The notes below the pieces were generated by a model that was not told the DNA's origin, ran no database searches, and saw only the letters and a program-made list of their open reading frames with translations. Of a stretch of 64,000 nt of DNA, positions 1 through 64,000 are shown one piece after another. Each line of letters starts with the position of its first letter. The first letter of the stretch is position 1. The stretch spans positions 104,532,001 through 104,596,000 of the forward strand of contig OZ241826.1 in assembly GCA_965202585.1 (NCBI GenBank). Reading direction: 5' to 3'. Made by a program: the position numbers and the translations under genes. The stretch is from Thalia democratica (Eukaryota).

Positions 1-437
1 GTACGTTTCTGCAAATCTGCAGAAACTTATACTTATGTGCAAACTGTTAGTCTATACAGAAACGATTGATTAAAGCAATCAATATGATTGATTTATATAA
101 GTTTGAAGAATTATGATGTATAAAAAGTATGTATACAAATACAGTTAAGTTGTCTGTATATTTTTTTGATATGTTGTGTGTTATGAGTCTATACAGAAAC
201 AATTGAGTAAAACAATCAATATTGTTGATTTGTTATGAATTAAAAAAATATATTGTTTAAAATGAATGTATACAAATACAGTAAAGTTATTTGTATCATT
301 GTTTTGTTTTAAGTTTTTGGTTATCCCTTTTGTTAAATATTTCAGGATGACAATACTTGTTTTCAATATAATAAGAAGAGATGGTAAATTTTTATAAACA
401 ACTCTCTAGCTTTTAAACCTATTATTTATATAAAACT

Positions 438-798
438 CAGGGCTGCCAAAATACCTGGAATCCTGGAAATTTAGGCTAAAAACCCTTGAAAAACATGAAT
501 ATGAATTAAAAAAAAAATAACTTGAATTCAAAAATTGTTTACAGGTAAGTAGAAAATTTTGATTTGACACAAAAAGTCTATCATATGAAAAAAAATTCTT
601 TTTATCATCAAAATTTTTTCTATTTAAAACTACACATTTGAAGTTGCTTTACAGTGTCTTTTTAATGTTTATACGCAGTTTTTTTTACTTAAAACTAAAC
701 TTTAAAGTAAAATTAGGCCTAAAAATTGGTATTTTGACAAACCTGGAGGAATTTTTGAAAAACTGGAGAAAATTTGCTAAAAACATTTGGCAACCCTG
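438..798. mobile_element. Non-autonomous TIR element (MITE), CAGGG[T/C]TGCC family, 6-bp TSD AAAACT
   Basis: CAGGGCTGCCAAA ... TTTGGCAACCCTG; AAAACT on both flanks; internal CCTGGA subterminal repeats. Confidence 0.8.
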
Positions 799-1307
799 AA
801 AACTGTGTATAACAGATATATTTTGAGCATCCAATTTTTAAACATTCAATACAAGTTTTCACTCAGTTTTCAAATTAGAATAAATTTCAATTTATTTTTA
901 GTTATATTAACAAATACAAGTTTTTTGAAGCTTATTTCGATTGAGTTACAGCAAAAATTATAAAAAAAAACTTATGCAGGCAAAGAAGCCTTTCCGGAAA
1001 ATTGGAAATTTTTAATTTTCTAATAATACTTAGGTTAAACTTTATACTCATTATTAGATTCTATTTACTTTACACAGACATCGTTTAAGTTTTATCGTAA
1101 CACTTAATTTCAAATTTTAATTTACATGCAGACAAAGAAAGACTTTCCGTCAAGTTTTAGTTACCTAACCATCTTAATTCAGTAACATTTTTCACTCACT
1201 ATTAAGTCACACATAGACATCAGTGAAGTCTTTTAAAACTGTTCAGTAAAGCTGTTTCTTTTAATAAGTCTAAAAGTAATATACTCAATCTCAAACTATA
1301 CTTACAG

Positions 1308-4300
1308 GAAAGGAAGATTTTCCGGAAAACTGGGCCAACTTGCTGCAGGACATGGTGAACCACTTCGCCAGCGGCGACTTTAACAGAATCAATGGTGTTC
1401 TGAGGACAGCTCACTCCCTGTTCAAAAAGTTTGTTTATATTAAACGTCTTTTAGTCAATATATTTATAAAATGTTATGTCAAACTAGTTTAAAGCATTAG
1501 AAATCATGAATACACATGTATATCAAACAACATACAAAACAACTACAGAGGAAAATACTGAACATTTTGTATAATTAGTCATCAGATTTTTTTGATATGT
1601 GTATTTTAATTATTAAGGAAATGTTACAGATGTACAATCATGATTTAAGAACTTTTGAATAACATATGTTCAAAACAATTTTCACAAGCAAAAAGCAAAC
1701 TTACTGAATTTAAAACCGACAAATGAATTAACCACAAACAGGTACAGATACGAGTTCAGGAGCGACAACTTGTACCGCGAAATCAACCACGTGATTGAAA
1801 ATTTCGCCAGCCAGTTCACTGAGTTGTTCCTGCAGTTCGTGCAAATACTTCCCCAGCACGTCAACAACAAGGAGCAAGTCAAGGTGATAAAATAATTAAT
1901 TAGGAAAGACTGTTATGCAGGGTTGCCAAAAAAAATTGGAAACCCGGAATTTGAGAAAATTAAAAAAAAAAAACTGGAAAAACCTAAGATTTTAAACAAA
2001 TTTTACATGTTAAGAAGTAAGTTATAGCTTTGACACAAACAATTTACTATATAGATAAACTTTTAATTTAAAATCACATTCAAAGTAGCTTTACAGTATC
2101 TTTTCAATATTTTATACTATTTAAGACAGTTTTTTACCTTAAACTTAACTTTAAACTAAAAATAGGCCCAAAAGTGTGTACTTTTAAAAACCTGGAGAAA
2201 ATTTACCAAAAACATTTGGCAACCCTGTATCGTACATATTTGCTGTTAAAGTAAGTTTGATAACAGGCAATAAGTTAAGGTGGGTTTTCTGAAAATATTT
2301 AATAAGCACAAGTAGTTAAAAAAAGATTTAAATGTCGTGTTGTTTGATTTTTTATATTTATGCATTGATAAATTAATAGATATTTAAATATACCTCTTGA
2401 AATTGTTTTATCTCTAAGCACACCAGCATAATTTTTATATAACAAAACTTAAATGAATGTGGATTAGCTTTTCTATGCAAACTTTCAGAAGTAGAAAAGT
2501 TGTAAAATTATTTGTACTTGCTGTTGATAACAGCAAATATAATTTTGTTTTTAAACTGATGCTTTTTATTTAACTCACTTTAAGGTTTTAAAGTTTGTTG
2601 TAAATGTGCGAAGTATTTTTACGCACATGTTACTTTAAAACATTTTGTTTTTATACTTCAACCATTTTTGTTAAAAGTAAAACTGATTAGTTTAGAAAAA
2701 AATTATAAAAAGGGTTTTTGTTTTCAACTGGTTATAGAGAGTCGGACACAAAATAAATTACTTAAACTTAGTAAAACAATGAAACTACCAGTTGCCGTTT
2801 TACTAGTACTTTCTAAACACAAAGTAACATTAAAATAATTAGTTTTGATAAAAAAGTATTTGTTTTTGTCTGCCTTAACTTTAATTTCAAAATACGTAAT
2901 TTATAAACATTTTAGTCCCGTACATTTTTTTCCTAAATACTTCATTTCTATTTATTAATATATATGTCTTCATACATACTAACATAACTTTATCAAAAAC
3001 TAAAACAATTGCTTGTTCATTAGTTTGTTTTAAACTACATTGGTAAAAATACACATTTAAAACTAATATTATTTTAATAACAGGTCTTCTATAGCTCGCT
3101 TGTTCTAATCGCTAAAATATTCTACAGTCTCAACTATCAGGTTAGAATTAATTGTTATTTAGTTTACTATTTTTATTTTATTAATTTATTGCTATTATTT
3201 ATTTATTGTTTGTTGAATAATTTTTAGTATCCACAGTCATTATTATATGCCAGCGGTTCTCAACCTTTTTTCAGGTTCTATCCCTTTTTGGAAGGTTCAA
3301 TACCCAATTTACGCCCAAAATAAAGTTTAGACTTAGATTAAACCGAAAGGAGTAAATTTGGTGTTAACTTTCCGAAAAGAGGTAAAACAATAAAAAATGT
3401 TGAGAACCCCTGATCTAAAGTATTTTCATAATTTAAACTTGAAAATAGTCTGCAACTTTATTTAAATTAGATTTTATTTATTATTTAATTAATTATTTAT
3501 TTATTGTTCAAGGACCTGCCGGAGTTTTTTGAAGACAACATGAAAGTTTGGATGGAAAATTTCGAAAGATTGTTGGAAACAAATATCCCTGTGCTAGCCA
3601 CTGATGTCAGTTTGTTTTATTGATTGGTTTTTATACTGTTATATTAATCTGTATAATTTACTTTATTATTTAAATTATTTACATTTATTTTATTAGTTTT
3701 CTTTTATACTGTCGTATTAATATTTTTTTATTTAATTAAAAAAATATTGGAAACAATAATCCCTGTGTCGAAGTAAATCATTTATCAATATTTATTTTAT
3801 TAATTTTTATACTGTTATTTAATCTTTATTATTTTTCTTATTACTAGGAGCAATTGTTCCTTTGTTAGCTACCAATGTAAGTATAGTATTTACATATTTG
3901 TCCTTTGCTTTTATTCAATAAGGCTATTTGTTTTATTAAAGTATTTAGCTACCAATATAATTCAAAACATTACAAGTAGGTTACCTTTAATGATTTTAAA
4001 AACTTATAGCCTAACCACAATGTGATTAAAACTCATAAACAAAATACTTAATGTTAAAAAAAAAATGCAAAATTTAAAAGTGATGGTTTGAAATATATTA
4101 AAGTTATTATTAGTCTATTCAATTGCACGTTTACATTATACTAATTAAAACAAAATTAAACCAACAAATTTTCTTGTAATTTAATATAAAATCACCTAAA
4201 AATGAACAATGAGTATCAAATAGTACAAATAATAGGAAAAAATTTAGTTAGGATGACGACCCAAGATTAGTTGAATGTTTGAGATCACAAATTTTCTTAT

Positions 4301-7300
4301 ACTATGATTTAAAACTATATGAAAATAAATATTGAGTAACAAATATCATAAATAACCTTATAATTCAGGACGATGACGAACCGGGGTTGGTTGAGTATCT
4401 GAGGTCACAAATTTGCATGAACATCTCCATGTACGCTCAAAAGTACGGTGAAGAGTTCAAACCGCACGTCGAAGGATTCGTGGGCAAAACATGGAACATG
4501 TTGGTCGGCACCGGAAGAGAAATGAAATACGACCTGGTATTTGTTTATTATAATTTTTGTTTGTTGTAGTATTTGTTAATATTAATATATAAAATGATAA
4601 TGGCTGTTAGATGAAATGTGATCTGGTTTTTTTAAATAATTTTATTAATTTATTGTAATATTTAGTAATGTTAATATATAAAATGGTAATGACTATTAGA
4701 TGAAGTACGATCTGGTATTTGTATATTATAATTTTTATTAATCTATTGTAATGTTTAGTGTCTAACAAAAATTAAAATTAAGCTAGCTTAAGACGTGAAC
4801 ACTGTGTTTTAATTTTAAAGGTTTTTAATTTACTTGCTAGTATTCCAAAGTGTCAACTTTTTGAAACCGGTTTGTGGTAACAAAAAAAAACACTTATATA
4901 TTGTAAATAACACATATGTATACTAGTTTTTTACTTTCAGACAGCTCGTATCGCACGGAATCAATTTTATGAAATCAGTTTGCGACAATAAAAAAATATG
5001 TATTTTGTAAATAGTATAAATAACAATAATTCTATTATTTTCAAACAGCTCGTATCGTACGGAATCAACTTTTTGAAATCGGTTTGCGAAAATAAAAAAA
5101 CCCATTTATACACTGTAAATACACAAATATATATAATTAATAGTTATTTTACTTTCCAACAGCTCGTATCGCACGGAATCAACTTTTTGAAATCAGTTTG
5201 CGACAATAAAATAATATGTATGTTGTAAATAGTATAAATAATTTACAATAATTCTATTACTTTCAAACAGCTCGTGTCGCATGGAATCAACTTTTTGAAA
5301 TCGGTTTGCGACAGACCGCAGTACAAGCAGATGTTCGAATCTGAGCAGATCATGCTGGAAATTTGTCAGAAGGTTAGTTTTATCATTACTTTTGTGTAGA
5401 AAAATTACAAGCCAAGTCTTACTTTTGAGAGTTAATAAATAATGCATAAATTGTGCTAAAAACATTTATAACTGATATTGTATGCGTGGTTTATTAAATA
5501 ATAAAATAATTCATGCTGGAAATTGTCGTAGGGTTCGTTTTGTTTACTTAGCAAAAATAATAAACAAGTATTATTTCTTTTATTAAAATTTCCGTGTTTA
5601 CTAAAGTAGAGTTACTATAGTCACACGTTGCTTTTATTAAAAACTCAACTTATTAATGCTGTAAATGTGCTTTGTTAAGTAATAAAAACTGACTTTTTAT
5701 TAAGTTTTATTAATGCTATAAATATGCTTGATGAAGTAATAAAAGACATAAAAAAAAAACACATTAAGCTGTGTAGAAAATGGACTTTGTTATTGATAAT
5801 TAAAAAAAATTAAAATTTATTTTTTAAGAGAGTGACACATAAACTAATTGCACACAGTAACATATTTGAGCCAGTTTCTTTAAAAAATTGCTAATTTTTT
5901 GTGGTTTTTTTTATAAAGTTCAGGTATTTTGCCCAAACATTATGTTAAGAGAGTCAAACATACTATTTACTAGTCTTTATTACTTTGATTAATTGTTTTT
6001 TTAGATTAGTTACTCAAACATTTTGTTCAAATTATTCTTATTAATTTACAGGTATTTTGTCCGAACATTATGTTAAGAGAATCGGACGTAGAAATTTTGT
6101 ATATTAAATATTTATTTATTATCATTAATTTTCAGGTAATTTGTCCAAACATCATGTTAAGAGAATCAGATGTAGAAATTTTGTATATTAAATATTTATT
6201 TATTATCATTAATTTTCAGGTAATTTGTCCGAATATCATGTTAAGAGAATCAGATGTGGAACAGTTCGAAGACAACCCTGAAGAATACATCAGAAGGGAT
6301 ATGGAAGGCAGCGGTAAGAATCATAATCCAATTTTGTTATTATTTATATTTAATTTTTAGTCCCCCTACAGTTCGGATGAAAATATATTAAATGGTTTTA
6401 TTAGTAAAATATGCTTTTTTATTTATAAAATTTCGCTATACCAAGAATTACTTTTACTAGTAATTAAATTTACTTATATTAAAGTTGAACTATACATGTT
6501 AAATATAATAATTAATAATGTTCCTGTATTTTTAACAAAAGAATATAAGCTTTTTTTACAAGTAGACAAGTGTATGTTTAATCATTATCCTAATGAATTT
6601 TGATAAAACTCGCAAACATTTACAAACTGTACTGTTACGTCACAAAAGTAATTTCATAATATGACGTCACAAACGTGATTTCAGACGTGGACACGCGCAG
6701 GAGGGCGGCGTGCGACTTGGTCAAGTCGTTCACAAACCAGTTCGAAGAAAGGACGACCAAACTGTTCACCCAATACGTGCAAGAAATGCTCAATGTTGGT
6801 TTTTAATATATTGTATTGTTATAAGGGAAGACTAATATGTTCAAAAAATACTTCAAATTAAATGCTTTGAGTTGCAAGTAATGCTCAATGTTGGTTTTTG
6901 TGAATACTTGTAAATGTTGTATTATTATGAGAAAAACTAAAAGGGAAAAATAAACTATTTCACTTAAATTCTATCTTCAGTTTTTGGGTAAAAAAAAATC
7001 AGAGTAATATTTGACAAATTTTAAACAAGTTGTTGGAAACAGAACTTTTAGTTTTTGTAAAAAAAAAATTTTCAATTTTTTTTCAAAAATTATTTTATGG
7101 ATTAAAAAAAATCCGATGTTTACAATTTGTTTTTACTAATGAAAAGTATTTTTTCTGAAAACTCAAATTAAATTGCTTTAAAAATGAAGGAGAAGATAGA
7201 TTTTTACAAAATTTTGTGAATATTGGCCTTGAAAATCTTGATTCCTTACGGCAGTATTTTTTTTAAACAAATTACGTTATATCTCAAAAGTTAGTTGTTT

Positions 7301-10300
7301 TTTTTTTTTAAATTATCTGAAAAATTATGTACTCTGAAATTTAAAATAAGGGCCAATATTAGTTTTTGTAAAAAAATAAAATTGTTGGACCCCCTATGCC
7401 CTTAATTTGAATAAAAAGTGCAAAACTCGAAGTGTGACTTTTTAAACAGATAGCTTAACTATAAGAACTTATAGCTCTAATGATAATTAACTTTAAAATT
7501 TTATATTTTGTATATAAGTATTTTGTATATAAATTTAAATAAAGTCAATTAGTCAGATGAACACATAAATTTATGAAAGTGGTGTTTGTCTTTTTTAGTT
7601 AAATTTATTATCTTAGGGTATGACCGATTTAGTTTTTTTTCTTTGAGGCCATAAGCACATCAAATTAAGTGCACGAATGTAAGTTTGCCAAAGGCATTGT
7701 TTTAAAGATGCTTATGATGAACAATTTTGTTTGTTGAAACATGCTAAATCACAAAAATGCTCTAAATGGTGGCAAATACGGCTACTGTTATTATGATGGA
7801 TAAAAAGCCTAAATAATGTTAAGTTTTATTTTATTTTAATTCCAAAGTTTTAAAAAGCAACCTTTCAGACCTACTTCAAGTGCCAAGTGTTTTATTATTT
7901 TCAAAATTTCAATAGTTAAAAAAATAAAACTTTTTTGTCCCGTGTAAATTTCGAGTTGAAAATAATAGTGGCATTATTGAAAAGTATAATATCTATTTAA
8001 TAAAAAGCGAGTAAAAAACTGTTGCTCTTCACAAATGAAGCTGTAAAATTTTCACATTATTCTGCATGATCTCACGGTACTTTTTCAGTTACGAAAGATT
8101 TAGGTGATTTTCGTACTTATGTAACAATTTTTTTTAGTTTTAATTTTTTGTCTTTATGCACTTCAAAGTTTAATTTATTTGAGTAAAATCCATTAAAAAT
8201 CCGCAAAAAAGTTCCAGCGACATCATTAATTATTCATGCTTTTGTGTTTTCGCTTGGGATCATATTGAAGATTGAACGTCATTACAATTGGTTTATTGAT
8301 CGAAGTAAAATATTATGAAATATTTTTTTAAGTGATTTATTATAATCATTACAGAAAGGATTTTGTTAATCAATTTAATTTTGTTGTGTAACATAATTTA
8401 TATTGGACTTCATTTAATAACATAATTTTTATTCGTCATTTGATGCTTATTGTATTATTAATTGTTGCTTATTCATCATAGATATTCATTTATTATAAGT
8501 TTTTAAAACCACATTATACAACACGTTGAACAAATTAATAATTTTTTCAAACAACAAGGACACGTGTTAAAATTAGTTTTTACGAGTAGTAGAATATTTA
8601 TATGCAACTATAGTACTTGGTACTCATTAGATTTTATAACGACCTTCACCTTCCGTAGACAAACAGCAGTTTTTTGCAAAATTAAAAGTTGTATAAGACT
8701 GGCTACAAGATTAGTTTTATCTCTAAATTATATCAAATTGAAATTAAGAATATGAAGCAAAGTTTTTTAATTTGTTATAGAGAAAAGTGTAAGCAGTTAA
8801 GTTTTTTTGCACAATTTTACTTAGAATCCGTAATAAAGGTTATAAGCTGACTGAATTGATAGAAATTAAATATTATTGACTTTTTACTAATTTAAGGTCG
8901 TTGTATTTAGTCTGTATTCAATATGATTGTCAACAACAAGTTTTTAAAATTTGAATTTATTTAAGCATATTTGTTAAAGTATAAAGATAAAAGCTTAATT
9001 TTTAAAAGAAGTTAAAAAAGAAGTTTAAAATAATCTCAATTACCATTTTTGGAAAACGTACATATTGTATTTAATGCTTAATTTTGAAAATACTCGCAGC
9101 TACAACACAATAATGGTTTTTGTCAATTCACAGCAAGATTCAATTAACAAATATTCAAATAAATTTTCATAGAAATGAGTCTAATTCGGCGTTAAGACGT
9201 AACAGTTCATCAGAGTTACTTCGCAGACAAAGCACAAATTTCTTATGACGCATATTTATTTTACAAACAGACCTTATACAAGTTATACACCAAAGTAATT
9301 AAATAATTAAAATGTTACTTATGACGTAATAATCGCGCAGGAGTACGCGTCGGATAACACGAGATATGTTAATTAGACTTGAGTAACTAATTAAATTGTT
9401 ACTTATGACGTAATAATCGCACAGGAGTACGCGGCTAATAACAGAGATATGTTACTAAGACTTGAGTAAGTAATTAAATTGTTACTTATGACGTAATAAT
9501 CGCACAGGAGTACGCGGCTAATAACAGAGATATGTTACTAAGACTTGAGTAAGTAATTAAATTGTTACTTATGACGTAATAATCGCACAGGAGTACGCGG
9601 CTAATAACAGAGATATGTTACTAAGACTTGAGTAAGTAATTAAATTGTTACTTATGACGTAATAATCGCACAGGAGTACGCGGCTAATAACAGAGATATG
9701 TTACTAAGACTTGAGTAAGTAATTAAAAAATTACTTATGACGTAATAATCGCGCAAAAGTAAGATGAAGATAACATGAGATGGGTTACTAAGACTTGAGT
9801 AAGTAATTAAAATGTTACTTATGACGTAATAATCGCGCAGGAGTAAGATGAAGATAACATGAGATATGTTACTAAGACTTGATAAGTAATTAAATTGTTA
9901 CTTATGACGTAATAATCGCGCAGGAGTACGCGGCAGACAACACGAGATATGTTACTAAGACTTGAGTTAGTAATTCAGAATTACTTATGACGTAATAATC
10001 GCACAGGAGTACGCTTCAGACAACACGAGATATGTTACTAAGACAATTATTAAAGAAAGTTACTTATGACGTAATAATCGCGCAGGAGTACGCGGCAGAC
10101 AACACGAGATGGGTGCAGAAGGACGCTGCGATCTACCTCGTGACCTCGTTGGCCAATCAGGGAGCCACGAAGGAGCACGGCGCCACCAAGCGGAACCAGT
10201 TTGTCGACGTGGAACAGTTCTTCCACCAACAGATCGTGCCCGAGCTTCAGAATGCCGATCGTGCGTTTTTGTTTATTGTTGCTTATTTTATGTTTTTGTT

Positions 10301-13300
10301 TATTGTTTGTTTAATATCAAATATTTAGTTCTTCTATAAACAAATTATTGCTGTGAACTTCAGAACACTAATCGTATATTTTTATTTATTTATCAATTTA
10401 AGCTGCTCATACTCCTAAATTGCTTATTTTATTCAAGTTCAGACATTTCAGAATTATTTTAAAATATTATCCGAAAAAACGTCTATATAGTTTTGGGATT
10501 TTTTTTGTTTATTATTTACTTTAAATTGCTTATTTTATTGAAGTTCAGATATTTCTGAATTATTGTTTTAAATATTATCGGAAAAATTGTCTCACGGTTT
10601 TGGAACTACAGACCTTAAAGTTTTTTAGAACCAAAATGTAAGAAACGTACTTTTTTTTTTAATGCTATTATTTTCTTTGATTTTTAAAACTTTTGAAAGC
10701 AAGTTCATTCATTGGTCCAGTGTACTAGAAATTTTTACTGACGTAGTAACTTCCCGGAGCTAATTTGCTATATATTTTTACCACTTCTAAATATTAAATA
10801 ATCAGCTTTTCTTTCAGCCATCGACTTAAAAAATTATCTTATCATATAGAAACCAACAATTTACAGGCTTTAATTTCTTTTTTGTTTATAATATACTGAA
10901 GTAGCACTTGGGGTAATCAAATTTTAAGGTTGCTTTAATAATTGATATTTTCAACAACCACCACTGATTAGTGCAATTAAAAGCCTTCTGCAAATGAATG
11001 CATTTGTTTTCTCAGATTTTTAAAGTTTTAAGAAATAAGATCGTTCATTGGCCAATATTGTTCTAAATAATATTAAATAAAACATACACTTTTTCCCAAC
11101 ATCCGCACACTTACTTTAAATCAATCCTGGCCCAGGTGTTGGCAGCCTTTTGTAACACTTTCCAAAAAAGATTGCTCGTGGATCGCACTTTAAAAAAAAT
11201 TTTTTGAGGGCCGCAATTATTTAAAAATAATCATAGTAATTAATAAAAAAATTTAATTCTAAGCCAAAATATTAAAAAATAATCAGTAAAACAGCATTAG
11301 TTGTAAGTTATTACTGCAAAACATTTTTTAATACGTTTTTAAAAGAGTGTGTTTTTAGCTAAAAAGTAGTTCACGGCAGCAAATTTTGTCTTTGAGGGCA
11401 GCATTTGGCCCGCGGGCCGCAGTTTGCCGACCCCTGTCCTAACCCATTGGCACAGGAAATTCTGATGAAATTAATAATGATAAAAAAAAATGAAAAATAT
11501 TTTTTTCTTTTTTTATAAAATATTTAATAATTCCACACAGCCGCCCACTTACCGGTGCTGAAGGCGGACGCTCTGAGGTACGTGGTGACGTTCAGAAGCA
11601 TGTTGGGGAGAAACAACCTGGTGCAATCGCTACCACTCATCATAAATCACCTGGACAACCCATGCAGGGTGGTGCACACGTACGCGTGTCACGTGATCGA
11701 AAGAATGCTCGTGGTGAAGAACCCCGGCGAAAACACACCGCTGTTAGTTTGTTATATGTGTGTAAAACTAACATTAAATCGTTATTGTTTATCAATTAGT
11801 TTGTTTAAATCACCAAGCAAGCTGAAATTATTAGTTATTTTCTATATTGATATATATGAAATTTTTTCGAAAACTCACCGCTGTTAGTTTGTCATATGTG
11901 TGAAACTAACATTAAATCTTTACTGTTTATATATTAGTTTATTCAAATTAGCAAGCAGGCTGCAATTATTGCGATAGTTATTTTCAATGTTGATTTAAAT
12001 AAATTTTTTTTATATACCACTGTTAGTAACTGGTTTTCTTACTTATATAATGTTTCAGTTTGATTAAGAATTTTTAAACCATGTTATGTTAATAAGTCGA
12101 GTGAACTCTAACAAGTATTCATGCAAGCTTTGATTACTATCTATATTTTTTTCAATGGAAATTTCCAAAGGCGACTTTTAACTTTTTTTAATTAAACCTC
12201 ACATTCACAGGATAACACCACAAGACATCGAGCCCCACTTGAACAACATACTAACTAAATGTTTCGCCGCAATGGAGATGGAAGGAAGTAAGGAGAACGA
12301 ATACTGCATGAAATCTTTGATGAGGGTCGTATCACTCGCTCAAGCTTCGTTGTTGCCTTGCATGGAATTACTCGTGCAGAAGTTGCTGCAGAAACTCAAT
12401 GACGCTGCAAGGGTCGGTTGATAAATATTTTGTTTAAATTAATTTAAGTTCGGTTGTTTTGGTTACTTTGTTAATAGAAATATTTTTGCCAGATTTTTTA
12501 AACCTAGAAGTCTTCACAGGGTCTTTGTAGTATGTTGTATTATTTTTTTTAAGGTTAATATTTTTGAATTGGTAATTTTAAACGATAACTTCAAGTCGCA
12601 GCTTATTTAACAACAACACGCCAAGGTTGGTTTGTTTTGATAAATAAATAACTCTGCTAAAGAAAGCGCTTATATTTACAATTAAAAAAATAATTATATA
12701 CAGTTGCTTTGGCACACAGCTTAGTCAAGTAAAAATTTTCATGTTAATCAAACACATTATTTTTTCAAAGCATACAAGAATTTTTTTAATGTGTAAATAT
12801 TGCTTAATAAAATACTACAAACTTGTTTTAATAGACCGATTATTACTATGAAGTTTCCCTGTCATTTATGAAGTTTTACAAGTTGTATCAAATTTACTTC
12901 TTAATATATAAAGCTGTTATGTTTATAAGAAGTATCTTTGAGGTATTAAACTATGATATGTTTGTAAGAAATAGCTCAGAAGTATTAAACTCATGAACCG
13001 TATTTAAAGTACACTCATAGAAGTTTTTGTTTATTTTGAGCTCAACGCGAACAAGCCAACTTAAAAAAATTATTTTTAACCAGTCTTGAGAAATTCATAA
13101 AATTTTTCATTTAAAGCATTTTGTGACGTAGTTGATCAAAATCGTAGATTTACTTTAAAAAAAAATATATATGATAGTCTTAGTAGTATAGATAATCAAT
13201 ATTTGACCTTTTAATTGTGTTATTAGACAACTTAAATATTTGAAGCTGTGTGAAAACACAGTACATATCTTAAAGTTACGAGTAAAGAATAATGCAAAGT

Positions 13301-16300
13301 GTTTTATGAAAATTTTGTTGCCTACGACCTGAGATTTTTTCCTACAAGTTTGAAATAGTACGTGTTTTTTTTCAATATGTGGTTTGATTTATTAAAAATT
13401 GATAAATTATTTAGGTGCATTTTAGAATTTTGCCGTTTAACCCCGACTAGTTGGGAAAAAGTCTTCAAACCCAGCAATTTTTATTTGCAAACTTCTAGTT
13501 GAAATCTTTTGTATTCAGGCTATTTTCATCTTCAGTTGATTAAAACTTAAAATTTTCAATTTTTTGATGTTAATGTATTGGTTATTTAACTTATATTGAC
13601 TATTTTGTAGCATTAAAGCTGGATTAATAAGTTATAATGGCTACTACTAGTTTACAGGGTTTCAAAAAACCTGGATTTTGAGAAACTTTGAAAAAAAAAA
13701 CCGGAAAAACCTGGAATTTTAACCAGGGTTGCCACTTTACCTGGAAACCTGGAAAAAACTTGAAAAACCTGGAATTTGATAATTTAGGCAAAATAAACCT
13801 GGAAAAACCTGGAATTTTAACAATTTTCACATTTTTTATAGTAAAATTTCGATTTGACTCAAAAAATCTATCACATAAATAAAAAAATTTTATCATCATC
13901 ATTATTTTTTGTTAAAAAACAAATTTAAAGTATCTTTACAGTATCTTTTTAATCTTTTTATACTATTTAACACAGTTTATTACCTTAACTAAACTCTAAC
14001 CTATAAATAGACCTAAAAATGTGTACTTTTAAAAACCTGGAAAAAATCTGGAAAACCTGGAAAAAATTTTGAAAAAACAAGTGGCAACTCTGTTTAACTG
14101 ATATTAAATAACTAACCAAACTTAAATTGAAACAAAAAACTACAATAGTAAATAATTTTTTACGTATTAATAATACTTTATTACCAAAAATACATTTAAA
14201 GTAGTTTACAGTATCTTTTCAATGTTGTTTTACTATCAAAGACAGTTTTTTAACTTAAGTTTAATTTTAAATAAAAAGTTCATCCAAAAACTTGTTTTCA
14301 AACAACCTGGAAAATCTTAACAAAAAACCTTTGGCAACCCTGTTAACTTTTTAAAGCCGAGTCTCTAGTTTAATTTGAACAGGAACAATTTTCGAATTTT
14401 TTTCCTAAGTTGAGAACATAGGTAAAATACTGCAATAAGATATAAACGTTTCTACCTAGGTATATACATTTTAAATTTATTGTATTATACGTTTGAACTC
14501 TACGTTTTTACATTGCAAAAATACTTTTTAATATTTTCTAGTTGTTTAAAGATGACACTAGTTGTTCAAATTTATTTAGATGAAAAAATGTCTGTTAAAC
14601 TACTACAAGTTTATATTATTTGTTAATTCAATAATGTTTATATGGACTAAGTTAAACTATTTTTAAAATAGAGATTTGTACAAAGCTTGAAAAAATTATT
14701 TAAAAAATTACATTTGAATCATTTTGTGACGTAGTTTATGAAAAGTCGTAGATTTTTTTGTTTTCAAGATAAATATAAAACTACTACTTACCACAAAGAA
14801 ATAATAAAATTTTTATTAGCCGATTTCGCCATGTTTCTAATTTGAAGCTGTGGTAACACAGTCCTTTTAAAAAAATATTTTTAATAAGTGGAAATTCACG
14901 CTAATTAGAAATTAGACTGCATGCGTGTGATCAAGACTGTTGGTATGGAAATTTTTGGCAAAGTTTAATCTAGTACCTTTTCTCAAGATAAAATAATTAT
15001 TTACTTGTTGAATTTTTTAAATACGCGAGTCTTCAACACATTATACTTACGAAATGTTTATCAGAGAGTATTTGGCGCAAACTAGATACTTAATGTTATC
15101 AAGGTATATATAATAAAATATTTTTAAATATAGTTTATAATTAATCAAGCTACTTTCCAAAAGTCAGAGTAATTTTTTTTGTTTAACTTTATTGCTTTGA
15201 AATTATTGCACCTCCGAAAATAATTTTCAACTTTTAGTATTCAAAGTGAAGTTAGTATTCAAAGGTTATTACTCTCTTAGACTAAGTAGAATAATTTTAA
15301 TGACTTCACGCTAGTTTTTGAAAAGTTTTTGTTTTTTTTTTGTATCAGGCTAATTTTAACTTGAATGAATTAAAGTTATTTTATCATTACAAAACTTTCT
15401 GTGGTTTTGACTTATTTAAAACTTTGATGTTATTTTAATTGGTGCTTATTTCAATTTGCAGCCGCTAGTTAAGCATTAGTTTTAAAAGTTTTTTAAAGTT
15501 GACCAAAGCAAGTGAGCTGTAACAGACAAGGCCATCAAGGAACCAGATAAAAATTTTATAAAAACAACATCGGTTTAAATTTTTTCTTCAATGCAAGCTT
15601 GGAGTGTTGAAAACAGGGTTCGTGCGCGTCAGGCTAAGTCAGGCTAAATCAGTTTTTTTGAAAAAAGTTGAAAAACGTCAGGCTAAATCAGTTTTTATGT
15701 TTAAAATTTTGAGAATCTCAGTTTTTGTCAGTTCAAATGCATGAAATTTTTTTAATTAAGATCAAATTGAGATGTGAATTTATTTCTAAATAAAGATTTA
15801 GTTATTAAAGACAAAATCAGTCAGTTTTTTGTAAAAATAAGTGCTTAAAACCTTTTGTTGAATCTCTAAAATAATTTTAAGAATCTTCATTATTTTGTTT
15901 TTAGTAGATTATATACGTCATAATTAACAGGGTTGCCACACACTCAGGGAACTCAAAGAATCTCAGGGAATTTTCAAACTGTAGAAAATCTCAGGGAAAC
16001 TCAGGGAATTTTGGCATTTTTCTTTTAACTCAGGGAAACTCAGGGAAGTTTTGATTTTTTCTCTAAATTTCAGGGAAGTTTTTGAAAATCTCAGGGAATT
16101 TTTTTCTAGATCTAGAATGAGGTTTAGTTAATCCAGTTTCAATATTTTGTTCAAAAGTAGTAATTTTTATTATTTAAGTGGTTATTTAGAATTTTTTTAG
16201 CCTTGCGGCTAGTTCTTCAATATTCTTAGTATTAACATTGTAGTTTTTTTAAGTTTTAAATTTATATTTACTTAAGTAAAATCAAACAGTTTAGAGAAAT

Positions 16301-19300
16301 GAAAGTTGTTGTTAACTATTCATTTAAAAGTTCTAATAAACTTTTTATTTTTAGTTACTTATGTAGTTTAAAAAACACTATGTTGTACTATTAGTTCTTA
16401 TTTTTTAAATAATAAAGTTATTTGTTATTTGTTTACATACTTGTTTTCAGTAAAAAAAAAATAAAATGAATACAGATTAGTGTTGTATTACTTTTGTTAA
16501 AAAAATAGAGGTTAAATTTTTGTTTATAAATAATAATTTCAAAAGTAGTAGCAGTAATGGTAATTAATTTTTTAGTGTGAATCGTTTAATAAACTTTACA
16601 ACTTTTTTGCAATGAAAGAATTATTAGCAAGAGGAATAGCTGCTAAGGACAACGCAAATAAACTTGAAAATAAAATTAAAACTATTGATTTAGAAATTGC
16701 ATACTTTAAAAACAGTATTAAGATTTTTTTATTAGGTAATATGAAATTGTTTTAAAATCAAAATTATGTTTTCAGTTATTTAAAATAGATTGTGTATGAA
16801 CATCTAAAAGACATAAAAATTATTTTAGATTATTTTGTATCAGTTGTTAGGTATTAAGTTGTACTTTGATATGAGATATTTCTTTAGCTATTTCTTTAAA
16901 CTTTCTTTTTGCAGGTTTTTTTTACAATAATGTTATGCTTTTAAGTTTTATTTACTGCATTCAGAACAGTTGCTAGGAAAGACATACAAGTCATAATGAA
17001 GTTATTATGTATGTCAAACAAATTAAACTTTATTCTTTTATGTAGAAAGTTAACTAACAAGTTTACACAAAGTTGTGCAAAAATTTAGTTTTTAATTTTT
17101 TATTGGTTTAAACCTTTTAAGATTGAGTTTTTGAAAACAGTTTTTTTCATAAATTTAATGCAGAAGCATACACATACAACCTTCCTTTTATTATTAAAGA
17201 AGAAAAATGAGAATGAGGTATTAATAATTTATGTTAGAAGAGAAAATTTTTTTTTTAAAATTTGAAAAATACTCAGGGAAACTCAGGGAAATTTAAGGTT
17301 ACTCAGGGAAGATTTTTTGGCTCAAAGAGTGGCAACCCTGTAATTATAAAAATTCATAAAAAAGTACAGTTTAAACATTACAGTTTAGTTTAACAACTTA
17401 GCTGTTTGTCTGAATTTGTTTACATGAGTTTTGTTTTTCAGAGCTTAGTTGGTTAAACTGTTTTAATTTCTAATATAAAGGCTTTATACCAAATACTTTT
17501 TAGATTAATACTCTTAGCAGTTTGTTAAGTCACATTTCTGTTTTAATAAAAGCTTCTGGTCCAGTCATGTAACTTAGAGTTGACGAATTCAAGTACTAAT
17601 TGACACGAACCCTGTATATGGGTGATAAGTGGTGGATGTAACTAAGCCCCAAAATTTAATAAATGTATGAATTCATTGAAGCAGAAATTATAATGACCAG
17701 TTAAAAATATTCAAGTTGCTGAGTAAGCGATTGATAGATGTTAAAAAATAATTCATTTGAATTTTTATTTTCTTTAGAAGTAGTTTTGTGAATACTTTTA
17801 TTGCGTTAATTTGCTAATTAAGACCCCCGATACCCAAAATGCCATCTGAAGGTGATTTTTTCTACTTTGAAAAAATGTCAGGCTAAATAGGTCTCTGTCA
17901 GGCTAAATGAAAAGGAATTTCGCGCACGAACCCTGTGAAAATAAACCTTGGAAAATTTTAAACGCCGTCATTTTCTAAAAAAAAATTGAATGCTTCATAT
18001 TTTATCTCAATATTTTCCATCCTTTATAACAAGGGTTGGCAGCCTTTATAGTTAATTGGTCAGTTTTCCCATAAAAAGTTGCTCGCGGGCCGCATTCTTT
18101 TAGAAAAAAATCTACAGGCCGCTGTTATATTATTTTAAACCGAAAGTTTGATGAAATATGTCAAAGCATTATTAATCAATAAGTTAAGAGCTCGAATCTA
18201 AAACAAAACCGCGAGTTTAAATTTTATATATGTAAAAACAGTTTTGCCAATAATATCATCCCGTGCCGCAGTCTTTATATCGCTTGTTTACAATCAACCA
18301 AGTTGATGTCCTTAAAAGATTGAATTCTAAAAATAATTTGTGAAATTTATAAAAAAATACATTTGAAGCTTTTTGTGACGTAGTTGTTAAAAAATTGTCA
18401 AATTTATTTAAAAAAAATAAATATCAAGCTGTAAGCAACAATACTATATATAAATTTGTGTTTTCAGCTAGGTTGTTTGAGATTTGAAGCTGTGTGTAAA
18501 CGCAGTTAAATAAACCAAGTTCAAGAAAAGTACATTTAATATATTCTATCAAGTTTTTTTCTTCACGCGTTCAATAGTATGCGTATGATCGAAATGAAGA
18601 CGAACTCCCATGTAGTTCAAACATCAAATTTATTAAGTCTAAATTAATATTGTCTATTTTAGTAAAAGAACTTATGATTAAAAAATGAATACCGCAAATT
18701 TTGTAAAACTGTTTTAACTTGTTCGGTATAACGTATTTAATTTTCAAGTTCTATAATTACCCCAATATAGTTCGCTAAAAATACTTTTGTATATTTTTAC
18801 TAGCCTGAACTTACTCAGAAAAACTAATAATAAACCACCCTAGTTTTTTTAGCAAAAGTGTAGCTGTTTTTTAAAAATATTAGTAAAAATTCAATTGAAT
18901 AAATAAATGATAAAAGTTATATTAATTCTTATAGTGTAATCTAAATAAATATTTATTTCAAATAATTAGTTTAACATAAATAATAAATTAATATTTGATA
19001 CATAATCCAAAAAATCCGCTATTCAACCATTATTTGTTTGAAACTATTATTTTTAAATTAATAATGAATATAACTTATTACAGAATCCAACAAACCCTCT
19101 TTTCAATGACCATTTATTCAAAACAATTAAAATTATATACGATTATAACAGTATATAAAATTATAATAAACAAATGTAATCACAACAGAACCCTACAAAA
19201 CCTCTATTCAATCACTATTTGTTCGAAACATTCTGTTTGTAAATTAATAATAAATTAATAATTAACACAGAATCCTACCAACCCTTTATTCAATCACTAT

Positions 19301-22300
19301 TTGTTCGAAACATTCTGTTTGTAAATTAATAATAAATTAATACTTAACACAGAATCCTACCAACCCTCTATCAATCACTATTTATTCGAAACATTCTGTT
19401 TGTAAATTAATAATAAATTAATACTTAACACAGAATCCTACCAACCCTCTATTCAATCACTATTTGTTCGAAACATTCTGTTTGTAAATTAATAATAAAT
19501 TAATAATTAACACAGAATCCTACCAACCCTCTATTTAATCACTATTTGTTCGAAACATTTATTTGTAAATTAATAATAAATTAATACTTAACACAGAATC
19601 CTACCAACCCTCTATTCAACCACTATTTGTTCGAAACATTCTGTTTGTAAATTAATAATAAATTAATACTTAACACAGAATCCTACCAACCCTCTATTCA
19701 ATCACTATTTGTTCGAAACATTCTGTTTGTAAATTAATAATAAATTAATACTTAACACAGAACCCTACCAACCCTCTATTCAATCACTATTTGTTCGAAA
19801 CATTCTGTTTGTAAATTAATAATAAATTAATACTTAACACAGAATCCTACCAACCCTCTATTCAACCACTATTTGTTCGAAACATTCTGTTTGTAAATTA
19901 ATAATAAATTAATACTTAACACAGAATCCTACCAACCCTCTATTCAATCACTATTTGTTCGAAACATTCTGTTTGTAAATTAATAATAAATTAATACTTA
20001 ACACAGAATCCTACCAACACTCTATTCAATCACTATTTGTTCGAAACATTCTGTTTGTAAATTAATAATAAATTAATACTTAACACAGAATCCTACCAAC
20101 CCTCTATTCAATCACTATTTGTTCGAAACATTCTGTTTGTAAATTAATAATAAATTAATACTTAACACAGAACCCTACCAACCCTCTATTCAATCACTAT
20201 TTGTTCGAAACATTCTGTTTGTAAATTAATAATAAATTAATACTTAACACAGAATCCTACCAACCCTCTATTCAACCACTATTTGTTCGAAACATTCTGT
20301 TTGTAAATTAATAATAAATTAATACTTAACACAGAATCCTACCAACCCTCTATTCAATCACTATTTGTTCGAAACATTCTGTTTGTAAATTAATAATAAA
20401 TTAATACTTAACACAGAACCCTACCAACCCTCTATTCAATCACTATTTGTTCGAAACATTCTGTTTGTAAATTAATAATAAATTAATACTTAACACAGAA
20501 TCCTACCAACCCTCTATTCAACCACTATTTGTTCGAAACATTCTGTTTGTAAATTAATAATAAATTAATACTTAACACAGAATCCTACCAACCCTCTATT
20601 CAATCACTATTTGTTCGAAACATTCTGTTTGTAAATTAATAATAAATTAATACTTAACACAGAATCCTACCAACACTCTATTCAATCACTATTTGTTCGA
20701 AACATTCTGTTTGTAAATTAATAATAAATTAATACTTAACACAGAATCCTACCAACCCTCTATTCAATCACTATTTGTTCGAAACATTCTGTTTGTAAAT
20801 TAATAATAAATTAATACTTAACACAGAATCCTACCAACCCTCTATTCAATCACTATTTGTTCGAAACATTCTGTTTGTAAATTAATAATAAATTAATACT
20901 TAACACAGAATCCTACCAACCCTCTATTCAATCACTATTTGTTCGAAACATTCTGTTTGTAAATTAATAATAAATTAATACTTAACACAGAGTCCTACCA
21001 ACCCTCTATTCAATCACTATTTGTTCGAAACATTTATTTGTAAATTAATAATAAATTAATACTTAACACAGAACCCTACCAACCCTCTATTCAATCACTA
21101 TTTGTTCGAAACATTCTGTTTGTAAATTAATAATAAATTAATACTTAACACAGAACCCTACCAACCCTCTATTCAATCACTATTTATTCGAAACATTCTG
21201 TTTGTAAATTAATAATAAATTAATACTTAACACAGAATCCTACCAACCCTGTATTCAATCACTATTTGTTCGAAACATTCTGTTTGTAAATTAATAATAA
21301 ATTAATACTTAACACAGAATCCTACCAACCCTCTATTCAATCACTATTTGTTCGAAACATTTATTTGTAAATTAATAATAAATTAATACTTAACACAGAA
21401 TCCTACCAACCCTCTATTCAATCACTATTTGTTCGAAACATTCTGTTTGTAAATTAATAATAAATTAATACTTATCACAGAATCCTACCAACCCTCTATT
21501 CAATCACTATTTGTTCGAAACATTCTGTTTGTAAATTAATAATAAATTAATACTTAACACAGAATCCTACCAACCCTCTATTCAATCACTATTTGTTCGA
21601 AACATTCTGTTTGTAAATTAATAATAAATTAATACTTAACACAGAATCCTACCAACCCTCTATTCAATCACTATTTGTTCGAAACATTCTGTTTGTAAAT
21701 TAATAATAAATTAATACTTAACACAGAATCCTACCAACCCTCTATTCAATCACTATTTGTTCGAAATATTTATTTGTAAATTAATAATAAATTAATACTT
21801 AACACAGAATCCTACCAACCCTCTATTCAACCACTATTTGTTCGAAACATTTATTTGTAAATTAATAATAAATTAATACTCAACACAGAATCCTACCAAC
21901 CCTCTATTCAATCACTATTTGTTCGAAACATTTATTTGTAAATTAATAATAAATTAATACTTAATACAGAATCCTACCAACCCTGTATTCAACCACTATT
22001 TGTTCGAAACATTTATTTTTAAATTAATAATAAATTAATACTTAACACAGAATCCTACCAACCCTCTATTCAATCACTATTTGTTCGAAACATTCTGTTT
22101 GTAAATTAATAATAAATTAATACTTAACACAGAATCCTACCTACCCTCTATTCAATCACTATTTGTTCGAAACATTTATTTGTAAATTAATTATAAATTA
22201 ATACTTAACACAGAATCCTACCTACCCTCTATTCAATCACTATTTGTTCGAAACATTTATTTGTAAATTAATTATAAATTAATACTTAACACAGAATCCT

Positions 22301-25300
22301 ACCAACCCTCTATTCAATCACTATTTGTTCGAAACATTCTGTTTGTAAATTAATTATAAATTAATACTTAACACAGAATCCTACCAACCCTCTATTCAAT
22401 CACTAACTATTCGAAACATTCTATTTGTAAATTAATAATAAATTAATACTTAACACAGAATCCTACCAACCCTCTATTCAATCACTATTTGTTCGAAATA
22501 TTTATTTGTAAATTAATAATAAATTAATATTTAACACAGAATCCTACCAACCCTCTATTCAATCACTATTTGTTCGAAACATTCTGTTTGTAAATTAATA
22601 ATAAATTAATACTTAACACAGAATCCTACCAACCCTCTATTCAATCACTATTTGTTCGAAATATTTATTTGTAAATTAATAATAAATTAATACTTAATAC
22701 AGAATCCTACCAACCCTCTATTCAATCACTATTTGTTCGAAACATTCTGTTTGTAAATTAATAATAAATTAATACTTAACACAGAGTCCTACCAACCCTC
22801 TATTCAATCACTATTTGTTCGAAATATTTATTTGTAAATTAATAATAAACTAATACTTAACACAGAATCCTACCAACCCTCTATTCAATCACTATTTGTT
22901 CGAAACTATTATTTGTAAATTAATAATAAATTAATACTTAACACAGAATCCTACCAACCCTCTATTCAATCACTATTTGTTCGAAACTATTATTTGTAAA
23001 TTAATAATAAATTAATACTTTACACAGAATCCTACCAACCCTCTATTCAATCACTATTTGTTCGAAACATTCTGTTTGTAAATTAATAATAAATTAATAC
23101 TTAACACAGAATCCTACCAACCCTCTATTCAATCACTATTTGTTCGAAACTATTATTTGTAAATTAATAATAAATTAATACTTAACACAGAATCCTACCA
23201 ACCCTCTATTCAATCACTATTTGTTCGAAACATTCTGTTTGTAAATTAATAATAAATTAATACTTAACACAGAATCCTACCAACCCTCTATTCAATCACT
23301 ATTTGTTTGAAACATTCTGTTTGTAAATTAATAATAAATTAATACTTAACACAGAATCCTACCAACCCTCTATTCAATCACTATTTGTTCGAAATATTTA
23401 TTTGTAAATTAATAATAAACTAATACTTAACACAGAATCCTACCAACCCTCTATTCAATCACTATTTGTTCGAAATATTTATTTGTAAATTAATAATAAA
23501 CTAATACTTAACACAGAATCCTACCAACCCTCTATTCAATCACTATTTGTTCGAAACTATTATTTGTAAATTAATAATAAATTAATACTTAACACAGAAT
23601 CCTACCAACCCTCTATTCAATCACTATTTGTTCGAAACTATTATTTGTAAATTAATAATAAATTAATACTTAACACAGAATCCTACCAACCCTCTATTCA
23701 ATCACTATTTGTTCGAAACTATTATTTGTAAATTAATAATAAATTAATACTTAACACAGAACCCTACCAACCCTCTATTCAATCACTATTTGTTCGAAAC
23801 ATTCTGTTTGTAAATTAATAATAAATTAATGCTTAACACAGAATCCTACCAACCCTCTATTCAATCACTATTTGTTCGAAACTATTATTTGTAAATTAAT
23901 AATAAATTAATACTTAACACAGAATCCTACCAACCCTCTATTCAATCACTATTTGTTCGAAACTATTATTTGTAAATTAATAATAAATTAATACTTAACA
24001 CAGAACCCTACCAACCCTCTATTCAATCACTATTTGTTCGAAACATTCTGTTTGTAAATTAATAATAAATTAATGCTTAACACAGAATCCTACCAACCCT
24101 CTGTTTAACCACTATTTGTTCGAAACTATTATTTGTAAATTAATAATAAATTAATACTTAACACAGAATCCTACCAACCCTCTATTCAATCACTATTTAT
24201 TCGAAACTATTATTTGTAAATTAATAATAAATTAATACTTAACACAGAACCCTACCAACCCTCTATTCAATCACTATTTGTTCGAAACATTCTGTTTGTA
24301 AATTAATAATAAATTAATATTTAACACAGAATCCTACCAACCCTCTATTCAATCACTATTTGTTCGAAATATTTATTTGTAAATTAATAATAAATTAATA
24401 TTTAACACAGAATCCTACCAACCCTCTATTCAATCACTATTTGTTCGAAACATTCTGTTTGTAAATTAATAATAAATTAATACTTAACACAGAATCCTAC
24501 CAACCCTCTATTCAATCACTATTTGTTCGAAACTATTATTTGTAAATTAATAATAAATTAATACTTAACACAGAATCCTACCAACCCTCTATTCAATCAC
24601 TATTTGTTCGAAACATTCTGTTTGTAAATTAATAATAAATTAATACTTAACACAGAATCCTACCAACCCTCTATTCAATCACTATTTGTTCGAAACTATT
24701 ATTTGTAAATTAATAATAAATTAATACTTAACACAGAATCCTACCAACCCTCTATTCAATCACTATTTGTTCGAAACATTCTGTTTGTAAATTAATAATA
24801 AATTAATACTTAACACAGAATCCTACCAACCCTCTATTCAATCACTATTTGTTCGAAACTATTATTTGTAAATTAATAATAAATTAATACTTAACACAGA
24901 ATCCTACCAACCCTCTGTTTAATCACTATTTGTTCGAAACATTCTGTTTGTAAATTAATAATAAATTAATATTTAACACAGAACCCTACCAACCCTCTAT
25001 TCAATCACTATTTGTTCGAAACTATTATTTGTAAATTAATAATAAATTAATACTTAACACAGAATCCTACCAACCCTCTATTCAATCACTATTTGTTCGA
25101 AACATTCTGTTTGTAAATTAATAATAAATTAATACTTAACACAGAATCCTACCAACCCTCTATTCAATCACTATTTGTTCGAAACTATTATTTGTAAATT
25201 AATAATAAATTAATACTTAACACAGAATCCTACCAACCCTCTATTCAATCACTATTTGTTCGAAACATTCTGTTTGTAAATTAATAATAAATTAATACTT

Positions 25301-28300
25301 AACACAGAATCCTACCAACCCTCTATTTAACCACTATTTGTTCGAAACATTCTGTTTGTCCATCAGAATCACGCTGAATCAGCAACCTGAGGCAGCCAAA
25401 ATGTTCGAAGACCACATCTACCCCATATTCATTCGCATATTGGAGAATGGAATTGACGAGTTTACTCCTTACGTTTTTCAAAGTTTGTTTCTACATTTTT
25501 TTTAAATTAATTATTTTGTTTGTTTTCAGTTCTGTATAGTAAGAACCAAAAGTAAAGTTATCTTATTTCGTGTAAAACGCACTAAAAATTTTTATAATAT
25601 TTTTCTCAAAAAAATATCACTTCTATTAAAATTGAGCCCATACCTCAAATATACATAGAAATTGTGTAAATATTATAATTTAATTTATTTACAGTAATGT
25701 CGCTTGTACTGGAGTTGAGACCCCAACCCATACCACAAATTTACATGAACATTTTTCCCGGGCTGTTGAAACCCGTTTTGTGGGAGAATAAGGGAAACAT
25801 CGCTCCATTGAGTAGACTACTGCAAGCTATCATTGACAAGGTGAGTTATTTGAAATTGAATTAAATATTTATATACCATTTGCAACTTAATATCAATAGG
25901 TTCATCTTCTTTTGAAGAAGAGCGACCTAACTTAAATACGCAAGTAGCATTAAATGGTAAAACAAAATTATTAGCAATCTATTAATAAACATGCCTTTAG
26001 TTTTAATTACTGAATCTTTAATTTTTGTATTTATTTTAATTTATTCATACGTCATAATTTAAAGTTATTTTTTAAGCTATTCACTCAACTAAAATTTTTT
26101 CAAATTTCATTTAAAATTCATCACTTGACAAAGAAATCTTGTATGATTTTGAAAAGCTTTGTGTAATAAAATATAAAAAACAAAATGAACCTATTGATAT
26201 TAAGTTGCAAATGGTATATAAATACGTTCAAAAACCTTCCTATAATAGTAATTAAATATTTATTATTAGTTATTAATGAAAAAACTGCACCGCTGAGTTG
26301 AATCCTGCAAGCTATTATTGATAAGGTGTGTAAAAACAAAATGTTATTAATGTGTTTATGATTAATAGGGAAATTATTCATTAATTACTAATTAATCATT
26401 AGTTACTTATTTAAACAAGTTTTAAGATATGTATTCAATGTCATTATGCTATTTAATACTATTTTTCACCTTTAACTTAATCTTACATTAAAAATAGACT
26501 CTAAAACGTGTAATTTTAAAATCTGGAAGAAATTTTTGAAACCTGAAGAAAAATTGCCAAAAACATTTAGAAACCCTGTGCATTAGACAAACTGGTTGGC
26601 AATATAATTAAACTTTTAAAAAGTTATCTACACAAAGTGAAATAAGATGTTTTTTTTGTAAAACAAAATTATAATAAAATAATTTACTATTAACAGAACG
26701 CCAGAGGTACATTAGAAAAACTAGTTGACATAAAAATAAATGATACAAAGGAATCTAAATAAAGTAAAATATAATTAAATTAAACTTAATTTAAATTAAT
26801 TATTTTTATAGAACGCCAGAGGTACATTGGAAAAGCTGATTGATATGAAAGGAGTGTCCCAAAGACTCATGGGAACCAAAACCAATTTCGAGCATGGACT
26901 GGGAATTATCACCAGCCTGTTTAAAGGAATATCCGAGTAAGTTAAATATTTATTATTTGCAACTAACTCTAGACATGTATTAGGAATTATTACCAGTCTG
27001 TTTAAAAGTATTTCCAAGTAGGTTAAAAAATGAAGGAGAAGATAATTTTTTATGAAATAATAAAATTTTTCGCGTTTTTTGGTTTCTGCCTTCCATAAGA
27101 AACCTGAGGTCATCGTCTTTGATCGCTTATAACTCAAAAAATACTTTGAATTTTTTCAAACGGTTAAAAATGTCTGATAGCTCAGATACAACTCTACAAA
27201 GCAAGATAAACTTGTAAAAATAGAGTTCTGATTCTGAGTGAATAGAGTTGAACCCTTAACACATGTTTGTTATGTTAATTTTATTATTTCTTCAGGCAAG
27301 AGTTAGGAGGATACAGGGATTTGTTCAGCATGCTGTTTGTGCGCTTGCAGAGAAACAAGACGAACTCATTAGTGAGAGGTTTGCTGGTGGTGTTCGCCAA
27401 CTTCATCAACTTCAAATCGCCCAACGACTTCAAACACCAAGTCGACACCATCCAAACCGGGTATAAATATAATTAATATATATACATTTTTTATATGTAG
27501 TATTGTTATAAGTTTATAAGACGACACCATTGAGACTGTGTTTGTAAAAATACAATAAATATATATACTTAATTCTATGTAATAATTAGTAACATATATT
27601 GTTTTGTCACGATACCATTTATACTGGGTAATTAATAGTTGTATAAGGTGTGCTCCCTAAAAAAATCAACCAATTTAAAAATGTACCTTGATACTTAATG
27701 AATGTTTAATAAATATGATTTTTTTTTGTATAATATTGTTATTAGTTTGCAATATATATTTTTTGTTACATACTGTTTATACTGGGTATTTAGTAGTTAA
27801 TTAAAATGTGCACACTTAAATTGTTTAGTTCTACCAGTAGTGTATCTATGTTTATTTTTTAATTTACAAAATATTGTAGCTCAAAACCTTGATAAGTAAA
27901 AGGTGTAAAACTTTTTAATTGAAATGTACACATATAAAAAATATTTTAATATTAATTATAATCTAACCACATAAAAATGTGATTTCAGTAGTAATACTTA
28001 GAATCAACGAAAAATGTTAATTTTTTTTTGATTCAATAAACATTTTGATACAGAATGTTTGAAATGGTTGTGGAAAAAGTGATAATACCGGACCTGCAGA
28101 AAGTACTTGGTACGCACAACAGGAAAATGTGTTTTGTTGCTTACACCAATCTGCTCACTAAGTGTACATCCATGACCAATCATCAGAACAATCACCTGTG
28201 GTGAGTAATATTTAAAATTTTAATTAAATATATTTTTGTTGCTTACACCAATCTGCTTACCAAGTGTACATCCATGACCAATCATCAGAACAATCACCTG

Positions 28301-29991
28301 TGGTAAATAATATTTAATATTATTTTATTACTCTCACTTGCATACAGTGTGTACAAAAACATTTAAAACAACCTTTTGTTATATATATAATTATATTTAT
28401 TAAATTATGAAAAACAATAGTTTAGATGACCGTTTCGTTTATGAGATATACAACCTCATATACTCATAAGAGAGCTAAAAGTTTATTTACAATGTTAAAC
28501 AGAAATTTGGATCAAATTTGAAATTTGTAGCTTAAAAAAATGATATTATTATATATAAAAAAAATCGGGGTCATTACACAATAGCTGTGTAGCATTGCTA
28601 GCTAAATACGTTAATTTATTTAAATATACAAATCACAGAAGTTGTCGATTATTTTATTTAACTACCAATAAATTTCTAGGTGTGGATTATTGCTCTATAT
28701 TAATTAAAATTGTACATTGAAATATTTAAATAATCGAAATTTTGTAAAAGGTGTGGATTGTTGGAGTCTCTTGTTGCATTGATGGAACTTCCGGAAGATC
28801 AAAGCAAAGATGAGCATTTCGCTGATATCGATCAATCTTCAGGTAAATATTAATAAAGTATAATAAAATTTAAGTTAAGATGAGCATTTTGCTGATATTG
28901 ATCAAAGTTCAGGTAAATATTAAATAAAATAATATAAATAAATAATAAATACCAAAGATAAGCATTTTGCTGATATCGACCAGACTTCAGCTGAAAAAAC
29001 AAAAACCTTATAATGTTTAAATTGTACTATAAAAATATTGTTATGTACAAACTATTTTAAACAGGATACCAGAACCATTACTCTCAGCTGAACTATGTAA
29101 AGTTAATTATGAGAATATTATTAAGTTTAATATATTTTAAACAGTGTAAACCTTTTAACATTTACGTTGTGCGAAATTTTATTGTTGATAATTTTCAAAT
29201 ATATCAAATATTTTAACTAGGATACCAGAACCAGTACTCTCAGCTGAATTTCGCCAAGAAGCATTTCGTAGACGAAACCGGAGTCAAGAACCCCAAGCAG
29301 TATCTCGCGCAGCAGATTTCAGAACTTTCCAAATCAGTATCTGTTAGTTTTATTAATTTAATATTATAATCGTTGTATGTTTTGATTTTTAGAAAACAAA
29401 TAAAGAGATCTCAACTACTAGAGGAGAAATAATGAATTTATTCTTTCAAGACTGTATTTTAATATTTTATATAAAATATTATAATTATTGTGCTATCTGT
29501 TTAAGTTTTTGTGAGTTTGTTTTGTTGTTAACAAAAACATACTGCGCTTTCCATAATAATTGATTTTCGAAAAAGTTTTATGTTAATGTGTTTTATTATC
29601 GAATTTAATTTTTTAAAAGTATTTTTGTTTTAAACCAACTTGTGTAACATTACTTTTATGACCTGTTGAGTTGGTAAAGTAACTAACACACATTAAAATA
29701 TGTTTCTCAATGTACTAGTGGGTATTTTGAATTTCAACTGAAACTTATACTTAAACAATTCTAGTATAAGCTACTTAACTACTTATGTTTTTAAAATCTT
29801 ATAATATTTCCAGTCATGTCTTCATTTCACAGCGTAACGAAATCATCTCATTTATTGAAACTTATACGCTTAAACTTAACAAAAACAAACTATTTTCACA
29901 GGTCAGAGTGAAGCTGCAGAATTTGAACGGAACAGTGCAGAAGCATATTCAGAACTACATGACTCAAGCGAGCGTCAACATCCACTCTTGA
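1308..29991 (+). CDS. CSE1L: Exportin-2 / CSE1-like (importin-alpha re-exporter), 5'-partial, 19 coding exons, about 840 aa in window
   Basis: Manually spliced GT-AG exons stay in frame: 1308-1428, 1742-1883, 3084-3140, 3513-3605, 4369-4536, 5271-5372, 6220-6313, 6685-6794, 10086-10260, 11541-11742, 12211-12412, 25308-25482, 25695-25840, 26812-26936, 27296-27460, 28054-28200, 28751-28842, 29221-29336, 29902-29991 (TGA). Peptides match recalled CSE1L motifs: [143 protein letters not shown]. Confidence 0.96.
1918..2227. mobile_element. MITE, CAGGGTTGCC family
   Basis: CAGGGTTGCCAAA ... TTTGGCAACCCTG; interior similar to 438-798; no clear TSD. Confidence 0.75.
3251..3412. mobile_element. Short hAT/Charlie-like MITE
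   Basis: CAGCGGTTCTCAAC ... GTTGAGAACCCCTG termini; TSD not evident. Confidence 0.6.
4925..5315 (+). repeat. 4 tandem copies (about 104-114 bp period) of acceptor + 5' end of CSE1L exon 5271
   Basis: CAG|CTCGT[A/G]TCG..GGAATCAA..TT[A/T]TGAAATC.GTTTGCGA with copy starts at 4945, 5049, 5163 and real exon 5271. Confidence 0.93.
5915..6262 (+). repeat. 4 tandem copies of acceptor + 5' end of CSE1L exon 6220
   Basis: CAG|GTA[T/A]TTTG.CC.AA.AT.ATGTTAAGAGA with copy starts at about 5925, 6052, 6136 and real exon 6220. Confidence 0.93.
9315..10110 (+). repeat. Tandem array of 10 x about 83 bp units containing the acceptor and 5' end of CSE1L exon 10086
   Basis: TTACTTATGACGTAATAATCGC[A/G]CAG|GAGTACGCGG unit starts at 9315, 9399, 9482, 9565, 9648, 9731, 9815, 9898, 9981, 10060; the last unit is the real exon. 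Confidence 0.95.
11133..11436. mobile_element. hAT-like MITE (GGCCCGCGGGCC family)
   Basis: CAGGTGTTGGCA ... TGCCGACCCCTG; flanks TCCTGGCC/TCCTAACC (6/8 match); related to 51912-52262 and a partial copy near 18030. Confidence 0.7.
13655..14342. mobile_element. Nested MITEs: 13724-14092 (TSD TTTAAC) inserted in an older related copy 13655-14342
   Basis: Inner CAGGGTTGCCAC ... GTGGCAACTCTG flanked by TTTAAC on both sides; outer CAGGGTTTCAAA ... TTTGGCAACCCTG. Confidence 0.72.
15614..17935. mobile_element. Non-autonomous DNA transposon, 15-bp perfect TIR, 6-bp TSD TGAAAA, carrying a nested element
   Basis: CAGGGTTCGTGCGCG ... CGCGCACGAACCCTG; TGAAAA on both sides; GTCAGGCTAA subterminal repeats near both ends. 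Confidence 0.85.
15928..17340. mobile_element. 1.4-kb non-autonomous TIR element nested in 15614-17935
   Basis: CAGGGTTGCCAC ... GTGGCAACCCTG with many CTCAGGGAA subterminal repeats at both ends; a degenerate relative lies at about 49880-50180. Confidence 0.8.
19000..25357 (+). repeat. Tandem array of about 75 x 81-82 bp units (plus 2 diverged 5' copies), derived from the CSE1L intron-exon junction at 25308
   Basis: Unit ACACAG|AATCCTACCAACCCTCTATTCAATCACTATTTGTTCGAAACATTCTGTTT|GTAAATTAATAATAAATTAATACTTA. Exon-copy starts at 19189, 19271, 19353, 19434 and onward; the last copy runs into the true exon at 25308. Confidence 0.97.
28130..28320 (+). repeat. Tandem duplication (102-bp offset) of the 3' end + donor of CSE1L exon 28054-28200
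   Basis: TTTTGTTGCTTACACCAATCTGCT...CAATCACCTGTG|GT occurs ending at 28200 (donor GTGAGT) and at 28302 (donor GTAAAT). Confidence 0.92.
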
Positions 29992-30527
29992 TAATACGAA
30001 CATTGAACAGACCGTTTGTGTGTATCTCTTGAGACTTTATTCTTCTTGAATGTTGACTTCTTTTGGTATCTTTCTGGCGAATGAAATATATTTTGCCAAA
30101 CTTATTTTTACTTCATTATAACCCTTTTACATTTCTTCAGATTTGAACTTTTAAGACTCTAATAATTTATTTTATCATACTTTATATGCTTTGAAAAACA
30201 ACTTGTTTTAAAGTTTATAAGTACTTTTACGTTTTTATTATTTTCATCTCTGAGAAACAACTTTGTCATACAACTTCTTTTTTTAAATAGAAAACTAGAA
30301 AACTTAATCTTTTTACCGAAAACTAATCTTTTTAACCCTTAAAACACTTTTAAAATTATGTTTTTTCAAACTCTGAACCTGTTTATCTTTTATCTTTTTC
30401 TCTCTGTTTTATTTTTGTGTGACTGATGTGTTAGGTCCGATATTTGATAGGTAAAATGTCTGTCAATAAAATTTAGATGTATTTGTGCTTGTTTCATTAC
30501 TCATAGTTTTTGATAAATAATTTCTTT

Positions 30528-31026
30528 CAGGGTTGCCAAAATACCTGGAATTCTGGAAATACCTGGAATTTGAGAAATTTTGAAAAGAAAAACTCGAAAA
30601 ACCTGTAATTTTATACAATTTTTACCATAGTATAGATCTATACCATTTTTACAATAGTATAGATATAAACAAATTTATGCAAATTGTATATTTTATTCGC
30701 GGCCGGTTTCGGTGGCAAAAAATTGCGACCAAAATTGCAAAAAATTGTGACTAAAAGAGCTTTTATTTTTAGTTAAGGCAAAATCAAAGTATAGAAATTT
30801 AGATTTGACTCAAAAAAGCTATCATAAATATAAATTTTTTTGTTGTTACCAAAATTTTTTGTTTAAAAAAAATATTTAAAGTATCTTCACATTATCTTCT
30901 CAATGTTTTTATACTACTTAACACGGTTTTCAACCCCAAGCTTAAGTTGAAACTAAAAATAGACCCCGAAAAACGTGTACTTTTAAAAACTTGGAAGAAA
31001 TTTCTCAAAAACAAGTGACAACCCTG
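30528..31026. mobile_element. MITE, CAGGGTTGCC family, about 540 bp downstream of the CSE1L stop
   Basis: CAGGGTTGCCAAAATACCTGGAA ... GTGACAACCCTG; flanks TTCTTT/TTCTTC (5/6 match). Confidence 0.75.
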
Positions 31027-31449
31027 TTCTTCAATGAATTTTAGTTTGATTGTTACAAGTTTTTAATATTTTAAGGTCATAAAACTAATTTTTTCCTTCT
31101 TGATGCATTTGTATTGTATTTTTTATAAATAGATTTTATTATATTCCGACTGAAAAGGTCAAACCAATCTTGGCACTGTTCTAACGTTAAGTTACATTAA
31201 GGAAAAATATTGGTTAAATACGTATTAATATTTTTGAATCAATGTTTTGTTTATTTAAAAATTATACAAATAAATAATTATGCATGCATTTGTGTGAGAG
31301 CTGACTGGATGACAATTCAATTTTTCCACAAACTATAACTCTTTTGAAAACAAAAAAGCAACTTGAAGATTAGTTCATTTAGGTCAATAGTGATATCAAT
31401 TAAAACGATAAATTTTCACAAAAAAAGTTTTATTCACAACTGTTAAGAT

Positions 31450-31956
31450 GGGAACAGGTCAAAATTGCACGCGGTTACTTAATTGCACTAGGGGACTAAA
31501 CTGCACGAAGATACTTTTGCACAAGGGGACAAATTGCACCGTAATTTTTGCCTGAGAGTAAAAAAAAAATAATTAAAAGATAAGTTTGTAAAAAAAATAA
31601 AAGTCAATGACCGAGGGAAAAGGTTAGCGGTAAAAGTGATAGTAAACATAAAAAAAAACTAATAAAAATTGTTATTAAAAACTCCAGAAAAATGAATGAA
31701 TAAAAATATACTAAATAAAAAGAAAAAAAAAACTACCAACTAATTGTTACGGGTAATCGGGTAAAAGTAAAAATTAATTATCAAGAAAAAAAGTTTTCGA
31801 CCGAGGGTAATAGTGATAGTAAATTAAAAAAAAAAACTAAATTAGAATTAAAAACAATTCAACCCGTGCGAAATTGTCTGCTCGTGCAAAAGTTTCTTCG
31901 TGCAATTTTGTCCCTTCGTACATTTTTGTACGCTTGTGCAAATTTGACAGCTACCC
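31450..31956. mobile_element. Probable MITE with TTGCAC subterminal repeats
   Basis: GGGAACAGGTCAAAATTGCAC ... GTGCAAATTTGACAGCTACCC imperfect TIR; multiple TTGCAC/GTGCAA motifs in mirrored orientation. Confidence 0.5.
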
Positions 31957-34900
31957 ACTAAAAATAACCATTAAATTTAGTAAATTTTAATTTGCTTTGA
32001 TCAGATCTCAAAAACAGGTTTTAAAACTAAATGTTTAAAATAGTGAACACTCTGGTAAATTAAAATATGAGATAAGTTTGTAATCTTTACACGTTATTCG
32101 TGTAAATTATAATTAGGCTTGCTACTAACTGTTTCAAATATCAAGGCAATTAAAAAACAAACTGTTATATCTATTTAACTTTGAAAATATTTGAAAATTT
32201 ACTTTAAAAGATCATTGAATTTCTTAAGTGTTTATGTAAATTATGGTAAAAACTTTGTGTCTTTAAAATATGATCATAAGTTTATCGGATAAGTATGTTA
32301 TTTTATCGAGTACCAAAATGTGATCTAGGTTAAGAATTCACTGAGTAAGTACACAGAAAAAGTTATAAATAACTTATGCGTAAGGCTAACTTTTTTTTTC
32401 TAATTAACTAAAATATGACTTTTTGTCAGCTAGAATGCTTCAAAATTTTAAAATGTAAGTTTAGATGCATGGAAATTTTTGAATTTAAAAAACTAGCTTT
32501 TTATGATAGATTAACAAATTGTGAACTTTTTTCTAAATAGAAATTTGTTTTTTAGGCTTTATTTTACTATGTGTTGAAAAATTTCAGTTCAAACTTTTGA
32601 AAAGTTTCGATTTACTAAAAGTATTGGCAGTATGTATTTTTTGAGTAGACCATTAAACTGTTTATTTTCTCAATGAGCATTTGGTTTTGTTTTATATAAA
32701 TTCTTGAAAGTTTGAGATTTTTTTTTGTTTTAAGTAGATATTATAAAAATTCTTACCAGTAATGTACCTTTCAATAGGCGTAAACAAGAATAATATATCA
32801 GTTAAAGAGTAGTATCATAAAGTTAGTGTTGATGTAGCTAAGTTTATTTAAAAAGTTTAAGAGTAAACTAAACATGATTTTAAAAAAGAACAAGGTTAAC
32901 TTGCACTCAATGAAAAAGTTAAATAATAATTAAGTTCCGAAGTTTCAATGCTTTTAGATTATCTTCACGGGGACATGACTAGTTATATAATTAAAAACAA
33001 CAAAATAAAAAATATACTAAAATATACTGTTATTAGTAGGCTACTCTTTTACAAACGACCTGATACGTCGTTTTATATGTTTACAAGCTAAATTGAGCGC
33101 GGACCAACAAATTTTAGAAAAAATGTGAGCAAAACCAGAGGAATGTCTGAAATTGCGTGCAAACCTTAATAACTTTAGATTTTGATTTTTATTTATTTTG
33201 AAATTTTATTTATATATAGCTTATTAAACGACAAAAAAAGTTGCTCTAAATTTTTGGTATGAAGACAAAGCACCTTTCGGTTGTAGATTTGCACACCTAC
33301 CTATTGGATACCTTTTAACGTCTTATCCAGGACAAGTTTGTACATGTAACGATCACAATCTCCTTTTAAAAGTTAATTTAAAGTTATATATATTTTTTAG
33401 TTCTTATGTTACTAAACAAGATTTATAACACAAAATTCAGTTAATTTTCATTTAGTATTCTTTTCTTTCATTTCATTAAATTGATTGTTTTATTACTAAA
33501 GATTTAAATGTTTAAATGATAAAAACTATGTGCAATCGCTCGTAAGAAAATTTATAAGCATGTGGTGTACGACTCGATAACCGAAAGCTTCCCTTGTACA
33601 CCAAACCCTTAGACCAAACTTTTTGAGCGTTTTTTTTTTCATCGTTCAATAAACAACATGTAACACTAGATATCTTGCAACGTTCATTTCAGAGAACTTT
33701 TAAATCCGTTATCAGGCCACACTACTTCTTAGCTGCTTTTGTAGTTTAACAGCCTAGCAACTTGTTTTCATTTTTTCTTTGTAGAGACTATAAAAATTCT
33801 CACTTAAACTTTTAAAAGTTATAATTTACTTCTGAAAACTAAATTTAATATTTATGGCAAATAATGTACATAAATATAAACTAACAAGACAATTTTATAA
33901 GTGAGTCGAAGATGAACTGTAGCTTTAGTGTTAGTGGTTTTTTGACTATTTAGAGACTGTGAATAGTAAGCAACTTAAGAAAAAGACCTGTGCACAAATG
34001 ATTAAAAAGTTAGTATAAAAAAATTAAATTAGTTTATCAAGCTCTTTGCTAGTTTGTTAATTTTTACTAACACACCTATTTGAGCATTTTAAAATTTTGA
34101 GAATATTTTGTTTTTAAAGTTTTAAAGCAATACTTTATTAAAAATACTCTGCAATTTAGTTTTAATTAACACTCCAAAATAACAACTGATTGCTAGGCAT
34201 GGGTAGAATTAAATTTAAAACAGTGTTTTTTAATAATGGCATAGATTTTTTAAAGATAAGTTTTTGCAAAACACTTTTTGGAAACTACTTAAGTTTTGTT
34301 ATATAACTAACTGTAAATTAATTAAGTTTTTATCCTTTAATAAAATATTTGATACAAGGTTGTTTTTGTAAAGAATAAAATCAGAAAAACTAATAATTTT
34401 GTATGCCTTTACTTCTATATAAGTTTTATGTCTGTTAGTTATTGCTTACTTTTAGTTTAACTGTTTTGTTTAGTCACTCGATTTTAATTTTGGTAAAAAC
34501 AGCTTCAAAAGCTCACTAAAACTTAATTTTTAATTTAAAAATATCTAAGTTTAGTGGTAACTAATTTACACAAGCGACTAATCTTGAAGAAAAGTAATAA
34601 AATTTCATTTCTATTTATTAAAGAAGATTTTACCCCCACTTCTAAAAAAAGTTTACAAGAAACTAGTAAAGTTTTATATAAAAGGGACCAAAAGAATATT
34701 TTGTTTCAAGTATTAAAGTTCCTTTTCTTTGCAAATGGCTATACTACAAAATTATAAATATTTTTTTGAAGTTTTGAGGCATAAACTGTTTTTAACTTTT
34801 AGTTGTATTCAAGTAACTTAAAAAGAGCAAGACTAGATGTTGTATAGTTGTAAAACTTAGGTTATTAGAAATTAATTAATTTTTTTTTTCTAAAAACAAA

Positions 34901-35653
34901 GTATGCGTCTGAACTAAACTTTCTTTTAGCATTTTAAGTTAAGCAAATAATAATATTTTTTTTTATAAGATGATTACTTAAAACATTGCATTTCGTTTAC
35001 TAATCGTAAGTATGTTCATTAGCTTTAAATCTATATTATTACTAAATAGCATATACTATTCTAACTTTAGCATGTATTCACCTGTTATTAATATGATTTT
35101 TTAAATTGATAGTTTAAAGTTATAAGTTTTACTTTGTTTGTTCTTTACACATGTATTCCAGTTTTATTTCAAGTTCAACTGAGGATCTCGATGGACTACT
35201 TCAAAAGATTGAAACGTTGTTTTGACTTAATTAACAAATAAATCAGACATTAAAAAACAATTTAAGCATTTCGAATTAAGAATTTATCTAGTATTTTTTA
35301 GAAGTAGGTAAGCAAAAACAATACCCTTGAACAATTACAAGAATTTTTAAATTTTATAGTTTAACTGTTTTGGTTTTATATGTCAGTTTAAACAAACTTA
35401 ATCAAAGCTTTACTTTTTTTTATATAGATACAAGATTGAATGATATTTAGTTAAAAAAGAAACAAATTAAACAAATCTTTTAAAGTTTATTTAATTTGAA
35501 ATTATGAAAGTTACCAAAAACTCTTCTGGTTCAAAGTTTAATCTAAAAAGCATACATAAAAACATTACCGGTTTAATTTTGAACAAGCTTTATTTACAAC
35601 AAAATCAGAAAATGTACACTAAAATAAAAATCCATTAACACAAAAATATTTGT

Positions 35654-38600
35654 TTAGTTGTTCATGCCAAGACTCCTGAGAAAGTTTTGAAACATCTGCA
35701 TCAGTTGCGACATTTGAGCGTTCTGACCACTCTGCTCTTCTTCTTGGACATTCTGGCTGTTTTGCTGATTGCCAAATTGGCTCCCGGGTCCCATGCCGAA
35801 ACTTGGTCGCGGTCTGCCCTGACCGAATCCGCCAAAACCTAAGCAATTATATGTTCAAGTCAATATATTCTATAAAAATTACCAGAAGTTGTAAACTAGA
35901 AAAAAATGAAAAAGAAGCTATTTTTAAACAAAACTTAATGTATAAGTGCTAGGTCGAAAAACTTTGTTTTATGTAATTGTTGTTTACAGTATGTTTTGTA
36001 TGTATGAGAAAAGTTGACTGAAATAGTAAGTTTTTTGTAAACAAAATTAATTTTTTTATTTGCAAAATTGAGTACTTTTTTATACAATACTTTTTCTGTT
36101 ATACTAATTAAAAGTAGTATAAATTCTGAGAAATTAACCGGTATTTAAAAATCGTAAAAAAAATGTATATAAAATGATATTTATATTTAAAGTTTTTACC
36201 TTGCTGGTTACCCATGGGTGGCCTCATACCAAACGGTCTAAACCCACCGGGCCTTCCTCCAGGCCTCATACCAGGTCTGAAACCACCAGGTCTGCCCATA
36301 CCAGGTCTCATACCACCCGGACCACCCATACCTCCGGGACGTCCAAACGGTCTGGTGTTGTTCGGTCTGGTCATGTTGTTTGGGTTTCCCATGCCTTTAA
36401 GAAAAACAACATTTTAGTTTTAAATATCTTATGTAAAATACTTAAATTTGAAACTAAAAAAGTACTATTCTTATGGCTTTATCAAAGAAAACGTTCAAAT
36501 TTTTTTAAATACTACTTTTTTAAAGTGTTTTTAATTTGTTGTATCATGTATGTAATAATTAATTTTTCTTTCCTACTAATTCATTTTTATATCACAATTA
36601 TGTATACATATATGTAGCACATACCTGGTCTCATTCCAGGCCTCATGTTATTCGGACCACCGAAGCCAGGTCTCATGTTATCCGGACCACCGAAACCAGG
36701 TCTCATGTTATTACCACCCTGTCCGCCCATACCGGGTCTCATACCTTGTCCCATTCCACCCTGGCCCATACCTCCTGGTCCTAAAACGTTTAAATACATT
36801 TTGTAAAGTAATCCTAAGTTCATTATTATCTAAAATAGTTTTGAAAGGAAAGTTTAAAATATAAATTAGGTTTGATAAGCTTAATTTTTTTCTTTAGTTT
36901 TTCTGGCAATTTTAAAGCTGAATAAAGATAATAACACTATTTGCATCTTTATCACGTACCAGGCCTCATTCCCTGACCCATCATGCCCCCACCTTGAACT
37001 TCGATGGACTGGTCAGCAGTTGGTATGTTGGTGTTGGTGTTAGTCACGTGGTCGCAAGATGAACCAAATACGCAACATTTGAACGAACCTGACGTTGACA
37101 GAAGGTTGCCAAGATTCTGATAAATGTTGGTATAAAAATAATGTACTTAGTTAATCTTGAAAATGTTTATTATTTTTAATAAAATCTTTACAGTGCTCGA
37201 TGCTTTAGTTTGAATCAATTTTGTTATAGTTAAATTTTTAATAATTTTAACTGAATCAAAGAACTAAATAATGTAAATAATTATTTTATGAGGTTATAAA
37301 CTCAAAAGATTTAGTGTATTACAGACTATAAATTTCTAAAGCTGCAAATGAAAGTGATAAAAAGGCAAGTTTTTTATTTAAATAATGTATGTGTAAAATA
37401 ATGTTCGAAAAATATACAACTACTAACCGTGTTACTAGATGCCGGACTATAGCCACCCTGTAAAATTAGTATAATAAAAAGGGTAAAACTACGTATTAAA
37501 AGCGTACCATTGCTTATTATGTATTTGTCAATAAAAACATTTATTGTGCTTTATACAATAAATATAACAACTATTTAGCAAAAACTTAAAAAACCTAGTT
37601 TAAGTTTCCAAAGACTTTGTAAAAAGCACATAAGAAGTTATAAAAATGGATTAAGTAAACTATGATTTGTTGTTTTAAGAAATTAAAACAAGTATTTTAA
37701 CTTCGAATAAGTGCTTTTTAATAGTATCACATTATTTTACTTGTCTTAAAAAAAGTACAATGTACTTATAGTATTTAATGTTGTTATTTAAACAAACTTT
37801 TTGTGAAAAAACTATCTGACCAGTTAATACTATTTTAATAATCTATTAACAAATAAAAAAAAAAAAGATACATACGATACTACTTTTGATATAAGTAGAA
37901 TGACTAATATTGTTAAAAAAAATTCAAAAAAGTAGTATTACTACAAATATTAATAAATAATAACTGAATTAAAGTATAAAAATACGAGCATCAACTTATA
38001 TAAGTGCTTTATTCAACTATTTTTTAAAACTAAGGGAAGTAATTTACTTGTAATTATGAAGAGTTGCGTACTAATACTTATTTGCAAGCTTCGTAACTCT
38101 AAAAAGTTTTTTTTAGCAATAACTTTCGTACAAAGCTCTAAAAAAACACACAAGGATAGCGTGATAACAACTTCATTAAAACTTATAAATGGTATATATT
38201 AACGTGCTAACAAAGTATCATAGGTATCGAGTTACAAGTTATTAAACTGATAAACTCGCAGAAATTATCGACAATATTGCAGCTTAAATGGCCTTCAGCA
38301 ACAATTGAACCGTAAATTGCAAATTGCGTTTGTATGCTGCTTCATTGAAGAGAAAAGTTCAATATTATCTGTAATACAGCTTGAACTTTAGGAGAGAAAA
38401 TATTATCAGAAATTAACAAATTTCACGGACAGAAAGCAAAAATTATTTAGTTAAAGGGCATTTTAAAAGTTATTAAGTTTTCTTTTAAAAACTACAAAGT
38501 TGATAAGTATCTAATTTTGTGAAATAACAAACACTTTATTACTAAATATTCAATCTAAACGTTTTACTTGAAAACAGAAGTTTAGTTGTCATCAAAGTTT

Positions 38601-41600
38601 AAAATTTAGGTTACTAAAAATAAATTTGTGTAACCGTATAGTGCGATTTTACAACCTTCTTTATGCAATTTGTTAAAAAAAAACTCTATTTTTCAAACAT
38701 CCTAGTTTACTGTATTTAGCAGTAATTTGTAACTAACTTAATTTTCTGTAACCATAAGGTAAGGACTAGCTAAAGTTGTGTTAAGTTAGTTTCAACTGCT
38801 TTTTATACTAAACGTGCCCTACGATTAGGACATTGCTTCACAGGTTTAGTTAATGTACTATATGTATGTGCATATATATTGAAAATATAAAATTAAAAAT
38901 TAAACTTATCATACGCTTAGAGATTTAGTAATATTTTTCGTGCAAATGTTTTAAGCTATTGAGTAGTAAGTTAATAAAAATAAATATAAAATAAACATCT
39001 TAACCTACCATTCTTATAGGGCATCGTGAAACAGTTTTGGGTCATATATTAAATATGTTTTTATTGAAAGTATTAATGATTAAATACGAACGTACCATTC
39101 TGTTAGGGCATGGTGACACAGGTTTGGTACATCCGCAATTTTGTCTGATGGAGTTTTGAGTTATCACCTTACCTTTGTAGCATCCCAGAAAGTATGGAAA
39201 CTTTGCAGTTATGTGGTATCTGTTATTGAGTTTGTTACTTGAACTTTGCATGGAAACATGTATACTTCAGTTTTTATATAAGCTTTGTTAAAAAGCTTTA
39301 AAAGTACGTTCAAATTTGAATTGAAGTATATTGCAACTTCAAAACAATATTAATATAGGGAATATGAAGCAACAAAAATGTTGAATATTTAAATGTAAGT
39401 TGTTTTCAGATAAAACTACTTTATAAAGTACTGTCAAGTTGATGCTTTATAGCAATAATCATTTGATAGAAGCGCTAAAAACCTAAACTAACTTGTAATT
39501 TCCATTTCGATCTTCTCTTCCGTTGCATTCATCCAGATCTTCAGGTCTGATCTCGTTACCAAGTTCATCATTTGGTCCGTAAATCGGAAAACCATCGAAT
39601 GCAACTCCTGAAAAAAATATCGAAAACTGTTTAATGCCAACCCTTTTAAGAATTAAAAGTTAAGGTTGATACTTTGTATGATTTTCTTAAATGATACTTT
39701 CTATTGTTTGGTGCTGTTTAAAATTACTTTAGTTGTAAGTATCTACTCTCAATGTGATATTCATAACCACAACTAGTAAAAAGAATTGTGACGTCATATA
39801 TAGTTTGGCTAAGAAGCATTATTACAAATATTCTCAAACGAACAAAGCGGCGACAGCGTGTTGAAACATTAAAAATTTCTTTTATCAGGTGGAACCAAAA
39901 CACAGTGGGTACATTACGGTGATGGTAATAAAAAGTTAACATAAAACAGGTCACCAACCCACTATTTCTGATGGGACCCCACAGTAATTTTTGAACAGAC
40001 ACAAGGGGGCGGTGTGGTAGTGGTAAGTGTTGCCTGGTGATGGGTGACCCCAGCATTCGTCGAACAAATTCAGTTCTTCCGCACCTGAAAAGATAAACAA
40101 ATAATAATAAGAGTTGTCGAATAAGTTCAATTATTGGGCACCTGAATCAATTAAATAAATTTTGTTTGTTTTTCCTTAAATTTTTAGAACTTATATTTAA
40201 CACGACGTAATAGTGTTACTAAAACAGTTGAAAAACTTGGTGTTTGGTTTTCGGTACTAATGTAAAACGTTAGTACTATCAAAATGACTAAATCAACAAA
40301 GTTTAAAGTTATTACCAAGTAAAAAAAGAATTAAGTTAGTAATTTAGATAAATTTTAAAGCTTTATTTTTGTATAAGTTGAATGTGCTTTAAAGATAAAA
40401 ACTCTATACAAACGCTGAATATGGTAATATATCAAACATGTTAAAAAAATATAAAATTTTAATAAATATAAAAAACATAAAGTAATAAAATAGACATAAA
40501 CAATTAGTGTATTTTCTAACCAGCAAAATGTAATATAGGAACAAATTGAATGATATTTCAACAACAATAAAATGCAAGTTCAACAAATAAAACAACTACA
40601 TACCTGCATCACAACAGTTTCTGGTGTACGGGTTGTAAATTGGCACTCCGTTTACTGCCACCCCAATGGGCCCCATATTCAGACATCCGGGTGTGTCGGC
40701 AAATTCTGGGTTTTTGGGTATTACCCACGAATTTTGTTTCGCTTGAATGAAGTTGGGAGATCCCATGCCTCCGTTGAATGCTCCTGGAGTGATTAATTAA
40801 TAAAAAAAAAATAAAAAGGAAAAAAAAAGTTAAGTAAACAAATGTTTGTACATTATGTTTTATATACTACAAACCATACATTAAATTGTTAAAAAAAATA
40901 GGGAAGAACAAAAAAGTTTTTTTGATTAAAGTTAGGAGAACCTTTACCTCCGTGGAATGCGTCTTGAATAAATTTTATTGAAGATTTTTGTACAAATTAC
41001 TAACTATTGGTTGTATTTTTATTTAAACATTAAAAAAAGATAGCTAGTTCTACTTTAAAAGAAAATATTTTATTTAAAAAAAACATTTTAAACTGTATAT
41101 TTATTTTATAACAGAAGAAAATGTGAAATAATGCAACTATACGTTGTATAAGTTTAGTTAATTATCAATTTGTTTTTTAAGTAGCATTGTGTTCTATTTA
41201 AAATTTTTGAGTTAAAATAGTGGAATAAAATTATGCATTGAGTGCTGCAACAAATGAAACGAGAGAATTAGCTGAATTGCAGCATAATTTTTGCAAAGAC
41301 GGTTTTCGCTTAAAAGTATGTCTAGCACTTAAACTGTTGTACGCCAGAACCTTAATGTTATAAAACAAACAACTTTCTTAACTAAATTTAATTAATATTT
41401 TTACTTAAATCACATTGAGGTATATTTACATCAACAGAAAACATTTATGTTACCTGTAGGATGATCTGGCACACCGTTGCTTGAAATTAAATAAGTTAGA
41501 TCATCATTGTCTTGTATAGTGATTGTACCCTAGAAAATAACTAATGATTAATATTTCTAAAAGAACTACGCTAGAATTTATTAAACATTGTTTTTTTATA

Positions 41601-42053
41601 AATTTTTACTGCTACAAACGCATATATAATTTTTTAACTGTTTCCTAAACAAAATAGTTTGAAGTTAAAAACTCAAGAAAATAGATTATACTGCTTTAAA
41701 TGTTTAATCAACTATTTTCGTTAAAAAAAGGTTTTAATCATATACCGAATTTAAATAGATTTTAACTTTATTTAGTACTTTAAGTTAACATATTACAAGC
41801 TGATAACCATTCTATACTTAATCCTAAAAATTTGAATCTTTCCTTATCAGTTCTAATGTTCAGACATGAAAAAAATGTAATTTAAAGACTGTTCAACTAA
41901 GTAGTAATGCTTCTTAATTCTATAAAAACAATAAACCTTAACTCCGGTGTTTTGATTGGTGTGATCTCTCGATTGAAACCTCAACGTTTCTTCAAAACTG
42001 AGCGAAAAACAAGAATGCACGAAAATAATCAACAAAACAAATATGTACTTCAT
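35654..42053 (-). CDS. Secreted YHYH-domain protein with Gly/Pro/Met/Arg-rich low-complexity C-terminal region, 476 aa, 10 exons
   Basis: Minus-strand exons chain in frame with GT-AG: 42053-41937, 41529-41454, 40783-40604, 40084-39959, 39607-39493, 39219-39096, 37116-36960, 36780-36625, 36394-36200, 35838-35654 (TAA). Signal-peptide-like start MKYIFVLLIIFVHSCFS. YHYH-family motifs SNGVPDHPTG, GPIGVAVNGVPIYNP, DECWGHPSPGNTYHYH, GVAFDGFPIYGP, LDECNG, YHITAKFPYFLGCYKG. Tail of MRPG/FGGP/RPGG repeats ending MQMFQNFLRSLGMNN*. Confidence 0.88.
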
Positions 42054-42150
42054 AGTTATTAAATTGACTGTTGGAAGTATTGAACTTTAATATAATCAAA
42101 AAGAATACTAGTTTTTAAAATTTTAAACATATGTCTGCTAATTTTAATTT

Positions 42151-42836
42151 TTATACATAAAACAAGTCTTTTTCAACAACACATATATATTTCAACAATT
42201 TTCTTCAATGTGATTACAATTGTAACAAGGTAAAACAAATTTTAAACTTATATAGCCTTTTTAATTATATGAGAAATTATCAATCAAATAGCAAAAAAAA
42301 ACCCTAAACTATAACAAAAAAAAAAATTAAAAACAACAAGGAAAACGTAATTAACTGTAACAATTTAAAACAAAACAAAATTAGTCTAATTTAAACAAGG
42401 ATAATGAGTAATCAAATTCTCTTTGTTTGCATAATTCTGGCTTGTTTAAGTGAATATAAATAGCTTCTATTTTAATTAAATCAAAAATGTTTGTGCAACT
42501 TCTTAAAACTTTGAACTTTGTCTCACTGTAATTATTACCACATTTAGGATTTTTTATGCAAACAAAGAGAATTTGATTACTCATTATCCTTGTTTAAATT
42601 AGACTAATTTTGTTTTGTTTTAAATTGTTACAGTTAATTACGTTTTCCTTGTTGTTTTTAATTTTTTTTTTGTTATAGTTTAGGGTTTTTTTTTGCTATT
42701 TGATTGATAATTTCTCATATAATTAAAAAGGCTATATAAGTTTAAAATTTGTTTTACCTTGTTACAATTGTAATCACACTGAAGAAAATTGTTGAAATAT
42801 ATATGTGTTGTTGAAAAAGACTTGTTTTATGTATAA
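42151..42836. repeat. Near-perfect long inverted repeat (foldback), about 284-bp arms with a 119-bp spacer
   Basis: 42151-42434 is the reverse complement of 42554-42836; I saw one substitution and a homopolymer-length difference. Confidence 0.93.
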
Positions 42837-43796
42837 GAATACTAGTTGTTAAATTGACAGTTGGAAATATTAAAGTGTAATACAATTAAAAAAAAATAGT
42901 TGTGAAAATGCACAGTTTTGAAAATAGCAGACGAGCTTGTTATTTATCTAACTACTTTAAACAAAATATAACATATAAACTGCAATCTTTGCCATTTACG
43001 CAATTCTATCTTGTTGGTTCAAATTAAAAACATTTCAAACCGATATATTAGTTTTCACACCGACATTTTTAATAACGTTACTTACAATACTAAAAATAAG
43101 TTCATTAATAAATTGACAGCCTACCGGTTTTTATACAGATTGTAATATTGAAAAGCGTTTAATATATAATAAGTTGATAAACTTTATTAAAACGTTAACA
43201 TTTTGTTAAAAAGTTTCTAAAAAACCTTAAAACTGTTATCAATCTTATTAAAACCAATTTATGTTTCAAGTTAAAACATTACTGTTAAAAGTTCAAACAC
43301 AATTGAAACTGCTACTGAAACCTTCTACTTATACTGATAAATTATCATTTGCCCCGAAGCATTTCTTCAAATGTACCGGCTATTTTTACACTATACGCGC
43401 GCGATATTAATATCGAAAGTTAGTTAATTTTGCAAATTATTTACCGCGCAATCCGATATCAATTGTTACGTATTATGAATAACTTTTTGTAGTCAGAACT
43501 TTTGGAAGGAGTTTTTGAGCTAAAAATATGTTGAACTCTAGTTTGGAAATTTAGTTATTTGAAACATTCACTTCAAAAATATTTTGTCGGAAAAAAATTA
43601 CAAGCTGGTTTGGTTTAAGATAGTGGGACGTTAAATATTTAAACAAATTAATAAATAAATAAACTAACACTCATTACTAAAAAAATTAACTAGAACTTTT
43701 ACAATATTTATGCAACCTTAAATATTTTTTATACAGTACATATATTTTGATGCCAAAGCAAAATTAATTTCTTCAAAATATTTCTTATTTCTAATC

Positions 43797-44513
43797 ATGG
43801 ATAGGAAGTTTAGGTGGTTTTTAACATTGCGATTTTTGGATATACAAATAAATGTTAAATAACTTTGCGGAATTGAAAAGATAACTTCTAGTTCATTTGG
43901 AATCCTGAAACTTTAAGTTTAATATTAAATAAAAAAAATTTAATTAACATTTAAATTAAAAATAGACCACGCTAATAAAACCTCTGAAGAGGGAACCTGT
44001 AAAGTTTCAGGATTCCAAATAAACTAGAAATTACCTTTTCAATTCCGCAAAGTAATATAATACAGTTTTTACTAAACTAGCTAGCGTTAATATTGCGTTC
44101 AAGTATGTAGATTTAAATTACAATTAAATATAAAAATGTTGAATAAAATTAAAAAAAAAAAAAGATCGCGCTTCTAAAACCTCTGAAAAAGAGTCCTGTA
44201 AAGTTTTAGGATTCCAAATAAACTAGAAGTTACCTTTTCAATTCCGCAAAGTAATATAAGACAGTTTTTACTAGACTAGCTAGCGTTAATATTGCGTTCA
44301 AGTATGTAGATTTAAATTATAATTGAATAAAAAAAATTCTATAAAATAAAAAATAAAAATAGATCACGATTTTAAAACCTCTGAAGAGGAATCTTGTAAA
44401 GTTTCAGGATTCCTAATGAACTAGTAGTTACCTTTTTAATTCCGCAAAATTATTTAACATTTCTTTTATAAACAAATATCGCAATGTCAAATATCACCTA
44501 ATCTTCTTATCTA
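43797..44513. repeat. Degenerate foldback element with an internal 3 x about 198-bp tandem repeat
   Basis: TTTGCGGAATTGAAAAG...GGAATCCTGAAACTTTA (about 43863-43915) is inverted relative to three tandem copies anchored on CCTCTGAA at 43981, 44180, 44378. Confidence 0.75.
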
Positions 44514-47500
44514 TTTTGTAATCATTTAAAAATAACTCTTGTTCAATTGTTAAACAAAATTTTTAATCCAAATAGACTTTTTTCTAAATCAATCTAAAAA
44601 ACAAAACTTTCAACGAATATAGACGAACCCGTAATATGACTCATAAAATAAGAAGAGCAAAACAATAAAAAAGTAAAACACAATCTAAAGTCAAGATCAG
44701 ACCCGTCATCTAACTAAACTTAGATGTATCAAAAATTGAAGAAGTAATTAAACTAAAAAATAATTTAACTGTAACGCACAATTATAATTAATCCTAAATG
44801 CCTGCGTAAATAATTTTTCATTTTTCACTTTACTGAAAGCATTTAACTAGAAAATCTATGATTCTGTTAATAACTTCAAATTCTATTTTACCTAAATAAA
44901 AAAAATAGTATTTATCTCTTTTATAAGCTCATAAATATGATGCTAAGCCAAAAGTAGTAAATTCATTTATAAAGTTTCAACATATATCTGTAAGTTTTAA
45001 CAATAAGTAAGTGAATGTAAATGCAAATTAGATAAACTTAAATAAAAAAGTATGATAAGTTTCTAAAGATACGTTGAAAACTTTATGAGATGAAACAAAC
45101 CTAATGTTTAAATAATGAAACAAATTAATTTTTGGTACCACTGTATATTTAAACAAAATCACATGTGCTTTACTAAGCGCTTTTGTGGATAAAGTAACTT
45201 TTAAACTAACTGCTGGTCGTAGCATTAGTAAAAGTAAAGAAACCTAGTTAATTGTTATCCCTAATGTGATCAAAATACAGGTTTAGAAAAAACTAAATTT
45301 TAATTATGCAGTATAGATAAACTTCTAAAGTGTGTTTTGCATTGCTTTCCAATCTTTGTAAAATAAAACTAGAACAAAAAGTTATTATTATTTTATTTTA
45401 TTGATGACATTTTGTATTAGAAGTTTAAAAAAAAGTTCAAATACTTAACTTTTTAAAGCCTAATAAATATGGTTTAATGAAAAGAAGAATGACAAAAAAA
45501 ACTTCTTTATTTCTTCTAAATTTAAAAAACAAGTGAAAATGAAACAAATTATAAAGTAAGTAAATAAAATAGTGAACTTTTTCTTCTTAAATCTTTAAGG
45601 TTTGGTAAAAAAAACATACTTTTTAATGATACTGTATTTTTGTTTTGTGTTATCATTTTGGTTTAAACTTACTTCTATTAATTCAAATTTAATTTCAAAA
45701 ATTTGTATAGAATTTTGTATTTCATACTTAATAAAAAAAGTACTGTTTTTTTTAATTATTAAAAGTTTTTCTTAGCTTGTATTTTTTTTTTCATTTTTAA
45801 AAAGTGTTATAAAAAAAAAAATTAGTAAATAATTTAGTAGTTTTTAACAGTTTATTAATTTTCACAGTTAATACTTTTTGATCAAAACTGTAAAATGTCT
45901 TTTATTTAACTATTGGTTTGAAATACACCTAATCGATTTAAAATTGACGATTGGGAGTTACAAAATTTCACATGCTCAAACAATTTGTCGCGAAAACTGA
46001 AAATATAAGTAGTAGTGGCTACTTTATTAGTATTACTCAGAAATTTTTGTGAATATATTATAGATCTAAATTTGTACTTTCTACCTTTTGGAATTCAAAT
46101 TAACTTAATATTGTTTTTGTTTTTTGATTTAGCTGATTGTTTTTTATACTTATACTTGAGTTGAAAACAAACCAGCTTGTTGACCTTACAAAAGTTTGAA
46201 AATTTCAATATTCAAGTGATTTAAGTCGCTTAAAAATGTTAAACATTTCTTAAACTTGATTACGAAGTTTAACAATTGAATAAAATTTTCAAACTATTTA
46301 ATATAAAATCTTATTGTAAAACAAACTTTAATTTAAATTTAAAGTTGTTTTTTTCACTATTTAATTCACTAACATATCCGTTTTCACTAAGTAGTTCACT
46401 AAAAAAGTGTTTAACTTAAAGTTTAAGTAGAAGTCAGTTTTAACTTAAAATACATCAATCCTAGTGATGCAACAAAACTTACAAGCTGTGCTTGTAAAAA
46501 TAAATTAAATTTAATAAATGTATATTTACTACTAACAGATAAATAACTGATTTATTTACTATTAATATGTAAAATATTGTTAAAACAAAATTTAATTTAT
46601 TAAGATTAAAACTTTATAGTATAGTTCTGAAGCTTTCTTACATAAGTAAACCATGATAATTGTTTAAAATAAAAATTTATCTTGGCTTAAAAATAAAACT
46701 GACAACAATAATAAATATTTTTTTTTTGTTAAACTTTTATATTTATAAGTCACTGTCTTATAATTTAATGTTGTATAACCATAATAAATTATTATGTAAG
46801 ATAAACTTATGCAATACGCTGTTAAACAAAATGTTCAGTTGTATAAAAAATCATAAAGTATTAATAAAAAACTCTAGTTAAAACTTTTATTTTAATCTTA
46901 AAACATTAGTTAAAGCACTTAAAAAAATATTGTTATCATACTATGATTTTTTTTAACATATTTTTTTTCACTAATTTTTAACTTTGAAACAAAACGGAGT
47001 AAGCGTAAGATTATAAAAACGACTACAAATAAATTGTAAGACTTGTTTTTATAAAACTTATTTGTAAACTTGTAAAATAAATCACATTTTTAATGAGCTT
47101 ATTAGTATTTTGCAGTAAAGTTTAAGTTTTATTACAAACAAAACTATCTAAAAAAAAAAGAAAAAGTTACTTAAACTCAAACTATTACTTTTAAAACACA
47201 CTTAAGCTAAAATTATTATTAAAACATTTTTTGTATCAGTAAAAATGTTTCTAGAGTTTAAAGCAGTTGATTTAACAAATACTTACAAAATTATGTATGT
47301 TTTACTTTGTTTCTTAAAATTCTTTTTAAATTATGATACTCATTTAAAGCTTACGTATTAATTAAATTAAACAATGTTTTTTAAACTATTTTTGTAATTG
47401 TTTAACAAATGTTTAGTATACACATACTCAATCTAATCTAATGCGACTAAAGTGATGTGTTCAACTCTTTGTAAAACGTAAGTAACATTTTGTAACTATA

Positions 47501-48799
47501 CTTTAAGAATTAACATTAGTTATGTTTATTAATCCTCCAGATTTAACAAAATTTACTGAAAAATGTTAAAATATAAAGAACTAATTGTCAAAGTAATTTC
47601 AACTTATTTGTTGAGTTAACTAAAATTTTTGTATAAACATTCAAAGTATTGTGTTAAAAGTATTACCTGTAAAGATTACATTGACATAAAAAACAACTTT
47701 TTCAATATATGCTAAAAGTATTATAATGAAATATAAACATTAAATACCTCAACAAGTTTTGCCAACAGTATAAGATGTTCAAGCATAAAACATAAAGTTA
47801 TACGTTGTTAATTTGTTTATTTAAAGAAAATCGCAACAGATTAATTATTTTTTTTGATAATTCTAACAAACATAAATCTACTTAAATAACGTTTGACCTC
47901 ATTTGACAAAATCTTTGCAAATATCAAAACCAATTTAAATATAAAAAATATGCTTCTTAAGTCTAATCCATCGAGTTTTGCTAAGAGTTTGTGACGGTCG
48001 TATGCTACAAATTAAGTTGTGTAAAAAAGTTTATATTTATAAATTTCTGTCACTTAATAACCATAATTGTCAACAGTATTGTCAAATAAAACCACGCAAA
48101 TAGAAAGCTTTTCGATTGTTAATAGGTTATATAAAGTATTACTAATTTAAAACTATTTACCAAGTTAAGCGCAGCTTTTTCAAAATTACTTTATCTATTT
48201 TTATTTTTTATTAGCTAGCAAACAATTGTTTAAATTTCTAATAAATAAACTAGTTAAGTCAAAGCTTTTTATTTGAAGTTAGTTTAATTTACTAAATAAT
48301 CTGATACTTAACTAAATTGTTTTACTTAATGAAAAAACAAAGAAAAAAAAGTATTTACTTAAATTCCATAAAAGAACTCGAGTTTTATTTAAAGTAGGTG
48401 CATAAATATTTGGCAACTGATATATATGGTTTAAAACTATTCATGGAGCTAATATTTTTTAGTTATTCAATAAACATAACTCTAAATAATAAAAAAAAAG
48501 AATTATACAAAATGTTTCGAAAATATCCAATAATTAGACAAAGCAGTTTAAATAAAGGTCCGGTAAACTTTGTTTTATAAGCTTTTTTTAGACATAGTCG
48601 TTTTGTTAAAACTTTAATTCAAAAATAATAAATAATAATTTTATTTTTACAACAAGCTATTTGAAAACTCACACTAGAGATTTTTACACACTGTGAAGCA
48701 ACTAGTGACGTCATTTTGAAACTCTTACTTTTCAACTTTACATTAAGTCTACTTATAGATGCTCTAAATTTAATAAGGATTACCAAAGATACTTTGAGT

Positions 48800-51397
48800 C
48801 AGGAGCGTAGCGTGGGTAGGGACGCTGGCGCATGCGTGCCACCCAAAAAAAAAGAAGTAAAAAAAAAACCAATATCTTTATCCTTTATTGTTTATTTTTT
48901 CTGCTTAATTTGCTTTTTTTCAACTATATTTTTCTAGTATTTAAAAAGTAAAACGTAATTTCGAATACCAATTAGTGACAAGCTAGGGAAATTACCCAGT
49001 ATACTGATTCGGTGCGTAATTGCAAATGCGCACCTATGTTGATGAAAAACTCCATAAGGAAACATTTTATAACTTCATTAACTTCATAAGAATTTAGACT
49101 CAAACAGTACGCAACTAGTTAGTGCACCGCAGTAGTATAACCTTATGACAGATTTTTTTACAAGGACAAATGTTAACATTTTGTTAACAAACCATAAAGC
49201 TAAACCTGTTTTATAGTGATAATGATTCAAGAATAAACAAATTGTAGGAAAAACTGCTCATAAAATAAAAATAAATTGATAATAAGAATAAAAAATATTA
49301 ACAACATAATTAAAAAAAAAAGTAACAAAAAACAGAAAAAAATAAAATAATAAATAAAAATAAATAATAAACAAACAGTTCATACTGTGATTACAGTTTT
49401 ATTCTTACTATACAAAAAGTATTGTTTAAATTATCTAAACTTAAAATTTTTATTAAAAGTTGTTTCTTTTTTATTAAGACAAGAAACAAATAAAACTTTG
49501 TTATTCTATCAGCCATAAAGTTTAAAAATTAAACAATTTTTGTAGCAAGTTATTTTAAAATTTCTTTAGTTACATCATGAATAAATTTATAGCAACTTGT
49601 AAAACAAAATTTTTACAAACAATTTTTAGTCTAAAAGGCATAATAGATTAATTTTAAATTTATTTAGTTTTAAATAAAATTTTAAATGGTATTTAAAAAA
49701 AATTCTTTCTATTAACTGTTTGTAGTATTTAAAAAATGCTATTCACTAAAGATCTTAGAAAAACAGATTTTAAGATAAGTGAAAAGTTATATTTCTCGAG
49801 AATTTTTCAAAGCATTGAAAAAGTTGAACTTAAAAAATTTATCTTTTAAACATTTTGTTTTGTATCAATAACATTTATTAAAATCTTTTCACACACTCAG
49901 GATAACTCAGGATTTTATAAAGTTTTGGAAAACTTTAGTATGTCTCAGTAAAAATCAGGATAACACAGAATGTTTTAAAATTTTTTAAGCTCAGGCTGAC
50001 TAAGGATAGACATGTTTTTTTTTAACTCAGGGTAGATTTAGTGGTTTTAAAAGCTTTGTTATAAAGCCTAGTTTCTATAAGTTTAAAAACAATAAAAAAA
50101 TTCTTTGAAAGAATTTAAAATGCTTATGATGCCACTTAACATAAAAAAACTACCTCAGGACAGTTATTTTGACTCAAAGAGTGGCAAGGCAATCCTGATG
50201 TCTTCAAAGCTAATTGTTTTTTGTTTTTTTTTTGTAAAATATGTTTTATTATACTAAAGAAAAAGTAAACACTTGTTTTTATTAATTTTTAGTATATTGT
50301 TTAAAAAAATATGCAAAGTAATATTGTATGGAATGTTGCAAGTCTAAAAATATGTCAGATAGTGAAATTATCAAAAGCTTAAATTGAAAAATAGCAGGCC
50401 AACATCAGATATTGCTATTACTCAAGACTGCAGTTTAAGTGGTATGAAATTTTTGTTTTTAATTTTGTTTATATTATAAATTTTCTTCATTTGTTAACAT
50501 TTATTTTTACAGTTTTATATTGTAATATAGGTAAAAATGTAGAAGTTAAAAAAAAACTAGGGCTTTAGATTCTTCTACAAAAAAATTAAAACTTTCAATT
50601 TTAATACTGAAAATTTAACATTTTTATAAATAAGATTAAAATAGTATATTAAAGCTGCAACAAACTAAAACTATGAGTTATTTTGAGTTTAATACAATTC
50701 TTTTCTGCTGATATAAAATAGATATTGAACATTATTTAGAAATTGCACAGAGAAAAATGTTTTGAGGTATTAATTGTTATACGTAGATGACTATTTATTT
50801 GTAGTTTAAGGCCACAGGGGGGGTTAAGCCATGTTTTTTAGATGTTGATCTTATTTTATAGATTTTTTTTAACCTTTAAGATGCTTTTTGATGTTTAAAA
50901 AAATTCGAACTATTTTTTGAGATATGACCAGTTAAAGTCAGCCGCATAATAGGTTCCCTATGGGAAGGGAAAACTAAAACAGCGAAAAAAGGCTAATTTT
51001 TTAAAATCTATCTCCTAATTCATTTTTTAAGCAATCTTCTTCAAACTTTAACATTTAAATCTTTATACAATAACAAAAAAAAATTACTTGTGAATTTAAA
51101 AATTTGTAGTAAAAAGATATTTTTTTTTGAAAAAAAAAGACTATTTTTTATGAAGTTTTTATTTATTTTAATTATCTAAATTCATAAGTAAATTTTTTTC
51201 TTGTAATGTAAGGAACATTTTCTAAAATTTGAAGAAGATTGTTTGAAAAAGGAAGTAGGAGATAGATTATTAGTAATGTTTTAAATTTCTAAGAAAATTG
51301 ACCCCGAAAAATTTGCGGCCCAAAAGTTTTTATTTAGGGGATTTTTTGAGAAAAAAATTTGCGCACCCCCTGACCAAAATACTACGCTACGCCACTG
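48800..51397. mobile_element. hAT-like non-autonomous element, 8-bp TSD CTTTGAGT
   Basis: CAGGAGCGTAGCGTGG ... CTACGCTACGCCACTG; perfect CTTTGAGT duplication; same family as 53275-54331 but longer. Confidence 0.85.
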
Positions 51398-51911
51398 CTT
51401 TGAGTAATGTCAATTTTTTTGACGCTGTTGAAAAACCGTAAGCATTTTTAGTTTTAATAACTATGAACAATAATTGCTTGCAAAGTTTAAACTTTTATTT
51501 TAAGTTGTAGTCGTTATTATTGAGCTTATTAACTTAATATATTATTTAAATTGAAAAACTAAACATGATTGTAATAATTTTAAAAAATCTAGTTCTTGCA
51601 TTTATATTGACCAAAGTAAAATAAGTTACAAATTTGCTAGTGAGAAACATTTCAATCGGACTAAAAACTTTATTAAAGTCTATTTATAAAGTGATATACT
51701 ATACATGAAACTAAAGAATGACCTAAACTAATTTTTGTATATTAAAACAAAAACCAGAAGTTTCTTGTTGAGTACATGTCTTTTTGACATTATTAATAAA
51801 ACTTATAACACTTATTTTTTAAGCATTTTAAAGGTAAGTAGACCTGAGTGAGCTATTCTGAATAATGTTCTACATATATAAACTTAAATTGCTTTTAAAG
51901 TAGTTTTAGTA

Positions 51912-52262
51912 CAGAAGTCGGCAAACTGCGGCCCGCGGGCCAAATGCGGTCCTTTAAGTCAAAATCTGCGGCCCGCGAGCTCCTTTTCTGCAATAAAATA
52001 TACATTTTAGAAACAATAAAAATTCAATTTTTTGTAAAAAAAACTTACATTTAGGCTCTTAATTCAATAAATACTATTTATTAGTGGTGTAATATTACTT
52101 AAGTTGTTATATTTCTGATCTTAAATAATATTTTTCTACTGGTTACTAGAATTTTTTTTAGATAAATTCGGCCCTCAAAGGTTTTTTTCTAAATAGTGCG
52201 GCCCACGAGCAACTTTTACTAAGAAAATTGGCCCGCGAGTCACATAAGGCTGCCAACCTCTG
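51912..52262. mobile_element. hAT-like MITE (GGCCCGCGGGCC family)
   Basis: CAGAAGTCGGCA ... TGCCAACCTCTG; flanks TTTTAGTA/TATTAGTA (7/8 match). Confidence 0.75.
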
Positions 52263-53274
52263 TATTAGTATCTAAATTGTGAACTAGTATTAGTTGTGTA
52301 AAATTAGGTGCATAATCTAAATAACAGATTAATAATAAAAAAATGAACTAATGGTAGTTATTTAAAAATTGTTAAGTTTAGGACCAATTAGTAACCTAAA
52401 CTTGTTGTAGACTTATAAACAATAGTAGCAAACTTTAAAAATTCTACGATTGGAATTTACCGAGAGTAAAATTAATAATAAAAAAGTTTTCTGTATAAAA
52501 TAGATAGTTTTTTTAAGATCCCATTTTTAACTTTATTCGTTTTTATGAAGTATCAAATTTAAAAAAACTATGAATCTTAAAAATATTAAATCAAGTTTAC
52601 GTTTTAACTATCAACGAGGACTAAAAACTATTAAACTGATGCCGTTTGAATAGAATTAAATCAAAGTTTGTGCTTAGATGATCTTAAAACTCATTTGATA
52701 AAGTTTGCGAAATTGAAAACTAAACAAATAATCATGTGCGATCATGTAAGTTTTCGTATCAATAATTATTTTTTAGAAATTATTTAAATAATTGATTAAT
52801 TATTAAGTAATAATCGTATTTTTGAAAGTACATACTATTTTCTTTGTATTTAGTCACAAATAATCGTTTTTATTATAAAGTAAATACTTCAATTAAAACA
52901 AATTTTAATCTAAAATTGAATTAAACAGTCATAATTTTTAATAAGTTTAAGTAGTGTAACTCTATTTATCAGAAAATACTAAAATGAAAACTCGTGTCCG
53001 CTTGCAGTAAATGAAAGTTAAGTCTTTATTCCAATAAAAGTATTCATATTTTTTGTGGTTGGTGTAATTTTATTGTAGTTTAATTTGAATAATAAATACA
53101 TAAGTATACGGATTTTAAAATAAGTCTATATTTAGTTTTGCATTAAAACATGAAACAAAGTTTTAAAAGCCTCGATAAAATTCTTAAGAGTAGTGAATTA
53201 CTGTAACACTGTAACAACAATTAGTAGATTTAGCACATATTTGCCTTGAAACTGAAAAAATGACTAGTAGTGAC

Positions 53275-54331
53275 CAGGGGCGTAGCGTGGGGAGGGACAC
53301 TGGCGCATGCGTCCCACCCAAAAAAAAATGTAAAAAAATAATGTAATATCTTTATCCTTTATAGTTTATTTTTTCTGCTTAATTTGCCTTTTTTCAACTA
53401 TGTTTATCTAGTATTCAAAAAGTTAAACGAAATTTTGAATACCAATTAGTGACAAGTTAGGAAAGTACATGTTATTACTCAATTTACTGATTCGGTGCGT
53501 AATTGCAAATGCGCACCGATGTTGATGAAAAACTCCAAAAGGAAAAATTTTATAAGTTTATTAACTTCATAAGAATTTAGACTCAAAAAGCACGCAACTA
53601 ATATAGCGCACCGCTGTAGTATAACCTTATGGCAGATTATTTTTCTACAAAAAGTTTACAAAAATACGTCACGCTTAAAGAAAAATTAAACAATTTTACA
53701 ACTTTTTTTTATGCTACATTGTTAAGACTAGTTTTCTGAACTTTATTTTTGTAAACATACAAGATAAGCGTGTCGTCCTATGAGAAATAAACTTTGTTTG
53801 TGATTTTTATTTAAAATCAAATGAATTAAATTTAAAAAGTATACTTTTAACTACTTTACAAAGTTGTAATAAACTGTAATAACAGTTATAAAGTTGGTCT
53901 ATTTTAACTTCTGTGTAACTTTATTAAAATTATGTGCAATGAGGTGTTGTTATCACTGTTGTATTGTATATTAAAGAGATTGATATGTTTTTCGTAAAAA
54001 AAAAACAGATACTTTCGTTTTTTGAATATATTAATTTATAAAGATATTAAGTTTCCTATAAGTAATAAAAACAATTTTTATTTAGTAAGTTTACATTTTT
54101 GCAAGTATAAGTATTTCTAATGAAATTTATACTTTTATTTAATTGTTTAATGAAGTTATATATAAATATTTTTTTTAAAAGTTAACGAACTTATTTTACT
54201 TAATAGATTTATTTCAATTATATTACTCATTAAAAGTTTTTTTATAGCTAATTACAAAAGTTTTAATTTAGAAGATTTTTTGAGAAAAAAATTTGCGCAC
54301 CCCCTGACCAAAATACCACGCTACGCCACTG
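53275..54331. mobile_element. hAT-like non-autonomous element, 8-bp TSD GTAGTGAC
   Basis: CAGGGGCGTAGCGTGG ... CCACGCTACGCCACTG; perfect GTAGTGAC duplication. Confidence 0.88.
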
Positions 54332-57300
54332 GTAGTGACTACTGAATGTTTTAGTAATCAAAACTTATAGTAATTTTTGGAGATAAAGTTCATTTTTTCC
54401 GGTTTGAAACATAGTTAAAATGTTTAAGATATTTTGTTGTTCTATTTTTTGTTGTTGTATTTTTGATAGCTATGCACAAATTGTAAATAAAACGTTACTT
54501 GGTGTACAATATTTTTTTAAATTTTTCTTATTTTTAACTACCATAAGCCATTTAAAAATATTAAAACTTTCGTAAAGTTCAAAACAAAGCTTAAATACTA
54601 CTTAAACTTATCATTTAACGTTTAACACATTTAAAACAAGACTAAATAAAACAAGCTTTTAATAGTAAAAAATACTTAATACTAATTTTTTATTAAAATT
54701 GTGTTCAAATAAGTATGTTTAAATATATTTTTTATATACTTTTGAGTACCCTATATTTTTTATCTAGTATTTTCTTCAAAGTGCTTTATTTAAAGTTTAA
54801 CTACAATTTACACCCACGAATTAACACCGATATTTTAATATAGTTGTTATAATTGTATTTTATATTGGGGCAAGTATTAACATTAAACAAAAAACGTTAA
54901 ACCTTACCGAAAGTATAAAACTTATACGCTTGCCAAATTCAAAAAGTGTATTTTTTATACAAACTTCACTTATAATAGCAAAAATCTGTCATTAAAAAAG
55001 AAATTCTTTAACAATTAAAAGATATCCCGCTTCCCACCAAAAATTCCACTTGTTGAATCCTATGTTAATAAGAAGATTACCTATAGCCAAGCAATAATTA
55101 TAACTTCTAAATCGTGTTTAATAATAATTAAATACTTCAATTATTAGTGAGTTACATTTTGTTTTGTAAGTTTTTTACAAAAATAACATATATGTGGATG
55201 AATTTTATTAATTTTGTACTTACACTATGTTATAAAAAATTTTCAAAAAAGTTTTTTTTATAATTCTTGCAATTTTTTAAGAATCGACAAACTGCGTAAG
55301 CAAAAAGTCTTAACATTTATTATAAGCTATGATTTTGAAATTATTTAAAGCTGTCGAAAACAAAATTAGTATTAATACTTTTTAGCTTCTTTATCTTGAG
55401 CTTAACCAGACTACTTAAGATTAATCAAACAATTATTTCAATTTGTATCTTATTTCGGTTGATATAACAACTGAAACTTATCGTATCTACTTTGCTAAGG
55501 TTACAACGTCTTTAATCCTTTAGGTTTAGGAGATAAAATAAAGTTTACTTAAGCTATATATATTTAAATTATTAAACAGTTTTGAAATTTCTATAAGTAT
55601 TATGGCATGACAAGTTTTATAAAACACATAAACAAACTTGTAATTTCGTTGTGTTGTTTTAAAAAGCAAAACCAAAAAGTATGTTTTTGTAGTTTTATGT
55701 TTAGAGGTTTATAAAGTATAGTTAAAATGCTATTTTAAGTCTTTTTAATAAGCTCTACAAACAAATAAAAATCGAAAATTGAAGCTTTTTATTTTTGTTC
55801 TCATAAAAGATAGCAATTTTCTTACTATTTAATGCCTTTTATTAAAAAAACTTTTAATAAGTTTTACGACTGTAGTCTTAAAGAACATACAGAGTATATG
55901 TAGAGTGTTTAGTTTAATTTATTTAAATCACTTAGTTCAAGACAATATAAACATATAAAAGTTTTAAAATTATATGAAAATTTAGACATACTATTTTTTT
56001 TATTTTTAAATTAACAAAAAAATGTTTGAATCTAATAAAGAAAATCAACATGAAACAAAAACTTTGTTTATAGGAAATATAAACATCGGAGAATAGTTGA
56101 ATGTTGCTCAAGCTTTTAATTTTAACAATCTTTTATAAACAGGGATGTCTTAAATGTTTAGAACATACTTAAGAATTAAACAAAAAGTTTGAGCTAATTA
56201 AAGTGATTCTTATAAAAGTTTTTACATGTTAAAAATTGCAGCATTACTAAATATTGCTTAAATATAGCAAATGTTTCAACAAAAGTTATCAGGTTTTAGT
56301 ATGAAACAAGACATAAAACTAATACTGAGTACGACTGTTTTGTCAATTCTAAAAACTTCGTACACTTGTTTTTAATGGATAACTTAAAGCTGCATTTTCA
56401 TGTCTAAATTGTCGTATTAGCTTTGCTGTACCGCTTTTTTAAAAATAATTTAACCTACATCTAGCATAAGTATAAAGCATATTAAGCTCTTTTGTTTTAG
56501 TCTGGTAAAATAAACTTATAATTTGTTTTATAGTTCTAAATAGTTTTTAAGGTAGTAAAAGTTTATCACTTTGACATTAATTTTACGAGTTAAAGTTTAA
56601 TTATAGATCAGCAGTCGAAGTTTAGGTTTTAATACATCAACAATAATTTTACGGTTTGTATAAAATGTATTTGTGAACTTTTTTAGTTTTATAGTTTTTA
56701 CGAGTTATCAGCTGCCAAAATTTCAAAACCTATTTTTGTGCTTAAATTACTGATTAAATTTTTTTCTTTATTTACTGTTTAGTTTTCAAGCTTGATATTA
56801 GACTGATGTAGCTAATTTTAAATGTGTTATTAAGTTAAAGGTTCAAAATATGTGTTCTAATAGACTTGATGTGAACACAAAAATAATTATAATGTTTAAT
56901 ATTATCATAGAATGTGTATTATTCTCAAATTGGTTTAAATTTAGTACTTATACGAAAAAACATGTATTTTGTTTAAACAGTTAACATGCTTTAATTGTAC
57001 AAAATATGTTTGTTTTAGATTGATTTTTTTAGAGGTTTTTACAAAACTAATTAAATATTTTAGTCATGTGCTTTTAATTCAATTGAACTTTTCTTTATCA
57101 TTTACTTTTAATTTACTCCAGCTGTTTAACTATTCTTTGAAATAGCTTAGTTTAAAGTATAAGCTCGTTAATTTTGTCTATAGAAACATATATCTAAATA
57201 TCATATGATAACTTTCATGTAGCTTTTTTTGAATCTCTTAAAACTAGTTGTGTAAATACTAGTTTTGAACTAAAACTAATTGTCTATCGTTAGACTTTAG

Positions 57301-57471
57301 TTGTTACACTGGTTATAGTTGTTAACTGAGACAGATTAAGTTTAGCTTTGAGTTCCTAGCTACAAGTATTCATTTTAAAATCAATATGTAATATGATTTT
57401 GGTTTCGTCCTTATTAAGACACTCTGCGATCTAGTGCTAATTAAGGTTGCGTTTTTAAACATTACTACTAG

Positions 57472-60400
57472 GTTAACAAACATCTTTTTAAAAAAATTGA
57501 CGTTTCTGCATCATTAGAAACTGCATTTGAGTGCTACATCAGATTTTGGTACATTACAACTAAAATTTAACTTAACATATTAAAAAAAGGTTACTTTTTT
57601 TGTACCAATATTTATGGTTTTGAGAAATTTGAAAACTAAGTTTTGTAAGAACATAAACATGATTTAAAATATGTGTGATGTTTCATTATTGACTCTTTAA
57701 CACTAAAAGTTTTTTTCTAACTTTTTATAAACCAAGCAGTTAATATTAAGCTACGATGATTTTTCAGTATTTATATTTTTTGTATCATTGAATATGCTTA
57801 ATAAATGTTTAAATATATAACAGAATACATTTCATTTTCTTTAAATTTATTTAAGTACTTTCGTAGTAAGTAGTACTAAATAAATTGAAAGAAAATGAAA
57901 TGTATTCTGTTATATATTTTTAGTAAGTTATGCATCGGAAAAAAGCTGTTCAAATGATTAAATCTAATAGCTAGGTAGTTTATAATCTTTTGAAGTTCAT
58001 AAAAGCTAGCTTATTTTTTTAAAGCAGACCATTTTTTTGTTTTAATATGAATGCAATTGAAAGTTTTCGCAATATATCGCCATCACTAATGCATAGATAT
58101 CAAGTGAAGGGTCACTTAACTTTAACGGCAAAAAAACTCGGGGTTAGTTAAGATTATATAAACTTTATAAAATAAAATTAAAATTAACTTGATAAATTTT
58201 GTAATGAAAGTCTTGTTATAAATTTGTTGAAATTTTCTAACATAAGCAAAATTTAGCTAACTTGAAGATTAAGGTTTAAAAGTGTATATTTGTAATTCAT
58301 TTATTTTAGTTTTCATTTTGTAAAAAATTTAACAAAAAAATATTTTTAAACTTAAACTAAAGTGTTAAAGAAGTTGAACAGTTAGTGTATATCATACAGT
58401 TTAAAAAAAAGCAATTTTGTATGTTTATTTCTTAAACTGTTCAATGTTTAAGTAATTAGTTTATTTACGTTGAAACGAGTTTTTTCATTAACGACCCGTA
58501 CTGTATTATATCAAGAAATATTAAACAAAATTAGATCACAAAGAGCTCATTTAAGCTAACATGTTAAAACTAGTTGTGAAATTTTATGAAAGCTGAAATT
58601 GTTTTAAAATAAATAAAACAAAATGTAGTTATAATAAAATAAGTACTTTGATTACAGAAAGTGTTATGCATATTGTCGGTAGCTTATTTGATACTAGGAT
58701 TAGTCTGGTGGGATTGCTCGGATGATTTCACATCTCTTGTGTACTGCTTCAAATTCAGTTTGATTGTGAGTTTTGAAGTGTATATTTTGTACTTTACAAT
58801 ATTTTTTGTTTTAAATAAAATTGTCTAGTCATTTTAAAATGATAAGAAATTTTTAACATGTAAATGTAAAGAGTTAGTATCTACAGAAAAAATAACATTA
58901 ATTTTAAGATATAACGTCTTGTTTTGTAAATTTGCTTAGACGTTTACAATTTTTTTCAAACAATAAAAATACATTTTGAAATTTAAAAAATCATTTTATT
59001 CCATGTACAAGGTTTCTACAAAAATTAAATTCAGAAACGTCTTTTTTAATCATTTTATATAAATAATACTGTCTAAAACGACGACTCTTAATATACTATG
59101 TTTTTAATAAAATGTTAGATTTCAGAGCATTTTGTAAGACTACATTCTGTTTGTAAGTAATTCTAATTTTTTTTTATAAATTTTTATTAAAAAGTTCAAA
59201 ACAACTTCGTTTTCTTATGAGTTAGTTTTTATTCACTCTGTACTTATGTTTTAACATGATTTAAAAAAATCATAATATCAAAACTAAATCTAACATAATT
59301 TATTTTTTAGCATCTTTTGCTTTTTGGTGATAGCTTCAGCCATTATGACGTGGAAGAGAAATTGAAATATAAAGTTTGTTCTTGAAACTAAACTAAAAAA
59401 TTAATCTAATTAAAATTCTTAAGTATTTTTTGTAAAAAAAAACTTAAAAATTTAAATATAATTTTTGAAAATACAAGTAAAAAACGCTAAAAAATATATG
59501 GTCATTTATGTGTTTTATTCAAATCTAACAATTCAATTTAAACTTTATTTTATATATAGATTTCCCAAGACTCTACTAAACGGCGGTTAAAATCGAAACA
59601 AGTTAGTCAAATCTTACACATTAAAAAAAAAATTAAGTTATTATATGTTATATTGTAAAATATGTTAATTTCTATTTACATTCAAAATTTCAATAACACT
59701 CAACTGCTCTTGTTACAATTTGAAATTAAATTACTTATTTTTATTATGAAATATCAAAGATTACAAAGTTTTGAAAATGTAATAGCTATCTGAAAGGTTT
59801 TTGCTCGTTATTGACCTACTGTATCATAACTTAACAGTTTTTATGCTAAAACTTTCTCCTACATACTTTTTATTGCTTGATAAAACTATTTTTTTTACCT
59901 AGAGTATGAACAATTGTACATAGTATAAAACATTTTAATTAGTATGTATTTTTCTAAAACCACTTAAACTAGAACCTTAAAAGTATATTTAATAATTTAA
60001 AATATAAAAAAAAAACTTTCTTAAATTAAATAAAAAACAATTATGAATATTTTAGTTTCTTAATACTTTAACTAAACTCGTTTTTCTTCTTTACAACAGG
60101 ATATTATAGTGTTTTTGTTCAAAGTAATTGCTACATATCTGTTTGAAATAATGGTGTTGTTGCAGTTTTATACATGGTACATGTTTCAAACTGATGTATT
60201 GTACAGCAGTTATGTTAGTATGCTTTTAAAATTGTGGTGCATTCTTAACGTAGTTTTATAATAAATTTTACTATAAAGTTAAACGATCGATTATTTTAAT
60301 TTATTTGAATTTATATGAAAGCAAATCTTAAAAGTTTATCCAGATAGCATTTCGTATACAAAATATTCTAAGTTTGCTACTTATTTAAAGCTAATTCTTA

Positions 60401-61176
60401 ATTTTGTACTGAGTAAGCTAGTTAGCAAAAGTTTTATAAGAATTGAAAAATACTATAAAAAGAAACAAACAATGCTTTTATAGATTTATAGTCATTACGT
60501 TTGATTTATCAAAGGATCTTACTTTTTATTAGCAACAAAAGTTTAAAAAAATTATAAGGTTTTTTATTTCAACTCATAACACTACAGATTTGGCTGGAAA
60601 ATGAAATGATACGAAACAGTTATACTTGGTTATTTCTGCTTTTGTTATCATCATTATCAACTATCAGTTTGGTGCTTTATAACATGTTCTTGCTAAAACT
60701 GGAACTGGAAATATACAGCATGGTACTTTTGGTTTTATTGTATAAATCTTATATATAGTAGATATATGTATTAGATATAGGTGTATATATTTTTTTAAAC
60801 AAATATTTATGTTTTTTACTAAAGTTGAACACAAGTGAAAATATTTAAATTAAAATCAGCACTTAATAGAAATATATAAAAAACACTTTCAGCTGCTTAA
60901 GCGTTTAATGAAGGTTGTTTAGATAGTTTCATACTTATTTAAAACATATTATTAAAAAACTGCATAAAATTCTACACAAATCCTCTCTTTCCATTAAAAA
61001 TAAATAATTGTTAGCAATTTATTATAACTGAATGACAAAAAGTTTTTGCACTTTAAAAAAAATCTCTAAAGATAAAACTGATAAAATACTTTAGCAATTT
61101 CATACAGGAATCAGTAACAGAAGAGACAGAACATTTATTAAAAGAACCGTATGAAAAAGGGAATAAAAAATCATAA
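57472..61176 (+). CDS. Putative multi-pass membrane protein, 3' portion (7 exons); possibly XK-related family
   Basis: Seven short AG/GT-bounded segments join in compatible phases without internal stops: 57472-57548, 58025-58110, 58698-58765, 59311-59373, 60100-60213, 60588-60722, 61108-61176 (TAA). Product ...GLVWWDCSDDFTSLVYCFKFSLIHLLLFGDSF...DIIVFLFKVIATYLFEIMVLLQFYTWYMF...YTWLFLLLLSSLSTISLVLYNMFLL...EPYEKGNKKS*. The first two exons are the least certain, 5' exons were not resolved, and the family assignment is only a pattern impression. Confidence 0.55.
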
Positions 61177-63297
61177 GTTAGTTTGTAAAGTTAAGACCTA
61201 GTAGATTCAAAACAACAAATATAGAATATATTTGTTTGATAGCTAGTTTTGTTGAACATAAACATTTAGACTATTTTGAACTAAAAAAAAAAAACTAAAT
61301 TAAGTATTACAAATAAATATTGATTTCGAGCAGTTTTAAGTAGATTCAAAATTTTAGTTTTTGTTTATAGGTTGTTTTGTACTAATATGAAATTGAAAAA
61401 AACAAAGTTTAATTTCCTACATTTAGTTGCTTGAAAATCACTCTTTAGCCGCGAATGTAAAAAAAAATTATTTGCTTAAATATTGAAAAAAGCTGTTATA
61501 TATTTTATGTTTTTAAACAAAGAAATTTTTTTTTTATAAAATACTTAAATAATAGTTCTAAAAGAGGAAAAGTGAACAACAAAAAGCTGAAGAAAATCAT
61601 CGTCAAGCAGCCACAAAGTGAAATAAAAGTCAGCATAATATTTCTTCAGTAACCAGATTTTTGTAAATGATGAAAATACTTATATTAAAAAAGTATTTTC
61701 TGTTGTTTGTGATTTATTGTTTCTAGTTTTTAAAGGTTTTAAATAGTTTTACACTCTCAGTAACAGAACGCTATAATTCTTATTTGAAATTCTCCATTTG
61801 ATCTTATTTGATTTTGAATAACCATATTAAAACACAAGAAATATTTGCTTATTTTATTAAAGTTTGTTTTAATTTGTGAATAAATGTTAAGTTTTGAAAA
61901 GTATGTTTATGTAACACTTAAATAATTAAACTTTATTGCTATTGCTTTAGTTTTTTTTATATTGTACAGCTGTAACGCTGTGCAGCTGTAAGGTTAGTCA
62001 TGATGTTTCATGCTTTTTTTTTTTAAATATAACTTTAGGTTTATAGTTTTTATTGTGTTCCATAGATGCTTTCAAATAGTTTAATCATAGAACTTTAAAG
62101 TTTGAACTTTTAAAAGTTTTGTAAGTATTTAAAAGTTGTGACTACTAACCAACTTTAACGTAATATCTAGTAAGAATGTTAGATTTTGTCGTAGGCTAGT
62201 TAGTATTGCTAGCCATCTAAAGCTATTTTTGTGGTAAGATTCATATATTTAGACAAAAAAAGTAGATGAGATTATTTTGAACTTTTAGACAAGTAATTTT
62301 AGTAAATCTAAACTGAGTGAGTTCTAAAATTAGTTAGTAAAACTTTATAGTTTTTAGTTGAAAAAAAAGTTGATTAAAATAGTGATACTACAAAATTCAG
62401 TAATACGATACAAACGATGTTGTTTAAAAAATATTTTATATTTCATCATAACTTAAACTTGATATAGAATCACAAAAGCTTTATGAAATTCTGTTGTACT
62501 AATTTATTATAATCAAAATAAAGGATCAAGTTTAGTTTTTTAATATTGTTTCTAATAAAAAAGATAAACAGTTTTAAAATCGGTAGTTAAAGCTACTAAA
62601 AAAATCGGTAGATATATACTTTAAAGTTTATTATGGTACTAAAATCTATAAAAAACAACTATAGTTTCATTAATGTCAAACCTAAGTAAAGTTTCATTTT
62701 CTTAATAAAAATGCATTTAATATTTTACTTTATATTTTCTAAAAATAAACGTATTGTTTTGATATAAAACAGTTTTTTATACTATTAGACATAAACATAA
62801 AAACATAAGCTTATCTTATTTTAAGTATAAAGATTAATGCAAAAGATGGTTAATTTAAAGTATAATCTTATGAAATTATAGAAAATGAGTTGTTTTTTAT
62901 TACTATTTGCAATTTAAAATGAGCATAAATATCAATTAATTTTTTTTTCAAATAAAACCTAAATCTTGTAAAGTTTACTTGATTTTTTTCAAAAGTTGAG
63001 TAACTTTAAACTGTACTTGGTTTACAAAATATTTAAATGGATTTAATACGTAGTTTTTCAAATTTATAAAAATATTGCTAAGAAATTAAAAACTAAAAAT
63101 GATAATTTAGTTGATATATTGTTTCTTTACATTTCCAGAAACTTGCTTACTTAATTTTGGCTTTTTTTCTTCGATGAGCATCGATTCCAAACTATAAAGC
63201 TCACCTCAGGGACACCTTTGTGGAACTTTTAGTTTGTTGTAGGTATTGGATTTTTAACACTGCATACAATAATGCAAATGAACATTGCAAATGGTTA

Positions 63298-63398
63298 TTA
63301 AGTAGCACTGCGTTTGTTCTTTACTTTATGGTCAACAAACCTTCTAAACAAAACTAAAACCAGATATGCTAGTATCAGGAAATGGAAAAGTAGCCATA
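63298..63398 (-). CDS. Possible terminal coding exon of a minus-strand membrane-protein gene entering from beyond the window
   Basis: Acceptor-like ATAGCTAG, then WLLFHFLILAYLVLVLFRRFVDHKVKNKRSAT* (hydrophobic helix plus basic tail). Single exon only, and the plus-strand frames here are also partly open. Confidence 0.25.
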
Positions 63399-64000
63399 CT
63401 AGCTATATATTAATTCAATTATTAATATTAGTTTTTGTTTTTGTTTGTTTGTAAATTGTTCGTTTTTACAAACCTGATATTCACAGAGCTCAAAATTATT
63501 GAGCATTATGTTTAAATTATGTATCTGTACGTGTTTATGCTTTAGCAACATTATAAACGGTTTTGTTGTTTTTATATTTATTCTAGCTGCAGGTGTTTCG
63601 CAATAGAAAAAATATGTTAGTTGTTAAAAACATGCTTTAACAATTTTTGTAATAAATTTACAACTTTAAGTGACTGAAAGCGAGAGTTCGTGAATTTAAA
63701 GAAATATTGTTAAATAGGTTTTTCGATTAAATACAAGTTTAGTTAACTTAGACAATCCGAAAACATCTCATTACAAGAACAAATGAGTTTTATAGTAACT
63801 AGTTGTAGAAGTGCAGCCACAGCAAATATAAAAATTTTATTGTTAAAAAAATTAAATAAGACTAAGTTTTTTGAAGTTATGAGTAACGCAATAACTTGTT
63901 TGGTTTCAAAAAACAAAAACTACCTATATTAAAAACAAATTAGTTACCTATAATGAAAATAAGAGTAAAAACAAGTTAAACCTGTTAAGTTAAAAGTAAA

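Follow-up and report, generated by a model that had tools for sequence, protein, structure and literature searches.

Tandem duplications across splice junctions in the introns of CSE1L from the salp Thalia democratica

Background

Tandem repeats whose first unit lies across an exon-intron border have been described as human minisatellites in F7 intron 7 (37-bp unit) and CBS intron 13, and likewise in LMNB2 (100-bp unit), PDGF intron 4 (81-bp unit) and the interferon-induced 6-16 gene (PMC1557585). Tandem genomic duplication as a route to the gain or growth of introns is treated under the Rogers model (PMC3265369, PMC4974935, PMC2891723). Introners are transposon-derived introns (PMC9860276), and somatic internal tandem duplications are found in cancer genes, for example in UBTF exon 13 (PMC9780084). 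Intron growth and the choice of a splice site among identical candidates are still open questions, and repeats across exon borders have so far been known from single, rare loci. A literature search returned single-locus human cases and papers on intron gain, and none on the density described here or on salps.

The introns of CSE1L contain partial copies of the edges of their own exons, called echoes below. As in the human boundary minisatellites, head-to-tail units start inside the exon and carry further copies of the splice site into the intron, splicing normally takes place at the authentic site next to the exon, and unit sizes are similar (37-100 bp in human). Three features of the F7 intron 7 type are present: adjoining head-to-tail copies, a border within the unit, and use of the exon-contiguous site in RNA. 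The human examples, however, are isolated loci and all donors, whereas about half of the CSE1L junctions are affected, acceptors too, with up to 77 acceptors. In the Rogers-model cases, too, an additional splice site comes from a short tandem duplication and the mRNA is returned to its original form by splicing, but there a new intron arises from a duplicated exon, whereas in CSE1L existing introns are lengthened.

Tandem exon duplication, the source of alternative or mutually exclusive exons, is likewise a local tandem duplication within a gene. Copies of a whole exon with both splice sites and the frame kept were not found at this locus; each echo has 13-69 nt of exon and one splice site, and its use would break the frame. 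Like introners, the echoes add intron sequence at many sites, but no dispersed family at many loci and no terminal repeats were found: within the window each echo matches its own exon alone, and read depth over the echoes is near the unique level. Internal tandem duplications of cancer genes are also short (tens to hundreds of bp) and lie in transcribed genes, but they are somatic, in-frame and selected for an altered protein, whereas the echoes are germline, fixed and non-coding.

Gene models and search design

The window, that is the whole stretch of 64 kb which was analysed, comes from the AT-rich genome of a marine animal, and matches in marine metagenomes agree with a planktonic marine source. 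CSE1L is an essential housekeeping gene; its model comprises 19 exons within the window, with GT-AG introns throughout and a single open reading frame when joined; the YHYH gene lies on the minus strand, with 11 exons and an ORF of 486 aa. Exon-only probes of 45 nt were compared with the intron on their own side, with the intron on the other side of the exon and with 150 random 1.2-kb null segments. A second, stricter scan was run with junction probes, and tandem structure was examined by TRF and self-alignment. Echo counts and the excess reported below refer to two genes in one 64-kb window.

Distribution and structure of the echoes

A previous sequence-only reading of this DNA had claimed that most CSE1L exons are flanked by such copies, and this is borne out: with the 45-nt exon probes, own-intron copies are found at 17 (strong) to 21 (weak included) of the 37 CSE1L junctions, and 14-15 of the 19 exons bear at least one echo. 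Acceptors of CSE1L are echoed as often as donors. The claimed polarity, with acceptor copies upstream only and donor copies downstream only, also holds, as matches in the intron on the other side of each exon (2-3 of 57 at p<=0.02) are at about the level of chance. The YHYH gene has the same polarity on the minus strand, with own-intron copies for the 45-nt probes at 3 of its 20 junctions (acceptors of exons 3 and 4, donor of exon 6). The echo rate differs between the two genes, that of YHYH being far below that of CSE1L. Positions are listed in Table 1.

Table 1. Echoes and related copies in the window (positions in the window; "own-side copies" grades CSE1L junctions)
Feature	Position	Strand	Own-side copies	Details
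Two acceptor echoes, exon 1308	970..1149	+	strong	970-1005 81%, AG kept; 1102-1149 71%
Donor echoes, exon end 3605	3739..3885	+	strong	3739-3767 strong; ~3850-3890 weak
Acceptor echo, exon 4369	4252..4294	+	strong	unit ~117-123 bp
Donor echo ladder, exon end 4536	4537..4759	+	strong	89-bp units; GT copies near 4626, 4715
Acceptor echo ladder, exon 5271	4853..5270	+	strong	AG copies before 4945, 5049, 5163; unit ~108 bp (65 nt intron end, 43 nt exon start)
Donor echo, exon end 5372	5511..5541	+	strong	offset 160
Acceptor echo ladder, exon 6220	5919..6219	+	strong	84-bp units; copies 5924, 6052, 6136 (84-95%)
Donor echo, exon end 6794	6873..6899	+	strong	offset 95, identity 96%
9-unit array before exon 10086	9300..10085	+	strong	83-bp units (58 nt intron end, 25 nt exon start); AG in 8/9
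Weak donor echo ladder, exon end 10260	10327..10592	+	weaker	period ~105
Donor echo, exon end 11742	11868..12009	+	strong	exact tandem, 140-bp unit, 83% identity, GTTAGT kept
77-unit array before exon 25308	18972..25307	+	strong	82-bp units (32 nt intron end, GTAAAT...CTTAAC...ACAG; 50 nt exon start); identity ~96%
Donor echo, exon end 25840	26294..26331	+	strong	offset 485, of which ~340 bp is a later inverted-repeat element (~25877-26220)
Acceptor echo, exon 26812	26680..26735	+	strong	115-bp unit
Donor echo, exon end 26936	26974..27027	+	strong	offset 81
Donor echo ladder, exon end 27460	27518..27820	+	weaker	first rung 27518-27568 clear; outer rungs weak
Donor echo, exon end 28200	28234..28330	+	strong	102-bp unit (69 nt exon, 33 nt intron), identity 92-94%
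Weak acceptor echo, exon 28751	28678..28692	+	weaker	15 nt, p ~0.03
Two donor echoes, exon end 28842	28877..28990	+	strong	units 70 and 76 bp; first retains exact CAG/GTAAAT, GT lost from second
Acceptor echo, exon 29221	29050..29092	+	strong	offset 156, identity 91%
Donor echo, YHYH exon 6 (exon end 39096)	39002..39040	-		offset 87
Acceptor echo, YHYH exon 4 (exon start 40084)	40116..40146	-		junction-probe scan
Acceptor echo, YHYH exon 3 (exon start 40783)	40922..40960	-		probe scans
Copy of YHYH exon 1 5' flank (42053-42121)	42843..42909	-		ends at start codon; 694-bp foldback element between copy and original

The echoes are real, locus-specific head-to-tail duplications, each made across one splice junction. 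Units are 70-180 bp long and comprise the intron end, with 32-130 nt of pre-existing AT-rich intron, and 13-69 nt of the adjoining exon. At 11728-12009, 6032-6261, 28132-28330 and in both arrays the length of the alignment roughly matches its offset, so that the copies directly adjoin the exon (TRF, self-alignment). The intron thereby holds further copies of the splice motif, with AG or GT aligned and kept in nearly all of them: in 74-76 of the 77 units of the large array (two counts), in 8 of 9 units of the 83-bp array and in all ladder copies except that at 28990. Look-alike sites are left around the exons, as the word "decoy" in the sequence-only reading had implied.

The array copy numbers given there, 77 and 9, were recovered, with unit lengths of 82 and 83 bp respectively, and the ladders lie at 4945/5049/5163, 5924/6052/6136 and 28912/28990. 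Part of its list is less secure: the outer rungs at 27611 and 27778, like those at 3950 and 10450 and a third YHYH donor copy near 38850, reach noise-level scores when tested alone and are plausible by position only, whereas the first rung of the same 27460 ladder is clear. Greater decay of the farther copies was confirmed in the short ladders and, within the large array, at its three most distal units (78-84% identity), but not in the bulk of that array, where identity is flat at ~96%. A 199-bp array at 43919-44514 was rejected as an echo and belongs to an inverted-repeat element. The introns also hold many insertions of high-copy elements, with depth of 1e4-1e5.

Independent reads and RNA

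Tandem arrays are a classic site of assembly error, and the exact number of 77 units is the count in this assembly. Nevertheless, it is extremely improbable that the copies are stutter of long-read assembly, an explanation already largely refuted: independently built, read-derived contigs span the echoes at 26697, 27017, 28912, 28990 and 29065 with 0 differences, the array junction is present at ~45x unique k-mer depth in three runs, of which two come from other samples or organisms, and the copies have diverged from each other (70-96% identity), unlike stutter. The three runs include a ~8%-diverged organism and a marine metagenome.

A same-organism RNA contig is spliced from 25482 to 25695 and from 25840 to 26812, and further RNA pieces begin at the true acceptors 28054, 29221 and 29902; all these RNA sequences lie outside the 77-unit and 9-unit arrays. 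The exon-contiguous copy is the used copy, being the only choice that keeps the ORF and the one at which the RNA contigs are spliced, in agreement with the earlier view that only the copy continuous with the exon is coding.

Origin of the echoes and growth of the introns

Duplication at an acceptor gives a first copy, made of the intron end and exon start, followed by a second with the intron end, the exon start and the rest of the exon. The second copy alone runs on into the exon body, and only splicing there preserves the reading frame; the leftover copy stays intronic, upstream at acceptors and downstream at donors. Polarity follows from tandem duplication combined with selection for an intact reading frame, and it is not to be counted as an extra discovery. 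At most junctions one founding duplication probably took place, because the rungs within one ladder share an equal exon-part length, and slippage or unequal exchange would then have amplified the unit, to as many as 77 copies. Hence the recurrent duplication proposed earlier stands as regards tandem duplication across junctions, but mostly as one founding event followed by array growth.

The net outcome is longer introns, in which numerous unused splice sites closely resemble the true ones. Of the non-exon sequence of CSE1L, ~41% derives from echoes (24% without the largest array), and for this reason intron growth, the "engine" of the earlier reading, is a fair description. For the concentration of founding events at exon edges (next section), one possible cause would be template switching or staggered breaks where GC-rich exon changes sharply to AT-rich intron, with fill-in repair. 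No signature of breakpoint microhomology or filler was readable in the youngest pairs (28132-28330 and 11728-12009), which are AT-rich and diverged. An origin from RNA circles (back-splice or lariat) with rolling-circle copying was rejected on anatomy, because the units hold the post-branch-point intron end with its AG, which is in neither circle type.

Excess of duplications at splice junctions

Under a uniform duplication model 19.6% of tolerated events are expected to span a junction, while 15/18 (P 1e-8), 17/20 (6e-10) or 9/12 (5e-5) were observed to do so, i.e. 75-85%. This is a ~20-fold excess of junction-spanning over intron-interior duplications against even placement, in two genes of one 64-kb window. 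Such a concentration of founding events suggests that exon edges are hot spots of mutation, and tandem duplication across junctions with founding events concentrated at such hot spots is the explanation that we regard as probable.

It could be argued that there is no hot spot, and that duplication is even, exonic events are purged by selection and the concentration at junctions is a bias of detection or retention. Selection alone fully explains the polarity, constraint on one member of each junction pair would keep the pair recognisable for longer, and AT-rich introns with many high-copy insertions would have younger interiors. This account is nonetheless unlikely, as the excess remains with intron sequence alone: after masking of the exons, 9 of the 16 local families of direct repeats lie within 14 nt of an exon boundary and 2 more are outer rungs. 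Moreover, simulated detection is 98-100% for the intron-only and junction-spanning classes at the observed divergences, and only at the oldest divergence does it differ (85% vs 96%); the share seen far exceeds the one expected, and just two local tandem families lie in the 27 kb outside both gene models. As for the hot spot itself, duplication may be frequent throughout exons, with tolerance limited to events that span a junction, or it may be frequent at the junction as such.

It is conceivable, though we lean somewhat against it, that duplication aimed at exon edges acts genome-wide in this pelagic tunicate lineage and is a main force behind the growth of its introns. For this wider reading the candidate causes are staggered breaks at the GC-rich exon/AT-rich intron boundary or damage linked to transcription or splicing, with fill-in repair. 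If genome-wide, the ~20-fold excess at exon edges would point to a site-specific bias of DNA damage or repair so far undescribed, and nature would have set up thousands of contests between competing splice sites. A genome with echoes at about half of the junctions of a housekeeping gene would offer a measurable mutational route to intron expansion. It would also supply many naturally repeated donors and acceptors on which to test the rules of splice-site choice, among them the 77 almost identical acceptors that precede a single essential exon.

Usefulness of the copies and related lineages

The copies might have been kept as useful, whether as additional U1-binding sites against premature polyadenylation in AT-rich introns, as sites for recursive splicing of long introns or as splicing regulators. 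Many echo donors are identical with the true 9-mer donor (4715, 6890, 11883, 28913), AG is nearly always present in the large array, and each 82-bp unit carries a donor-like GTAAAT and a branch-like CTTAAC. Selection for usefulness is hardly probable all the same, since the farther copies are the more decayed ones, both in the ladders and at the edge of the array, motif retention is not above what 85-96% identity predicts, splicing at any echo site would break the reading frame, and one related lineage is without a unit. In the latter case a single metagenome contig joins 26714 to 26830, so that exactly one 115-bp unit (26715-26829) is absent (one observation), and it is the single-copy state.

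As comparators, the best full-length CSE1L match (P0009) was rejected as an intronless gene of an unknown eukaryote, P0004 as a contig of scrambled CSE1 fragments, and the sole result of a metagenome scan as a GC-rich locus only 45% identical. A compact AT-rich CSE1L gene from an ocean metagenome (L003), with introns of ~50 nt and without local repeats, serves as a loose comparator only. The CSE1L intron boundaries near residues 120, 160, 226, 258, 379, 416 and 542 are common to both genes (approximate, in protein coordinates). With these ~7 approximately matching positions, and with units that are not purely exon copies, the CSE1L introns do not have the appearance of intron gain by tandem AGGT duplication. 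In the ~8%-diverged organism a contig is ~120 nt shorter over 27478-27855, which is a single observation.

Gene models and copies of splice junctions

The window is AT-rich (GC ~26%), its exons being GC-richer. CSE1L exons were defined from homologues (library search) and tblastn; 19 of them lie in the window on the plus strand, all introns are GT-AG and the joined exons give a single open reading frame. The minus-strand gene has 11 exons and encodes 486 residues with a signal peptide; its match to the YHYH domain is weak and below the cutoff. The last four coding exons of this YHYH gene (35654-36780, minus strand) code for a tail rich in Gly, Pro, Met and Arg, in which 30-nt tandem repeats keep the frame at 36267-36332 and 36636-36712, so tandem duplication also occurs inside exons where it is tolerated.

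Tandem duplications across splice junctions leave partial exon-boundary copies ("echoes") in the neighbouring introns, readable by eye: at exon 5271, 65 nt of intron end and 43 nt of exon start occur four times. Tandem Repeats Finder, run on the window, returned arrays which stop at exon boundaries.

Tandem arrays ending at exon boundaries
Feature	Position	Period	Source
Tandem array	4522-4759	89	Tandem Repeats Finder
Tandem array	4853-5313	108	Tandem Repeats Finder
Tandem array	6032-6261	84	Tandem Repeats Finder
Tandem array	9300-10110	83	Tandem Repeats Finder
Tandem array	19185-25359	82	Tandem Repeats Finder
Tandem array	28132-28321	102	Tandem Repeats Finder

Exon-only probes of 45 nt were compared with their own intron, the far-side intron and, as a null, 150 random 1.2-kb segments. 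Own-side matches exceeded the null at 17 of 37 CSE1L junctions (21 with weaker ones) and at 3 of 20 in the YHYH gene, while wrong-side matches numbered 2-3 of 57 at p<=0.02, which is about chance. Copy positions were taken from a separate junction-probe scan, in which AG was kept in 76 of 77 units of the large 82-bp array (74 by a second count) and in 8 of 9 units of the 83-bp array, and ladder copies kept AG or GT in all cases except 28990. The sequence-only reading, in which recurrent duplication across junctions lengthens introns, is confirmed in its observation and supported in its interpretation; its coordinates and copy numbers are right, a few outermost copies each scoring at noise level when taken alone.

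It had also been proposed that the copies are polarised. They do lie on their own side only, yet this is no separate phenomenon, since it follows from the process: when an acceptor is tandemly duplicated the extra copy comes to lie upstream, in the case of a donor downstream, and only the copy running on into the remaining exon preserves the frame.

Evidence from reads and RNA

The copies are not an assembly artefact. Read-derived contigs from the same organism agree with 26492-26839, 26869-27159 and 28760-29339, containing five echoes, at 0 differences, and the junction of the 82-bp array was found at ~45x unique depth in the same-organism run, in that of an organism diverged by ~8% and in a marine metagenome. 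Where RNA is available, the exon-contiguous copy is the one spliced: a 467-nt RNA contig splices 25482|25695 and 25840|26812, and further RNA pieces start exactly at 28054, 29221 and 29902. In one lineage a unit is absent; a metagenome contig joins 26621-26714 directly to 26830-26948, with exactly one 115-bp unit missing, and is the single-copy state of the exon 26812 acceptor.

Concentration at exon edges

The finding which goes beyond the sequence-only reading is that short tandem duplications are concentrated ~20-fold at exon edges. When the self-alignment was repeated with every exon masked, it gave 16 local direct-repeat families at offsets 40-600 in non-exon DNA; 9 adjoin an exon boundary (<=14 nt), 2 more are outer ladder copies and 5 are unrelated (49-306, 13665, 13854, 31629, 43924). 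In a uniform model, where echo-derived DNA was removed and duplications of the observed sizes were placed evenly along the gene, 19.6% of tolerated events are expected to span one junction. Observed were 15 of 18 (same pipeline, unmasked; probability 1e-8), 17 of 20 (probe scan; 6e-10) and 9 of 12 (masked; 5e-5). Simulated intron-only and junction-spanning duplications were detected equally up to ~11% divergence per copy, and at 14% in 85% versus 96% of cases; together with the model and the masking this means that the excess is neither a composition nor a detection effect. The 27 kb beyond both gene models hold two local tandem families.

The excess may arise because the junction itself is hot, or because exons are hot and the duplications confined to them are lost. 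Of the two genes compared, the housekeeping gene CSE1L is affected much more strongly than the one for the secreted YHYH protein; a link to germline transcription could account for such a difference.

Anatomy and origin of the units

Units measure 70-180 bp (median ~100), of which 13-69 nt are exon and 32-130 nt intron; exon makes up ~1/3 on average. The exon part is constant within a ladder in the junction-probe scan (43/41/43 at exon 5271; 42/42 at exon 6220, the outermost copy aligning only to +33; 36/38 at exon end 28842), which indicates mostly one founding duplication per junction and later growth of the array. Units of the 77-unit array match the true junction at ~96% along its whole length; only the three most distal are decayed (78-84%), as expected if the array expanded or was homogenised recently while its edges are old. 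An origin from RNA circles is ruled out by unit content. Break repair with fill-in synthesis and replication template switching are the candidate sources of the founding events, with a putative hot spot at exon edges, and arrays would grow by slippage or unequal exchange.

A further duplication involves the 5' flank of YHYH exon 1 (42053-42121 and 42843-42909, 83%). A 694-bp foldback element (42147-42840; arms of 186 nt, 98% complementary) lies exactly between direct copies (53-69 nt) of this flank, directly upstream of the start codon; the arrangement fits staggered-break repair, as a single anecdote.

Of the 27.5 kb of non-exon DNA in the window's CSE1L part, 11.3 kb derives from echoes (41%; 24% if the large array is left out), and some short introns consist mostly of such DNA (~80% of 28843-29220). 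In many echo donors the 9-mer is that of the true donor, and exon 25308 is preceded by 74-76 acceptors that are intact and accompanied by a branch-like CTTAAC each.

Comparison with known systems

In human F7, CBS, LMNB2, PDGF and 6-16 the first unit of a minisatellite spans the exon-intron border, the authentic splice site being normally used (PMC1557585). These are single loci, whereas no description of junction copies at the density seen here was found in the literature searched. Tandem duplication is a documented route of intron gain (PMC3265369, PMC4974935, PMC2891723), but there the introns are new; here old introns were lengthened, since ~7 intron positions (approximate protein coordinate) are common to the window gene and L003, an ocean metagenome contig (3140 bp). 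Its compact, AT-rich (31% GC) CSE1L gene has ~50-nt introns and no local repeats. Introners and whole-exon duplication were rejected as the identity of the echoes. Another metagenome contig (ENA, 11224 bp) consists almost wholly of pieces of CSE1/CAS, which lie in either orientation and match the best full-length CSE1L match, P0009, at up to 77-89% identity; it looks like a scrambled, multi-copy arrangement from some eukaryote.

Other repeats

Short inverted-repeat and "cctggaaa"-rich elements occupy introns at 25877-26220, 440-800, 1920-2230, 13650-14320, 26510-26580, 26900-27221 and 29315-29475. Their read depth of 1e4-1e5, against ~35 for unique sequence, makes them very high-copy, and the ~8%-diverged organism has them too. 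The echo of donor 25840 lies apart from its exon because a high-copy inverted-repeat element inserted between them afterwards. Because positions 1-6 read GTACGT, a donor-like motif, the 137-bp tandem pair at 49-306 may represent the distal portion of an echo whose donor belongs to an exon immediately upstream of the window. At 43797-44514 an inverted-repeat-bounded element, unrelated to any exon, holds three 199-bp tandem units.
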